This document shows, in pieces, positions 1-64,000 of a stretch of 64,000 nt of DNA. The DNA lies in contig OX337233.1 in NCBI GenBank assembly GCA_946965045.2, positions 248,001-312,000 on the forward strand. The letters are read 5' to 3'. The stretch's first letter is position 1, and every line of letters begins with the position of its first letter. The translations under genes were made by a program, and so were the position numbers. Source of the stretch: Epithemia pelagica (taxonomy: Eukaryota; Protista; Bacillariophyta). The notes below the pieces were generated by a model. That model did not search any database. It was not told where the DNA came from and worked only from the letters and a program-made list of their open reading frames with translations.

Positions 1-99
1 GTTGTTTGTTGAATGCTCCTCAGTCTGTCTGGTTGTTGGTTCCTTACGCATACCGAGTCGATGAGAAGTAACGACATTGCCCACAGGCCGTGGATCTTA

Positions 100-450
100 T
101 CGACACGTTCAAAGTCGTGCAAGGCACACTGTCGCAATGCCCCCAACGGATTCAGGGTGCCGGTTGTCGTGGTTTTGGGTGTTTTCTGGTCGACCCGCTG
201 TAAGGGCCGCATCGACGTTGAATGGATTCCTCGTTGCCGTCTGGGTTTTCTTGCTGTGGAGGTACAAGGACTCAAAGGGTGTTTTCCACACCAACGTGGT
301 GGCATAGCCCTGGAACTCGACCTCATTGTTGTCTGTCACAGGTTCCAATTCGGCGTCATCCTACAAGACTTGATTGATGTGACGATGCAATTGTCGGGCC
401 AGACCGGCCAGCGTGTCGTTCGAAAAGGCCGATCGGTCGGCAAATCGATC
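100..450 (-). pseudogene. Duplicated 5' fragment of the DUF2358/SOUL-like gene at 11736-13380
   Basis: Translates as ..FSNDTLAGLARQLHRHINQVL*DDAELEPVTDNNEVEFQGYATTLVWKTPFESLYL.., homologous to 12780-13100 (LAFSDDTVARVARQLQ/HINQILYDDAEVEPVTDNKDEVELQGYDTKFVWKTPFETLYL). It has an in-frame stop and lacks the downstream SOUL part. Confidence 0.65.
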
Positions 451-1151
451 CCAGGATGCTGTCGTTGTTGTAAAGCGTCGACCGTGTGCAGCGTGCAGGT
501 GCAGCGGTCGACCGTGTGTTGTTGTTATTAGTTCTCCACGCTGTAAAATGCCTAGCGGTTTGAATACCTTTTACTCTGCAAAAGATTGTAGGTACAGGAC
601 CTCGATATCTAGTGATTGAGTAGTTAGATGACCAAAAGCACGACACATATGCGACCCGACTCCTCACCCCCGCTGGGGACTACTCCGTCGCATCGACCAC
701 GATGACGGCGAAGATGAGGACGGCGACGACTTGACCTTATCAATCAATTTCACCAACATGTCTCTTCAAGAAGCGATGATTGAGGACAACAACCATGAAG
801 TGGCCTTCTTCAATCCGTGACAATTGAATTGCGAGGCCCAGGATCAGTCCCAACATTGGGAAACAATGGCGGTTGCCAACATAGATCGAGGAGCGCAGGA
901 GAGTTTGCATGGACCCTCAAGTTCGAATCGCTCCAATCTACGGACAGCAAATCTTCGCAAAAAGATGCGACAACTCTCGATGGATCGTCATTCTTGCCAA
1001 ATGACACCCAATGGTGGCTGCTCCGTGGCACTGCGATTACCTTGGTGGTCTATGTGGCCTTTTACTCGGCTCGATCAAATGTTTGAAGCTATGTGGGCAT
1101 TGTCGAGGATTTCATGTACAAGGGTCATTGGTGCAATCGTCATTTGAATCG

Positions 1152-2269
1152 ACACGGTTACGTCATGCATCCGACACGGGAGAATCAACAGGTGAAGAAT
1201 CGATTATGGGAAAGGGTCCCATCGCCCTTCCACATCGACCAGACGAAGATTCGCAACACCAAGAACCAGAATCCAACGAAGAAGAACAAGAACAAGTTCT
1301 ATTAGACGACAGCCAAGACATGATCGGCGCCATTCGTGGTCGTGGTTTTGTTGTTGATACTGCTGAGTTCGGTACGATGCTTAAATGCGGTAGTGATCGA
1401 AGTCCAACACTGCTGCTCGACAGTGTTATAATCTTGCAACAAGGTTTGGCGGAACTGTCATTGAGGGGCAAGACATCGCGATGGGGAGCAGCTTGTTTCC
1501 AGGCATTAGCATTCGAACGAGCAATAGTGCGACAGGGAATAGCGGTGGTGGAGGTTTCCTGATTCGTTGTCGTTGTCGTCGCCGCCGTCAATGCTCCGAC
1601 TTCCAAGATGGAATTGAACACAGCCGGTTCCACGGCAATGGTGCCGTCAGCAGTTTCGTCCAATTGAGGTACTTCTTCATTTGTGGCTGCGTTCGTAGTT
1701 CGGAAGGTTGTGGTGTGGCAACGACGAGACTCGATTCCGTGTTGCCGTTCGGTCCATTGCGAGCAAATTACCGACCTCATGATATAGAATAGTTGCTGTA
1801 TTGGAGGAAATATCGAACACGTCGGTGCGAAAAATTCCAAAGGATTCGCAATTGTCCTGTCACCCAAAACCGCCACGAGCATCGAAAGACGGGGTACTGC
1901 CCTCTTACGCAGGCATTAGCCATAGAAGGACAATCCCCACACAATTAAACGCATGGTCGGAACGAAGATGACCGTCCAAATAAGTCGCTGCGCCATGTTG
2001 TTTCGGGCACGTAGCCATATAATCTTCCACAGCATGATAACTCGACCCATTCAACAGCAGAGAGGCATGGTACCATGAACATCTACCCGAGGCCTGGCTC
2101 CACTCCTGTTTGCGGTTTCATGCCGGATGGTGTAACTTTCATTTTCTACTAGTACAACGGTGTACATGATATCTCTATAGTTTGCAATGCCATGAAGAAA
2201 ACAATACAACTACTGTTTGAGAGTAAAATGATAATGCTATATAGTTCCGCTAATGTTAGGACATACATG
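1152..2269. repeat. Segmental duplicate of 62847-63999 (spacer immediately 3' of a Kelch gene)
   Basis: Near-identical by eye along its length; ORF 1163..1882 matches ORF 62997..63611. Confidence 0.9.
1163..1882 (-). pseudogene. Degenerate ORF relic of a repeated spacer module (related copies at about 15400-15900, 23900-24400, 37650-38340, 62997-63611)
   Basis: Shared peptides such as AWKQAAPHRDVLPLN and TTTTNAADHVLA recur in several copies, with copy-specific frameshifts. No recognisable domain. Confidence 0.35.
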
Positions 2270-2285
2270 CAGTACGTTGCAAATT

Positions 2286-3515
2286 TCAAGTTCCATCCTT
2301 CCCTTCATCACCACGGTGCGTGTGGGGCCTTGCTCGTTTACGATCTGATGTCCAGGTGGGGAAAGGCGAGTTATCAGCATGTTGGATATTCCTTCCTTCC
2401 CGAAATAGACACCATATGTTGAACTGCTGGTCAAAGAGTCGTTGAAAACACCACGTATGCTTGTCCAGTAGTGGTAATGTCGCACAGGTAGGACTTCCCC
2501 AGCCACTTATCACGGCAACTTGATTGGCAACAGTCACCGTACTGCAGTCATTGTAGTCATTTCCGAATGGTGGGAGATTCCAACCGCGGTTGTGGTGCGT
2601 ATCCAAGACTTCCACCGTTGAATTGCTCCATCCTCCAGCCACCACCAGACAAGATCCAACGGCAACCATTGCACAAGAACTTTGTGCATTGGAAAGCCTC
2701 AACTCCGACTGAGTGATCCAAGCGGACGAGAAAGATATGAACGTCGAGCCTATCTCCTTTTTTGTCGCATCATTGTCACAGGGTGTTGCATTGTCCAAAT
2801 ACTCCACCGAGTCAAGATGGCCATTATCGTTATGACCTCCAACGACAAAGATGCGGTGACCAATGACCGCACTGGCAAACCATTGTCGTGGAACAATCAT
2901 GCTTGGTCCAGCAATGACAGTGTGGCTGTTTGTATCTATAATATCCACCGACGACAAATAACGATCGCTGTATCCACCCATTACAACGATGTATCGGTTG
3001 TGAACCGCGACAGCACAACACCCATGTCGTCCAGATGATAACCGACATGTCAATGTCGTCCAATTACTCGCATGTGTGATGATGTTTGTTGTTAAAGGTG
3101 ATAGCAGCAAATCATTTTCGTCAATTCGTTCGATACAATCAAGTACTGAGCTTCCATTGTAGCCTCCCATGACGTAGACGCCACCGTTGCACACAACAGT
3201 GGCATGTCCAGAACGTTTCTGGTTCATGCGTGGCCCTTCTCGCCACTGCTTGGTTGATTCTGCCAAGTTTAATACAAGAATGGAATCGAGCGCGCCTTGA
3301 ACTGTCTGGTATCCACCCAACACGACGACGGTTTGTCTCTTGTTGTTGTTGTTGTTGTCGTTGCCGTCCGTATCGGGGTGATCAAGTACGACCGAAGTAT
3401 GACCTGCACGCCATCCACCCACAAGTGGAGGCCAGTCATTTTGATTCCACTCTGCTGTCTCGTCCGATAAGACAAGGCCCGACTGCCATGCTTGTTCTTT
3501 CAGTAACGTTGTCAT
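2286..3515 (-). CDS. Kelch-repeat beta-propeller protein, copy K1 (about 409 aa from MTTLLKEQAW)
   Basis: Six Kelch-type repeats with R-x-x-H/C-x-x-V...GG...S-V...W (e.g. RSGHATVVCNGGVYVMGGYNG, RQWFASAVIGHRIFVVGGHN). The start was set at the ATG conserved in all paralogs. Confidence 0.95.
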   Translation of the reverse strand: MTTLLKEQAWQSGLVLSDETAEWNQNDWPPLVGGWRAGHTSVVLDHPDTDGNDNNNNNKRQTVVVLGGYQTVQGALDSILVLNLAESTKQWREGPRMNQKRSGHATVVCNGGVYVMGGYNGSSVLDCIERIDENDLLLSPLTTNIITHASNWTTLTCRLSSGRHGCCAVAVHNRYIVVMGGYSDRYLSSVDIIDTNSHTVIAGPSMIVPRQWFASAVIGHRIFVVGGHNDNGHLDSVEYLDNATPCDNDATKKEIGSTFISFSSAWITQSELRLSNAQSSCAMVAVGSCLVVAGGWSNSTVEVLDTHHNRGWNLPPFGNDYNDCSTVTVANQVAVISGWGSPTCATLPLLDKHTWCFQRLFDQQFNIWCLFREGRNIQHADNSPFPTWTSDRKRARPHTHRGDEGKDGT

Positions 3516-6146
3516 GGTACAGCGCTTTACTAATACGTTGACAAGAAATGGCAGCACGAGAGAAAGTATTTTTGAGAGCAACGCGTGGAAGCGCTTTGCA
3601 TTTTTTGCGTGGAGACCGTAAGGTGTGCCTGTCCTGCGTACGATGGCGAAGGGAAATCAATCGCACATAGATTTCATGACAAGCCCCAAAAAGTATCTTT
3701 TGGTCGACGACGAAAGGGAGAGAGTGACAGCATTTGTGATGAAGAGGTCCTTTTGTATGATGAATAGGTCCACAGATTGACAATCCCTAATTTCCACACA
3801 ATTCTTCCCTTGGTCCTATACAGTCTGTTCACAACGACAACAACTTCAACAGAGAGATGTTGCAAGAGAGTGGTCTTCTTGCCTTCTTGATCCAATGATT
3901 CGAATGGGCATCACTCATCGGGTATAGTGAAGGAAGCAAGGTCCCAAGTACGACTAGACAGAGACGACAATCTGACGACCTGATTGACCAGAAGGAACAT
4001 GCCATTCATCCCATTGTGACTCGCTTCCCGTGTTGCATTAGCTCGCACCAGACGCCTGCATTCGGCTTTCGAGAATGTCACGTGGATGTGGTTGGACCGC
4101 AAAGGTTGGTCTCCTATGTCAGTATTGATACCGACTCCATCAATCATGGTCTTTTTGGGAGAGCCAAATCCGTCTCGTGCCGTCTGCGCCGGTTGTCAGC
4201 AATGCTCGCGCATGCGGTTCAATGATTGTGCAGACGGCCGCATATCGCACTGGCTCAATGGCCTCCGTTCGCGAGGGTGGGAGTCAGGACCTGTGCTACA
4301 TTTACCAATGGGTGAACTTGTCGTCTCGATTGAAAACCACAAGAGTTCAAGGAACAAAAGGTAGACCAGCGGAGTCGTCGTTTGGATCCACCTGGGGTCG
4401 AGAACGTACAAGAGTTTTATGTGTCAGAGGTTCCGGCAAAAGGACCTACAGCCAAAATAGAGCCAAACTTGATGAGGATTTCACGACAAATAAGAGAAGC
4501 CAGACTTGACAATCAATCAACATTCCTGTCCTACTCGTGGCAAGGTTTTGTTCGGGGAGTTTGTCATATAGCCCCTCTTGTGCTTGTTGTCGCTTCTTGC
4601 TGATTCTGCCGATTAGCTCGAGGTACAAAGATTGTCGTGGTGGAGTGGTGTAACCAATAACAAAACCAAAGTATAGAAGCAGAAACCATCCATGCTCGAT
4701 TTCCACCACGAAGAACCATCAGAAGTGGACAACAGTGACAACAAGAATCGCCTTGATCCATCCAAACAACACCAACTATACGAATCGTCTATCTCTTTCA
4801 TCAAGGATGACGACAAGAAGTGAAAAATCACAATCCCTGATCCACCAACAGCAGCCAAACACCAACAACAAGAACAATCGTCTCTTGCACAACAGGTCGA
4901 TCGATTCATCACCATCTCAATTGGTGGATCACATGACGACTTCGAAAGCAGTTGCCTTTTGTTGGAACAAGGTCCACCAGAAGCACAGTCTTGGGAATCG
5001 GAGCACCACCAATATTTGTACCCCGTCGACGGATTGGTTGCTCCACAACGAGACATTGACATCAAGAAAGAGGAATCGACGACGACCCACGATAAACCTG
5101 TCCTGCCTGCAGCACGGGAAGTATACTTTGCACTTTTGCCATTGCAACGGAAACAAAACGAAGGCAAACTGTGTTGGCTGCTGTCGGATCCAGCCGTTGC
5201 TACCAGTCCATGGCCCCACCGACTGTCCCACAACTATACGATCATGGTCGAAACGTCGCTTGTTCCTTATATGCCATCATTTGAAGAGACACAATTCAGT
5301 TTGCTCTTTTTTGTCTAAAAGATGCAACGAGGCCATGAAAGACCGCCATCTTCCGTTGAAAGATGATTCCTTCTGATCAAAGCCAGAGAGTTTTCAACAG
5401 CACAGAGAGGGAACGGTACCATGGCTATCTACCCAAGAGTGGTTACCAAACATTGGCAGGTTTGCAGAGGACGGCAGTGTCATGGCGGACGCTGTAACAA
5501 GGTTTCGTCAAAGAGTAGGTAGTGACTGCCCTTCTGCACTCTCTGTCTGTCTTTCGCTACCAGAGAACCCACGACAGAGCGAAGAGTAGGGATTGTACCT
5601 CTCTAGCTAGAGAGAGAAGCGGTCGATCCCATTTCTGTATGCTTTGGTCGATCGGGATCTTGCTCGAGTGCCCACCTACCTCTATCGATCAAGGCTATAT
5701 CCTTGGATATACCCGTGAGCCTCCAACCAAACATTCTTCTTTGGAAAGCGGAGCGCTTGAGTCGTACGCTGGATTCTGCTCGAAAGGATCCCATCCTACG
5801 GTGTTGTGCAGGCCTAAGAAACGACACAAAAAACTAGGTAGGACTATAAGCAATAAGAGACAGCCAAACTGATGTTTTGAGCAAGATAGACGCAGTGGAA
5901 CGTTGGTCGGTCCAAACGAAGGACGGCTGGTGTTCTTGGGTGACATTTCCGCTTCCTATTCTGCAAAATGACGTCAGTGCCAAAGAGGAAGTATGTCAAG
6001 ACTGATCACACTTTCCTTTTGAATAAATCCGTTGCCTAGTGGTGTTGTTCATACCATTCCAATTTGTGGTTCTGTGAAGCAAAAGTGAGTTGAACCATCC
6101 TGTTCCAATGGGGTGTTTCCTCCGCTTGATTATTCTTTCTATCAAT

Positions 6147-7559
6147 TTACTGCTCCAAATCTTGTACTTGCGCACAGACCATGTCACGAATCCGTTGTTT
6201 CAAGAAGGAATTACGACCCACGCCATCCTGGAGTGAAAAATAACGATCGATAGTGTCATTACCATGCGCCAAAATGGGTTCCTTCATCATTTCGTCGTAG
6301 GCCGTTTGGTTCGTTTCCAAGTGCACAATTTGTGCCAGGGCTTGTTGGGGACGACCCGGGTCGTAATAGACAAAGGCTCGAGGATTGAAAATATCAAATA
6401 CTTCTTCGGTACCGTAGTAAATCGGAATGCATCCGGCCCAAAAGGCCAGAACAATCTTTTCCGTAATGTAACCCGGTTGGTATTGGTTTTCCAAAACGAG
6501 ACAAAACCGATAATGACGATAGGATTCGAAATTGCTTCGCCAATTCCCATGCCAGCTTTTGGGTTTCCAGGGTGACATGGGGGGCTTCATGACACCCCCA
6601 CACTTGGCTCCCTTGTGAAGGGCCTTGGATCGATTTTTGTGGGCTTCCCGTGGTATCTTGGAAACGACCTTCGCAATGGCACGGAAGGCCTGTTCGCGAA
6701 ATCGGACACAATTGCTCGCCGTGTACAGCAAAAAGGCTTCTTCCGTGTTGCGTGGCTTTTGCAAGGGATCGAACAACCATTGCTGCATTTCGTGAGGGGC
6801 TTCGGCCACAATCTGACTGGCATAAAAGACTCGGACACTATAATTGGAGTCGGATGCGTAGCCCACATGAAAATTACGTCGCGGGGGAGCTATCACCACT
6901 GGCACGGAACTGTTGGACTCATTGGTTGCATGTTGTGGTGATAGTTGCTGTTGTTGTTGCTGATGTGGGAGTGACGATTGGTAGGAGGCAAAATTTTCCC
7001 AGATATCACCCTGTTTGGCCTCTTCATTGATGTGAAAGATCATACCGGGAAAGCGAAGCTGCAGGACTTGCAGTAGACGTGGTTGTCTGGGAAATCCTGG
7101 ACAGTGTCCACAGGATCCAAAGACAAGTACATCGTGTTGCGTGGCATGGCGAATCGATTGTTTCGTCAAGCGCTTTTTGGGGATGGAGGCAAATTCCGGG
7201 TACACGAGTGAGAGAAGGGCGTGTCGGTCGTGACCACAATGATAAATTTTAGACGGAAGCACGACTGGCCACGGTGTGGCTTGACAAATGGGTGTAAGGT
7301 TAACAGCAGCAGCGTCCTTGGTAAGCGGAAGCATGAAATTGTCTCCTTCGACTTGTTGTTGTTTGTAGCCAAACTGATTCAGCTCGACGTTGGACCAGAG
7401 AGGAACAAGGTTGGCCACATTGGCCACCCAAAACGTCGACACGCAACTGAACAGAATCCCCTTTCGTAACAGAAAATGATTCCTTGTCTTTCTTACATGG
7501 CTTTTGCTCTTGACTTCAGAAAGTCCAGTGGCGTTCTTCTTTTGTGGAGGGACACTCAT
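6147..7559 (-). CDS. Glycosyltransferase family 10 (alpha-1,3/4-fucosyltransferase-like), probable type II membrane protein, 470 aa
   Basis: Has the GT10 alpha-1,3 motif YRFCLVLENQYQPGYITEKIVLAFWAGCIPIYYG, the upstream LYTASNCVRFREQAF motif, and an N-terminal basic stretch followed by a hydrophobic segment (GILFSCVSTFWVANVANLVPLW). Confidence 0.9.
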   Translation of the reverse strand: MSVPPQKKNATGLSEVKSKSHVRKTRNHFLLRKGILFSCVSTFWVANVANLVPLWSNVELNQFGYKQQQVEGDNFMLPLTKDAAAVNLTPICQATPWPVVLPSKIYHCGHDRHALLSLVYPEFASIPKKRLTKQSIRHATQHDVLVFGSCGHCPGFPRQPRLLQVLQLRFPGMIFHINEEAKQGDIWENFASYQSSLPHQQQQQQLSPQHATNESNSSVPVVIAPPRRNFHVGYASDSNYSVRVFYASQIVAEAPHEMQQWLFDPLQKPRNTEEAFLLYTASNCVRFREQAFRAIAKVVSKIPREAHKNRSKALHKGAKCGGVMKPPMSPWKPKSWHGNWRSNFESYRHYRFCLVLENQYQPGYITEKIVLAFWAGCIPIYYGTEEVFDIFNPRAFVYYDPGRPQQALAQIVHLETNQTAYDEMMKEPILAHGNDTIDRYFSLQDGVGRNSFLKQRIRDMVCAQVQDLEQ

Positions 7560-8510
7560 TCTGTTTTGTCACTCTATAAAGGTGGATCAAGTATCGACTG
7601 ACCCAACAGCATCCAAGATTATGATTGATGATCGATTGAAACACAGTGTAATTAGCAACGTAAGGGAGTGCTAATTTGTTGGTCTTGCCTCAACACGTTT
7701 GCGAGGGCTCTGACGAACTATATTCAGGTCCATTGGGCCTTTTCGCTTTCAGTCGCGTTTTGCTCCTTTTTCGGCTAGCACTTAACGGGATCAGGGTGAA
7801 AACGAGCGCGTCGATCGTTCCATGATTTGAGTTTGCCTCCCGATGCACACAGTTTTGGTTCGCGCGACGAGTTGCTGTTGCCATTTTCGAGCCGCGTATG
7901 AGACTCAAGACGACCACCTTGCAACCACTTCTCAACGTTCAATGGCAACAATGACCCGTACTTTGCAAAACCATTCATCCTAAGATGGTCGTGATTACTT
8001 CCATCAAGGTCACCCATGGCCGATACAACAGGGACACAACAAGGTTTGGGATTCACACAAAGAGGTCTACTCTGTATCAACGATAACGATGACATGTTTC
8101 CGGATCCCAAACAACAAAAACCATTGTCATTGTCATGAATGACGGCAGTGACAACCACAACAGAAACTACGACAGGAAATCTTCCACCAGTATCGACCGA
8201 CCACTTTGACGTGTTGTGCCCCTTTTGTCAAAAGACAAGTCGGTTGTACCTTCCCCGCAAAGGATGCAAAGACGGCCTGAATGGGATCCTAGTTCGGTCC
8301 GTTTTTGTTGTGGTAGGACCACCACGGCGGCGACGATTGTCTGACATGAGTGAACCCGGTTCGATGGCTTCCGGTGGACATTTGGACAAGCGTGTCCACA
8401 GGGAGTTCAGATGGCTGGATCTGAGGCACCAAAACCTTTAACGTTGCACCAGGCAACATTTGGAATACAGGTGGCAACGAAAAAGTTTGAAAAACCTCTT
8501 GCTACTACCC

Positions 8511-8600
8511 GAGGCCAATCGTTTTCATTCCACTCTGTTGTGTCTCGTCCATAAAGACAAGGCCTGGCTGCCATGCTTGTTCTTGCAATGCCATGTTCAT
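8511..8600 (-). pseudogene. Isolated 5' fragment of a Kelch-family gene
   Basis: Reads MNMALQEQAWQPGLVFMDET, then frameshifts and stops. Upstream DNA (CATGGCTCCAAACGTTGACTGCGGAATTTATG on +) matches the leader of K6. Confidence 0.8.
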
Positions 8601-8904
8601 GGCTCCAAACGTTGACTGCGGAATTTATGAGGATCGCGAGCGAGTGTTTGCGGCTCTGATGGGTGCGGACCGATGTGTACAGAGAGTGTCTGTCGTACGT
8701 ACGCTATCGACATGACAGCACCACAACCGCATAATATATGTGTCGACAAAAGAGTCACCAACAGCAAGTTTATTTGAACGGCAGTCCACCTGGTTGCGCC
8801 AGTCTGGAGATTACGTCCTTCCCCATGCTTCTCAATGTTCTGTGGTGGCAGTTGAATAGTTCCTAAAGGATCTGTTTCAGCTAACGAAATACATGTCTCC
8901 ACCA

Positions 8905-11234
8905 TCATGAAATCTTTAGAGCATCAAAGAGCTTCTCAACTCGATCCTGATTGTGGGACGGCTTTCGCAATAGGTTCTTCGGCGACTCTTCACATGCCAC
9001 AAAGGCATGCGAAGAATAGATCTCGGTCTGCTCCAAACCATGATACAGGTTTCGAACTGCGTTTGAGACACCAAATTCATCCTTCTCGGGTACGCAAACC
9101 AAACGGAAGACATCGGTGTCCGGAAATGGCTTCAAACTCATGGAACTCAGGTTTTCATCGGAAATAGTGGGAGTTTCTGAGCAGCCCAGCAAAATAATAA
9201 TACACACGGCGGTGGGTTCCGCTTCATCCTTTCGAAGGTCTTTCAGAAACTCCGTCATCGTGGCCGACCAAAGATCAACATCTGATTTCGAAAAATTGGC
9301 CCAATTCTTGACAGTCACAAGCAGAGGATGAAACGTGCAGCGTGCCGGGGAGACCTGTTTTACCCTGATCGATGCCGCAATATCAAAGGCCTTGCAATTC
9401 TTGTAGGCATAGCTGGCAAGACCTGCGAGATAAAGGCGGCTCAAAAATGTTTGCTTGCAGAAAGAGTTTGCTCGAAAATCATTTCGGCAAACTTGGATAA
9501 AAGATATGGTGTTTGAGGTTTCTCCAATTCTCTCTTGGGTTGTAAGGATGGCAGCGTCAGAGTCCATCGCTAGATATTCAGGATGGGCATTTCCCTCCGC
9601 AACTTCCGGGCTGGTGTCGGTTGGTTTTCTGCCGCCCCTTTTCAAGAGTCGAAACCATTCGTCCAACGAAACAGAAAACAGTAAAGCTCAGGGTCCGCCT
9701 CTTTTCGAAGCACATCACCGCAGAAAAGCATGTACAAAGCGGCAAAAATTTCGACCGCGTCGCCCTTATCGGGTAGACACAATTTGGTTGTGAATGCCTT
9801 CTCCGCCTGGTGCGTCCAAAATTGCTTCCCGTGGCCCTGGAGCTCCCCGTCCTTCCACGTTTCGTCCATCAACCGCATGGCCAGGGTCGCGCACAGAGGA
9901 TCCGGCATGAATGTCACTTGTGCCGCAGGAGTAGAGGCATTGGTCTCCTGTTGCCGAAAGCTGACCAAACAGGCGTATCCAGAGCTCACCAGTTCGGTCA
10001 ATGTGTCAAAGGAGTTGACGATTCCCATCTGCACTCGCGTACCCAAAACGCTGTAGCAGGCAGGAAGATCCCTTTCATAGTTTGCTGATGACAACACCAA
10101 ACGCTTTGAAAATTCTGTCAGCTTTTTCTGATTTAGCGTTTTTGTGTTGGAGTAGTAGGCAAACAAAGGTCTTCCGTAGATAACCGCATCCGGAAATTGT
10201 GACTCTTTGGATAATGGTGCGCTGGAGCTGCTCAAAGTTTCTTGCTTCTCCTTTCGCAAACAAGAAATTGTATTCAGCTCAAAAAAAGGCGGATACAACA
10301 TCTTGTTGTCGGCATCACCGGCTTTATAATTCACGTATGTGACCCTTGCTTTTCGTGAAGCACCTTGCCTCGGGGGATCTGGTGGGAAAAAGTTGGAGAG
10401 CTTCGCAGTCGTTCCAGCAAAGACGGCAACCACATGGACGTTGCGCTGTTTCCGCAGCCACCATCGAATGGCTCGAAACACAAGAGAACCCTTCCCTTGA
10501 ATGTCAACTCCTTCCATCAGACCTTGTGCTTCATCGAACAGAAGTACCACTTTGTCACTCAATCCACGAATAATGCTGTCCATTCTTGCAAAGACAGCAT
10601 CCACTATGTCGTCATTGTCGGTGACTTTGACGAGATAGTGGTCAAAAAACTGTTTTTGTTTTTCTTGGCTCAGATGTGCGTCAAGGCAGAGGATGGTTTT
10701 ACAGTGTTGTCCTTCATGTTGGCCATAACGGTCGCGAAACTCTTTGAACAATTTGGTTTTCCCCATTCCACTTGATTGAACGAGTGCAAAGTAGGGCGCC
10801 AGAAATTGCTCATGATCCGATTCATGCCAGGAAAAGAGATTTTCGATTCGTTCCTCAAATGCTTCCAAGTCGAAGGTGTGCGCAAGCGGTGTATCCAAAC
10901 CATCCACAATGCTGGGACCTCGATGATTGGATTTGGGCTCTTCAGGTTCCGGAAACAAGATTTCCAAGGCCTCTTTTGCATGATCCTGCGTAAAATTTCC
11001 ATGAGTCGAAAGTAAACATCCTTCGAGAAAACCGGCCCGAATTTTTTCATCGATTTTCCGGGAATGTATGGCTGACTTGGCTTCTTTCAACTTCGGGACA
11101 ATACTGACGTCCAAATCATTCTCGTTCGCGAATCTTAGCAACGACTGTTCGGTTCCTTCGTCCATCTCCATGTCGCTTGCACTCATCATCGTCGAATTGG
11201 CTTCCAAGCGAGGCTTTTTCGTTGGACCGTTCAT
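8905..11234 (-). CDS. P-loop NTPase fused to a C-terminal PD-(D/E)xK-like nuclease domain (Crinkler-associated NTPase-REase type), split by a 1-nt frameshift near 9678
   Basis: Walker A context APYFALVQSSGMGKTKL, Walker B VVLLFDEAQ and GTTAKLSNF. The second ORF carries AFDIAASIR..PLLVTVKN. Adding one T to a T4 run joins ..PELYC to FSVSLDEWFRLL, giving about 776 aa. Confidence 0.7.
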
Positions 11235-11735
11235 CCTCTGTGTTGTGTGGAAAGCCCTTCCGTACGCAGCGAGAGCGAACGTGTGTGTGTGTTGTGTGTG
11301 TGTGTGCGCGCAGGGTCTGTCAGTCTGTCCAATTTTTACCGACAGCGACTGCCGCGCCCAAAGAAAACCAAGACAAAACAACGAATACAAGGAAGCGGCA
11401 TGGACAAAACCCCCGCAGTCGTCCCATGTTGCCCAAGCTACCAAACTACACGACAGTTCGATTTCTGTGCGATTGGGGTCCTGAGTCCTGAGGCAATGGG
11501 ACGACGACGACGAATCACCTCGCTGTTACGAGAGTACTTGACCGTAGAACTATGGTCACTAGCTATTAGTACCACACACCATTGTCCCGTCTATACCGAT
11601 ATGGTACTAGGCCTGTAGATTCTTTTCTGCGAATACTACTACCTGTGTCAGTACGGCAGGACAAGATGCGAACCTATTATAGCTAGAACGCCTACGAACC
11701 ATCCCCTTTCGGGATGGTATGGAAAAACGGTTTTA

Positions 11736-13380
11736 CTATGGTTCGGGCACTTGGAGCTCCAACCCGACATAATGGTTTTGGGCCAGCCAGGGCAGTGCAT
11801 TGGGTCGCCATTCATATAGACGGCCATGCCCAATCCCTGGGCCGTAAAACAGCCCTTGAAGGCCTGATTCCAAAAGGTGAATTGGGGACGACCCGGTCCA
11901 GTCGTTGTGGCGGTAGTGAGTTTGGGTTGGTACTGTCCATCTTGGATCACGGCTTGATACAAGGCTTGTCGCGCCGCCGGAATGCCTTCATCTTGGGGCC
12001 CCGTGCCACCAAAGGGAACGACCGCCACTCGTCGGGGTCCCACCCATGTATACCGACACTCGGGTTCCATGGTGGTGGTGGTTCTCGAGGACGACGGCTC
12101 ATCCTCCTCGGCTGTAGTGTCTGGTTCGTCCGGTGAGTCCTCGTCCTCAACGTCCTTGCTGGTGGCGGGAGGCCACACGAGTTGCGATTGAAGTTCGACC
12201 GAAAGAGGAATCTGCCATTGCAACAAAACACCCCCATTCGTCGCCTTGTTGCTGCTACTGCGAATTTGGAGTTCGAGCGGCGAGGTGGGAACAAAGCGTT
12301 CTTGGGTCGGTCCCACGGTCGACAAGGCCGACACCCCAAAGGCATGACTCGGCAAGACTTGAGCCAACTGGACGGTCTGATCCATGCTGGTATCGACCAC
12401 GGTGGGTGTCACGTACCATCGTCCCGGCCAGTCCCAAATTTCATAGCCTCGTCGTTTTTGGACCGTGACGTGAGGTTGCACTTCGGCGGACGGTGTCATG
12501 CCAATGTGATACAAATCCCAAAAGCGCGGCAACAGTTGCCTGGCAAGGTAGTGATTGCGCAACAGGGACACTTGATCGTTCTTATTGTTCTTGTTGGTGT
12601 CGTGTCCACCAAACAAGAAATCGTCTTGTTGCACAATTGTCCAGGACGACGAATCGAGTTGTCGTTCCAATTGCAAGTTGGACGATCCGACCAAGAGGAC
12701 CCGAGGTTCCCAGGCGAATTCGGACCAGGCCAAGGACAGTTCCCATCAGTGCAGTTCCATCGATAGTCGTCGTTGCTTGTCCTTGTCGTCGTTTGGCAGT
12801 GGTCGACCCGCTCTGTAAGGGCGTTCAAAGTCATTCAAGGCACATTGCAAAGCTTCCAATGGATTCATCAGGGTGCCGGTTGTCGTCGTTTTCTGCTTGA
12901 GGTAGAGTGTCTCAAAGGGTGTCTTCCATACAAACTTGGTGTCATAGCCCTGCAACTCCACCTCATCCTTGTTGTCTGTCACAGGTTCTACTTCCGCATC
13001 ATCATACAAGATTTGATTGATATGCGTTGCAATTGTCGGGCCACACGGGCCACCGTGTCGTCCGAAAAGGCCAGTCGGTCGGCATATCGATCCCATGATG
13101 CGCCATTGGACTTGTTGTTGTTGTCCGTGTCGTCCGCTCGTAACACTGCCGTGGCCTCGATCGTTAAACTCTTCCTGTTCCTTTTTGCCGCAAAAAAATC
13201 CGCTCCTGGTGTCGTCGTCGTCGTCGAACTAGAAGTAGGTAGTGCGGTCGACCGAACGGCGCGATGACCAACAGACCGTCGTGTTGTTTGGTGAATCGTC
13301 GAGCCCCACAGTGGTGCTTCCGTAGGAGCCCATGGCGAGTACGGCAGCAGCATTCGAAGCGTCTTTTTCCGTCCAGCCAT
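11736..13380 (-). pseudogene. DUF2358(SnoaL-like)/SOUL heme-binding-like gene with three lesions
   Basis: The collinear frames MAGRKKTLRMLL.. / ..HINQILYDD.. / ..WELSLAWSEFAWEPRVLLVGSS.. / GYEIWDWPGRW..RRVAVVPFGG..AARQALYQAV..DG / GMAVY-EWRPNALPWLAQNHYVGLEL are joined by a 1-nt deletion (~13025), an in-frame TGA (12746-12748) and a 2-nt AT insertion (~11815). The domain names come from motif resemblance only. Confidence 0.55.
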
Positions 13381-13756
13381 CACAATCCTTGCGACAATCT
13401 CTTTGTTGCTCGTCGATCCTCCACGAAACATTCAATTGTCCCTGCGACACTCGTTGGTCTGGCCTACCGAGTCGACGAGAAGCAACGACACTTGCGAATC
13501 CACTGGGAAGGAAGTTGTTTGAATGATTGGACAGTACTACACAGGTTCAGACGGACAAGCGTCCAAAGTCATGACATCCATGATGTGGCGTGGCGGTACG
13601 ATTGCTGTAAAGTTGCGCAATGCATGGATGATGACGGTGGGTGGGAAGTGGGGAACTTGGAGGTTGGTCGTTGGTCCACATTCCACATCGTCCATTGTCG
13701 ACAACCCCGCTCCACGCCACGAAACATTTCTAGCGTTTCTAATACCTTTTACTGCG

Positions 13757-14227
13757 CTAAAGATTGTAGGTACAAGACGTCGACCCAGGGGGGGCTGAGT
13801 CATGAGGATTAGTGAATGAGTAGTTTAAAGACCAAAAGCACGACACACATGCGACCCGACTCTCGCCATGTTGGATATTCCCTCCTTCCCGAAATAGACA
13901 CCATCTGTCGATCTGCTGCTCAAAGAGTCGTCGAAAACACCACGTATGCTTGTGCAGTAGTGGTAATGTCGCACAGGTAGGACTTCCCCAGCCACTTATC
14001 ACGGCAACTTGATTGGCAACAGTCACCGTACTGCAGCCAGTGCGGTTATCCACGAATGGTGGGAGATTCCACACGCGGTTGCGGTTCGTATCCAACACTT
14101 CCACGGTTGAATTGCCTCTTCCTCCCGCCACCACCAGACAAGATCCCACGGCAACCATTGCACACGACCTTCGTGCATTGGAAAGCCTCAACTCCGAATG
14201 AGTAATCCAAGTGGTCGAGAAGGGCAT
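13757..14227 (-). pseudogene. 3' fragment of a Kelch-family gene (blades 5-6 and tail only)
   Basis: WITHSELRLSNARRSCAMVAVGSCLVVAGG..TCATLPLLHKHTWCFRRL matches the paralog C-termini. Upstream of about 14220 the sequence switches abruptly to a spacer module. Confidence 0.9.
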
Positions 14228-16085
14228 CTGCGGATGGGTCAGGAATGTACAGGATTAGAACAAGCCTCGAGTTTAGTCAACGGTCACTCAGCTGTGGTAG
14301 AACAACGAGTGGGGATGTTGCTTCCACCAATCACCAGACATGAACAACCACACCAACAAGGCACCTACCTACAACGGCCACCACGAGTCAAGCTCTTCCC
14401 TGGCTACATCAAGCAACCATAACAACTAGCACGACGACGATGGCCCAGCCACCAGACAATTGTAGCAGGACCATTTGAGATACAACGACAAAGTCTCAAC
14501 ACCCAAACCACAACAACTGGCAACCGGCAACATCCACACCAACACTCTGGTACTTGCAAGTGGCAGTGTTGCGCCGAATCGACGACTCCCACCACCACAT
14601 GGAACCATGTTCCTCTTCCGCCTTGCAGCAACATGACCCCAACTTCTAGTTGGTACCAGACGATGTGTCCTTCACCATCAATGGTGTGTCTTCGGCCACC
14701 AAAGCATATAAGATGGAAATCAAAGTATCACGATCACAAGTGGTTCGCGATTGGGAGGCAATATCAAACAACTCCGAACTAACGTGTCGCACAAGAAAAC
14801 TGCAGAGATTTGCACCTTCTTGATTCCTGTCTCGAACTGGCTATTCCGTATGGTCCAACAGTCCTGAGCTTTCGTGGCGACTGTGTGTCCTTAAGCGTTG
14901 TCGACCTCGGTAGACGCCTTTTGAAAATGGCCGATTCACTCATAAGAAACACAATGCTATCCAGATTCAAAGCGCACGTATAGAGAGAAAGGATGCATCA
15001 TAGAAGCTACCAGCCAAACTTTCCAATACTCTCAAGCGCATGTTGTCGTTTGGTATACCGAGTTGGCCAAAAGTATGCTCAAACTGTCGACTTGAACCAA
15101 TGAAACACCGCAGTATGACTATTTATTTTGTATGCAGGAGAAGGGCAAAAAGAGCAACGGTGCGATACCGTGACCAACGTGGTCGCATGGCAATCCACGG
15201 GCACGAAGAAAGACGCAAAGGAACATGGACCATCCAGACAAACGACAAACATAATCCATGGCAATTGCGAAGGCAAATATGACTCGATCTCTATAAGTTT
15301 ACAAGGAACCATGCTTTGGATCCCCTCTGTTTCTTTCTCACCAAATCGTCCTTCCTCCAGTCCCCAATCTGCATTCTGCGAGATCCGATCCTGTCCACGA
15401 TAAACAAGAAACAGACACGCGAATTGCGCCATTCCGACAGCGACGAACAGAACCATTCAGGCACGACCGCCTCGGGCGACCACTGTTCCAACACGACCAA
15501 TCATTCATACGGTGTGGGTGGCTAGGCTTCCAAGACGGCCAAGACATGATCGGCCGCATTCGTGGTCGTGGTTTTCTTGTTTGTGCTGCTGAGTTCAGTG
15601 CGAGGCACAAAGTGGAGGTAGAGTACTCTTGTACGACAGTGTTGTATCGTGCAACAAGGTTTCAGCGGAACTGGCATCGAGGGGCACGACATCGCGATGA
15701 GGAGGAGCTTGTTTCCAGGCATGTAGTGGTGGTGGAAGTTTCCTGGCTCGTTGTCGTCTTCATCAATGCTCACTTCCAAGATGGTTTCGTCCAATTGCGG
15801 TACGTCAGGAAGAGGGCCTTCTTCTTTTGTTGCTATGTTGGTAGTTCGGGAGGTTGTGGTGTGACAACGACAAGACTCGATTCCTTGTAGTCGTTCTGGT
15901 CAATTGCGACAACTGGCACGACCCTCAATTGGATTTGGTGGGTTTTTCTTGGCTTTGTTCTGGAGGAACTTGACTGTCGCAAATGTCCTCCTGACGAGAT
16001 GAAATCTCAACCACGACGATGACGATGTTGCAGGGGTTTGTATCGTGGCCTGTTCAACTTGCAAGATATCGTAGCCAAGAGGGTA

Positions 16086-16570
16086 TTACAAAAATAGATG
16101 CGGTGTACGTCCCTGGTTATCAAGTTCTTCCATGAGAGAAGGAAACTTGAACAAGAAGCGAACACATTCGGTCATATGGGCTTGACAGGCCAACTGAATC
16201 GGCAAACTCCCATGATTATTGCCCTGCTGTGGCAATTGAGGGGACAATTCCACCAACAATCGTACCACTGCCAAGGACGAGGCGACATCGCCATCCTCGG
16301 CCGTCTCCTCCGTGGTTGGTGGTTGGACAGCCGGCCATGTGTATTGTCATCGTCGTCATGATCATCATCTTCATTGGGCCATTCTGGCTTGGCATAACAT
16401 ATCAAGTGCAACAAGGAATTGCGATTCACATGCAACAGCAGGTAGAAGAAAGCATTTGCGATTGGAGCGCGGTGACTCCTCTGAGAGGGACAAACAGAAT
16501 AAGACATGAAACGGTCCTCCTTACTTCCATCCAAAAGTCGACCCATTGTCAAATTTCGAGGAACAAGCAT
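16086..16570 (-). pseudogene. Ankyrin-repeat gene relic (frameshifted)
   Basis: Ankyrin-like NRNSLLHLICYAKP and AVVRLLVELSPQLPQQGNNHGSLPIQLACQAHMTECVRFLFKFPSLMEELDNQGRTP lie in different frames. Confidence 0.65.
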
Positions 16571-17146
16571 CAGAAGCGGAACATCAGGTTTAACAAGGTT
16601 TCACCTTGTCGTGTTTCTGCTCCTGCTCCTCTCATCATTGGACCTTTGGATCCACCCGTTTCGTCCTTTTGTCGGATTCATCAAACACGATACCATGAAC
16701 CAAAACCAAAGCCAAATCGAGAGGTTGGACGAAACTCTTTCTTTTGGGAATGCACCACTGTCGGTTCTTGCCCTAGCTGCCACAGCTACCAATCCATGAA
16801 CGACGACTTTGTGTCGTGTAAAGTGCCACGATGCCACGACAAAGCACCAGATTCTTGTCGCGTCCTTACACAAGCCGGATCGTTCCTTCCAGCCTTTGAC
16901 AACAAAGAAGTACCTCCTATCTTGCAACATATTGTTTCTATTTTTGAGTTACCACTTACTAGGTTCTAGGATTGCAATTGAACGTGGAAAACATGTCAAT
17001 GACTTGAAAACAAACGTCTAGGCTTCATCCTTCCCCTCATCACCACGGTGAGTATTGGACCTTGCTCGTTCACAAGCTAATGTCGATGTGGACAAGGGTG
17101 AGATATCATCATCTCGGATACGCATACCTTCAAGAGAATGATACTA

Positions 17147-18226
17147 TCAGTTCGATTGGTGCTCACAGAGTCGACGAAAGCACCATGTATTCTTGTCGAT
17201 TAGTGGTAATGTCGCACAGGTAGGATTGTACACACCACCAATCACGGCAACTTGATTGGCAACAGTCACCATATTGCAGCCAGCACGGTGATTTCCGAAT
17301 GGTGGAAGATTCCACACGCGGTTGAAATTCGTATCCAAGACTTCCACCGTTGAATTGCCCCATCCTCCCGCCACCACCAGACAAGAACCCATGGCAACCA
17401 CTGCACAAGTAGTTCGTGCATTGGAAAGGACCAGATCAGAGAGAGTCATCCAAGGGGACGAGAAAGAACTCAATGTCAAGCCAGTCTGCTTCTTTGTCTC
17501 TTCATTGTCACCAGGCTTTGAAAATTCCAAATACTCCACCGAGCATCCTGTGTAGCCTCCAACGGAGAAGATGCGGTTACCAATGACCACACTAGCACAA
17601 TATGATCGAGGAATATTCATGCTTGGTCCCGCAGTGACAGTGTGGTGCCTGGTATCAATAATATCCACCGACGGCAAATAACGATCGTTGTAGCCACCCA
17701 TTACAACGATGTATCGGTTGTGAACCGCAACAGCACAACATCCACATCGACCCGTTGATAATCGACCATTCAATGTCGTCCAGTGGCTCTTCTTTGAACT
17801 GCTTGATGTCGAAGATGATTGCAGCAAATCATTGGCATCAATGCGTTCCATGCAATCGAACATTGAATTGTCAGCATATCCTCCCATCACGTAGACGGCT
17901 CTGTTGCACACAACAGCGGCATGTCCTCGACGACTCTTGATCATGGGTGGCCCTTCTCGCCACTGTTTGTTTGGGTTTGCCAAGTTCAATACAAGAACGG
18001 AATTGGTGACATATTCGCCTTGTTGACGTCCTCCCATCACGACGACCGTTTGTCTCTTCGGCTTGTTGTCGTTGCCGTCCGTATCGGGATGATCTAGTAC
18101 AACCGTAGCATGACGATAACGCCATCCACCCATAAGAGGAGGCCAGTCGTTTTCATTCCATTCTGCTGTCCCGTCTGAAAGGACAAGGCCCGACTGCCAG
18201 GCTTCTTCTTTCAATGTCGTGGGCAT
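17147..18226 (-). CDS. Kelch-repeat protein, copy K3 (359 aa from MPTTLKEEAW)
   Basis: Six Kelch repeats in an intact ORF. The longer ORF call (to 18493) runs through the untranslated leader module. Confidence 0.95.
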   Translation of the reverse strand: MPTTLKEEAWQSGLVLSDGTAEWNENDWPPLMGGWRYRHATVVLDHPDTDGNDNKPKRQTVVVMGGRQQGEYVTNSVLVLNLANPNKQWREGPPMIKSRRGHAAVVCNRAVYVMGGYADNSMFDCMERIDANDLLQSSSTSSSSKKSHWTTLNGRLSTGRCGCCAVAVHNRYIVVMGGYNDRYLPSVDIIDTRHHTVTAGPSMNIPRSYCASVVIGNRIFSVGGYTGCSVEYLEFSKPGDNEETKKQTGLTLSSFSSPWMTLSDLVLSNARTTCAVVAMGSCLVVAGGWGNSTVEVLDTNFNRVWNLPPFGNHRAGCNMVTVANQVAVIGGVYNPTCATLPLIDKNTWCFRRLCEHQSN

Positions 18227-18515
18227 GCTTCGAAACGTTTTGACTGCAGAATTTATGTGGAGTGCGTTTGCGGCTGTTGCGAGTCTGATTTGTATGGATG
18301 GAAGCACGACGAGGACTCTCTTAGAATACACGTGGAAGCTTTGGACCCACAAAGAGCGTCTGTCACATGTACGATATCGCACATAGACTTCATGACACGA
18401 CCACAGCAAGCAGAGCGCATCTTTCCCCACAAAAGATGCGCGAATCCAGATCTGTTCCCAAAACCAAACGATGGACAACATCCACAAGAACAAACCGTCG
18501 AAACATTCTCATGTC

Positions 18516-19576
18516 AAAACGACCCACAGCCTTTTATAGAGCCAAACCAGATGAGGACCCCACTGTCACGACAATTTAGAGAAACCAGCCTTTGCAATGA
18601 ACAAATCCAATTGTGGACGGGTCCATCTGCGGATGGGTCAGGAATGTACAGGAGTGGAACAAGCCTCGAGTTTGGTCAACGGTCACTCAGCTGTGGCAGA
18701 ACAACGAGTGGTGAGGTTGCTTTCACCAATAACCACACACCAACAAGGCACCTCCCCTCCCTACAACGACCATCATGAGTCAAGCTCTTCCCTGGCTTCA
18801 TCAAGCAACCATGATGACTAGCAGGATGATGACGACTGCGGCTCTGCCTCAAGACAATAGCAGCAGGACCTTGAAGAGACAATGACAAAGTCTCAACGTC
18901 CCACATTGCGGCACGATTGAATGCCACTCAAGACCTTGCGACAGTCGGGAATTGGGATGCTACGCCGCTCTCTTTATCGCCCAGAAGATGCAAGATGGCC
19001 AATATCTCACATTGCGTAGTCGAATTGGTCAGGTTCCACCGCGCGGTTTGGTGTTCTGACGGACAATCATCACTTAACCTTTGAGTTTGCCGTGTTCCAG
19101 GTAAAACGTCTCGCTGACCTGACGTCCGATTTGGCCGTGGTGCACATGTCCGATTCTTGGTGGGTGTTGAATTCCACTTGCTCGGGGACATTCTGCTGGT
19201 TGATCAGGCAGTCCCACACACAAGGTTTCCCAGACTTTTACTTGCCCACAACCCTTTTTGCAATTGACGTCCCAACCATCGACCCCTGTTCCGACCACCA
19301 CTTTCTCCTCACGGCAAGAAAACAATCAACCGTAGCTACAGCAAACGCTCACCGTCATGGATGCTTGGTTAGATCAGTAAGCTCCGATAGCGCGCTTCTG
19401 TCTGTCTCCACAGTCACGAGAGTGTCTCCCTGTCATGTGAACAAGGAGACTATGCATTCCGAGGATGGAAACGGATGGTGCGAGGGAGTTTGACTTGTCA
19501 CGGAGAAATACTTCAGGGACTGCCAAAGGACTCAAGAATATGACACTAGCACTCAACACAGAGCAAAACTCTGCAT
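18516..19576. repeat. ~1.06-kb near-identical duplicate of 36072-37132
   Basis: Several ORFs are identical at constant offset 17556 (18597/36153, 18928/36484, 19092/36648). Confidence 0.92.
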
Positions 19577-19824
19577 AATCCATGACAGTGTTTTGTCGTT
19601 TCGGAACAGTCTCGTTCTCCCGGACACGCCATTGACATGATTTATGATTTCATTTCTACTATAAGGACTCACATGATAATTCCACAGGTAGCAGACACTA
19701 AGAAAACTATTTGAGATCGAAATGATTATTCGAAAGTTTCGTCATTGTAGGACATTAACGCAACGTGATGCCCACTTCAAGTTTCATCCTTGCCTTCATC
19801 ACCATGGCGTGTATCGGGCCTTGC

Positions 19825-20994
19825 TCATTTATGAGCTGATGTCGAGGTGGAGAAGGGTGAAATATGAACATGTCGGATATCCATTCCATCCCGGAACTGG
19901 AACCATCCGTTGGGCTGCTGCTCACAGAGTCGACCAAAACACCACGAATTCTTGTCCAGTAGTGGTAATGTTGCACAGGTAGGATTGTATCCACCACCAA
20001 TCACGGCAACTTGATTGGCAACAGTCACCATACTGCAGCCATTGCGGTGATTCACGAATGATGGGAGACTCCAAACGCGGTTGCGGTGCGTATCCAAGAC
20101 TTCCACGGTTGAATTGCGCCATCCTCCCGCCACCACCAGACAAGATCCCACGGCAACCATTGCACAATAAGCTCGAGGTTTGGAAAGCACCAATGCAGAG
20201 TGAGTAATCCAGGTGGACGAGAGAGAAATGAATGTCGAACAAGTCTCCTTTTTTGTCTCATCATTGTCACAGGGTGTTGCAAAGTCCATATACTCCACCG
20301 AGTCAAGATCGCCATGCACATTACGGCCTCCAACGACAAAGATGCGGTGGCCAATGACCGCACTGGCACACCATTGTCGTGGAACAGTCATGCTTGGTCC
20401 TGCAGTGACGGTGTGGTTCCTGGTATCAATAATATCTACAGAAGACAAGCTTCGACCGTCGTTGTAGCCACCCATCACAACAATGTATCGGTTGTGAACC
20501 GCAACAGCACAACATCCTGATCGTCTCGTTGATAAGCGACATATCAATGTCGTCCAATGACTCTCATGTTTGTTGCTTGTTGTTAAAGGTGATTGCAGCA
20601 AATCATTAAAGTCAATTCGTTCGATAGAATCCAATGGACCTTGATTGAATCCGCCCATCACGTAGACGCCGTCATTGCACACAACAGCGGCATGTCCTCG
20701 ACGTCTCTTGTTCATTGATGGCCCTTCGCGCCAGTGCTTGTCCGGCGCTGCTAAATCCAGTAGAAGAACGGAATTGGTTGTATTCCAACCTTTGTCCCAT
20801 CCTCCCGTCACAAAGACTGCTTGGGCCTTGTCGTTGTTGTAGTCGGTCTTATCGGAATGATTTCGTACAACCATAGCATGACGATAACGCCATCCACCCT
20901 GAAGAGGAGGCCAGTCGTTTTCATTCCATTCAGGTGTCTCGCCGAGAAGGACAAGGCCCGACTGCCATGCTTGTTCTTTCAGTGTCGTGCTCAT
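19825..20994 (-). CDS. Kelch-repeat protein, copy K4 (389 aa)
   Basis: MSTTLKEQAWQSGL start, six Kelch repeats, intact. Confidence 0.95.
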   Translation of the reverse strand: MSTTLKEQAWQSGLVLLGETPEWNENDWPPLQGGWRYRHAMVVRNHSDKTDYNNDKAQAVFVTGGWDKGWNTTNSVLLLDLAAPDKHWREGPSMNKRRRGHAAVVCNDGVYVMGGFNQGPLDSIERIDFNDLLQSPLTTSNKHESHWTTLICRLSTRRSGCCAVAVHNRYIVVMGGYNDGRSLSSVDIIDTRNHTVTAGPSMTVPRQWCASAVIGHRIFVVGGRNVHGDLDSVEYMDFATPCDNDETKKETCSTFISLSSTWITHSALVLSKPRAYCAMVAVGSCLVVAGGWRNSTVEVLDTHRNRVWSLPSFVNHRNGCSMVTVANQVAVIGGGYNPTCATLPLLDKNSWCFGRLCEQQPNGWFQFRDGMDIRHVHISPFSTSTSAHK

Positions 20995-23900
20995 TGCTCC
21001 AAAATATTAATAGCAGCAAATTTATGAATTCCGAGACACTGTATTGTGTTAGTGGTTAGTGGTTTTGCTCTGTTGTTGTGATTCTGATGGGTGCGGACTG
21101 GAAGCACGACTGACTGCACGAAATGGATGGACCAAAGAGGGCTAAGAGCTTTCGTCACGAGCAAAATCGTGACCCTAGACACGCAATGAAGAAGATCACG
21201 CATTCTTGTTTGGAGTTCCATGAAAGTTTTTGGATATCGAAATAATCCTCATGGCTAGAAAGACAACCACTGATATTTATGGTTTCCATCTATTTCTCTC
21301 TTTCCCTGTGTTGTATCCATAGGTTCTTCGTGGGAGCTCATGATAAGAGGATCTCCTTGCAATCCGAGCCTTTGCTTTCGACAACCACACACATGAGATG
21401 GTGATGTGCATTACACGAAACAAGAGATTCCATGTACCCCTCATTGCGGATCTTCCCTCACTCTGAGGATGAATGTTAGGATGTTGTGGGGAAGACGACC
21501 AACTGCTGGGACCACTTAATCGATCGAGAGTCTTATTGCAAACCATGATTGCCCACGGGCTTGGGCAGACCATCTCGAAGCTTTTTAGCCGTAGGAGCAA
21601 GCTTATAGGGGAAGTTTTGTGGATGAGGAATGACCCATCGCAACGTTTCTGCATCTTCGGTGCTGCCGCTGCTACACCCATTACTGCGGCTGCATTGATT
21701 GCGGACATGTTCGTCATTCCGTCGTCTCTAGTTTCCGCCATTGTTCGAGCTTTGCCAAGCGCCCATGGGAAGTAGCAGTATATCGATTGGAATGTGCTCC
21801 TCCGTTATCCTCTCGAGTCGTACAACAAGAATGGCAGGATGCGCTCATTGTCTGTTGTTTCCAATCCCCTCTAGTAGCAGAACATCAATGTGTTGGTGGG
21901 TCCCACGAAAAGGGGGCCACCATGTGGCTTTGGGGGGAGTCATTCTAGTACCATGCGGCCGTCGACCATCTCGGTGCCTCTGTTGTGGAATGGTCGTTGT
22001 CGAAGCGCCTTCTCGTTTTTTCCGTCCAGCCAATCTTTGTGACAATCTCGTTGATACTCTTGAATATACTCTCGTAGTCTGTCACCAAGAAAAGGAAGAA
22101 GACAAGTAGATGCCTCGTCACTACCAGAGTCTCAAAAGTTGCAATTCCATGGTTTCCCATCGAGTGTAGCAGTAGATTCTATTAGAGTGGTCGTCTTTTG
22201 GCGACGAGAGCCTCTGTCGATTCGAATTGGATATACGATAGAGTGACAATGCTCGTCTCGGTCGGCGTGCCCGCGAGCCATTCCTGTCCTCATTCTGCGA
22301 CCAAGATTTGGAATGGACTTTACAGACTTTGGGGAGGGGGACTCCACACCAGTTTTGGGGGGGAAGATCCATCGAAAATCGAAACGACAGGAAAAAGATA
22401 CCTCCACCACAATGTGTCGCTGTCGCTGTCGCCGTCTTTTGCTCCGGAGATTGACCTTTTCGCGCCTTCTGGCAGTCTTTTCTGCTGTTCCTCGGTCTCA
22501 ATCTTCCCCATTCTTTTATCTCGTAATACGGCGGCGCAAAGTTCGTTATCGTCCTCCTCCTCCCCTGATCATCGACCTGTATATGTGAGCGGCAGTCATT
22601 GCAAGAAGTCTCTTCACCATCCCCCACTAGACCTTGGAAACAACCCACAAGAACCGCAAGAGATGAACACAAGGACGAGAGAGACCCTTTTTTGATGCAA
22701 CTGTCCGTCACAACCATGATTCATGTGGTTGACAGCATGGGTCAGGAGAATGTACAGGATTGGAACAAGCCTCGAGTTTTTTAACGGTCACTCGGCTGTG
22801 GTAGAACAACGAGTGGGGATGTTGCTTCCACCAATAACCTCACATGAACAACCACACCAACAAGACACCTCCCTACAACAGCCACCACGAGTCAAGCGCT
22901 TCCCTGGCTTCATCAAGCAACCATAACAACTAGCACGACGACGATGGCCCAGCCACCAGACAATAGTAGCAGGACCATTGAGACACAACGACAAAGTCTC
23001 AACCACCCAAACCACAACAACTGGCAACCGGCAACACCCACACCCACACTCTGACACTTGCAAGTGGCACTGTTGCACCGAACCAATGACTCCCACCACC
23101 ACATGGAACCATGTTCCTCTTCCGCCTTGCAGCAACATGGCCTCAACTTCTGGTTGGTACCAGATGGTATGTCTGTCACCAACAATGATGTGTCTTCGGC
23201 CACAAGCCACCAAAGCATACAAGAAGGGAATCATAGTATCACGATCACAGGTGGTTCGCGATTGGGAGGCAATATCAAACAACTCAGAACTAACGAGTCG
23301 CACAAGAAAACTGCAGAGATGTGCACTTTCTTGATTCATGTCTCGAACTGGCTATTCCGCATGGTCCAACAGTCATGAGCTTTCGTGGTGACTTTGTGTC
23401 CTTAAGCGTTGTCGACCTCGGTAGACGCCTTTTGAAAATGGCCGATTCACTCATAAGAAACACAATGCTATCCGGATTCAAAGTGCAGGTGGAGAGAGAA
23501 AGGATGCATCTTACAAGCTACCAGCCAAACTTTCCAATACTCTCAAGCGTATCTTGTCGTTTGGTATACCGAGTGGCCGAAAGTATGCTCAAACTGTCGA
23601 CTTGAACCAATGAAACACCGCAGTATGACTATTTATTTTGTATGCAGGAGAAGGGCAAAAAGAGCAACGGTGCGATACCGTGACCAACGTGGTCGCATGG
23701 CAATCCACGGGCACGAAGAAAGACGCAAAGGAACATGGACCATCCAGACAAACAACAAACATAATCCATGGCAATTGCGAAGGCAAATATGACTCGATCT
23801 CTATAAGTTTACAAGACACCATGCTTTGGATCCCCTCTGATTCTTTCTCACCAAATCGTCCTTCCTTCAGTCCCCAATCTGCATTCTGCGAGATCCGATC

Positions 23901-24595
23901 CTGTCCACGATAAACAAGAAACAGACACGCGAATTGCGCCATTCCGACAGCGACGAACAGAACCATTCAGGCACGACCGCCTCGGGCGACTCGTGTTCCA
24001 ACACGACCAATCATTCATACGGTGTGGGTGGCTAGGCTTCCAAGACGGCCAAGACATGATCGGCCGCATTCGTGGTCGTGGTTTTCTTGTTTGTGCTGCT
24101 GAGTTCAGTGCGAGGCACAAAGTGGAGGTAGAGTACTCTTGTACGACAGTGTTGTATCGTGCAACAAGGTTTCAGCGGAACTGGCATCGAGGGGCACGAC
24201 ATCGCGATGAGGAGGAGTTTGTTTCCAGGCATGTAGTGGTGGTGGAAGTTTCCTGGCTCGTTGTCGTCGTCGTCAATGCTCACTTCCAAGATGGTTTCGT
24301 CCAATTGCGGTACGTCAGGAAGAGGGCCTTCTTCTTTTGTGGCTGTGTTGGTAGTTCGGGAGGTTGTGGTGTGGCAATGACAAGACTCGATTCCTTGTAG
24401 TCGTTCTGGTCAATTGCGACAACTGGCACGACCCTCAATTGGATTTGGTGGGTTTTTCTTGGCTTTGTTCTGGAGGAACTTGACTGTCGCAAATGTCCTC
24501 CTGACGAGATGAAATCTCAACCACGACGATGACGATGTTGCAGGGGTTTGTATCGTGGCCTGTTCAACTTGCAAGATATCGTAGCCAAGAGGGTA

Positions 24596-25045
24596 TTACA
24601 AAAATAGATGCGGTGTACGTCCCTCGTCATCAAGTTCTTCCATGAGAGAAGGAAACTTGAACAAGAATCGAACACATTCGGTCATATGGGCTTGACAGGC
24701 CAACTGAATCGGCAAACTCCCATGAGTATTGCCCTGGTGCGGCAATTGAGGGGCCAATTCCACCAACAATCGTACCACTGCCAAGGACGAGGCGACATCG
24801 CCATCCTCGGCCGTCTCCTCCGTGGTTGGTGGTTGGACAGCCGACCGTGTGTATTTGTCATCGTCGTCATGATCATCATCTTCATTGGGCCATTCTGGCT
24901 TGACATAACATATCAAGTGCAACAAGGTATTGCAATACACATGCAACAGCAGGTAAAAGAAGGCATTTGAGATTGGAGCGCGGTGACTCCTCTGAGAGGG
25001 ACAAACTGAATTAGACATGAAACGGTCCTTTTGGGAATGCACCAC
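24596..25045 (-). pseudogene. Ankyrin-repeat ORF relic (149 aa open, least damaged copy)
   Basis: YCNTLLHLICYVKP..SSLAVVRLLVELAPQLPHQGNTHGSLPIQLACQAHMTECVRFL..ELDDEGRTP in one frame. Confidence 0.65.
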
Positions 25046-25401
25046 TGTCGGTTCTTGCCCTAGCTGCCACAGCTAAAGTGCCACGATGCCACGACAAAGC
25101 ACCAGATTCTTGTCGCGTCCTTACACAAGCCGGATCGTTCCTTCCAGCCTTTGACAACAAAGAAGTACCTCCTATCTTGCATCATATTGTTTCTATTTTT
25201 GAGTAACCACTTACTAGGTTCTAGGATTGCAATTGAACGTGGAAAACATGTCAATGACTTGAAAACAAACGTCTAGGCTTCATCCTTCCCCTCATCACCA
25301 CGGTGAGTATTGGACCTTGCTCGTTCACAAGCTAATGTCGATGTGGACAAGGGTGAGATATCATAATCTCGGATACGCATACCTTCAAGAGAATGATACT
25401 A

Positions 25402-26484
25402 TCAGTTCGATTGGTGCTCACAGAGTCGACGAAAGCACCATGTATTCTTGTCGATTAGTGGTAATGTCGCACAGGTAGGATTGTACACACCACCAATCAC
25501 GGCAACTTGATTGGCAACAGTCACCATATTGCAGCCAGCACGGTGATTTCCGAATGGTGGAAGATTCCACACGCGGTTGAAGTGCGTATCCAAGACTTCC
25601 ACCGTTGAATTGCCCCATCCTCCCGCCACCACCAGACAAGAACCCATGGCAACCACTGCACGAGTAGTTCGTGCATTGGAAAGGACCAGATCAGAGAGAG
25701 TCATCCAAGGGGACGAGAAAGAACTCAATGTCAAGCCAGTCTGCTTCTTTGTCTCTTCATTGTCACCAGGCTTTGAAAATCCCAAATACTCCACCAAGCG
25801 TCCTCTGTAGCCTCCAACGGAGAAGATGCGGTTACCAATGACCACACTAGCACAATATGATCGAGGAATATTCATGCTTGGTCCCGCAGTGACAGTGTGG
25901 TGCCTGGTATCAATAATATCCACCGACGGCAACGTTCGACTACCGTCATAACCACCAATTACAACGATGTATCGGTTGTGAACCGCAACAGCACAACATC
26001 CAAATCGATGCGTTGATAAGCGACAATTCAATGTCGTCCAGTGGCTCTTCTTTGAACTGCTTGATGTCGAAGATGATTGCAGCAAATCATTGGCATCAAT
26101 GCGTTCCATGCAATCGAACATTGAATTGTCAGCATATCCTCCCATCACGTAGACGGCTCTGTTGCACACAACAGCGGCATGTCCTCGACGACTCTTGTTC
26201 ATGGGTGGCCCTTCTCGCCACTGTTTGTTTGGGTTTGCCAAGTTCAATACAAGAACGGAATTGGTGACATATTCGCCTTGTTGACGCCCTCCCATCACGA
26301 CGACCGTTTGTCTCTTCGGCTTGTTGTCGTTGCCGTCCGTATCGGGATGATCTAGTACAACCGTAGCATGACGATAACGCCATCCACCCATAAGAGGAGG
26401 CCAGTCGTTTTCATTCCATTCTGCTGTCTCGTCTGAAAGGACAAGGCCCGACTGCCAGGCTTCTTCTTTCAATGTCGTGGGCAT
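25402..26484 (-). CDS. Kelch-repeat protein, copy K5 (360 aa), sister of K3
   Basis: Intact ORF from the conserved MPTTLKEEAW; six Kelch repeats. Confidence 0.95.
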   Translation of the reverse strand: MPTTLKEEAWQSGLVLSDETAEWNENDWPPLMGGWRYRHATVVLDHPDTDGNDNKPKRQTVVVMGGRQQGEYVTNSVLVLNLANPNKQWREGPPMNKSRRGHAAVVCNRAVYVMGGYADNSMFDCMERIDANDLLQSSSTSSSSKKSHWTTLNCRLSTHRFGCCAVAVHNRYIVVIGGYDGSRTLPSVDIIDTRHHTVTAGPSMNIPRSYCASVVIGNRIFSVGGYRGRLVEYLGFSKPGDNEETKKQTGLTLSSFSSPWMTLSDLVLSNARTTRAVVAMGSCLVVAGGWGNSTVEVLDTHFNRVWNLPPFGNHRAGCNMVTVANQVAVIGGVYNPTCATLPLIDKNTWCFRRLCEHQSN

Positions 26485-28844
26485 GCTTCGAAACGATTTG
26501 ACTGCAGAATTTATGTGTAGTGCGTTTGCGGCTGTTGCGAGTCTGATTTGTATGGATGGAAGCACGACGAGGACTCGCTTAGAGTACACGTGGAAGCTTT
26601 GGACCCACAAAAAGCGTCTGTCGCATGTACGATATCGCACATAGACTTCATGACACGACCACAGCAAGCAGAGCGTATCTTTCCCCACAAAAGATGCGCG
26701 AATCCACAGATCTGTTCCCAAAACCAAACGATGGACAACATCCACAAAAGAACAAACCGTCGACACATTCTCATGTCAAAACGACCCACAGCCTTTTATA
26801 GAGCCAAACCAGATGAGGAACCCAGCTAAGAGAAACCAGCCTTCGGAATGAACAAGGCCAATTGTGGACGGGTGCATCTGCGGATGGGTCAGGAATGTAA
26901 GAACCGCAAGAGATGAACACACGCACGAGAGAGACCCTTTCTCAGGCAGCTTGGCTCAGGAATGTACAGGATTGAAACAAGCCTCGAGTTTGGTCAACGG
27001 TCACTCAGCTGTGGTAGAACAACGAGTGGTGATGTTGCTTCCACGAATAACGTCACACGAACAACCACACAAACAAGACACCTCCCCACAACGACCACCA
27101 CCAGTCAAGCTTTTCCCTGGCTTCATCAAGCAACCATGATGACTAGCATGATGACGACGACTGCAGCCCTGCCTCAAGACAATAGCAGCAGGACCTTGAA
27201 GAGACAATGACAAAGTCTCATCGTCCCAAACCACAACAATGGACAAACACCCACGCCACTCTGACACTTGCAAGTGGCACTGTTGCGCCGAACCAACGAC
27301 TTCCACCACCACTTTATTCGACATGGAACCATGTTCCTCTTCCGCCTTGCAGCAACATGACCCCAACTTCTAGTTGGTACCAGACGATGTGTCCTTCACC
27401 ATCAATGGTGTGTCTTCGGCCACCGAGCAACCAAAGCATACAAGAAGGAAATCATAGTACCACGATCACAAGTGGTTCGCGATTGGGAGGCAATATCAAA
27501 CAACTCAGAACTATCGTGTCGCATAAGAAAACCGTGTGGTCCAACAGTCCTGAGCTTTCGTGGCGACTGTGTGTCCTTAAGCGTTGTCGACCTCGGTAGA
27601 CGCCTTTTGGAAATAGCCGATTCACTCACCTCACAAGAATCAATGCTATCCATATTCGAAGCGCACGTAGAGAGAGAAAGGATGCATCCTAGAAGCTACC
27701 AGCCAAACTGTCCAATACTCTCAAGCGCATCTTGTCGTTTGGTATACCGAGGTGGCCAAAACAATGCTGAAACTGTTGACTTCAACCAGTGATAATGCAA
27801 TAGTGACCTCTCAAGCTACCCTTGCTCGTTGGACGGGCGTGACCTTGGTTCTTCTGTGTCGGTATCTTTTTCAACCATTGATCATCTTCCAAGACGACGC
27901 TGCACGTTTGGATGCATATCGTGTTCGCCGCTTCCACACGCTCTTGTGCGAATATGGAAAGGATTCGATAAGTCCCATCTACAACTTAATGCCAGCAGCG
28001 ACTTCCAAACACTGGAGAATATGCTATATAGTCGCCACACATTGTGGCACGATTGAATGCCTCAACTAAAGACCTTGCGCGGCACTCGGGAATTGGGATG
28101 CTACGTCGTCGCTCTCTTTACCCGCCCAGAAGAAGCAAGATGGACAATATCTCACATTGGGTAGTCGAATTGGTCCGGTTCCACCGCTCGTTTTTGGGTT
28201 CTGACTGACAATCATCACCAAACCGTTTCAGTTTGCCGTGCTCAAGGTTGCTGACCTGACATCCGATTTGGCCATGGTGCAGATGTCCGATTCTTGGTTG
28301 GTGTTGAATTCTACTCGCTCGGGGACATAGTGGTTGTTGAGGCAGTCCCACACCAAAGGCATGAATTTTCTTTCAGTGAGGTCGGAGCGGTCATTCAATA
28401 GTAACCTATCAATCTCCCCTTGCTCGTTGGACGGGCGTGACCTTGGTTTTTCTTTGACGGTATCTCTTTCAACCATTGATCGTCTTCCAAGACGACGCTG
28501 CGCGTTTGGATGCCTATCGTGTTTGTCGGCTCCACACGATCTTGTGCCAGCAGCGACTTTTAAACCCTGGTGCCGTATATTCGCCGCGAAATATGGCACG
28601 ATGGAATGCCATTGAAGACCTTGCGGCACTCGAAAATTGGGATGCTACGCCGCTCTCTTTACCGCCCAGAAGCAAGATGGACACTATCTCACATTGGGTA
28701 CAGGTCGAATTGGTATGGTTCCACCGCGCGTTTTTGTGTTCTGATGGACAATCATGACCCAACCGTTTGAGTTTGCCGTGTTCCAGGTAAATCGTCTCGC
28801 TTACGTGACGTGCACATGTCCGATTCATGGTTGGTGTTGTAATT

Positions 28845-29218
28845 CTACATCTGCTCCGCGGAGTGGGGAGGCACAAGGAGGGGCTATTGACTCCGAGAAG
28901 GGCAATAGCTTCGAGAAGTGGACCGCCTTCTAAATCCGCGTCAGCGGATTTGGCGGTCCACGACGAGGAGCTATTGCCTGCCGAGGAGTCAATAGCCCCG
29001 ACAAGTGCCCCCACGACCAGGAGGGGATGTCGCTTGCTTCTATAAACTCCGAGTCCCCCCCTAATTAACTGTCACACTTTTTCCCAGGACTGTTTTTTTT
29101 TGCTCCGCACTAGCTTTTTTAGCTCCGCACTTGCTCGCGTATGAGAGCGCGGCCGTCGTGGGCAATATGAGGCCATATTAGACGAAAATCCTACTTCCAT
29201 TCCGAGGAGCTATAGTAG
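28845..29218 (+). mobile_element. 374-bp non-autonomous insertion E1 with CTAC...GTAG ends, imperfect 18-bp TIR and AATT target duplication
   Basis: Interrupts a spacer module whose empty form is seen at ~28300 and ~19170 (GGTGTTGAATTC[C/T]AC). Left end CTACATCTGCTCCGCGGA versus reverse complement of the right end CTACTATAGCTCCTCGGA (13/18). AATT lies on both sides (28841-28844, 29219-29222). Confidence 0.75.
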
Positions 29219-29842
29219 AATTCCACTCGTTCGGCGACATAGTGGTTGTTCAGGCAGTCCCACACTACAAGCTTTCCCAGACTTTTGCTTACCCACAACC
29301 CTTTTTGTCATTGACGTCCGAACCATGGACCCCTGTTCCGACCACAACTTTCTCAAGGCAAGAAAACAATCAACCGTAGCCAGAGCAAATGCACACCGTC
29401 ATTGATGCTTGGTTAGATCAAGGTAGCTCCAATAGCGCGTCTCGGTCAGTCTCCACAGTCACAAGAGTGTCTCCCTGTTATGTGGACAAGGAGACTAGCC
29501 TATGCATTCCGAGGATGGAAACTGGTGGTGCGAGGGAGTATAAGTTGCCACGGAGAAATACTTCAGGGACTGCCAAAGTACTCAACAATACGACAGTAGC
29601 ACTCAACACAGAGCAAAACTCTGCATAATCCATGACATTGTTTTGTCGTTTCGGAACAGTCTCGTTCTCCCGGACACGTCGTATGACATGATTGATGATT
29701 TCATTTGTACAATAAAGATTCACATGAGAACTCCGCAGGCAGCGGACACTACGAAAACTGTTTGAGATCAACATGTTTGAGATCAAAATGATTATTAGAT
29801 AGCTTCACCATTCTAGGACATTAAAGCAACGTGATGCCCACT

Positions 29843-31009
29843 TCAAGTTTCATCCGTCCCTTCATCACCACGGCGTGTATCATGCCTTGTTAGTGAAATA
29901 TGAACATGTCGGATATCTATTCTTTCCCGGAACTGATACCATCCGTTGGGCTGCTGTTCACAGAGTTGTCGAAAACACCACGAATTCTTGTCCAGTAGTG
30001 GTAATGTCGCACAGGTAGAATTGAATCCACCACCAATCACGGCAACTTGATTGGCAACAGTCACCAAAGTGCAGTCAATGCGGTTATTTCCGAGTGGTGG
30101 GAGATTCCAAACGCGGTTGCGGTGCGTATCCAACACCTCCACAGTTTGACGGCTTCCTCCGGCCACAATAAGACAAGATCCCACGGCAACCATTGCACAC
30201 GAATAAGCTCGAGGGTTGGGAAGCACCAATTCAGGGTGAGTGGTCCAAGCGGACGAGAAGGAAATGACTGTAGCCAAAGTTTCGTCCATTGCATCATCCA
30301 AATACTCCACCGAATCAAGTACATTGTCATCGTTTCGGCCTCCAACAACAAAGATGCGGTGACCCACGACCGCACTGGCACACCATGCTCGTGGAGCAGT
30401 CATAGATGGTCCGGAAATGAGAGTGTGGTTGGTGGTATCTAGAATATCCACCGACGCCAAGGTCTGTCTCCAGTAGCGTCCACCCATGACAACAATATAT
30501 CGGTTGTGCACCGCAACAGTACAACATCCATATCGTCCCGTTGATAATCGACATGTCAATGTCGTCCAATGACGTTCATGTGTGGTGCTGGTTGTCAAAG
30601 ATGATTGCAGCAAATCATTGGCATCAATTTTTTCGATGCAATTCAAAATTCTTTCATTGTTGTATCCTCCCATCACGTAGACCCCTCCATTGCACGCAAG
30701 AGCAGCATGTCCATTACGTGCCTTGTTCATGGATGGCCCTTCTCGCCACTGCTTGACTGGATCTGCCAGATTTAATAACAGAACGGAATCCATGGTACCT
30801 TGGTCTTGTTGATATCCGCCCAGCACGACTACAGTTTGTCCGTTGTTCTTGTTATTGTCGTCTTCATCGGGGTGATCAAGTACGACCGTAGCATGTTCGT
30901 CACGCCATCCACCCTCAAGAGGAGGCCAGTCCTCGAAATTCCATTCAGGTGTCTCGTCTAACTGGACAAGGCCCGACTGCCAGGCTTGTTCTTTCAGTGT
31001 CATGTTCAT
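29843..31009 (-). CDS. Kelch-repeat protein, copy K6 (388 aa)
   Basis: MNMTLKEQAWQSGL start, six Kelch repeats, intact. Confidence 0.95.
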   Translation of the reverse strand: MNMTLKEQAWQSGLVQLDETPEWNFEDWPPLEGGWRDEHATVVLDHPDEDDNNKNNGQTVVVLGGYQQDQGTMDSVLLLNLADPVKQWREGPSMNKARNGHAALACNGGVYVMGGYNNERILNCIEKIDANDLLQSSLTTSTTHERHWTTLTCRLSTGRYGCCTVAVHNRYIVVMGGRYWRQTLASVDILDTTNHTLISGPSMTAPRAWCASAVVGHRIFVVGGRNDDNVLDSVEYLDDAMDETLATVISFSSAWTTHPELVLPNPRAYSCAMVAVGSCLIVAGGSRQTVEVLDTHRNRVWNLPPLGNNRIDCTLVTVANQVAVIGGGFNSTCATLPLLDKNSWCFRQLCEQQPNGWYQFRERIDIRHVHISLTRHDTRRGDEGTDET

Positions 31010-34000
31010 GGTTCCAAACGTTGACTGTAGAATCTATGAGGTCTTGTAAGAGGTTCGTGCGTTTGCTAAGCTCCTGTGATTTTGATGGGTGCGGACTGGA
31101 AGCACGACTGATTTCACGAAATGGATAGACCAAAGATGGGTCGCTTTCGTCACGAGACAAATCGTGACCGTAGCCACACAATGAAGAAGACCACGCATCC
31201 CTCTTGGGAGTATCGTGGAAAAGTTTTTGGATACCGAAATAAACCTCATGGCAAGACACAGAACCACTGGTATGCATAGCTCCTCTCTATTTCTCTGTCT
31301 CCTTGTGTTGCATCCATAGGTTTTTCGTGCGACGAGACTCTCTCTCTCTGGTTGGTTGTGGCGTGTGGCAGCCTTATTGCTGCCGGTAGCCAAACCAGAG
31401 AAGAACGCTGATGACTGCAGGATCTCTTTGCAAATTCTACTTTTTGAGCCTTTCCTTTTGATAACCAAAACTACACGTCTTCTAGAGGGATGGCGAAGTG
31501 GATTACACGAGACAAGAATTTCAATCATGACAGAACACTTTTCCTCGGCCTGTAAACCAAAAGAGGATACCCCTCCCTCATGATTGTTACGCTTGGTCGA
31601 TTCAGAGTAACAAACAATGACTCGGCCATTTCGCACAGGCCACGTCTGCGCCTTGAGCGGACTCTTTCGAGGCTCTTCTGTCGCAAAAGGAAGACACTGA
31701 TCTTGAGATTTCTCTCCAGTTGCCGAGAAAATATGATCGACTGTAACTCCCATGACTATGACTGCAATGATTGTTGTGCTTGCCGCCATTCCTTTTTGCC
31801 CGAGCTTTGCCAAACGCCCTTGGGAATTAGTATACCGATAGTGCAGGTGGCTCCTCCATCATCCTCTCGACTCGAAGAATAATGGCACGATACTCTCATT
31901 GCCGGAAGGAACCATGGCTTGTTGCCATTCCCAAACAAACACACTGTATTGGTGGGTCCCACACACAAAAGTGGCGATTTTGGCGTTGTGAAGCCAGTGG
32001 CGTCTTTGTGACGACCACCACGAACCTTTGGAGTAGTACTCTTTTGGAATAACAAGAAAGGTGTCAAAAAGAACAATCAAGTTGCTGGCCTTGAAGCATG
32101 AAAGGAAAATGCCTGAAACAGCAATGAAGGTTCCGTTGTGGTTGTGGCTCCTGTTGCCACTTGCCTTTTGCCATGGGTGATGGAGTGCATTGTCGTCATG
32201 ATCTGTTTGACATTGACAGCATCCGTCACAACAATGCCAAGCAAGAAAGGCTCCACAGCTTTGTTGCGTTTCAACCGGTACGAAGTGGTGGGCAGAGAAG
32301 CTCGCGGTGGGTCCGTCGATGACAGTGTCAGCACCTTGTTGGTGGCAAATAACGACGACAGTGCACTGGACATGGATGATCGAGACATGAGTATTGTTGC
32401 GCCACTGGGAGTGTGTGGTTGGCCTGTAATGGATACATTTCATAACAAAGGGAGTTTCTTGATTCACCCTGCTTGGATTCGACAGTCAGAAGCGTCCCTG
32501 ACGAGAGCAATTGGTGGGATGGTGGCACTTGTGGTGTGGTTCTATTGCAGGCGGCCATTGCTGTTGGAACGACATTCTATATTATATGCTGGAGTCTGTT
32601 GCGTTGGTGGTGATGGGTTGCGATTTGCAGGACCATGCGAGGAGCGGAGTGAATCAACACAATAGGTTCGTCTCGTCCACATTCACATGGTGATTCGTCG
32701 TCATATCAGTCGATCTGTTGTTCTCCACGCCACGAAACATTCCTCTAGCGTTTCTGATAGCTTTTACTGTCCTAAGGATTGTAAGTACAGGCTTTTTGGA
32801 TGTACAAAAACCCACCGCGGGGGTGAGTCATGAGGATTAGTGAATGAGTAGTCTGAAGTGTGAACATCAAAAGCACGACACAAATGCGACCCCACTCCTC
32901 ACCCCCGTTGCCGCTGGGGACTATTATCGACGATGATGACGGCGATGATGAGGACGACGACGACTTGACCTTATCAATCAATTTTACCAACATGTCTCTT
33001 CAAGAAGCGATGATTGAGGACAACAACCATGAAGTGGCCTCCTTCAATCCGTGACAATTGAATGGCGAGGCCCAGGATCAGTCCCAACATGAAAGGACGA
33101 ATGGTGGTGGAGCATGAGAGTTTGCATGGACCGGCAAGTTCGAATGCGAATCTCTCCAATCTACTGAGAGCAAAGATCCGCCAAAAGATGCGAAAACTCT
33201 CGATGGGGAGTCACTCTTGCCAATGATACCCTATGGCCTATGGTGGATGGTGGCTGCTCCGTGCCATTGCCGTTCTGAATTCTTGAGCCGTGGCACTGGC
33301 AATATGGATGGGCACCTCAATTTGGGCTCGTAACCTGGCGGACCAGTGCAAGACGTTTCTCACGAGTCATAGACAAGCCATACAATTGTTGTCTCATCGG
33401 TTACGTCATATAATCCGTGCTGCATCGGTTGCTTCGCGAAGCGATGGAACCTTTCTTGTCGGAATGGCGAGTTGGTGTATACCGGCCGATCGACATGCTG
33501 TACCAACCTTACCTTGCTTCAACTGCAACAACGGATGTTGACGATGGCCAAGCAGGCCGCAGACGAGGCCTCGACTCATTCTCTCATTGGGAAACGACAA
33601 ATCTCTCTTTTCTCAATGTTGTCCGCATCTTTGCCCATGGCTCGTCCTCTGTCGAATCGTCTTCAATCCAATGATTGACGATGAGTCATCATCGACTGCT
33701 TGAAATGTCACTTGGATGGTTAGACAACAAATGTTTGTCCTCCCGTCGGTACCAGTGCAAGGCATCTCTGTGGAACGTCGTCGTGCATCGTCTCCGTTTT
33801 TCCATTATTGCTGGCATGTGCAATCCTTGGTAGACACGTAATATCCAAGAACCTTCACCAAATGCCAAGTAGTCAGTATCGGGTTCGATTGCTCAAGTTT
33901 GCGAAGGTCACTATTGGTACTTGGGATTGATTCCAAAAGATTTGAAACAAGAATTTAAGGAACATGAAGTGGAGAGGGTGGGTCGTTTCGATCCCCATAC

Positions 34001-34539
34001 CGTGATTGAAGGGGTGTGCGAAGATTGTCCTGTGATTGCTCTTGACTTTATAGTCGGACACATGGCAAATCCCAACGTCCTTTTACAGTCCAGGCAAATA
34101 CGGGGATAATCGTCGCTCCGTCAGAGAATAGAACAAATTTTATTCTTACAGTCAGAGTGATAAGTTTGTGACTCTTATCGAAGTTTGGAGTCCAGCCAAA
34201 AGAAGCGACCGCTTCATGTGCATAATCCCTAGGGGCTGGCAAAACAAGGGCCACGACGACAGAAACACTCAACACAAAGCAAAGCTCTCGATAATCCATG
34301 GCTTTCGTCGTTTCGAGAAATCACGTTCCCTGCCGTACGCTGTGTCACACAATCTCATTTCTACTACACCGATGGTACATGAATATCTCAATAGTTTGCA
34401 ATGCCATGCAAACACTAGAGCAATAGTTTCAGAACAAAAAGATTACACTATATAATGTATCCCCTTTTGCAGGACATCAATGCAATATGTTGCCCATTTC
34501 AAGTTTCATCCTTGCCTTTTAGTACATACTGGTCATTGT

Positions 34540-35685
34540 TCATTCAGATTTTGATGTCGAGGTGGAGAAGGACGAAATGTCCATTCCTTCCCGAAAAAGA
34601 TGCCACCCGCTAAGTTGCTGTTCACAGAGACGGCGAAAACACCACGAATTCCGATCCATTAGTGGTAATGTTGCACATGAAGGATTCCGACGTCCACCAA
34701 TCACGGCAAGTTGATTGGCAACAGTCACCATAGAGCAGCCATGAAGGTGATTTCCGAATGGTGGGAGATTCCAAACGCGGTTGCGGTGCGTATCCAAGAT
34801 TTCCACGGTTCGAATGTTTTGTCCTCCTGCCACGACGAGACAAGATCCCACGGCAACCATTGCACAGGAACCTCGTGCATTGGAAAGCCTCAACGCCGAA
34901 TGAGTGATCCAAGTGGACGAGGAAGATATGAAAGTCGAACCAGTTTCCTTTTTTGTCTCATCACTGTCACAGGGTGTTGTATAGTCCAAATACTCCACCG
35001 CGTCAAGATTGCCACGCTCGTTCCAACCTCCAACGACAAAGATGCGATGACCAATAACCGCACTGGCACAATATTGTCGTGGAACAGTCATGGACGGTCC
35101 AGCAGTGATAATGTGATTCCTGGTATCAAGAATGTCCACCGACGACAAATAACCATCGTTGTAGCCACCGTTGTAGCCACCCATTAAAACGATATACCGG
35201 CTGTGCACCGCAACCGCACAACATCCTCTTCGTTGCGTTGATAAGCGACATGTCAATGTCATCCATTGGATCTCGTGTGTGCTGCTGGTTGTGAAGGATG
35301 AATGCAGCAAATAATTGGCATCAATTCGTTCGATACAATTCAAACATGAACCTTCAGAGTATCCTCCCATCACGTAGACGCCGCCATTGCACACAACAGC
35401 GGCATGATGCCCACGTTTCTTGTCCATGGACGGCCCTTCTCGCCACTGCTTGTTTGATTCTGCCAAGTTTAATACATGAATGGAATCGAGCTCGCCTTGA
35501 CGTGGTCGATATCCACCCAACACGACGACGGTTTGTTCTTGGTTGTTATCGGGATGATTCAGTACGACCGATGTATGAAACCAACGCCATCCACCCTCGA
35601 GAGGAGGCCAATCGTTTTCATTCCATTCTGCTGTGTCGTCCGATAAGACAAGGCCCGACTGCCATGCTTGTTCTTTCAATGTCAT
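34540..35685 (-). CDS. Kelch-repeat protein, copy K7 (381 aa from MTLKEQAW)
   Basis: Six Kelch repeats, intact; start set at the family-conserved ATG. Confidence 0.95.
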   Translation of the reverse strand: MTLKEQAWQSGLVLSDDTAEWNENDWPPLEGGWRWFHTSVVLNHPDNNQEQTVVVLGGYRPRQGELDSIHVLNLAESNKQWREGPSMDKKRGHHAAVVCNGGVYVMGGYSEGSCLNCIERIDANYLLHSSFTTSSTHEIQWMTLTCRLSTQRRGCCAVAVHSRYIVLMGGYNGGYNDGYLSSVDILDTRNHIITAGPSMTVPRQYCASAVIGHRIFVVGGWNERGNLDAVEYLDYTTPCDSDETKKETGSTFISSSSTWITHSALRLSNARGSCAMVAVGSCLVVAGGQNIRTVEILDTHRNRVWNLPPFGNHLHGCSMVTVANQLAVIGGRRNPSCATLPLMDRNSWCFRRLCEQQLSGWHLFREGMDISSFSTSTSKSE

Positions 35686-36071
35686 GGGCCTGCTTCCAAA
35701 CGTTTTGACTGCAGAATTTATGTGGATCACAGAAGAGTGCTTTTGCGGCTGTTGTGAGTTGTTTTGGTAATATATGGAATATGGATCGATGGATGGAAGC
35801 GAGAGGACTCTTACAGTAGAATACACGTGGAAGCTTTGGAGCCCAGAGAGCGTCTGTCGTACGTACGATATCGCACATAGACTTCATGACAGGACCACAG
35901 CAAGCACAGCGTATCTTTCCCCAAAAGATGCGCGTCTGTTCCCAAAACCAAACGATGGACAACATCCACAAGAACAAGGCGTCGAAGTATCCTCATGTCT
36001 TTCGTTGACTAGCATAAGGAATTTGGGCAAAAGACATTGTTCCATCCGAAAGCCATGTTACATGTTACATC

Positions 36072-37132
36072 AAAACGACCGACAGCCTTTTATAGAGCCA
36101 AACCAGATGAGGACCCCATTGTCACGACAATTAAGAGAAACCAGCCTTTGCAATGAACAAATCCAATTGTGGACGGTTGCATCTGCGGATGGGTCAGGAA
36201 TGTACAGGAGTGGAACAGGCCTCGAGTTTGGTCAACGGTCACTCAGCTGTGGCAGAACAACGAGTGGTGAGGTTGCTTTCACCAATAACCACACACCAAC
36301 AAGGCACCTCCCCTCCCTACAACGACCATCATGAGTCAAGCTCTTCCCTGGCTTCATCAAGCAACCATGATGACTAGCAGGATGATGACGACTGCGGCTC
36401 TGCCTCAAGACAATAGCAGCAGGACCTTGAAGAGACAATGACAAAGTCTCAACGTCCCACATTGCGGCACGATTGAATGCCACTCAAGACCTTGCGACAG
36501 TCGGGAATTGGGATGCTACGCCGCTCTCTTTATCGCCCAGAAGATGCAAGATGGCCAATATCTCACATTGCGTAGTCGAATTGGTCAGGTTCCACCGCGC
36601 GGTTTGGTGTTCTGACGGACAATCATCACTTAACCTTTGAGTTTGCCGTGTTCCAGGTAAAACGTCTCGCTGACCTGACGTCCGATTTGGCCGTGGTGCA
36701 CATGTCCGATTCTTGGTGGGTGTTGAATTCCACTTGCTCGGGGACATTCTGCTGGTTGATCAGGCAGTCCCACACACAAGGTTTCCCAGACTTTTACTTG
36801 CCCACAACCCTTTTTGCAATTGACGTCCCAACCATCGACCCCTGTTCCGACCACCACTTTCTCCTCACGGCAAGAAAACAATCAACCGTAGCTACAGCAA
36901 ACGCTCACCGTCATGGATGCTTGGTTAGATCAGTAAGCTCCGATAGCGCGCTTCTGTCTGTCTCCACAGTCACGAGAGTGTCTCCCTGTCATGTGAACAA
37001 GGAGACTATGCATTCCGAGGATGGAAACGGATGGTGCGAGGGAGTTTGACTTGTCACGGAGAAATACTTCAGGGACTGCCAAAGGACTCAAGAATATGAC
37101 ACTAGCACTCAACACAGAGCAAAACTCTGCAT
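36072..37132. repeat. Near-identical duplicate of 18516-19576
   Basis: Constant offset 17556; the homology ends where element E2 begins. Confidence 0.92.
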
Positions 37133-37138
37133 GAAACT

Positions 37139-37525
37139 CTACAAAGAATTGAAGATTACCTAGTGCCCTATCAAAAATTAGGCCTGCCTAATTGTGTAAC
37201 ACTAATTAGGCTCACGACTACTAAGTATCCATTCAGAGAACCGATCACTTAATATGATCGAAAATTACCTTGGGTGCGCTGGCACGACTCCTCGTGACAA
37301 AGGAAGCTAACATACTTTAATAGCCCTGAGGGACTCCTCATCGCAGGGCGCTCCTCGTGGCTTAACTCCTCGTCGGGCAATAGCTTCTCGTCGTGGACTG
37401 CCCCCTCGATCCGCTTACGCGGATCTCACAGGGGCAGTCCACTCCTCGTCGCTATTGCCCTTCTCGGAGCTGAGCCACTCCTCACACCCTAGCTCCTCCT
37501 CGTCCACCCTCAGCTATTAAAGTAG
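37139..37525 (-). mobile_element. ~387-bp element E2, a diverged relative of E1 in the opposite orientation (CTAC...GTAG ends)
   Basis: Its reverse complement shares CTCCGAGAAGGGCAATAGC and the nested hairpin with E1, at a similar distance from the CTAC end. It carries many CTCCTCGT-type motifs. The left boundary is less certain. Confidence 0.6.
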
Positions 37526-38394
37526 ACTTACCACATACTGGTTGTTCAGGCAGTCTCACACCACAAGGTTTCCCAGACTTTTACTTACCCACAACCCTTT
37601 TTGCCATTGACGTCCGAACCATCGAGCCCTGTTCCGACCACATTCTCCTCAAGGCAAGAAAACAATCAACCGTTGCCACAGCAAACGCTCACCGTCATGG
37701 ATACTTGGTTCGATCAGGTATAGCTCCGAGCATATACACGAATTTCGCCATTCCGACTGCGACGAGCAAAACCATTCGACCACAACCGCCTCGGGCGACT
37801 CGTGTTCCAACACCAACAACCATTCATACGGTGTGGGTGGCAAGGCTTCCATAATGGCCAAGACATGATCGGCGGCATTCGTTGTCGTGGTTGTGTTGTT
37901 GGTGCTGCTGCTGAGTTCGGTACGCGGCACAAAGGATGTAGTGGTCGAGGTCCAACACTGATGCTGTTCGACAGTGTTGTCGTAATTGTGCAACAAGGTT
38001 TCGACGGAACTGGCATTGAGGGGCAAGACATCGCGATGGGGAGCGGCTTGTTTCCGGGCATGAGCAATTGAACGAGTAATAGTGCGACAGTAAATACTGG
38101 TGATGGACATTTCCTGACTCGTCGTCGTCAATGCCACAGGAAAGAGGTATGTCAGGAGGATGAAAGATGACGGCCTTCTTCTTTTGTGGCTGCGTTGGTT
38201 GTTGGGGCAGGGGGTGGTGTGGCAACAACAAGACTCGATTCCTTGTTGTCGTTCTGCTGGTCCATTGCGACAACTGGCACGACGACCGATCCGATTTGAT
38301 GGGTTCCTCTTGGGCCTGGAGGGATACTGTCCTTGTTGCAACTGTTGTCCTGACGAGACAAAATCTCATTCGGACGAGACAACCACGTCGATTC

Positions 38395-38844
38395 TTATGT
38401 TGCAGGGGTTTGGATCGTGGCTGTTCGAGTTGCAATGTGTGGGCCCCTGGTGATCGGGTTCCGTCTTGAGAGCTGAACACATTCGGTCGCATGGGCTTGA
38501 CAGGCCAAATGAATCGGAAAAATCTCAAGAGTATTGTGTTGCTGCGACAATTCAGGGGCCAATTCCATCAACATTCCTAGCGCTTCCAACGACGAGGAGA
38601 CATCGTCATTATCGGCCGTCTCCTCCGTGGTTGGTGGTTGGACAGCCGCACTTGTGGATTTGTTTGGGCCATTCCGGCTTGACATCACATGGCAAAGTGC
38701 AGCAACGTATTGTGATTCACATGCAACAGCAGCTAGAAGAAGGCATTGCGATTGGAGCGGTGACTCCTCCGAAAGGGAAAAACTGTTCTTGGCCAAAATG
38801 TCGGAATTGGATATGACACGGTCCTCCCTCCTACTTCCATCCAA
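38395..38844 (-). pseudogene. Ankyrin-repeat gene relic, diverged third copy
   Basis: SSLEALGMLMELAPELSQQHNTLEIFPIHLACQAHATECVQL, plus NHNTLLHFAM in another frame; homologous to 16086-16570. Confidence 0.6.
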
Positions 38845-39307
38845 ACTTGACCCATTTCATCTTTCGAGGAAGAACACTTCAAAGCGGACAACATCAGGTC
38901 CAACAAGGTTTCGCCTTTGTGTGCTTCTGTTCTTGCTCCTCTCATCGGTTGGTGGCCTCCCTGCCACAGCTACCAATCCATGGACGACGACTCTGTGTTA
39001 TAAAGAGAGCCATGATGCCACCACAAAGTGCCCGATTCTGGTCTCACAACTGCACAGTCACGGTGGATGCACTGTCCTAAAACCTGCAGTGACAACAAAC
39101 AATCACATTCTATCTTGCAACATGTTCTTTCTACCTTTGAGTTACTACTTACTAGGTTCTAGGATTGCAATCGAATGTAGAAAACAAGTCAACCAATCGA
39201 GAAATAAATGGCTAGGTTTCATCATGCCCTCTATCTTTTTGGCATGTATTGGTCCTTGGTTGTTTACGAGCTTATGTCGATGTGGAGAAGGGTGAGATAT
39301 CAGCATC

Positions 39308-40408
39308 TCAGATACCCATACCTTCAAGAGAATGATACCATTCGTTCGATTGGTGCTCACAGAGTCGACGAAAGCACCATGTATTCTTGTCGATAAGTGG
39401 TAATGTCGCACAGGAAGGATTTTCCCATCTACCAATCACGGCAACTTGATTGGCAACAGTCACCATATTGTAGCCAGTGCGGTCATTTCCGAATGGTGGT
39501 GGGAGATTCCATACGCGGTTGCGGTGAATATCCAAGACTTCCACGGTTGAACCCCATCCTCCCGCCACCACCAGACAAGAACCCATGGCAACCACTGCAC
39601 AAGGACTTCGTGCATTGGAAAGGACCAAATCAGGGTGAGTAATCCAAGGGGACGAGAAAGAACTCAATGTCAAGCCAGTCTGCTTCTTTGTCTCTTCATT
39701 GTCACCAGGCTTTGAAAATTCCAAATACTCCACCGACTTAAGATCGTTTTCGCCTCCAACAACAAAGATGCGGTGGCCAATGACCGCACTGGCACAGGAT
39801 GCTCGTGGAACAGTCATGGATGGTCCAGCAGTGACAATGTGATTGCTGGTATCAATAATATCCACCGACGAAAAACAGCGATGGTTGTAACAGCCACCCA
39901 TTACAACAATGTATCGATCATGCACCGCAACAGCACAACATCCATTTCTTCTCGTCGATAATCGACATGTCAATGTCGTCCAATTAATCGTATGTGTGGT
40001 GCTGATTGTCGAAGATGATCGCAGCAAATCCTTTACGTCAATTCTTTCGATACAATTCAAACATGAACCTTGATTCAATCCTCCCATTACGTAGACAGCG
40101 CCATTGCACACAACAGCGGCATGTCCTCGACGACTCTTGTTTATGGGTGGTCCTTCGCGCCACTGCTTGTTCTGGTCCTCCAAATTCATTACAAGAATGG
40201 AATCGAGCTCGCCTTGGCCTTGTTGCCATCCACCCGACACGACGACGGTTTGTTCTTGGTTGTTATCGGGATGATTCAGTACGACCGAAGCATGACGATA
40301 ACGCCCTTCTCCCTCAAGAGAAGGCCAGTCCTCGAAATTCCATTCATGTGTCTCGTCTAACAGGATAAGGCCCGACTGCCATGCTTCTTCTTTCAGTGTC
40401 GTTGTCAT
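39308..40408 (-). CDS. Kelch-repeat protein, copy K8 (366 aa)
   Basis: ATG at 40408 (MTTTLKEEAW), six Kelch repeats, intact. Confidence 0.95.
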   Translation of the reverse strand: MTTTLKEEAWQSGLILLDETHEWNFEDWPSLEGEGRYRHASVVLNHPDNNQEQTVVVSGGWQQGQGELDSILVMNLEDQNKQWREGPPINKSRRGHAAVVCNGAVYVMGGLNQGSCLNCIERIDVKDLLRSSSTISTTHTINWTTLTCRLSTRRNGCCAVAVHDRYIVVMGGCYNHRCFSSVDIIDTSNHIVTAGPSMTVPRASCASAVIGHRIFVVGGENDLKSVEYLEFSKPGDNEETKKQTGLTLSSFSSPWITHPDLVLSNARSPCAVVAMGSCLVVAGGWGSTVEVLDIHRNRVWNLPPPFGNDRTGYNMVTVANQVAVIGRWENPSCATLPLIDKNTWCFRRLCEHQSNEWYHSLEGMGI

Positions 40409-40592
40409 GGTCACGGCGCTTTACTAATTCGTTGACAAGAAATGGCAGAGGGTCAACGCGTGGAAGCTTTGCTTTTTTGCGTGGAGACCGCGGTGTGCTT
40501 TTTATGGAGACAGAAAAGGTGTGCCTGTCCTGCGTACGATGGTGAAGGACAATCAATCGCACATAGATTTCATGACAAGCCCCAAGAAAAGT

Positions 40593-40615
40593 CAATAGCA
40601 GCATTTACTGTTCAT
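40593..40615 (+). repeat. Left TIR CAATAGCAGCATTTACTGTTCAT
   Basis: The reverse complement of the right end is CAATAGCAGCATTTCCCGTTCAT (2 mismatches). Confidence 0.9.
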
Positions 40616-40797
40616 TTTGAGCACGCATGTCGTTCTCCCCACCCAATACCGGTTCAGAAACATGTCACACTCACTATGCCACAATCAGTGTAAAACTACC
40701 TACTACGACATTCATTAAATATAACCGTAGACTCTACCGTGAATGAACATCCAAGACTGGCAACAGAGAAAAGCCAATGAATGGCCACAACAACGGA

Positions 40798-40878
40798 GAC
40801 TTGGCTCTTATGTAACTATGCCAAACTCATTTCAATACATAAGCCAAGGGGAGGCCGTCGTTACATAAGAGCCAAGTC
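40798..40878. repeat. Perfect 19-bp inverted repeat with 43-bp spacer in the transposon left subterminal region
   Basis: GACTTGGCTCTTATGTAAC (40798-40816) / GTTACATAAGAGCCAAGTC (40860-40878). Confidence 0.9.
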
Positions 40879-41146
40879 GTTGTGTAAGTGCCCCCCCCAA
40901 CCCCTCACTTTCCGAACCCCATTTTCCCAATTTTCACTAAGTCTAAACGTATGAGAACACAATTCGAGAACTCGCCCGACGATTTTTTTATAAAATTTAT
41001 CGGTATATGAATATTGCATTAACCGAGAGTCGCATTTCAATCATCGGTTCTAAAATCAATCGCAGAACCCGAAGCCAATATCCAGAAGACGATGACAACA
41101 AACTCCGTGTAAAGTTCTTGGTCTGCACCTTTCAAGAAGCGAAGAT

Positions 41147-44100
41147 ATGACAATCAAACAATCAATTTACCTTCTGGTTGTTGAGAGAACCATGCCTACC
41201 ACCCGTCAAGCCCAGCGGCTTGCCTTGGAGCAAGCTGAAGAAGAAATGAAAGAAGCAGAAGCGGCTCCGATTTCACCTAACCAACAGACCAGAGCCAAAC
41301 GCAAGGAGCTGAAGCGTCCTCTACATTCCAGTTCTTTGGAACGCAAAAGGATTGCCCGTATCTGCCGTGATTTCGAGAAAGAAGACACGAAACCATGTTC
41401 TGTTTTCGGCCGAGATCGTTACCAACGTTGGGAAGATTTCTTCTTTTGCAGCAATTGTAAAGATGCCGACGAGCAAGAAACGGCTTTTCCGAACACTCCC
41501 ATCAATCGGAAAGCCGAAAATGGTCGGTTTACATGCACATGTTCTCACGACAACATCATAATGCCTACAGACACCGTAAAGGTCGAAAGTGTCAAGAACA
41601 GACCCAAGAAACGTAAAGCCCGTCGTCGTCCTCGATTTCGGAAAAACCATCGTTCCAAGAAGTCCAAGGGAGCCGTTCCGACGCCCGTTTGTATCCCTGA
41701 AGATCAATCTGAAGCACTCAAGTCTCCTACCAACGATGAAGAAGGGGTTAACACTCAAGACAAATCGGTTTCCTCCAAAGAAGATGACGACTCCTCGGTT
41801 GCTTCGGATGATTCTGAATCCACGTATGGCATATTTGCCGATTCTGAATCGGAAACAACAGAGAAAGAACCTTTGACCGAAGGAGTCTCTGTCCTCACAT
41901 GCAGTGTGACCAACTCTTCCACTTCGTTCTCTGGTATGACGACGAACCAGTTGTTGTCGCAAGTCCAAAAGGCTAACGCTGCCTTATCCTCCAAGCAACA
42001 AGAAACAGAAATGGCCCTCAAAAACAAGGAAATGGAAATCCAGTCGTTAAAGCTTGACATCAAAAAGGTTCGCCGACAAAGCAAGAAAAAATCAAGGAAA
42101 ATCACAAAGTTGGAAACTCGCATTATCGAGTTACAGTCAAGCAATGAGGAACGTTCCAAACTTCCCAAAAGAGCTTCCGACAAAGATAAGGGCACCAAGA
42201 TCATTGCCCACATCAAAGTCACTATTTCCAACGCCATCCTTCGGCATGGAAAGACAAGTGACCGTGCCGAACGATTCCTACGGTCTCTCTGTAAGATGTT
42301 TGTGGATGGTAACATCCACCACGGCATGATGAGAGACGTGTTGGTGGAAGTCGTGGGAAAACACTTGCGCAACACAGTGTTCACACCCTTCAGGATTCTA
42401 TCCGAGATGGATAGAACAGGTGGTGTTCTCAACTATGAAGGGATCGAAATCCTTCGTCGGGTCGAAACGAATGGACAAAAAAACAAGCATACCATCATAC
42501 CAAGCACATCTTCACTACAGAACTGTGCAGCAATGATCGAGCGCTATGGGTCTATTGTTTGTCCTTTTCGCATGATAAGGAACGAAAGAGATTCGACAGA
42601 AGGCTTCTATTTTAGGGCCTGTGATGTAATGAGGGCGATTCTTCAGTCAGGTGGACTCATGGATGGCATTGCTGCTGATCGCCCTGTCAATCTTTCCCAA
42701 AGCCTCGATGGCGCGCAGCTAACGAAGCATCTGTCACATACCCTGGGAGGTCTAAAATTCAACGATGCTTCGAATCCATTGAAGCAGTCAAGGAATTCTG
42801 TGTTCCCCGTTGTTTGTGTTATAGGAAGAGAGACTACCTCAATCGTTCGTGGCCTTTTTGCCCGAATGATTCAGGAAATCGACGAAGCAGCAACGACTGT
42901 TCTTCCAAGTCAATATGGAATCAAGCCACCTAAGATCGCAACCAATTGCGATATGTCCTGTGAGTGGAAACTCACAGGACGAGGTGGTGCTGCAAAAGTT
43001 TGTAAGTATCCGTGTAGCAAGTGCTCTATAGCCTCCTCGGACTTACATTTACAAACACGACTGCCTACAGAATGCAAGATATGTATGCATCTAAAGCATA
43101 CTGACGACGAAGAATGGAAATGCCGTCACGTCGATATGTGTACGGGTGAGCACGTTGCTCTTATGAAGGAGGACATCGACAAGTTCAAGGCGGAATGTCC
43201 GGTGGTGGCAGAAGAAATTAAAGAAATCCAAAAGAAATCGAAGATTCGTACCGACACCAATCCATCCTTCCCTCCCCATGACATCGCACGTACTTCGTCA
43301 GACAACATCCACTTTGACATCCAGGAAGCCGACATCCAAGATAAGCTGGAGTATTCTCGCAATGTCAACCACGATCTACAGCTACGCAAGCTATCGCTTG
43401 TAGGGCCTTTGTCGCAACGTCAAGAACGACTGAGAATTCAGCTGATCTCTGAATGGACGTATCAACAGGCCTCTCTCCGAGTAAAGCAGTTCGGACAACC
43501 AGGAAACAAGGATGTCTCTGGCGCGTTGGTAATGATGATGGACGCTGTGCCCTGTTTGCTTCATTTGGAAAACCGAATGGGCATAAAGATTTTATCAATG
43601 TGTCTGAAATCAGGGCTGACTCATACGAAGAATGATGAACAAGATTGGGTGAAGGAGGATGACCGTTCGTCAATTGATAGGAAGTGCCAGGCGTTTGTGG
43701 AAAAGGTGGAGGATGTCATCAATTCCTCTATATTGGGAACTCCGATGCAACCACAGCAATGGATTTTACCATACGACCGACGAAAGAACTTGGTCGGTAC
43801 CATTACAATGGACAATGTAAAGATCCGGAAAGTGATTCAGGAGATTGACATCCTGATTGATCCGATGATACAAGATTCCACCAAGAAAGAGAAATGGAAG
43901 ACGTGTATTGGGCATTACCGCCAGGCACTGGAGATTGTGAACCGGAAACACGACCTCTCAAACGAGGAGATATGGGAGTTCCAGAAGCAAGCGGATTATT
44001 TCTTCAAGTTGTGGATTGAATTATACGGAGCTGAGGGAGTTACCAACTATGCCCACGTCATCGGAAGTGGGCATTTGCGCGAATACCTCCAGCACTGGAG

Positions 44101-44566
44101 AAACCTATCCAACCACTCCCAACAAGGATGGGAGGCGTTTAACAGCGCATTCAAGACTTACTATTTCTCAAGGACTCAAAGGGGTGGCGCAACCAACAAG
44201 GGTGAAGGACCTCAGAGCCGTCTGAAATCCATGGCTAGGTGGATCCAAAGACGAATGGTGTTTCTGTTAGGAATCAGTGAGGACGAAATTGAAGAAACTC
44301 TGGCTTCCAACCGTGCTTGTGATCCGACAGAGCCAAGTACCGTGGCTCAGCATGGAGGGACTATTGAGTTTGGTCAGCCTGTGGGTTTTGCAGTCCGAAA
44401 CCAAGACGACGTAGAGAACAACGAAGAATTTGAATTTGATTGGGAGGTTGCTTTGGACAAGAGGGACGACACAACAAATAAGCAACAAGATGGAAATAGG
44501 GACGACGATGACGATGACGATGACGCCGAGGACTTTTCCGACTGGACGAGTGATGGATCAATCTAA
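41147..44566 (+). CDS. RAG1/Transib/Chapaev-like DDE transposase, 1139 aa, intact
   Basis: Motifs occur in RAG1 order: SLDGAQ (1st Asp), TNCDMS (2nd Asp), YPCSKC (ZnC2), DAVPCLLH, VTNYAHVIGSGH (ZnH2; RAG1 has ITNYFHKTLAH) and SQQGWEAFN (catalytic Glu; RAG1 has ASEGNESGN). It also has a basic NLS-like stretch, a coiled coil and an acidic tail. Confidence 0.8.
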   Translation: MTIKQSIYLLVVERTMPTTRQAQRLALEQAEEEMKEAEAAPISPNQQTRAKRKELKRPLHSSSLERKRIARICRDFEKEDTKPCSVFGRDRYQRWEDFFFCSNCKDADEQETAFPNTPINRKAENGRFTCTCSHDNIIMPTDTVKVESVKNRPKKRKARRRPRFRKNHRSKKSKGAVPTPVCIPEDQSEALKSPTNDEEGVNTQDKSVSSKEDDDSSVASDDSESTYGIFADSESETTEKEPLTEGVSVLTCSVTNSSTSFSGMTTNQLLSQVQKANAALSSKQQETEMALKNKEMEIQSLKLDIKKVRRQSKKKSRKITKLETRIIELQSSNEERSKLPKRASDKDKGTKIIAHIKVTISNAILRHGKTSDRAERFLRSLCKMFVDGNIHHGMMRDVLVEVVGKHLRNTVFTPFRILSEMDRTGGVLNYEGIEILRRVETNGQKNKHTIIPSTSSLQNCAAMIERYGSIVCPFRMIRNERDSTEGFYFRACDVMRAILQSGGLMDGIAADRPVNLSQSLDGAQLTKHLSHTLGGLKFNDASNPLKQSRNSVFPVVCVIGRETTSIVRGLFARMIQEIDEAATTVLPSQYGIKPPKIATNCDMSCEWKLTGRGGAAKVCKYPCSKCSIASSDLHLQTRLPTECKICMHLKHTDDEEWKCRHVDMCTGEHVALMKEDIDKFKAECPVVAEEIKEIQKKSKIRTDTNPSFPPHDIARTSSDNIHFDIQEADIQDKLEYSRNVNHDLQLRKLSLVGPLSQRQERLRIQLISEWTYQQASLRVKQFGQPGNKDVSGALVMMMDAVPCLLHLENRMGIKILSMCLKSGLTHTKNDEQDWVKEDDRSSIDRKCQAFVEKVEDVINSSILGTPMQPQQWILPYDRRKNLVGTITMDNVKIRKVIQEIDILIDPMIQDSTKKEKWKTCIGHYRQALEIVNRKHDLSNEEIWEFQKQADYFFKLWIELYGAEGVTNYAHVIGSGHLREYLQHWRNLSNHSQQGWEAFNSAFKTYYFSRTQRGGATNKGEGPQSRLKSMARWIQRRMVFLLGISEDEIEETLASNRACDPTEPSTVAQHGGTIEFGQPVGFAVRNQDDVENNEEFEFDWEVALDKRDDTTNKQQDGNRDDDDDDDDAEDFSDWTSDGSI

Positions 44567-44634
44567 GAGCATAGACAAACCGTACAAATATCTGTTCAAG
44601 TGACTGTGGTATCTAATATATATTTAGTTCATGT

Positions 44635-46335
44635 TCAACGATAATTATTGACTGCTTCATAGATTTCGTCTGTTACTCTGACAATTTTTGTCTTCTGATG
44701 ATTGTGATCTTTCTTGTCGTCGTAATCCTTTCCTGCACTGGCTCCAACAACCAGGTGATACGCATTTCCCGCAGGGATACGCCCCACTACGTAGACTCTA
44801 TCCGTCAGTCCAAACCCAGCGGCCGGTTCTGGTTTGTCTGTAACGTATAGATCACCAGTTTCCTTTTCGACCACCGCCGTACGGACGAGATCATGAGGAC
44901 CGAAGATGTCTAAGATCTCCCAGACAGTGTCATCCAAGTGAAAGGATTCTCCTTTTACTATGGATAGGTCTTGTGAATCGCCATCGGGTGATTGATGGCA
45001 AGATCCAACTCTACCATTCTTCATGGGAGAGAGGGCTTCTTCAATGGAAGTATCTGTGTCGTTGCCATTTGAGGAGGTCGAATCGATTTCTATAATGGAT
45101 GGAATGGTTGGTCCAGGAGTGCCATCGGTGGAAGATTCTTGGTGACGATGGTTGAGAAGGGGAAGTTGTCCCTTCAAAGTCAATTCTAGATGCTTCGTGG
45201 GAGGAGGGTTCTTCAAGATTCCTGTTCTTGACGAATCGTACAAGTAGCGTTCGAAAGACACTGTAACACGGCATCCAAACTGCGAGAAGGACAAGTCCAC
45301 TCTCTGATCCTTGCAGCGTCTCTTGAAGGGAGACGACTCATCAGTTTCGTCATTCGGATTCACAATGGTCAAAGAATGACCGCGTTTTAGAGCTAGTCCC
45401 TTGTCACCGTGGTACAGGGTGGGACGTATTTCAGAAGAGCCGTATGTCGCTCCGAATCCCATTATGGCCCGGAGCTTGTCTAGGTCGTCGCTTGTGGCAA
45501 ACCTGATGACACCAGATTCAAAAGTAATCCGTGATTTCCGACGAGTAAAACGATTCGTCACGTCTAGGTACGTTTCCGTTGACTTGAATGGCTTGTGGAC
45601 GCATCGTTCTCGACGACTTCGTGAAAGGAGCATGCTGATGTAGTTGAAGGTTTCAACAGGGATCATGCCGATACTAAGTGCATTAGTTTCCTTGTCTTCA
45701 CTTTGTCCGGAACGCCGGTTTAGCATCTTCGAGAGTGCCTTTCGAATAAGAAATAGCCCTGTCCATATGTTGAGATGACAAGAACGGGGGTGACAAATTA
45801 GATGAGAACGGCGAGTATCATAGGAAACCATGAAACGCAATGAATTCTCGGGGATGGGGACAAGACCATGTTCCGAGTGCTCTCGGAATCGTACAACAAA
45901 CACATTCTCGACACCGTATGACCAGCGATTGACTGGAAGGTCAAGATCAGGAAGAGAAAATACAAATGCGGGATGTAGAAATTCTCTGGTGAGTATCGGC
46001 ATCCCATCTTGGCGAGGAGAGGTGACTTCCATAACCTCATTCGACATGTACAGCTCGATATTGTTGCGTCCTTGAGTGGATGGGAGAGGCAATTTGTTGT
46101 GTTTGGGAGGGTTTGGGTGGCATCGGAGCTGCTTCTTGGGAAAAAGGGGATAGAAAATATGGACTTTGATTCCATGCGGAATCCATTTGATCAGTCGGAC
46201 AATGGTTGTAGTCTTTGGATCTTGCGAGGGAAGAACCATATGAACAAAGGAACCAATTTGGAATGAATCATGGAAAATTGGAGAATAGAAAGGAGGGGCT
46301 TCGCAGTCGGGAGTGAAATCCGGAAGAAGAGACAT
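44635..46335 (-). CDS. Transposon-borne protein of unknown function, 566 aa, convergent with the transposase
   Basis: Long intact ORF wholly inside the TIRs; its stop lies 68 bp from the transposase stop. The N-terminus has a weak BAH-like beta pattern (QIGSFVHMVL..IVRLI..KVHIF), which is uncertain. Confidence 0.8.
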   Translation of the reverse strand: MSLLPDFTPDCEAPPFYSPIFHDSFQIGSFVHMVLPSQDPKTTTIVRLIKWIPHGIKVHIFYPLFPKKQLRCHPNPPKHNKLPLPSTQGRNNIELYMSNEVMEVTSPRQDGMPILTREFLHPAFVFSLPDLDLPVNRWSYGVENVFVVRFREHSEHGLVPIPENSLRFMVSYDTRRSHLICHPRSCHLNIWTGLFLIRKALSKMLNRRSGQSEDKETNALSIGMIPVETFNYISMLLSRSRRERCVHKPFKSTETYLDVTNRFTRRKSRITFESGVIRFATSDDLDKLRAIMGFGATYGSSEIRPTLYHGDKGLALKRGHSLTIVNPNDETDESSPFKRRCKDQRVDLSFSQFGCRVTVSFERYLYDSSRTGILKNPPPTKHLELTLKGQLPLLNHRHQESSTDGTPGPTIPSIIEIDSTSSNGNDTDTSIEEALSPMKNGRVGSCHQSPDGDSQDLSIVKGESFHLDDTVWEILDIFGPHDLVRTAVVEKETGDLYVTDKPEPAAGFGLTDRVYVVGRIPAGNAYHLVVGASAGKDYDDKKDHNHQKTKIVRVTDEIYEAVNNYR

Positions 46336-46679
46336 CGTCTAATGGATGGTGGATCAATGAAACCAAATGTTAGCCAGTAAAGATAGAGGGCGGTGGTGAA
46401 GGGGATGTAATTTGTTGATGAATCTTGAGAACAACATTGTCGTCGGGGGTGGAACGGTAGTGGAACTCCGTTGCCATTGGATGGAGGTACGATGAGAATC
46501 ATTTGGGAAACCGAGATGGCTAAAACCGGGTCAGAATTCGGAAGGAAAATTACTGTCTGAGTGGGACTGTATTTAACAAAAACGTGGGGGGAACCATTAA
46601 GGATACTTAGGCGCGTGAGCCTGTGTTTCTGCGCGTAAGCGTAAAAAAGGGGGCTGGCCACCTTTTTGGAACCCTTCGG

Positions 46680-46702
46680 ATGAACGGGAAATGCTGCTAT
46701 TG
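46680..46702 (-). repeat. Right TIR ATGAACGGGAAATGCTGCTATTG
   Basis: Inverted copy of 40593-40615; followed by host TATCTTTTGGTCGACGACG. Confidence 0.9.
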
Positions 46703-47514
46703 TATCTTTTGGTCGACGACGAGAGGGAGAGAGCGACAGCATTATTTGTGATGATGAAGAGGTCCTTTTGTATGATGAATAGGTCAGTGCGAGGCACAAA
46801 GTGGAGGTAGAGTACTCTTGTGCGACAGTGTTGTAATCGTGCAACAAGGTTTCGACGGAACTGGCATTGAGGGGCAAGACATAACTTTGCACACTACGAT
46901 TGTTCTTGTTGATCCCCATGGACCGATACCCATGGACTGTCAACGAGCTACTAATACGGAGAGACTGATTGCTGTATTGACGCAAGTAAATTGCCAACCT
47001 CATGATAAAGACTTCATAAAGACGAGATGCTGTAGTGTAGGAAATATCGAACACTTCGGTGGCAAAAAATCCAAAGGATTTGCAAATGTCCTGTCACCCG
47101 AAACCACAAGCACCGAGAGACGGGGTACTGTCCTCACACGCAGGCATGGGCCATAGAAAGACCGGGCCCCACAATTGAACGCATGGTTGGAACGAAGACG
47201 ACCGTCCAAAACGAGTCACTGCGCCCAAGTGTTTCAGGCACGCAACCATAATCTTCCACAGCAAGATAACTCGACTCATTCACCAGCAGAGAGGCATGGT
47301 ACCATGGGCATCTATATCCAAGGCCTGGCTCCACTCCTGTTTGCGGTGTAATGCAGGATAGTGTAACTTTCGTTTTCTACTAGTACAACAGTGTACATTA
47401 TATCTCTATAGGTCGCAATGTCATAAAGAAAACAATCCAACTACTGTTTGAGAGTAAAATGATAATGCTAAAGTTCCGCTATTGTTACGACATACATGCA
47501 ATACGTTGCAAATT

Positions 47515-48717
47515 TCAAGTTCCATCCTTCCCTTCATCACCACGGCGTGTATTGGGCCTTGCGCGTTTATGAGCTGATGTCGAGGTGGAGAAGGGTGAAA
47601 TATCAGCATGTTGGATATTCATTCCTTCCCCAAAAAGACACCATCTGTTGGGCTGCTGCTCACAGAGTCGTTGAAAACACCACGTATGCTTGTCAAGTAG
47701 TGGTAATGTCGCACAGGTAGGGTTATGAAATCCTCCGATCACGGCAACTTGATTGGCAACAGTCACCATACTGCAGCCAACGCGGTGATATGCGAATGGT
47801 GGGAGATTCCAAACGCGGTTGCGGCGCGTATCCAAGACTTCCACGGTTGAATGGCCTTGTCCACCCGCCACCACCAGACACGATCCCACAGCAACCATTG
47901 CACAGGAACCTCGAAGTTCGGAAAGCCTCAACTCCGAATGAGCGGTCCAAGTGTGTGAGGAAGAAATGAACGTTGAGCCAGTCTCTTTTTGTGTCTCATC
48001 ACTGTCACAGGGTGTTGCATAGTCCAAATACTCCAACGAGTCAAGATGGCCATTATAGTTATGCCCCCCAACGACAAAGATGCGGTGGCCAATGACCGCA
48101 CTGGCACAAAATTGTCGTGGAACAGTCATGGATGGTCCGGCAATGACAGTGTGGCTGTTTGTATCTATAATATCCACCGACGACAAATAACGATTGCTGT
48201 ATCCACCCATTACAACGATGTATCGGTTGTGAACCGCGACAGCACAACACCCATGTCGTCCAGATGATAACCGGCATGTCAATGTCGTCCAATGGCTCGC
48301 ACGTGTGCTACCTGTTGTCAAAGATGATTGAAACAAATCATTCAAGTCAATTCGTTCCAGACAATCCAAACTTGAATCTCGATGGCGTCCTCCTATCACG
48401 TAGACTCTTCCATTGCACACAACAGCGGCAGGTCCAACGCGTTCCTGGTTCATGGGTGGCCCTTCTCGCCACTGTTTGTTCGGTTCTGCTAGATTCAATG
48501 CAAGAACGGAGTTGACATAGCCTTGGCCTTGTTTGAATCCTCCCAACACGACGACGGTTTGCTCCTTGTTGTTATCGGTACGATTCAGTACGACGGAAGC
48601 ATGATAGTAACGCCATCCACCCTCAAGAGGAGGCCAGTCCTCGAAATTCCATTCAGGTGTCTCTTCCAAAAGTACAAGGCCCGACTGCCATGCTTGTTCT
48701 TTCACTGTCGTTGTCAT
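47515..48717 (-). CDS. Kelch-repeat protein, copy K9 (400 aa from MTTTVKEQAW)
   Basis: Six Kelch repeats, intact. Confidence 0.95.
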   Translation of the reverse strand: MTTTVKEQAWQSGLVLLEETPEWNFEDWPPLEGGWRYYHASVVLNRTDNNKEQTVVVLGGFKQGQGYVNSVLALNLAEPNKQWREGPPMNQERVGPAAVVCNGRVYVIGGRHRDSSLDCLERIDLNDLFQSSLTTGSTRASHWTTLTCRLSSGRHGCCAVAVHNRYIVVMGGYSNRYLSSVDIIDTNSHTVIAGPSMTVPRQFCASAVIGHRIFVVGGHNYNGHLDSLEYLDYATPCDSDETQKETGSTFISSSHTWTAHSELRLSELRGSCAMVAVGSCLVVAGGQGHSTVEVLDTRRNRVWNLPPFAYHRVGCSMVTVANQVAVIGGFHNPTCATLPLLDKHTWCFQRLCEQQPNRWCLFGEGMNIQHADISPFSTSTSAHKRARPNTRRGDEGKDGT

Positions 48718-48826
48718 GATCCCAATGTCGACAAGAAATGGCAGCATGAGAGCGGGTCTATTTGTATAATAGAGCAACGCGTGGAAGTGGAAGCTTTGCT
48801 TTTTTGCGTGGAGACCGGCGCGCGTG

Positions 48827-48979
48827 TAAGAAAACCCGTCCGTTGAGCATACGGAGCACCGTCATGGGTGCACGGGTACAAAAGTCATTCCAAACAAAGA
48901 AGTGAACTAAAATATAGGTTACAGAGTCACTACTCCCTATCTTGTCGATTTTCATACGTACGACATACATACTTTCTTA
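48827..48979 (-). repeat. 3' LTR (153 bp)
   Basis: TAAGAAAACCC...CATACTTTCTTA, identical by eye to 55055-55207. A short PPT-like TGAGGGGAC abuts it on the minus strand (48980-48988). Confidence 0.95.
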
Positions 48980-49108
48980 GTCCCCTCAAACAGTACTCGA
49001 CCCAATTGAGAACTGTTTGCCATCCCAGTAGTAAGTGTATTCGGGCCAACTAGCCCAGGAAACCTCAAGACCTGCACAAAACCTCATAAACAATGATGAG
49101 GAAAGGAC

Positions 49109-50040
49109 TCACTCTGGGGATCCATGATCATCAGTAATATCCCAAAGGACCAGACTCAACAAATGATTGCGTTTCTGTCCTCCTGGAATCACCTTGGTGG
49201 CCAAATCGGCTGGATTATGCTGCGTGGGAATATGTGTAGTCAACAATTCACCCATGGCAACGGCTTCTCTGACAGCATGATAGCAAATAGAATTGGACTT
49301 CTTCTTCAGCGATGATTCCGGCTTCGATGTATTATGAATCACGGACATGTTATCACCATAAAGATATGTAGGACCAGACAACGGCACTCCCATCATCCGT
49401 AATTTGTAGCGTAGTCCCCTGACGGCCTCCATGCCCGTCTTCATTGCGACAAACTCAGCTCCAAAAACGGATGTTTCGATGGTCGCTTGTCGCTTGGTAT
49501 ACCACATAATAGGTGCCATATTCATAAAGATGAAGAATCCAGTTCTAGATCGCCGTACCATCTTGTCACCAGCATGATCCGAGTCAACATACAGCCGCAG
49601 ATCCACTTCTTTACCACGTGCCTTTGGTGCATTCGGTGGAACTGCCTCCTTTACATCGCCGTAGAACTCCTTCCAGTCGCAATCTTCACGAAATTCTCGG
49701 AGGTCTATCTCGGGATAGGTCGGATCAAATGCCATCCTGGCATTGTGCTTGATTTTCAAATAGGAATACATATGGAACACTGCTTCCAAATGTCCTTGTC
49801 GTGGACTTGCCACTTGGGATGCTAACAATGATGTTTCGGTCATGATATCCACCCTTCCCAGTTCAACCATCCATCTGAAGACGCCAATCTGGGACTGGTA
49901 GAACGACACCTCGTCTTCATTCAGTTGATCTGTCACGTCCAGAACTGGGTCATATTCTGATGGGAACGGAGTCGCCGCGCGTTTTGCGAGCTTGCGGCCG
50001 CCACACTCGCGTTCCAAATACGTCTCAACATTCGAAAAGC
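49109..50040 (-). CDS. pol: Copia pol C-terminal part: end of RT and RNase H
   Basis: YQSQIGVFRWMVELGRVDI, LYVDSDHAGD..RRSRTG, ETSVFGAEFVAM, YGDNMSVI and NPADLATK. Separated from upstream pol by a 1-nt deletion near 50037 (SKYVQEA/SNVETYL). Confidence 0.9.
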
Positions 50041-53000
50041 TTCTTGTACATACTTGCTCGAACTTATAGCCCAACTGACAACGGAATTGGGCATGGTCAT
50101 GGGCTTAAGCTTCCCTCCAAGGTACATGTCAGGATTTCCGATCGAGCCCGGCTTCATAGGGAAGAAATGATCTAACTTGTGTAACATCGCAGTCGCATCG
50201 TGCGATATGGCCAAGACATTGTCTACGTACAGCAATACATAGGCGTAGTACTTGTGACCGTCACTCGGACGTGTCATAGGCTTCATCCGCAAGTCTCGAT
50301 CAGCACCCAAGCACGGATCGTACCCAAGAGTTCTCATACAACTCGCAAGGTGGTTGCGGAAACTTGCACCGGCACTCTTTAACCCATACAATGCTCGTAC
50401 AATATATGCACGCTTCCCAGCGTTGGACCCGAACTCGGGGCACAGTGCAGTCCAGATTTTCTCACTGTTCGGCGCAGTTAAATAAGCATTCTTGATGTCG
50501 GACGTTTTGACCTCTAGGTCGTTGAGAGCGGCAATAGTGAGGGCAATACGAACACTTTCTCGAGATACAACACTGGCATAAGTCAATGTTGCTGGTGCCT
50601 CTGTTGTGTGTCCGCCCGCTACAAACCGTGCTTTTCTCCTGAAATCTTCCATTTTTGCGTCGAAAACCATGTGGCATCGGATCTCCTGGAAGCCAGGAGC
50701 TGGTTTCTCGTCGTCTTCCATCAACTTGAACGCCACTCGAACAGCTTCCATCTCTTTCTCGATGGCCTTTCGCCGCAAGTCGTTGCCGTTCCTTCTGTCA
50801 AGTTTGTATGCTTCGGCAACAGTCTTGGGGATTTCGATCCCAAACTTGTGCGTCCGCTTGTGGTAGCGGCTGTTGACGGCGGCGAGTATCCGATCTCGTC
50901 GTCGGAGGAATTTACTCACCCACCAATCAAACGCTGGCTCGTTTTCAATCTGCTTTGCGATGGCGTACTCCGCCACTTCAATCGGATTTGATTCCTTCAG
51001 TCCGGCCAGGCGCTCCCAGGACGTTGATCCGTCGCGCCACTGGACGCACAACTCCCACCCTTTCGTCGTCTTCTTCCTGTGCTTCCGTCCTCGGACAACA
51101 ACGTAGCGGTTATCGTGGTCGACAGCGGCTTTGGTCTTGCGATGGTCAACAATGCTGTCCAACAGCAAGAATTGGTTTCCCTCGGCATCGCACTGCGCAT
51201 ACATATTTTCCGCGATGACATTCGCGGCATACTCAGACGTCTCGCCGTCTGGAAACTCAACAACATAAACTCTCGAGTCTAGGATCGGGTTGTGGGACGA
51301 CGTCCCCTTGAGACGGCCATCGCTGGTCTTGGACCGTCTTTTCACCTTGCCCGTCACCATTGCATCACCCTTCGGCAACAAGACGTCGGCTCCAACGTAG
51401 TTATCGTAGGTGTCTGGTGTGATGTCGTCAATGTCGGGTGCAATCGGTGGCTTGGGGTCATCATCGTCTTCATACGCCTCGTAGGTCGGCGTTTCCACAT
51501 CAACTAGACCATCGTAGTCTTCGACTTTAGCTACAATGCCTAACTTCTCGTTGACCTTGCTCGTGTAGTCTTTTCTCTTCTCTATTTCAGTCGGGTCACG
51601 GATTTCGTCGTCCGTCAGATGTCGGTAGGTCGAGCGAATCTTGATCATTCCTGACTCGGCTAGGATCTTAATTGCATGTGCGGGTCCCATGTCCGTCGCA
51701 GGACCTAGGTACCTACCCAGTTTCTCCTTGTCTTCCGGGTAGTTGGCCGCTGAGTCGTAGTAATAAACCCAGTCGTACCACCCATATCCAGCCAAGAGTG
51801 ACATGTCAAAGGTCTCCCCGTACATTGCCGTTTCCGGGATTTGACCTGACAGCTCGAAATTACTATGACATGTAGCCGATCTGATATAGGCTTCCAACTC
51901 GAGGCAATGATCCCACAATACCTTGGGAGATTTAGTTGAGACCATTTTCCGTCCAGTACCACGCTTCAACTCCCTAATTGCACTCTCAGCCGCATTTGCC
52001 CATGGAGTATAGGGCTCCAACTGTTTCACTCGACAACCAGCCTCTCTAGACTTCTTCCTGAACTTGCCCTTGACCTGTTCCGCGGCACCATCCATGATTA
52101 GTTCCGGTGGACGGCCTTCCCTCTGGAGCAACAACGACAAAGCTTCGTGTGCATCGCCTTTCGAGGCCAGAGGGTACGCTCTAGTCCATCCATTCCTTGC
52201 CGTGAAGACTTGGGCACAAGTATTACCCAGCCTAGACTTCACCTTCGAAAACATAGTGTCCGTGAATAAGGGATGAGGCAATGGCCGGTATCGGTGAAAC
52301 CGGTCGTTCGTCGTGAACCTCTTGGTCAGGGGGTTCAATGTGGTACGTAGACCACGTTGCGTCGTCACTCGAAGGGTATCCGCTGCACGTTCCAATCCAC
52401 ATCCCCATCGACGTGCCAAAGTCTTGGCATCGATAGCTTTTCCAGAAGGGGCAGTTTGTGTAACGGAAAGAGTCGCCACGCGTGCTTGCAGAGCAGTCGC
52501 GAAGCATGCGGTTTCCGACGGTCGCGAATCAGAAAGCAAAGTCGTGAAAGGGTCATTGGGTCCCCTTGAGCGAACGGTGGAAATCAATCGTTGGAGGGCC
52601 GCTCGGGCCGACATTTCATCCCGAGCGAAAGAGTCATCTTGGGGGTCCCACGGCGGGTCGGGACTAGTCAAATCAAAGCGACGACATGAAGCATATTCGT
52701 CGGAAGTGGGGGTCCTTGTAGGGAAATAGGAAGTGACACCACATAAATCAAGGGGTATCACAAAATCCTCATCGTCCTGATCTTTCAGGACCAGTGCGTG
52801 TGTCTTATTGTCGGGATTATTGGTCAAGAATTTCGGTTGGTCCGAAACTTGCACGTCATTCATCCACAACTGCATAGGGCACAGGAGGTTGTGAGTAAGC
52901 GATGGTATAGAAATGGCCTGGTTCACGAGTAGGATCAATACTTCACCGGTATCGGGGCAATCGTAAGCTAGAGCCGCACTTATAGTCTTGCAACTCTTGT

Positions 53001-53140
53001 GAACCACGCCCTGAGAAGAATCATATCCCTTGACATCCACAGGGCGGCCATAGTCCTGTACAACCATCGCAGACCTTCCAACAACACAAGCTCGGTACGA
53101 GACTCGCCCTCGTCGGACGTGTCAACCGCACCGACACGCA
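49933..53140 (-). CDS. pol: Copia pol: protease remnant, integrase, chromo-like insert, RT (defective)
   Basis: Integrase D,D,E (FTDTMF, LIMDGA, WANAAESAIRELK). RT motifs CHMVFDAK..RKARFVAGGH, DIKNAYL, ALYGLKSAG and LLYVDNVL (YVDD changed to YVDN). The protease SRTEL..CVVG lacks its Asp motif. Confidence 0.9.
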
Positions 53141-53156
53141 CTGAGCGGACCACCGC

Positions 53157-54209
53157 TCATTTCCGTGATTTCTTCTGGCGGGTTAGCGCCGGATTGTCGC
53201 GATTCGACTCGGGCTTGCGCTTTCCCGCAGGCTTGGCATCATCATCAGAACTATCGGACGATGAGCCAGGATGTACGCCCTGCTGGCGTAATCCTTCCAA
53301 GATCGCGTGTTGATTCACGTGAATCTTACAGTATTTCTCGAAGTTGAACCGCTTATGTTCACCGTTGTAACTCGTGTTCATAAGTTTCCGTTCAGCTTCG
53401 TTGGCCAAATTATTCGCGTTGTTCGGCCCTAAGTAATGGTCAAACAAGGCTTGATAAGCCGCTCGCCCGTCGCGATTTCGGCTTGCCTTGCGGATGTAGG
53501 TGGAACAATCCATCCGTTCGCACATAGCGGACAAACGGATCCAAACCTTGGCTCGATCCTGCAAGTACTGACGGGTAAAACCGTCGTTCGGTCCGTTTCC
53601 AACACGGTGACGAGCGCGTGCAATCATCTCGGCCTCGTCGGACTCAAGTCCGCCTTGCGGGTCAGCTCCGGGAAATTCGTCCGTCCGGATCACGTACGCC
53701 AAAGGTATACCGGACGTGCCTTGGCACTCGGCGAAGTACTCCTTAATCAACTCGATGTTCCGCGGCCAGTCACGATTGTCGAGCTCGGGTGCTTCCGGAT
53801 CATCGTGCATGGTCTCATATTCTTTGAGGTCTCGCATAGGGCGAATGTTCGCCATCGTCAAATCGTTCGGCGTGGTGGCCCGATCGATGCGGATACGGTG
53901 GCGGACAAAGTAACATGCCAACTTGAGATTCGTCTCGGCTAGGATCGAAACCTCAAAGCCTGGATTAGGGACAGGCGGCGGAGCTGCCACTCCTGCCGCA
54001 GCGGCAGGAGGAGCTTGGATACCACCGGGGCGACGGACGGCCTTACAGAGATTAGTGACGCCGTCGTCGTCCAAGTCGCGGAGATCTTCGATCGAGGAGA
54101 GTCCTTGGCGGTCCACAAGGTACTGGGATGCCGGGTTGGAGAACTGGAGGCGGATGAACGCCTGGCACATTGCAGCTGGAGCGGCCATGGTAATCAAAAC
54201 AACAATCAA
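53157..54209 (-). CDS. gag: Copia Gag, 350 aa, possibly internally deleted
   Basis: CoDi-type gag motifs (AVRRPGG, GTSGIPLAYVIR, YLQDRAKVW, DGRAAYQALFDHYLG, FNFEKYCKIH) and terminal NRDNPALTRQ. Confidence 0.85.
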   Translation of the reverse strand: MIVVLITMAAPAAMCQAFIRLQFSNPASQYLVDRQGLSSIEDLRDLDDDGVTNLCKAVRRPGGIQAPPAAAAGVAAPPPVPNPGFEVSILAETNLKLACYFVRHRIRIDRATTPNDLTMANIRPMRDLKEYETMHDDPEAPELDNRDWPRNIELIKEYFAECQGTSGIPLAYVIRTDEFPGADPQGGLESDEAEMIARARHRVGNGPNDGFTRQYLQDRAKVWIRLSAMCERMDCSTYIRKASRNRDGRAAYQALFDHYLGPNNANNLANEAERKLMNTSYNGEHKRFNFEKYCKIHVNQHAILEGLRQQGVHPGSSSDSSDDDAKPAGKRKPESNRDNPALTRQKKSRK

Positions 54210-55041
54210 CTCGTAACTTCTTGAAACACTTCCTCAAAAGTGAGCTTTCCAAGACGAGTTTTGCCATGATTTTAATCCATTACCTACGTAGAACCACTAC
54301 TGGGTTGCACACAATCCTTGATTGTTGCTCAAAATCGGTCGTGCCAGACCTAACCCACATGATCTTGGCCCTAATTGGCTAGATCCACATAGGAGCCCGG
54401 AAAAGTCTTTTCGTCGGTTCCACAAGACACCCGAACCACGTCTAGGTATATTTTGTCCTGCAGTGGAAGGCCTCACATGGAGCTAAGCTCATGTGCTCTC
54501 GGCCAGAGGGATAACAAACCGCAAAATGTGAGACAAGTCCCAAACGGTTGCGATGCGACACTGTACTTATTCCAAAATTCAGCACTGTGCAACAATGAGT
54601 ACCCCCCTTCCGTTGAGAAGGCTGTTTCGGACACATGCCCCCATTTCATCCACATGAAGACTGGTCCCAGGAATATTCTCCGGACCATTTTCCCAGGGTA
54701 AAATGCGAATCACACATATAACTGGTTTTGGGATGCGTTCTGATTTCGAATTCCGCAACCATGGCGGATCTGGTTCACTGGGATGGATCCAGTAGGGAAG
54801 ACCGTCGCCATTCCCCCAGTCTGCGCACCTTTTCGCAGACAACGGTAGCGCCAAACAACAGTAACGTACCATTATCATTGTGCCTGCACGAGCCCATTCA
54901 CAGGTGCAATAGGTCAGCCAATGAGCCCCGACAGTTGGGTTATATCTGTCGGTTTGCCTTATAGGCTTGGGGCATTACGCCAACGGTCGCAGCCATCTGT
55001 CCAGGCATTGGACCGTCTACTTCCATGTTATCGACCGGTTT

Positions 55042-55054
55042 GGGTCTGATAAAC
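55042..55054 (-). promoter_or_regulatory. Putative primer-binding site GTTTATCAGACCC
   Basis: Immediately follows the 5' LTR on the element strand and resembles the tRNA-iMet PBS TGGTATCAGAGC but is degenerate. Confidence 0.45.
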
Positions 55055-55207
55055 TAAGAAAACCCGTCCGTTGAGCATACGGAGCACCGTCATGGGTGCA
55101 CGGGTACAAAAGTCATTCCAAACAAAGAAGTGAACTAAAATATAGGTTACAGAGTCACTACTCCCTATCTTGTCGATTTTCATACGTACGACATACATAC
55201 TTTCTTA
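55055..55207 (-). repeat. 5' LTR (153 bp)
   Basis: Identical by eye to 48827-48979; 7-bp terminal inverted repeat TAAGAAA...TTTCTTA. Confidence 0.95.
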
Positions 55208-58200
55208 CGTGGAGACAGAAAAGGTGTGCCTGTCCTGCGTACGATGGTGAAGGGCAGTCAATCGCACATAGATTTCATGACAAGCCCCCAAAAGTATCTT
55301 TTGCTGTAAAAGATACGACGACGAGGGAGAGAGAGAGAGCGACATTTGTGATGAAGAGTCCTTTTGTATGATGAATAGGTCCACAGATTGACAATCCCTA
55401 ATTTCCAAGTCATCTCGTCCCACGCCATTTATGGAGCAACACCATTCTTCCCTTGGTCCTATACAGTCTGTTCACAACGACAGCAACAACAGAGAGAGTG
55501 GTCCTCTCTTGACTTCTTGATCCAATGATTCGAATGTGCACCGCTCATTGGGTTGTTTTCGAGAATGTCACGTGGATTTGGTTGGACCGCAAAGGTTGGT
55601 CCTGTGGCAGACGCGTATTGCACTGGTTCAAGGGCCTCCATTCGCCAAGGTGGGTGTCAGGACCGGTGCTACATTTGCCAATGGGTGATGGTGTTGTCTC
55701 GATTGAAAACCACAAGAGTTCAAGAAGGAAAAAACTAGACCGGATGAGTCGTCGCTTGGATGCACCTGGCGTCGAGAACGTACAAGAGTTTTGTGTGTCA
55801 GGCTATGTCAAATTGCCGGTGTCAAACCACTAATGACGAAAATACACCGTTGCAACAATAGAGGCCCTTGGAAATTGCAGGATGAAACTGACAGATTCGA
55901 GAGTTGCATTCTTGTGGGTCCTTTCGAAAAACATCCAGTTCCGCGATTTCTGAAACAGAGGTGGTAGGACAACGGCAAAAACAGGAACTAGACAATGACA
56001 GAGTGGCGTTGTCCAATGCCAGTGTGTTCTCTGACATGAAACATCGAACGCGAACATGGATATCGACTGTGAATCCAAACCTGATAGCAGCAGCAGCGGT
56101 AACATTGCAGTTTGAGTATGGCTCGATCGACTCTCTGGTGTTTACTGGCCTGGAGTTTGGTCCTTAGTTTGACAACACCCGACAAGCTTCAAGCAATGTC
56201 CTTGTCGATGCAAGGACGGCAACCAGAATGCATCTCTTCAGCCAACGTGACGCAAGTGTGCTTTCGTATGATGAAGAGGTCCACAGATGGCCAATCCAAC
56301 ATCCAACATCCACTGAGTCGATATCCCTAGTTTCCAAGTCATCTCTCGTCCAAAGCCTTTTATGGAGCGCCATTGTTCCCGTGGTCATGCGGACTGTGCA
56401 CAATGACAGCAACAACAACAACAGAGAGTGGTCTTCTTGACTTCTTGATCCAAAATGATTCGAATGGGCATCGCTTTGTGACGGAACCAAGGCCACAAGC
56501 ACAACTACGCCAAAACGAGAATCTGACGACAAGATGGACCAGAAGGAACATGTCATTCATCCCATTATGACTCGCATCAGGTGTTGCATTAGCTCGCAGC
56601 AGAAGCCTGCATTCGAGGAGACAAGGCAGTAAGACCACAAACAAGAGTATATGTTAGTATCGAGCCCGAAGAGAAGACCGTTCATTGACAAGATGGAGTG
56701 ACTGAACTGATAAGACAAGACGGCGACAAGAATCGCAAATTCTCAAGAATGAGCAAATTGGCGGTTCACATTCCAGATCTCGAATGACTAGACATCAGAT
56801 CCCCGAAAACAAACGATGCAGTACCATCATACATGCTAGCCAGCCAGAACACGGCAAACAGGACGAAGAGAAGGACACTGACAAAAATGAAGATAGTAGC
56901 TCCGACGAACGGAGGAGCAAGATTAACAGTCCAATTGCAAGAACATTTCTGGCGCTTCTTGCAGTGTCGCTTCCCGTTCCTCCACAAAGGCGAGAATAGG
57001 GTACCGCGATGGTTTTTGAACCAACAACAGAAGACAAGTTCCATTGAACAACTGTCGACCTGGTAGTGCCAGTCGAGAGACTAGTTCCTTCCACTTGCTT
57101 CTCAACGACAGTTCCATTCCGTCTTTGCTCAATCAACAATCATTCGTTCTTCACATGACGACGAGGAATGTAGAGAAGCAGCAACCAACCATGCTCGATT
57201 TCCAAAAAGAACCATCAGAGAAGCGGACTACAGGGTCCGCAAGGTTTCGTCATTCGTGCTTTTACTCCTCCGTCTCGTCCTTTTGTCGGATTCATCGACC
57301 ACGACCATGAACCAAGCCAAAACATGGAGCACGACCAGATGTCGAAGCTTATGGTTCGTGGAGGAAAGGAGCAAAGACAATGCAGTCACTTGATTGTACT
57401 ACGATATGTTGACGACAACATACAACAACAACAACCAATTACACCCAAACAACAACAGCAAGAACAACCATCCTGCTCTTTCATCAAGGAGCATGACAAG
57501 AAAAGAAAAATCATGATTCCCGATCCACCAACAGGACCGAAACAACAACAACAACAATCGTCGGATGCACAACAGGCATCCCGTTTTGTCCTCCCTCTCG
57601 TAGGAGTGAATGATTGGTTTTGATCGATCATCGGCAATTGGTGTGGACCAAAGAACGACTACCACGACAAGTTGGTTATTTTGGAACAGGGTCCACCAGC
57701 ACCCCAGACTGAAACGACTGACACAGTAGCACAACCACTACCTTTACGGCGTCGAGTGATTTGTCGCTCCAACAAGGAGGAACCAACCACAAGAGGAACA
57801 AGCCGATGCGGCAAGAACCGCCAGGACTACACATGCTTCTTTACTCAAACCAGACAAGAAGTCCACCAATATCAAAACCAATTACTGCGGAGACTCTCCC
57901 TCGGTGTTCTTCAAGTATTGTTTGGATGGTAACAAATGATCCACCAATGGTCGTGGTCCACAGCAAAACTGTGTCGTAGCAACAGCATCCCAAGCCAAGA
58001 AAGAAAGGATGGAACACCCTTGACAGACACGGCAACCACAATGTCAAAAAACCATGCCTGAATTTGCCCGGTCACGAACCCTAAAAGTACTCTTCACTGC
58101 TCAATCGTAGTGGACACAAAATGGCGACCAACCGTATTGCCCTTGGCTACGACATCGATGCGAAACTCGTCCTTTCTGGAGTGCACCACTGTCGGCTTCC

Positions 58201-58552
58201 GGCGTCCCTGCCATATACCTACCGATCCATGGACAATGTCTCTGTGTCCTGTAACAAGTGCCATGATGCCACCACAAAGCCCTAGATTCTTGTCTTACGG
58301 TCGCACAACCACAGTGGTGGCACTACCACTTGTAGAGACAAAAAAATTGGTCGTTCTTTCCACATCTTTGACATCAAGCAAGCACGTTCTATCTTGCACA
58401 ACATGTTCTTTCTACTTTTGAGAAACTACCTACTAGGTTCTAGGATTGCAATCGAATGTAAAAAACAAGTCAACCACTCGAGAAATAAACGGCTAGGCTT
58501 CATCATTCCCTATATCATTTTGGCATGTATTGGGCCTTGCTCGTTTACGAGC

Positions 58553-59538
58553 TCATGCCGAGGTGAAGAAGGGTGAGATATCATCATCTCGGATACCCAC
58601 ACCTTCAAGAGAATGATGCCATCCGTTCGGTTGCTGCTCACAGAGTCGACGAAAACACCATGAATTTCTATCCAGAAGTGGTAATGTTGCACAGGAAGGA
58701 TTGCGGAGTCCACCAATCACGGCAACTTGATTGGCAACAGTCACCATACTGCAGCCATTGCGGTGATTCACGAATGGTGGGAGATTCCACATGCAGTTGT
58801 GATGCGTATCCAAGACCTCCACGGATGATTCGTATCCTCCAGTCACCACTAGACAAGATCCCACGGCAACCATTGCATAACAACTTCGTGCATTGGAAAG
58901 CCTCAACTCCGACTGAGTGATCCAAGTGGACGAGAAAGACATGAACGTCGAGCCTATCTCCTTTTCTGTCTCATCATTGTCAAAGGGTGTTGCATAGTCC
59001 AAATACTCCACCGAGTCAAGATATTCATTACCGTTCCAACCTCCAACGACAAAGATGCGGTGGCCAATAACCGCACTGGCACACCAATGTCTTGGAACAG
59101 TCATGGATGGTCCCTCAATGACAGTGTGGTTGTTTGTATCTATAATATCCACCGACGACAAATGACGATCGTTGTAGCCACCCATTACAACGATGTATCT
59201 GTTGTGAACCGCGACTGCACCACATCCCCATCGTGGCGTTGATAAGCGACAATTCAATGTTGTCCAATGACTATCCTGCGTGGTGGCGGTTGTTAAGGAT
59301 GATCGAAGCAAATCATTGGCGTCGATTCGTTCCATACAAGCCAAGTATGCTCCATTGTATCCTCCCATCACGTAGACCCCTCCATTGCACGCAAGAGCAG
59401 CATGTCCATAACGTGCCTTGTTCATGGATGGCCCTTCTCGCCACTGCGTTTTTGATTCTGCTAAATTTAATACAAGAACGGAACTGACATCACCTTGGTC
59501 TTGTTGCCATCCACCGAACACGACGACCGTTTGTCGCC

Positions 59539-59622
<84 letters not shown>

Positions 59623-59773
59623 CATTCTTATCGGGATGATGGAGTACAACCGTAGCATGAAGCGAACGCCATCCACCCTCGAGGGGAGGCCAGTTGTTTT
59701 CATTCCATTCTGGTGTCTCGTTCATCAGGACAAGGCCCGACTGCCATGCTTGGTCTTTCAGTGTTGTGGTCAT
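58553..59773 (-). CDS. Kelch-repeat protein, copy K10 (406 aa) with an Asn27 run
   Basis: MTTTLKDQAW start, six Kelch repeats, intact. Confidence 0.95.
59540..59620. repeat. Perfect (GTT)27 microsatellite, coding poly-Asn in K10
   Basis: 81 bp of uninterrupted GTT on + (AAC on the coding strand). Confidence 0.95.
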
Positions 59774-60469
59774 GGTTCCACACAATGACTGCAGCTAAGT
59801 TATGAGGACCGAGACACTGCCTTGTAAGAGGCACGTAGGTTTGCTCTTTTGTTGCGATGCTGATGCTGATGGGTGCGGACTGGAAGCACGACTGACTTGA
59901 CGAAATGGATGGACCAAAGAGGGGTAGCAGTTTTCGTCACGAGACAAATCGTGACCGTTGCTTCGATCGAGCTGTTGTGGTTGACACTGCTTGTGTTGTT
60001 CCATCCTGGTAGTACTGCTGGTCAATGGTCGGAGTCCACAGCATGAAACGTCAGTTTCGTCGCCATGTAAGTTTCGGGATGCGTGGTAGTAGTAGTATAA
60101 AGCGTTTCGTGGTGCCTCTCGCAAAGTACCATGCTCCTTGCCTGCAACCACGGTTTGTTTCCAATCCCCTCTCGTAATAGAACAGCAATTTGTTGGTGGG
60201 TGCCAACAAGAAGAGGTGGTCACCACGTGGCTTTGCGGACCAAGTGGAACATTTCTGGTCGAGTAGTATTCTTTTCCAAGAACAATAAGAAAGATGACAA
60301 AAATGGACAATCCAGTTGCGGCAAGCCTTGCGTTGTTGGAATATACAAACAGGTCCACAGTCCGTCTGGTTGTTGGTTCCTTACGCATACCGAGTCGACC
60401 GAGAAGCAACGACATTGCCCACAGGCCGTGGATCTTCTTATACGTGTCGTTGGGGAGTGGTCGACCAGC

Positions 60470-60790
60470 TGTAAGGGCCACATCGACACGCTTAAAATCG
60501 TACAAGGAACACTGTCCTAACAAGTCCAATGGATTCATGTTGGTTGTTTTGGGTTTCTTAGATTGGAGGTACAACGACTCAAAGGGTGTTTTCCACACCA
60601 ACGTGGTGGCATATAGCCCTGCAACTCGACCTCATTGTTGTCTGTCACAGGTTCCATCTCTAATTCGGAGTCCTCATACAAGATTTGATTGAAGTGACGT
60701 TGCAATTTCCGGGCCACACTGGCCACCGTGTCGTCCGAAAAAGCCAATCAGTCGGCAAATCGATCCCATGATGCGCCATTGAGCTGTTGT
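60470..60790 (-). pseudogene. Second duplicated 5' fragment of the DUF2358/SOUL-like gene
   Basis: AFSDDTVASVARKLQRHFNQILYEDSELEMEPVTDNNEVELQGY followed, after a frameshift, by VWKTPFESLYL; homologous to 12780-13100 and 100-450. Confidence 0.65.
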
Positions 60791-61071
60791 TGACACTGCT
60801 CTTGTTCCACGGTTGATCATTGCAACCTCGTTCTTGTAAGCATCAAAAGTCATCTGGAGCGGTATCGATTGCTGTAAAGTTGCGCAGTGCATGTTGTGAT
60901 GGTGGTGGGGTGGAACTTGGAACTAGCTAGAGATATATGGCCGTCCACATTCCACATCGTCTCCATTGTCGTCGACCCCGTTGTTCTCCGCGCCACAAAA
61001 CATTCCTAGCGTTTCTACCTACCTATTAGTATCTTTTACTGTCATAAAGATCGTAGGTAAAGGCTATAGCT

Positions 61072-61175
61072 ATAGTGCACGTCCATGACTAGCTCCCAGC
61101 GGGAGGTAGTCATGAGAATTCGAAATAGTGCACGTCCATGACTAGCTCCCAGCGGGAGGTAGTCATGAGAATTCG
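61072..61175. repeat. 53-bp direct tandem duplication, each unit containing a 14-bp-stem hairpin
   Basis: ATAGTGCACGTCCATGACTAGCTCCCAGCGGGAGGTAGTCATGAGAATTCG(AA) occurs twice. Stem CATGACTAGCTCCC-AGC-GGGAGGTAGTCATG pairs at 13/14 positions. Confidence 0.9.
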
Positions 61176-62846
61176 TGAATGATTAGTTAGAACACCAAAA
61201 GCACGACACATATGCGACCCGACTCCTCACCCTCTATACTCCGTCGCATCGACCACACGATGACGGCGATGATGAGGACGACGACGACTTGACCTTATCA
61301 ATCAATTTTACCAACGTGTCTCTTCAAGAAGCGATGATTGAGGACAACAACCATGAAGTGGCCTCCTTCAATCCGTGACAATTGAATGGCGAGGCCCAGG
61401 ATCAGTCCCAACATGAAAGGACGAATGGTGGTGGAGCATGAGAGTTTGCATGGACCGGAATCCATTGTTCTCCACGAAACATTCCTAGCGTTTCTAATAT
61501 CTTTTACTGTGCAAAAGATTGTACATACACACTTTTTTATGCACATCCAGAATTAGCCCTCAGCGGGAGTGAGTCATGAGTATTAGTGAATGAGTAGTTT
61601 GAACACCAAAAGCACGACACACATGCGACCCGGTTCCTCACCCCCGCTGGGGACATCGACGACGGACGAACGACGACGTCTTGTCCTTATCAACCAATCC
61701 GTGCAATTGAATGGCGAGGCACCAGGATCAGCCCCAACTTGAAACAACGAATGGTGGTGGAGCACTCAAGTCACAGATCAAGAAGAGCGCAAGTCATTCG
61801 CGAGAGGTTGCATGGACCCTCAAGTTCGAATCCTTCCAATCTACTGAGAGCAAAGATCCGCCAAAAGATGCGATAACTCTCGATGGGGAGTCACTCTTGC
61901 CAATGACACCCTATGGTGGATGGTGGCTGCTCCGTACCATTGCCGTTCTGAATTCTTGAGCCGTGGCACTGGCAATGGATGGGCACCTCAATTTGGGCTC
62001 GTAACCTGGCGGACCAGTGCAAGACGTTTCTCACGAGTCATAGACAAGCCATACAATTGTTGTCTCATCGGTTACGCCATATAATCCGTGCTGCATCGGT
62101 TGCTTCGCGAAGCGACGGTTGATCGTTGCAGGTTGAGACGGACAAGCATCAAAAGTCATCTCGAATTCATGATGTGATCCATGATGCGGCGGTACGATTG
62201 CTGTAAGGTTGCGCAGTGCATGTTGTGATGGTGGTGGGGTGGAACTTGGTATGGCCCACATCGTCCATTGTCGTCGACCCCGTTGTTCTCCACGCCACAA
62301 AACATTCCTAGCGTTTCTACCTAGTATCTTTTACTGTCATAAAGATCGTAGGTACAGGCTATAGTGCACGTCCATGACTAACTCCCAGCGGGAGGTAGTC
62401 ATAAGAATTCGTGAATGAGAAGTTAGAACACCAAAAGCACGACACATATGCGACCCGACTCCTCACCCCCGCTGGGGACTACACCGTCGCATCGACCACG
62501 ATGACGGCAAGATGAGGACGGCGACGACTTGACCTTATCAATCAATTTCACCAACATGTCTCTTCAAGAAGCGATGATTGAGGGGTGAAGAAGTGGAATC
62601 TTTGGCTTCTTCCACCAATTGCAAGGCACGGACCAGACGAACCAACTTGTCGGGAGACAAGTGCTTGTTCCATGGCAATTGCGGAAAGACACGCGAATCA
62701 ATGCCAGCTTCCAAATACAAAATGGCTTGTTCCACAGCTCGTTTTCCAATTCGATCCCGATCCAGCCAAAGCAGTCCCAACCATTCGGGTGGGAGCGACG
62801 GGTCAAAATCGGCTCGTAAAAACAAGCATCGAAAGAGGCTTGCCAC

Positions 62847-63999
62847 CACGGTTACGTCATGCACCCGACACGGGAGAATCAACAGGTAAAGAATCGATTA
62901 TGGGAAAGGGTCCCATCGCCCTTCCACATCGACCAGACGAAGATTCGCAACACCAACCAGAATCCAACGAAGAAGAACAACAAAAGTTCTTTAAGACTAC
63001 AGCCGAGACATGATCGGCGCCATTCGTGGTCGTGGTTTTGTTGTTGGTACTGCTGAGTTTGGTACGAGGCTTAAATGCGGTAGTGATCGAAGTCCAACAC
63101 TGCTGCTCGACATTGTTATAATCGTGCAACAAGGTTTGGCGGAACTGTCATTGAGGGGCAAGACATCGCGATGGGGAGCAGCTTGTTTCCAGGCATTAGC
63201 ATTCGAACGATGGGGAGCAGCTTGTTTCCAGGCATTAGCATTCGAACGAGCAATAGTGCGACAGGGAATAGCGGTGGTGGAGGTTTCCTGATTCGTTGTC
63301 GTTGTCGTCGCCGCCGTCAATGCTCCGACTTCCAAGATGGAATTGAACACAGCCGGTTCCACGGCAATAGCGCCGTCAGCAGTTTCGTCCAATTTAGGTA
63401 CTTCTTCATTTGTGGCTGCGTTCGTAGTTCGGAAGGTTGTGGGGTGGCAACGACGAGACTCGATTCCGTGTTGCCGTTCGGTCCATTGCGAGCAAATTAC
63501 CGACCTCATGATATAGAATAGTTGCTGTATTGGAGGAAATATCGAACACGTCGGTGCGAAAGATTCCAAAGGATTCGCAATTGTCCTGTCACCCAAAACC
63601 GCCACGAGCATCGAAAGACGGGGTACTGTCCTCTTGCGCAGGCATTAGCCATAGAAGGACCGGACTCCACACAATTAAACGCATGGTCGGAACGAAGATG
63701 ACCGTCCAAATAAGTCGCTGCGCCATGTTGTTTCAGGCACGCAACCATAATCTTCCACAGCATGATAACTCGACTCATTCAACAGCAGAGAGGCATGGTA
63801 CCATGGGCATCTTTACCCAAAGCCTGGCTCCACTCCTGTTTGCGGTGTCATGCCGGATAGTGTAACTTTCGTTTTCTACTAGTACAACGGTGTACATGAT
63901 ATCTCTATAGGTCGCAATGTCACGAAGAAAACAATCCAACTACTGTTTGAGAGTAAAATGATGATGCTATAATTCCACTATTGTTACGACATACATGCA
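62847..63999. repeat. Duplicate of 1152-2269; a further Kelch gene probably ends just beyond the window
   Basis: The last ~150 bp match the sequence immediately 3' of the K1 stop codon. Confidence 0.85.
63172..63249. repeat. 39-bp perfect tandem duplication (SNANAWKQAAPHR x2 on the minus strand)
   Basis: TGGGGAGCAGCTTGTTTCCAGGCATTAGCATTCGAACGA occurs twice; the paralog at ~1480-1520 has one copy. Confidence 0.95.
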
Positions 64000-64000
64000 A

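Follow-up and report, generated by a model that had tools for sequence, protein, structure and literature searches.

Among described proteins, the closest in fold to those reported here are the Kelch domains of KLHL12, KLHL20, KLHL3 and KEAP1, six-blade propellers with the same repeat register, in which the DA and BC loops form the substrate-binding face and make up the peptide-binding pocket. These domains are accompanied by BTB-BACK and represent one gene per specificity. The pocket residues of KEAP1 are Tyr334, Ser363, Asn414, Arg415, Arg483, Ser508, Tyr525, Ser555, Tyr572 and Ser602 (PMC6891428). At the level of gene families, a parallel is offered by the expanded F-box (including F-box-Kelch) and MATH-BTB proteins, with hundreds of clustered lineage-specific paralogs that combine a constant part with a fast-evolving binding part. 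Immune or conflict roles have been proposed for such families in plants and nematodes (PMC8120010, PMC3719486). Here we describe a diatom family of Kelch propellers that is likewise made up of hundreds of clustered lineage-specific paralogs (about 350, in subtelomeric arrays), with a constant part and a fast-evolving, putative binding part, and that varies in the same DA and BC loops. Its members are only about 20-25% identical to the KLHL and KEAP1 domains and are without any other domain; whereas F-box and MATH-BTB proteins carry a defined ligase-docking domain, none is detectable in the diatom proteins.

Stand-alone Kelch genes in subtelomeric arrays

On a chromosome of 3.86 Mb, the window, by which we mean the whole stretch of 64,000 nucleotides that was analyzed, occupies kilobases 248 to 312 counted from the left telomere; contigs of the assembly end in telomere repeats. 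It contains nine uninterrupted minus-strand ORFs of 359-409 aa, each consisting of a six-blade Kelch propeller alone, in agreement with the preliminary description of nine full, open copies on one strand. The copies, with coordinates that start at the conserved Met, and two gene fragments are as follows:

2286-3515, minus strand, K1: stand-alone six-blade Kelch gene, 409 aa, intact (Kelch_1 E 2.4e-31)
8511-8655, minus strand: Kelch fragment, 5' end and leader (self-BLAST)
13867-14222, minus strand: Kelch fragment, derived from within the 3' part (self-BLAST, 82-91% identity to full copies)
17147-18226, minus strand, K2: 359 aa, intact (ORF and Kelch_1); recent duplicate of K4
19825-20994, minus strand, K3: 389 aa, intact (Kelch_1 E 4e-39); reference copy, folded by AF2
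25402-26484, minus strand, K4: 360 aa, intact (ORF and Kelch_1)
29843-31009, minus strand, K5: 388 aa, intact (ORF and Kelch_1)
34540-35685, minus strand, K6: 381 aa, intact (ORF and Kelch_1)
39308-40408, minus strand, K7: 366 aa, intact (ORF and Kelch_1)
47515-48717, minus strand, K8: 400 aa, intact ORF, cut off from its upstream box by a copia insertion
58553-59773, minus strand, K9: 406 aa, intact (ORF and Kelch_1)

Identity to K1 among the window copies is 67-76%, and K9 has a long Asn run within the A-B loop of blade 1. The propeller frame is open in all nine window copies and in 66 of 68 fetched copies, despite a piS of about 0.2-0.45 between copies.

The Pfam profile Kelch_1 (PF01344) was matched by all nine proteins, with E values of 1e-27 to 1e-39 and scores of 94-132 bits (cut-off 20.1), and PF24681 (KLHDC2/KLHL20/DRC7 Kelch) was also matched above its cut-off, with Kelch_FKB95 matches confined to the propeller and weak, sub-threshold matches to NANM. 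Pfam returned Kelch families alone for the nine proteins, with no match to BTB, BACK, F-box or SOCS at E up to 0.01, which bears out the earlier statement that BTB and F-box are missing. Only about 20-35 residues, hydrophilic in character, precede blade 1, and it is from this lack of a hydrophobic N-terminus that a cytosolic location is inferred. The AF2 model of K3 is a six-blade propeller of 24 strands in six sheets (pLDDT 74 overall and >90 in blades 2-4), for which Foldseek identified KLHL12, KLHL20 and KEAP1 with a probability of 1.00, E about 1e-18 and a TM of about 0.8 by target. HMMER alignments to designed Kelch proteins showed the register of Kelch repeats, which are tandem units of about 45-55 aa, with Arg, GG, Tyr and Trp conserved; a search of the ESM Atlas returned generic Kelch clusters only. 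The constant parts of each protein comprise an N-terminal peptide (consensus MTTTLKEQAWQSGL), the beta-sheet scaffold and a short C-terminal helix (NSWCFRRLCEQQ), and both the peptide and the helix are kept even in relatives at 37-54% identity. On inspection by eye, the helix has no match to the BC-box consensus [STP]LxxxCxxx[AILV].

Genome-wide, the family has about 350 copies in the 60.5-Mb telomere-to-telomere genome, a count based on 336 matches to a 5' motif and 355 to a blade-5 motif (controls, 0). The majority are in subtelomeric arrays oriented towards the telomere, and near-identical pairs were found on different chromosomes. In a second assembly, another member of the family occupies the K2 position of the syntenic locus. 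Similarity between copies stops about 100-250 nt beyond the ORF, the flanks being a patchwork, and no shared terminal repeats were seen around the Kelch copies by self-BLAST or upstream alignment. Upstream DNA is conserved for about 250 nt only, in two or three classes, and there is therefore no shared upstream exon. One class contains a 22-nt box about 145-185 nt ahead of the ATG, with six matches in the window against 0 expected; K3, K5 and K9 have an upstream region of another class. The boxes and the neighboring features are:

3660-3681, minus strand: conserved 22-nt upstream box (motif matches and upstream alignment)
18376-18397, 26634-26655, 35870-35891, 40556-40577 and 55261-55282: more copies of the 22-nt box (same evidence)
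6147-7559: GT10 fucosyltransferase ORF, open
9642-11444: P-loop NTPase ORF, 600 aa, open
41147-46335: two-gene DNA transposon
about 48827-55207: copia element, pol split over two frames
48827-48979 and 55055-55207: terminal repeats of the copia element, 153 bp, 100% identical

The identity of its terminal repeats indicates that the copia element inserted recently, and the box at 55261-55282 is orphaned on the far side of it from K8. The intact Kelch genes had previously been contrasted with broken neighbors, including ankyrin and SOUL genes. That contrast was not borne out: the fucosyltransferase and NTPase ORFs are open and neither ankyrin nor SOUL was matched in Pfam among 30 scanned ORFs. 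P-loop NTPase genes, with 40 copies, and TIR genes constitute other chromosome-end families in this genome. We also considered a special nucleotide element at the 5' end of the Kelch genes and rejected it: the first 20 codons have a synonymous diversity of 0.24-0.26, towards the bottom of the values along the gene but unexceptional.

The organism is identified as a diatom by 17 silicon-transporter matches, and the family appears to be lineage-restricted. Of the 30 representatives looked up, all are ENA records except for a transcript-like protein from Logan and a giant Kelch protein of generic type from green algae, and the two whose sample was checked are both from assembly ERZ21939226. Divergent single-copy relatives are located among ordinary host genes, and viral contigs and JGI metagenome contigs, searched with two leader patterns only, yielded no relatives. 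No paper describing the family was found in the literature on kelch expansion or subtelomeric kelch in diatoms. As to transcripts, the contigs of four runs of one study that hold the stretch span genes and intergenic DNA alike, and none of these runs is recorded as RNA; run X4, small and uneven in content, may be an RNA run, which contig depth cannot show. A relative at 41% identity, from another organism, is represented by transcript-like 1.45-kb contigs in three runs (SRR26379917, SRR26379919 and SRR26379920).

Variation, selection and recombination on the propeller

An entropy map of 60 genome-wide copies (K3 numbering) has near-invariant strands, with peaks at the R+1/R+2 positions past the conserved Arg of each blade (residues 37, 38, 99, 159, 207, 208, 275 and 318) and just past each GG (residues 66-72, 116-120, 178-182, 224-229, 292-294 and 335-336). 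Hypervariable post-Arg and post-GG loops on conserved strand cores, the pattern originally noted in the window, thus recur across the genome. These variable positions form a ring of some 20-30 residues over all six blades, in which aromatic and charged amino acids are frequent, and 55 distinct 12-site signatures occur among the 60 copies. The KEAP1 pocket residues would fall at Arg+1/+2 and GG+1/+6, a putative mapping that serves as a lead.

The copies are mosaics. In AU tests, each of three gene segments rejected the trees of the others with delta lnL of 900-1600, and within the window the K2 segment 16819-18648 and the K4 segment 25074-26899 are 96.8% identical, with 7.1% difference within residues 150-232 and 0.83% outside. 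Residues 150-232 of this pair thus have the pattern of a short conversion-like tract. The pervasive recombination seen in the AU tests led us to drop a single-tree codon site model as evidence (2dlnL 722, or 201 with synonymous-rate variation). A site model on eight segment trees (2dlnL 527, 35 sites) was given less weight, as null simulations with recombination gave 2dlnL of 45-199 and 15-36 false sites; recombination makes codon site models unreliable here, and from this model we retained only the contrast between the two loop faces. The flagged sites number 27 in the DA/BC loops versus four in the AB/CD loops; 20% of them are aromatic, versus 5% in other loops. The disordered loops of the opposite face vary less than the DA/BC loops. 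Together these data support diversification of the family specifically on the face whose loops KEAP1/KLHL propellers use for substrate.

The preliminary description had expected dN/dS above 1 at loop sites, and this was found for a part of them. Among independent closest pairs, dN/dS is 0.38 in strands, indicative of a scaffold under purifying selection, 0.35-0.51 in AB/CD loops and 0.74-0.80 in DA/BC loops; it reaches 1.42 (CI 1.1-2.0) for the Arg+1/+2 class and 0.97 for the post-GG loops as a class, a value compatible with relaxed constraint. In a tree-free, cross-validated, home-made test, the 20 most variable sites had a dN/dS of 1.38 on their own dS and 2.08 on gene-wide dS (synonymous differences are likewise raised at hypervariable codons). 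Under a null that combines omega no greater than 1 with recombination, 150 simulations averaged 1.07 and 1.18 and peaked at 1.40 and 1.43; the observed values exceeded 149 of them (own dS, p about 0.007) and all 150 (gene-wide dS, p below 0.007). The most variable face positions thus change faster than synonymous sites. In contrast, the eight most recent duplicate pairs have no face excess (0.54 in face loops versus 0.68 elsewhere), and this result, together with the post-GG value of about 1, speaks against a simple 'arms-race' reading.

A candidate repertoire of binding proteins and its alternatives

On balance, we believe that the approximately 350 stand-alone propellers, with their constant scaffold and variable binding face, probably constitute a repertoire of intracellular binding proteins. 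New copies arise by tandem and inter-subtelomere duplication and are reshuffled by recombination or short-tract gene conversion. Each germline-encoded propeller could act inside the cell as a binder of individual specificity; a shared partner might engage the constant termini, and candidate outputs are immune-like sensing, ubiquitin-ligase targeting or some other process. The initial proposal of a diversifying cytosolic recognition repertoire is supported in part, namely for loop-face diversification, for scaffold constraint and, in a recombination-robust test, for a dN/dS greater than 1 where variability peaks; recent pairs, which have no such excess, argue against its simple arms-race form. 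We put forward more tentatively, as a possibility that we would not yet favor, that a diatom lineage has a germline-encoded, antibody-like intracellular recognition system, in which hundreds of Kelch binders are diversified by subtelomeric gene conversion and diversifying selection and interleaved TIR-domain genes could signal or execute.

A repertoire of binders has to be weighed against functionless subtelomeric amplification, in which segmental duplication and ectopic recombination multiply the genes and loop variation reflects relaxed constraint in a redundant family. The crowding of P-loop NTPase (40 copies) and TIR genes at chromosome ends is in keeping with such a process, as are the coverage of Kelch genes and spacers alike by contigs of four runs, none recorded as RNA, the dN/dS of about 1 in post-GG loops, the omega of about 0.6 without face excess in recent duplicates, and the 15-36 'selected' sites that recombination alone produces in site models. 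However, nearly all copies are open despite a piS of 0.2-0.45, strand dN/dS is 0.38, the top 20 sites exceed the neutral-plus-recombination null, and the disordered loops of the opposite face are less variable than DA/BC, leading us to regard amplification without function as unlikely. We give a similarly low standing to the idea that the proteins are ubiquitin-ligase substrate receptors, whose variable face would pick substrates and whose conserved N- or C-terminal peptide would be an unrecognized docking motif, comparable to the box that KLHDC2-type CRL2 receptors have at the C-terminus; the family would then stand beside the expanded F-box and MATH-BTB adaptors. In favor of this, the nearest solved structures are Kelch domains from CUL3 adaptors, PF24681 was matched above cut-off, both termini are conserved in the 37-54% identity relatives, and positive selection on expanded adaptor families has precedents in nematodes and plants (PMC8120010, PMC3719486). 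Against this, BTB, BACK, F-box and SOCS were unmatched in Pfam, the C-terminal helix is without a BC-box consensus by eye, and the N-terminal peptide is shorter than an F-box requires.

Two further explanations concern a different kind of protein and a different kind of gene. A small-molecule-binding or enzymatic Kelch, like NanM, galactose oxidase or plant specifier proteins, might use pocket variation to tune its substrate range; stand-alone Kelch enzymes do exist, and the weak sub-threshold NANM matches point in their direction. We consider this very unlikely for the present family, as conservation is lowest for the residues around the central pocket, which leaves no catalytic or metal-binding set in place, and as the best fold matches are the protein-binding KLHL and KEAP1 domains. 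The least probable explanation of all, and one we hardly entertain, is that a mobile element or an integrated virus carries the genes, which are amplified by transposition. Uninterrupted ORFs, a high copy number and the transposons within the array (copia and the two-gene element at 41147-46335) would suit it, but similarity ends about 100-250 nt past the ORF in patchwork flanks without shared terminal repeats, no target-site duplications or common termini were seen around copies, viral contigs yielded no relative to two leader patterns, and the divergent single-copy relatives sit amid ordinary host genes.

Comparison with known recognition and antigen families

Much of the carbon fixed in the ocean is fixed by diatoms, whose attackers include viruses, bacteria, oomycetes and chytrids; to our knowledge, almost nothing is known of how diatoms recognize them. 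A set of about 350 variable-face propellers is a concrete candidate for such recognition, and roles as degradation adaptors or as mating or self-recognition factors are equally possible. If true, an antibody-like Kelch system would be a novel type of innate immunity or non-self recognition, and one present in a major marine algal group. This would be the first case known to us of a stand-alone Kelch propeller as the variable module, as opposed to LRR, Ig, F-box-linked or MATH modules.

Other Kelch proteins share parts of this architecture. The F-box-Kelch (FBK/KFB) SCF adaptors have an N-terminal F-box of about 45 aa, to which Pfam gave no match here. In the CRL2 receptors KLHDC2, KLHDC3 and KLHDC10, as in the diatom proteins, the propeller is the sole large domain and is followed by a short C-terminal extension; however, KLHDC2-type receptors are single-copy conserved genes with a BC and Cul2 box, whereas the diatom family is hypervariable and no such box was recognized in it by eye. 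In genomic organization, the family resembles the subtelomeric contingency families Plasmodium var, trypanosome VSG and Pneumocystis MSG, which diversify by ectopic recombination and also have arrays at chromosome ends, interchromosomal exchange and gene-conversion mosaics. Those genes encode parasite surface antigens for immune evasion, whereas the genes described here encode presumably soluble propellers with a hydrophilic N-terminus. A parasite style of subtelomeric mosaic diversification is present here in a free-living alga.

Kelch genes of the window and their surroundings

The minus strand of the window carries nine uninterrupted ORFs of 359–409 residues (67–76% identity to K1), all of which matched Pfam Kelch_1 (E 1e-27 to 1e-39). 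Their other Pfam matches were also to Kelch-type families only, with no BTB, BACK or F-box among them, in agreement with the preliminary description, which had reported nine open copies on one strand and the absence of BTB and F-box domains. The features of the array are as follows.

Features of the window (Kelch ORF coordinates start from the conserved Met)
K1, 2286-3515, minus, intact Kelch ORF
GT10-type fucosyltransferase, 6147-7559, minus, E 2e-10
Kelch fragment, 8511-8655
P-loop NTPase ORF, 9642-11444, minus, open, 600 aa
Kelch fragment, 13867-14222
K2, 17147-18226, minus, intact Kelch ORF
K3, 19825-20994, minus, intact Kelch ORF
K4, 25402-26484, minus, intact Kelch ORF
K5, 29843-31009, minus, intact Kelch ORF
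K6, 34540-35685, minus, intact Kelch ORF
K7, 39308-40408, minus, intact Kelch ORF
K8, 47515-48717, minus, intact Kelch ORF
Copia-type element, 48827-55207, 153-bp terminal repeats at 48827-48979 and 55055-55207, 100% identical
K9, 58553-59773, minus, intact Kelch ORF

Similarity between the copies extends over the ORF and ~100–250 nt on either side, with various other repeats forming the patchwork of the spacers. Two or three classes of upstream region can be told apart, and one of them has a 22-nt box ~145–185 nt before the ATG (six matches, none expected). A run of Asn codons in K9 (59539-59622) encodes ~30 consecutive Asn in the A-B loop of blade 1, a loop of which the other copies have a short, Asn-rich version.

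The neighbouring genes had been described as broken, which proved mostly not to be the case. The fucosyltransferase is an intact gene amid the Kelch genes, and the P-loop NTPase ORF (weak matches to AAA_22, ATPase_2 and TniB) is open and belongs to a family with 40 matches and arrays of its own (C8, 377-544 kb; C9, 354-580 kb; C10, 497-590 kb). Neither ankyrin nor SOUL was matched in 30 scanned ORFs. An 1139-aa ORF (plus) and a 566-aa ORF (minus), placed tail to tail at 41147-46335, had no Pfam match. The copia-type element has gag and pol spread over three ORFs, with pol split in two frames; despite this split we consider it young, because its terminal repeats are identical. It was inserted ~110 nt ahead of the K8 start codon and has displaced the conserved upstream box to 55261-55282; the insertion is very recent, and may have severed K8 from its promoter. 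A 1,063-bp element, probably a young non-autonomous mobile element or solo repeat, occurs in two spacers (18514-19576 and 36070-37132, 99.4% identity) and at 11413-12475 of ctg1266l in the ENA assembly ERZ21939226 (98.6%).

Family size, chromosomal setting and relatives

The host genome (60.5 Mb, 23 contigs) is assembled telomere to telomere, with (CCCTAA)n at the start of C6 and (TTAGGG)n at the end of C13, and its 17 silicon-transporter matches (best E 2e-226) identify it as that of a diatom. On the 3.86-Mb chromosome C6, the window starts 248 kb and ends 312 kb from the left telomere. A protein search of the genome gave 108 scored matches (67–85% identity) out of 947 first-look candidates. 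Conserved 24-nt motifs at the 5' end and in blade 5 had 336 (≤2 mismatches) and 355 (≤3 mismatches) matches, respectively, with none for either reversed control, leading us to estimate ~350 family copies. Copies with the best scores occupy the terminal 50–800 kb of C6, C9, C10, C11, C13, C17 and C18 and point towards the telomere, those at the left end of C6 being on the minus strand and most of those at right ends on the plus strand. By a rough estimate from the listed positions, Kelch arrays account for a few percent of the genome. In the interior of C11 (1422042-1471276), seven exact blade-5 matches have a near-constant spacing of ~8,202 bp; here a unit containing a Kelch gene was amplified in tandem very recently.

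Besides the nine copies of the window, 66 of 68 fetched full-length copies are open through the propeller, a sample skewed to high-scoring copies in a family that also includes fragments. Most apparent stops from the genome search were natural terminations lying early in the C-terminal tail, which is variable. Pairwise synonymous diversity is ~0.2–0.45, at which unconstrained copies would by now carry stops.

The genome has 23 TIR_2 matches, seven of which are located within Kelch arrays (C6:227197-227523; C13:3076740; C17:3057799 and 3159511; C10:3375647; C11:3400532; C7:349390), at least six of these in the opposite orientation to the Kelch genes, although chromosome ends gather several expanded families.

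The family is very large, subtelomeric and lineage-restricted. A word-index search gave 642 proteins at E <1e-5, the best 120 all being paralogue-level matches from ENA, and an exhaustive search gave 151 representatives at E <1e-30, many of them full-length (38–56% identity) with the N-terminal motif and C-terminal helix kept. ENA records were the source of 28 of 30 representatives looked up; the two with a checked sample both came from ERZ21939226, one of them among ordinary genes. One exception was a giant green-algal Kelch protein of generic type. The other, P0204 (41% identity), occurred in three runs on 1.45–1.55-kb contigs that are filled by the ORF and carry an Illumina adapter at one end, and thus look like transcripts; its best match in the host genome reaches only 46%, so P0204 is from another organism. 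Divergent stand-alone Kelch clusters with ~40–46% identity to P0204 occur at C11:899-972 kb, C6:548-635 kb (plus) and C11:2.45-2.96 Mb, further from the telomeres, and the superfamily is consequently larger than the 350-copy core (803–947 first-look candidates). Two leader patterns found no relatives in viral or JGI metagenome contigs, and our literature search found no publication describing an expansion of Kelch genes in diatoms. The four sequencing runs retrieved all belong to one study, and none is recorded as RNA; their contigs cover every bin, spacers included.

Variation on the canonical binding face

AlphaFold2, run on K3 with a 112-sequence family alignment, predicted a six-blade propeller (mean pLDDT 74, >90 over blades 2–4); confidence was low for residues 1–18, for two low-complexity loops and beyond residue 350. 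Foldseek matched the model to the Kelch domains of KLHL12, KLHL20, KLHL3 and KEAP1 (E ~1e-18, TM ~0.8 by target). In a standard Kelch blade the D-A loop ends with a conserved Arg and strand B ends with a Gly-Gly doublet, which places the two residues after the Arg (Arg+1/+2) and the post-GG (B-C) loop on the same face. The pocket residues of KEAP1 presumably fall exactly at the Arg+1/+2 and GG+1/+6 positions, a mapping that serves as a lead. The pocket residues are Tyr334, Ser363, Asn414, Arg415, Arg483, Ser508, Tyr525, Ser555, Tyr572 and Ser602 (PMC6891428).

Among 60 distinct intact copies (nine from the window and 51 from other arrays), the columns of highest entropy were 159, 336, 318, 72, 38, 37, 99, 229, 118, 224, 119, 335, 316, 226, 157 and 180 (K3 numbering). 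With few exceptions these are Arg+1/+2, Arg-1 or post-GG positions, spread over all six blades, and the strands are almost invariant; the pattern of hypervariable post-Arg and post-GG residues alongside conserved strands first noted within the window therefore recurs genome-wide. Signatures of 12 sites took 55 different forms in the 60 copies. The family has a constrained scaffold with variation focused on the canonical binding face.

Recombination, selection and comparison with known systems

The copies are mosaic through recombination. Their nucleotide tree resembles a star and its internal branches are weakly supported, and three gene segments reject one another's trees (delta lnL ~900–1600, AU p 4e-4 to 1e-122). 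The nearest relatives of the window copies lie on other chromosomes, except for K2 and K4, a recent duplicate differing by 7.1% in residues 150–232 and 0.83% elsewhere. Of the five synonymous changes, four lie in this tract, as do several codons with multi-nucleotide changes, a clustering that marks conversion rather than point substitution. Pairs with pS ≤0.04 lie on different chromosomes (e.g., C6:55 kb and C13:3.16 Mb), and C9 and C17 have one identical copy in common. The region of ERZ21939226 syntenic to 17160-21389 is only 92% identical, bears a copia insertion that the window is without, and has a different family member (pS 0.24) at the K2 position, pointing to high haplotype or strain diversity at the locus. 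The K3 counterpart there has pS 0.045 and pN 0.016, with changes including Y37H, S295L, G335E and Y336L.

Global omega for the family is 0.58. A self-written FUBAR-like grid codon model gave 2dlnL 722 on one tree (201 with synonymous-rate variation), and 527 and 99.6 on eight segment trees, flagging 35 sites at P >0.95. Of these, 27 fall in DA/BC loops (the face that binds substrate in KEAP1/KLHL) vs. four in AB/CD loops on the opposite face (Fisher p 2e-4; p 2e-10 vs. all other sites), and Tyr, Trp and Phe make up 20% of residues at flagged face sites vs. 5% in other loops. However, null simulations in which omega never exceeded 1, with 38% neutral sites and 10-codon blocks from different trees, gave 2dlnL 45–199 and 15–36 false positives. 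Recombination inflates codon site models in this family; the site lists and likelihood-ratio test are accordingly unreliable as proof of omega >1, and only the loop-face contrast is informative. Tree-free estimates are listed below.

dN/dS over 30 independent closest pairs, without a tree
Strands: 0.38
AB loops: 0.35
CD loops: 0.51
DA loops: 0.80
BC loops: 0.74
Post-GG +1..5: 0.97
Arg+1/+2 class: 1.42 (bootstrap CI 1.1-2.0)

In two-fold cross-validation, variable sites were picked on half of the pairs and dN/dS was taken on the remainder; for the top 20 sites it was 1.3–1.4 (own dS) and 2.0–2.1 (gene-wide dS). The same statistics averaged 1.07 and 1.18 in 150 null simulations (maxima 1.40 and 1.43), corresponding to p ~0.007 for own dS, and none of the 150 reached the gene-wide value. 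The most variable face positions thus change faster than neutral, and diversifying selection on a subset of ~20 face residues is moderately supported. The expectation that loop sites exceed 1 held for these and for the Arg+1/+2 class but not for the post-GG residues as a class, and the other loop variation may in large part be near-neutral. Nor did it hold for the eight youngest duplicate pairs (pS <0.06), whose omega is 0.63 overall and 0.54 in face loops; this lack of a face excess counts against a simple arms-race picture. In our reading, conversion spreads standing variants.

We infer that the Kelch proteins are intracellular binders with copy-specific targets, which may engage a common partner through their constant termini. 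An immune-like role is speculative, with the TIR_2 genes inside the arrays as context. The proteins belong to neither the BTB-Kelch nor the F-box-Kelch class, because the docking domains are absent. In structure the closest known kind are the Kelch domains of KLHL proteins and KEAP1, and in evolutionary mode the F-box and MATH-BTB adaptor families, which are expanded and positively selected (PMC8120010, PMC3719486).

Follow-up and report, generated by a model that had tools for sequence, protein, structure and literature searches.

The 6.1-kb element at positions 40593–46702 of the 64,000-nucleotide stretch of Epithemia pelagica DNA analysed here (the window) is, with a probability of roughly 80%, a complete and probably autonomous two-gene cut-and-paste transposon. 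It would represent a new lineage, without a Pfam model, of the clade that unites EnSpm/CACTA, Mirage, Chapaev and Transib and is characterized by 5′-CA..TG-3′ termini (CMCT; PMC12730594). It occupies a spacer between the Kelch genes of a diatom array and lies 178 bp upstream of one of them. A first-pass annotation of the window had already proposed a two-gene DNA transposon bounded by terminal inverted repeats (TIRs), a view that is supported by the TIRs, the open reading frames, the empty sites and the additional copies described below.

Element ends and the 1-bp target-site duplication

The boundaries of the element and the sites used for their definition are the following.

40593–40615, + strand: left TIR, 23 nt, 5′-CAATAGCAGCATTT...
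46680–46702, − strand: right TIR, 23 nt, paired with the left TIR
40616–41146, + strand: 5′ non-coding region of the element, holding a perfect 19-bp inverted repeat (arms 40798–40816 and 40860–40878)
40592, no strand: left copy (T) of the target-site duplication (TSD), a single T at the matching spot in the empty-site paralogs
46703, no strand: right copy (T) of the TSD, from the empty-site comparison
3680–3710, + strand: paralogous empty site 1, with a single T at ~3694
55280–55320, + strand: paralogous empty site 2, with a T at ~55295 and, after it, an additional palindromic stretch

The two TIRs are complementary at 21 of 23 positions (91%), exactly as first annotated. Both flanks of the element adjoin each other in paralogous spacers of the Kelch array; one such paralog had been invoked to fix the ends, and there are two of them (~3694 and ~55295). 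The empty site reads AAAAGT/ATCTTTT (the slash marks the junction) and the filled site AAAAGT[CAATAG...CTATTG]TATCTTT.

All nine elements with clear TIRs have CA..TG ends (CAATAG...CTATTG in the window copy) and carry the same flanking base on both sides (T, T, G, A, T, A, C, T and T, respectively), an agreement whose probability by chance is ~(1/4)^9. The TSD is thus 1 bp in 9/9 elements, as also found by the empty-site comparison. This count leaves aside the Seminavis locus L008 and the metagenome contig L002, in which clear TIRs were looked for and not found. The terminal sequence CAATAG(C/G)AGC is kept in the diverged elements L001, L003, L006 and L007, and the terminus of L010 is CAATACCAGCC. 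A TSD of 2 bp (GT) or 3 bp fitted the first two elements inspected and was rejected when it failed on L003, L004, L006 and L007. The 1-bp TSD, missed by the first-pass annotation, is the most unusual feature of the element. No eukaryotic cut-and-paste superfamily is known to us to make a 1-bp target duplication, and no transposon with such a TSD was found described in the literature searched. The TSDs of the CMCT lineages are 2–5 bp long, that of ESTA being TA (PMC12730594).

A RAG1-fold transposase and its convergent partner

The element encodes two convergent proteins with the following features.

41147–44566, + strand: ORF1, predicted DDE transposase, 1139 aa, unbroken, start possibly at Met16
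41396–41548, + strand: N-terminal Cys/His cluster of ORF1 (C84, C101, C104, C130, H134), a putative zinc-finger DNA-binding domain
42299–44311, + strand: ORF1 core (aa 385–1055), RAG1/Transib-like multi-domain fold by AF2 model, Foldseek and VIA-align
42707–42709, + strand: D521 codon, predicted first catalytic Asp, invariant, on beta-1 of the RNase H-like fold (model strand 131–140)
42950–42952, + strand: D602 codon, predicted second catalytic Asp, invariant in alignments A2 and A4, just after beta-4; Asn in copy L004
43013–43024, + strand: C623-x2-C626, CxxC half of the predicted zinc site, invariant, 21 residues past D602
44054–44074, + strand: H970-x5-H976, His half of the predicted zinc site, invariant
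44132–44134, + strand: E996 codon, predicted catalytic Glu in SQQGWEA, invariant, in the first turn of model helix 611–626
44635–46335, − strand: ORF2, accessory protein, 566 aa, convergent with ORF1
45841–46302, − strand: ORF2 aa 12–165, BAH-like domain by Foldseek, VIA-align and wide scan, local pLDDT ~75–85
44638–44976, − strand: ORF2 aa 454–566, small beta-barrel (SH3/Tudor/chromo/KOW-like), a weak match, local pLDDT ~73–86

These coordinates bear out the unbroken 1139-aa ORF and the convergent 566-aa ORF initially reported. The five motifs on which ORF1 had been compared to RAG1 (SLDGA, NCDMS, CSKC, NYAHVIGSGH and SQQGWEAFN) are all present in that order, and their key residues D521, D602, C623, C626, H970, H976 and E996 show no variation in alignments that comprise 24 and 27 relatives and reach down to 20% identity. 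The His motif is spaced H-x5-H in every family member. The distance between H976 and E996 is 20 residues, the same as between H942 and E962 of RAG1, while the 21 residues from D602 to C623 compare with 19 from D708 to C727 in RAG1 (PMC4914335). Residues C84, C101, C104, C130 and H134 of the N-terminal cluster each reach 90% conservation or more in alignment A1; we infer that this cluster binds DNA.

The AF2 model of the ORF1 core (pLDDT 83.4, pTM 0.69) has the overall fold of the RAG1/Transib core (DDBD, preR, RNH, ZnC2/ZnH2 and CTD), with the first Asp on beta-1, the second past beta-4 and the Glu on a helix. In a Foldseek search against the PDB every one of its best 49 matches is to RAG1, BbRAGL or HzTransib, with E values as low as 4e-9. 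VIA-align gives Z scores of 20.5 for HzTransib, 20.2 for RAG1, 18.8 for BbRAGL, 11 for the P element and 6.7 for Hermes, model residues 22–666 being aligned to RAG1 residues 459–1007 (~450 residues). The comparison of an AlphaFold model to RAG1, HzTransib and BbRAG1L with Foldseek, which the first-pass annotation had recommended, thus identified a RAG1-like fold (Z ~20 by VIA-align). Sequence-based searches behaved differently. Pfam returned only noise for ORF1, ORF2, 23 core relatives and 9 divergent ones: the RAG1 core models have no match at E≤10 in the 23 family members, and neither Transposase_21, DUF4218, Plavaka, DUF1280 nor RAG1 models match any of the 32. Searches of PDB sequences with the protein, the core profile, or the D..D..CxxC and H..H..E sub-profiles did not find RAG1 or Transib. 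Since no Pfam or PDB sequence or profile match was obtained, ORF1 is linked to RAG1 by fold and motifs only.

With a threshold of E≤1e-3 the ORF1 family counts 3949 representatives (608 of them also pass E≤1e-30), and it amounts to thousands of 50%-identity clusters. Its members come from diatoms and from metagenome and sequencing-run assemblies, and only one relative among the clusters has a name, a hypothetical protein from the diatom Seminavis robusta. A broad-alignment protein search, whose seed words came from the low-complexity N-terminus, returned only copies from the same genome. No description of the family was found in the literature on diatom Transib/CACTA, 1-bp TSDs, stramenopile RAG1-like proteins and Lanisha; it is as judged against Pfam and this literature that we call it undescribed. 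There being no Pfam model, such elements are probably unannotated or mislabelled in algal genomes.

The stop codons of ORF1 and ORF2 are 68 bp apart. ORF2 homologues are found convergent beside ORF1 homologues in L001, L002, L003, L004, L005, L006, L009 and L010, and a remote ORF2 homologue occupies the equivalent position in the Seminavis locus L008. Structural comparisons suggest that the ORF2 N-terminus has a BAH-like, chromatin-reader-type fold. BAH domains account for all of the best 50 Foldseek PDB matches to aa 12–165 (E between 1e-4 and 5e-3), VIA-align of this domain yields Z scores of 8–10.4, the best 18 hits of a Foldseek-independent scan of 48,161 chains are BAH (Z 6.5–9.8), and the Swiss-Prot AFDB matches are BAH proteins. 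Confidence in the ORF2 model is moderate (pLDDT 65.5), the BAH scores are marginal (E ~1e-3, Z 8–10) and the Pfam BAH model does not match ORF2. The match of the C-terminal barrel is weak (Z just 5–6 in the VIA-align wide scan). A RAG2-like partner was rejected, as ORF2 is BAH-like and a propeller was absent from its matches among the structure libraries searched. No BAH-partnered transposase was found described in the literature searched.

Position relative to the CMCT clade and the RAG lineage

The whole CMCT clade, already known from plants, fungi and moss, has the C(2)C/H(n)H layout and a RAG1-like fold (PMC12730594). ORF1 has the DDE triad of the clade on an RNase H-like fold (D521, D602, E996) and its C(2)C motif (C623-x2-C626); the H(3-4)H motif that precedes the Glu is here H-x5-H, one residue longer, with both His invariant and rightly placed. 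The termini are 5′-CA..TG-3′ as in the clade, and the TSD of 1 bp departs from its 2–5 bp. Predicted CACTA/Transposase_21 structures match ORF1 about as well as RAG1 does (TM 0.54–0.57 versus 0.53–0.57). The RAG1/Transib fold is therefore present in ORF1 without being specific, and we favour a broad CMCT placement rather than one within the RAG lineage. The first-pass description of the element as RAG1/Transib/Chapaev-like holds for the fold and for the D..D..CxxC..HxnH..E layout, but both are shared by the entire clade. Likewise, its proposal of an undescribed two-gene RAG-related lineage outside animals stands as to the lack of a Pfam model and of a published description, while occurrence outside animals is not new for a clade known in plants, fungi and moss.

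It is unlikely, though a reading to be reckoned with, that the element is an ordinary representative of a superfamily already known (EnSpm/CACTA, Mirage, Chapaev, ESTA, Plavaka or Lanisha), with an entry in Repbase/Dfam and no coverage by Pfam. Its CA..TG termini, C(2)C and HxnH motifs and RAG1-like fold fit the CMCT definition, the nearest named Atlas clusters to ORF1 include DUF1280 and Transposase_21, and diatom genome papers report “EnSpm” repeats, assigned by automatic classification. EnSpm/CACTA shares with it a DDE core of CMCT type that includes the C(2)C and His motifs, a second element-encoded protein and 5′-CA..TG-3′ termini, CAATA differing from CACTA at a single position. However, the TSD of EnSpm/CACTA is 3 bp, the element has no Transposase_21 or DUF4218 match, and its second gene runs convergently and encodes a BAH-like protein rather than a TnpA-like one. 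CACTA transposase genes are also typically multi-exon (PMC4158355), in contrast to the two unbroken ORFs found here. Mirage, Chapaev, ESTA, Plavaka and Lanisha have the same motif set and CA..TG ends; they are very divergent and tied to RAG1 solely by structure-aware methods (HHpred in the case of ESTA; PMC12730594). The TSDs reported for them are 2–5 bp, none of 1 bp (PMC12730594), a BAH-like convergent partner is reported for none of them, and they occur in animals, fungi and a moss rather than in a diatom. The 1-bp TSD in 9/9 elements, outside the range of every CMCT lineage, the absence of Pfam matches in the 32 family members and a literature in which neither such a TSD nor a BAH-partnered transposase was found argue against this reading.

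Membership of the Transib/RAG lineage itself, as a sister of Transib/RAGL whose convergent two-gene layout would be homologous to that of ProtoRAG, is in our view distinctly improbable. HzTransib and RAG1 are the best PDB matches but, to our knowledge, CACTA, Mirage and Chapaev have no solved structure, so that the PDB ranking cannot discriminate the RAG lineage from CMCT at large; predicted Transposase_21 structures match equally (TM 0.57 versus 0.53–0.57). Features of a protein language model place ORF1 beside RAG1_RNase_H clusters (0.96, 190 shared features) and farther from Transposase_21 clusters (0.87, 117–128 shared). The element has in common with Transib, RAG1 and ProtoRAG the whole-core fold (Z ~20), the succession of D, D, CxxC, HxnH and E at similar distances, and ends starting with CA. 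Against this stand an undetectable sequence similarity to Transib/RAGL (Pfam, PDB sequences and profiles), including the absence of a Pfam RAG1-domain match even at E≤10, a TSD of 1 bp where theirs measures 5 bp, and the diatom host. Compared to the RSS-like CAC heptamer consensus, the ends are CAATAG(C/G)AGC and not CACAGTG/CACGGTG-like. ProtoRAG also has two convergent genes within short TIRs, a parallel drawn in the first-pass annotation, but its partner protein is a Kelch propeller (RAG2-like) while that of the element is BAH-like. The parallel is thus confined to layout, because a 5-bp TSD, a CAC heptamer-like end and a RAG2-like partner are all lacking.

Copies, activity and possible significance

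Two further copies of the window element, of the kind the first-pass annotation had proposed to search for, were identified at unrelated loci (L004, 99.6% identical, and L009, 98.97% identical), and their similarity to it ends exactly at the TIR ends. The window copy is the only one of the three with an intact and catalytically complete ORF1; L004 carries the D602N substitution and L009 a frameshift. The window copy and L004 differ by 12 synonymous and 6 non-synonymous changes, with dN/dS of 0.10 for ORF1 and 0.23 for ORF2, values limited to this closest pair because dS is saturated between subfamilies. Conservation of both genes under purifying selection is supported. Among four sequencing runs examined as contigs, three contain the element and the fourth, from another sample, has the L009-type variant; the flanks being multi-copy, these contigs do not separate an empty allele from the paralogous spacers. 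The near-identical copies suggest that the element was recently mobile and is probably active and autonomous, in line with the earlier proposal that it may still be active. Intact ORFs under purifying selection would also be expected of a domesticated host locus, but that the gene pair is such a locus or an immobile relic with incidental inverted repeats is a reading we reject as having almost no likelihood, contradicted as it is by the three near-identical TIR-bounded copies at unrelated loci, the TIR termini conserved across subfamilies, the empty sites and the inactivated sister copies.

The predictions for a transposon of the new CMCT lineage can be combined in a tentative mechanism. In ORF1, catalysis would lie with an RNase H-like core (D521, D602, E996), accompanied by a split C2H2 zinc module (C623/C626 and H970/H976); its N-terminal Cys/His finger and coiled coil would probably bind the 5′-CAATAG(C/G)AGC ends and pair two subunits. 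It would excise the element at its 5′-CA...TG-3′ ends, possibly by nick-then-hairpin chemistry by analogy with RAG/Transib, and reinsert it with a 1-nt stagger, which would account for the 1-bp duplication observed. ORF2, with its predicted N-terminal BAH-like domain and C-terminal small beta-barrel, would be the obligatory partner, probably tethering or regulating the transposase on chromatin.

The 1-bp TSD points to a target-capture geometry unlike that of RAG and Transib, whose stagger is 5 bp. The intact and evidently recent window element could be of use for mutagenesis or transgenesis in diatoms. RAG1 derived from a Transib-type transposase that worked with a partner, RAG2, whose PHD finger reads histone marks; ORF2 resembles RAG2 in having a chromatin-reader-type fold. 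It is conceivable, as a tentative view held with less than even odds, that a large RAG1-fold lineage of superfamily rank, as yet unnamed and with a unique 1-nt stagger, resides in diatoms and in the organisms from which the related metagenome and sequencing-run contigs derive, that the pairing of its transposase with a chromatin reader (BAH plus Tudor-like barrel) became fixed independently of RAG1–RAG2, and that the window copy is a live, autonomous member of it. If so, this copy would be a native transposon tool for diatom genetics and the lineage a natural experiment on the recruitment of chromatin-reading partners by RAG-type enzymes. A second, independent pairing of a RAG1-fold transposase with a chromatin-reader-like protein, this time in a diatom, would then suggest that enzymes of this class arrive repeatedly at such a solution, rather than an accident of vertebrate ancestry.

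Element structure and insertion site

The element lies in a spacer of a tandem Kelch-gene array (self-BLAST of the flanks) and has the following features:

40593-40615 and 46680-46702: left and right terminal inverted repeats (TIRs), inverted arms of 23 nt, 91% complementary (repeat search)
41147-44566, + strand: ORF1, the transposase gene, unbroken, 1139 aa (ORF listing)
44635-46335, - strand: ORF2, convergent with ORF1, 566 aa (ORF listing)

The stop codons of the two ORFs are separated by 68 bp. In two paralogous spacers, at ~3694 and ~55295, the left flank directly adjoins the right flank (self-BLAST). Comparison of the empty paralogous site (AAAAGT/ATCTTTT) with the filled one (AAAAGT[CAATAG...CTATTG]TATCTTT) fixes the ends of the element to the base and shows that exactly one base (T) is duplicated, the empty sites being paralogous spacers and the flanks multi-copy. 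The TIRs and both ORFs were found as described in the first-pass annotation, and the empty-site paralog that it used to fix the ends is present twice.

Kelch genes are found at 39308-40414 and 47515-48777, and diverged Kelch paralogs occur in tandem across the window; the element lies upstream of one of the Kelch-repeat genes, 178 bp from its start. The word depth of the spacer in sequencing runs is tens of times above that of the element. An additional palindrome (55295-55315; TATCTTTTG-CTG-TAAAAGATA) is present in the second empty-site paralog, ~10 bp rightward of where the element sits in the filled spacer; sequencing run X2 contains a variant of this palindrome as a loose end. It may have been left by the excision of an older insertion, as a hairpin-type footprint, or have arisen by chance. 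Upstream of ORF1, in the 5′ non-coding region, two 19-bp arms (40798-40816 and 40860-40878) form a perfect inverted repeat around a 43-bp loop.

Target-site duplication and recent spread

Nine elements were compared: the window element, its sister copies L004 (flanks read) and L009 (TIRs located), and six diverged family members whose TIRs were located (L001, L003, L005, L006, L007, and L010, the latter on a contig of an unrelated sequencing run). All have 5′-CA...TG-3′ ends and most start with CAATAG(C/G)AGC. The base flanking the left end is identical to the one flanking the right end in 9/9 elements (T/T, T/T, G/G, A/A, T/T, A/A, C/C, T/T, T/T), an agreement whose probability by chance is ~(1/4)^9. 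Each of the four bases is represented, and the repeat has direct rather than inverted orientation; this is therefore a target-site duplication (TSD) of 1 bp and not a target preference or a part of the TIR. A 2- or 3-bp TSD fitted the first two elements but was contradicted by the others.

L004 and L009 are located on other contigs of the public assembly ERZ21939226, with 99.6% identity over 6115 bp and 98.97% identity to the window element, respectively. Their flanks are unrelated to the window and similarity ends at the TIR ends: the element has spread recently to multiple loci. In L004 the second catalytic Asp of ORF1 is replaced (D602N), and in L009 a 1-bp deletion breaks ORF1 in two (627 and 493 aa). 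Of the three copies, only the one in the window has an ORF1 that is both intact and catalytically complete. The 22 differences between the window element and L004 include 18 in coding sequence (12 synonymous and 6 non-synonymous), with dN/dS of 0.10 (ORF1) and 0.23 (ORF2), which indicates purifying selection on both genes during the recent spread.

Contigs of run X4 (sample S3) carry an L009-type variant from 43621 to 46099, the end of the stretch compared, with 17 differences in ORF2, and no match at ≥95% identity to the element before 43621. Strains or samples may differ in which element copies they carry.

The ORF1 transposase and its place in the CMCT clade

No Pfam family was found for ORF1 or for 32 of its relatives, and PDB sequence searches with the protein, its core profile and two sub-profiles gave no match. 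Among 1.84 billion representatives, a profile search identified 3949 matches at E≤1e-3 (608 at E≤1e-30), mostly on 3-7 kb contigs of metagenome or run assemblies; the one named relative comes from the diatom Seminavis robusta, where it is annotated as a hypothetical protein. Ten residues are invariant in alignments down to 20% identity (D521, D602, C623, C626, C646, C659, H806, H970, H976, E996), among them the predicted catalytic and zinc-ligand residues. Their spacing (D521 -81- D602 -21- C623xxC626 ... H970x5H976 -20- E996) mirrors that of RAG1 (D600 -108- D708 -19- C727xxC730 ... H937x4H942 -20- E962; PMC4914335).

The AlphaFold2 core model (aa 385-1055; pLDDT 83.4, pTM 0.69) places D521 on the first strand of the beta-sheet, D602 directly after the fourth and E996 at a helix start, a predicted RNase H-like arrangement. 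All 49 Foldseek PDB hits at E≤1e-3 are RAG1, amphioxus RAGL or HzTransib, followed by P element (E 0.05). VIA-align gave Z scores of 20.5 for HzTransib, 20.2 for RAG1 and 18.8 for BbRAGL, with ~450 residues aligned across RAG1 residues 459-1007, and Z scores of 11 for P element and 6.7 for Hermes. The modelled core has a RAG1-type fold, as judged from whole-fold alignment combined with motif spacing.

To our knowledge, no CMC-type transposase structure has been solved, so RAG1 and Transib are necessarily the top PDB matches for any member of the EnSpm/CACTA, Mirage, Chapaev and Transib (CMCT) clade. In an ESM Atlas shape search, Transposase_21 (CACTA) clusters (TM 0.54-0.57) matched as well as RAG1 clusters (0.53-0.57); unnamed rotifer and Mucoromycota clusters reached 0.60-0.63 and a DUF1280 cluster 0.58. 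The RAG1-like fold anticipated in the first-pass annotation was recovered, but the likeness is not RAG-specific, and the element is therefore placed in the CMCT clade at large. Protein-language-model features lean towards RAG1_RNase_H and DUF1280 clusters (0.95-0.96, versus 0.87 for Transposase_21 and 0.84 for Plavaka), which is a lead, not a test. CMCT lineages mostly have 5′-CA..TG-3′ termini and have TSDs of 2-5 bp (PMC12730594), compared with the 1 bp found here. No description of the family was found in the papers searched, and it appears undescribed as judged from Pfam and these papers.

Proteins P0012-P0025, from one ORF1 subfamily of the same genome, have predicted ends directly after the catalytic ...QQGWEG motif and lack the conserved C-terminal FNS..RGG..RW.QRR region, which may reflect an intron, truncation or gene-call artefact. 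The L007 member (TIRs 2945-2968 and 8931-8954) is nested in a larger structure whose outer inverted arms (55 nt, 91%, 2860-2914 and 9282-9336; 35 nt, 80%, 2597-2631 and 9567-9601) identify it as another TIR element or a foldback. In L005, the family member has another transposon as its neighbour (308-2749), with one DUF6818 gene and one gene for a DDE_Tnp_4 (Harbinger-type) transposase.

The ORF2 partner and a model for transposition

The convergent ORF2 is an obligatory partner of ORF1. Eleven homologues were found, and those located are convergent and adjoin an ORF1 homologue. The same arrangement occurs on a JGI metagenome contig (24% identity, E 4e-24), on an unrelated run contig (hhalign probability 99.3%, E 1e-20) and, with a more remote homologue, in Seminavis robusta (probability 70.6%, E 3.9e-5).

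The AlphaFold model of ORF2 is of moderate quality (pLDDT 65.5). A BAH-like fold of residues 12-165 is supported by three concordant structure searches with the window copy: the top 50 Foldseek PDB hits are all BAH, VIA-align against BAH domains gave Z 8-10.4, and a Foldseek-independent scan of 48,161 chains has BAH domains as its first 18 hits. The Swiss-Prot structure matches are MTA1-3, ORC1, MET1, polybromo, SHL, EBS and SIR3. Residues 454-566 weakly match small SH3/Tudor/chromo-type barrels (Z 5-6), and no propeller or RAG2-like fold was present among the ORF2 structure-search results. The fold suggests a chromatin-reading role.

We propose that ORF1 dimers, whose pairing a coiled coil would help, bind the CAATAG(C/G)AGC ends via an N-terminal Cys/His finger (C84, C101, C104, C130, H134). 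Excision would proceed by RAG/Transib-like chemistry and integration with a 1-nt stagger, and ORF2 may tether or license the transposase complex on chromatin.
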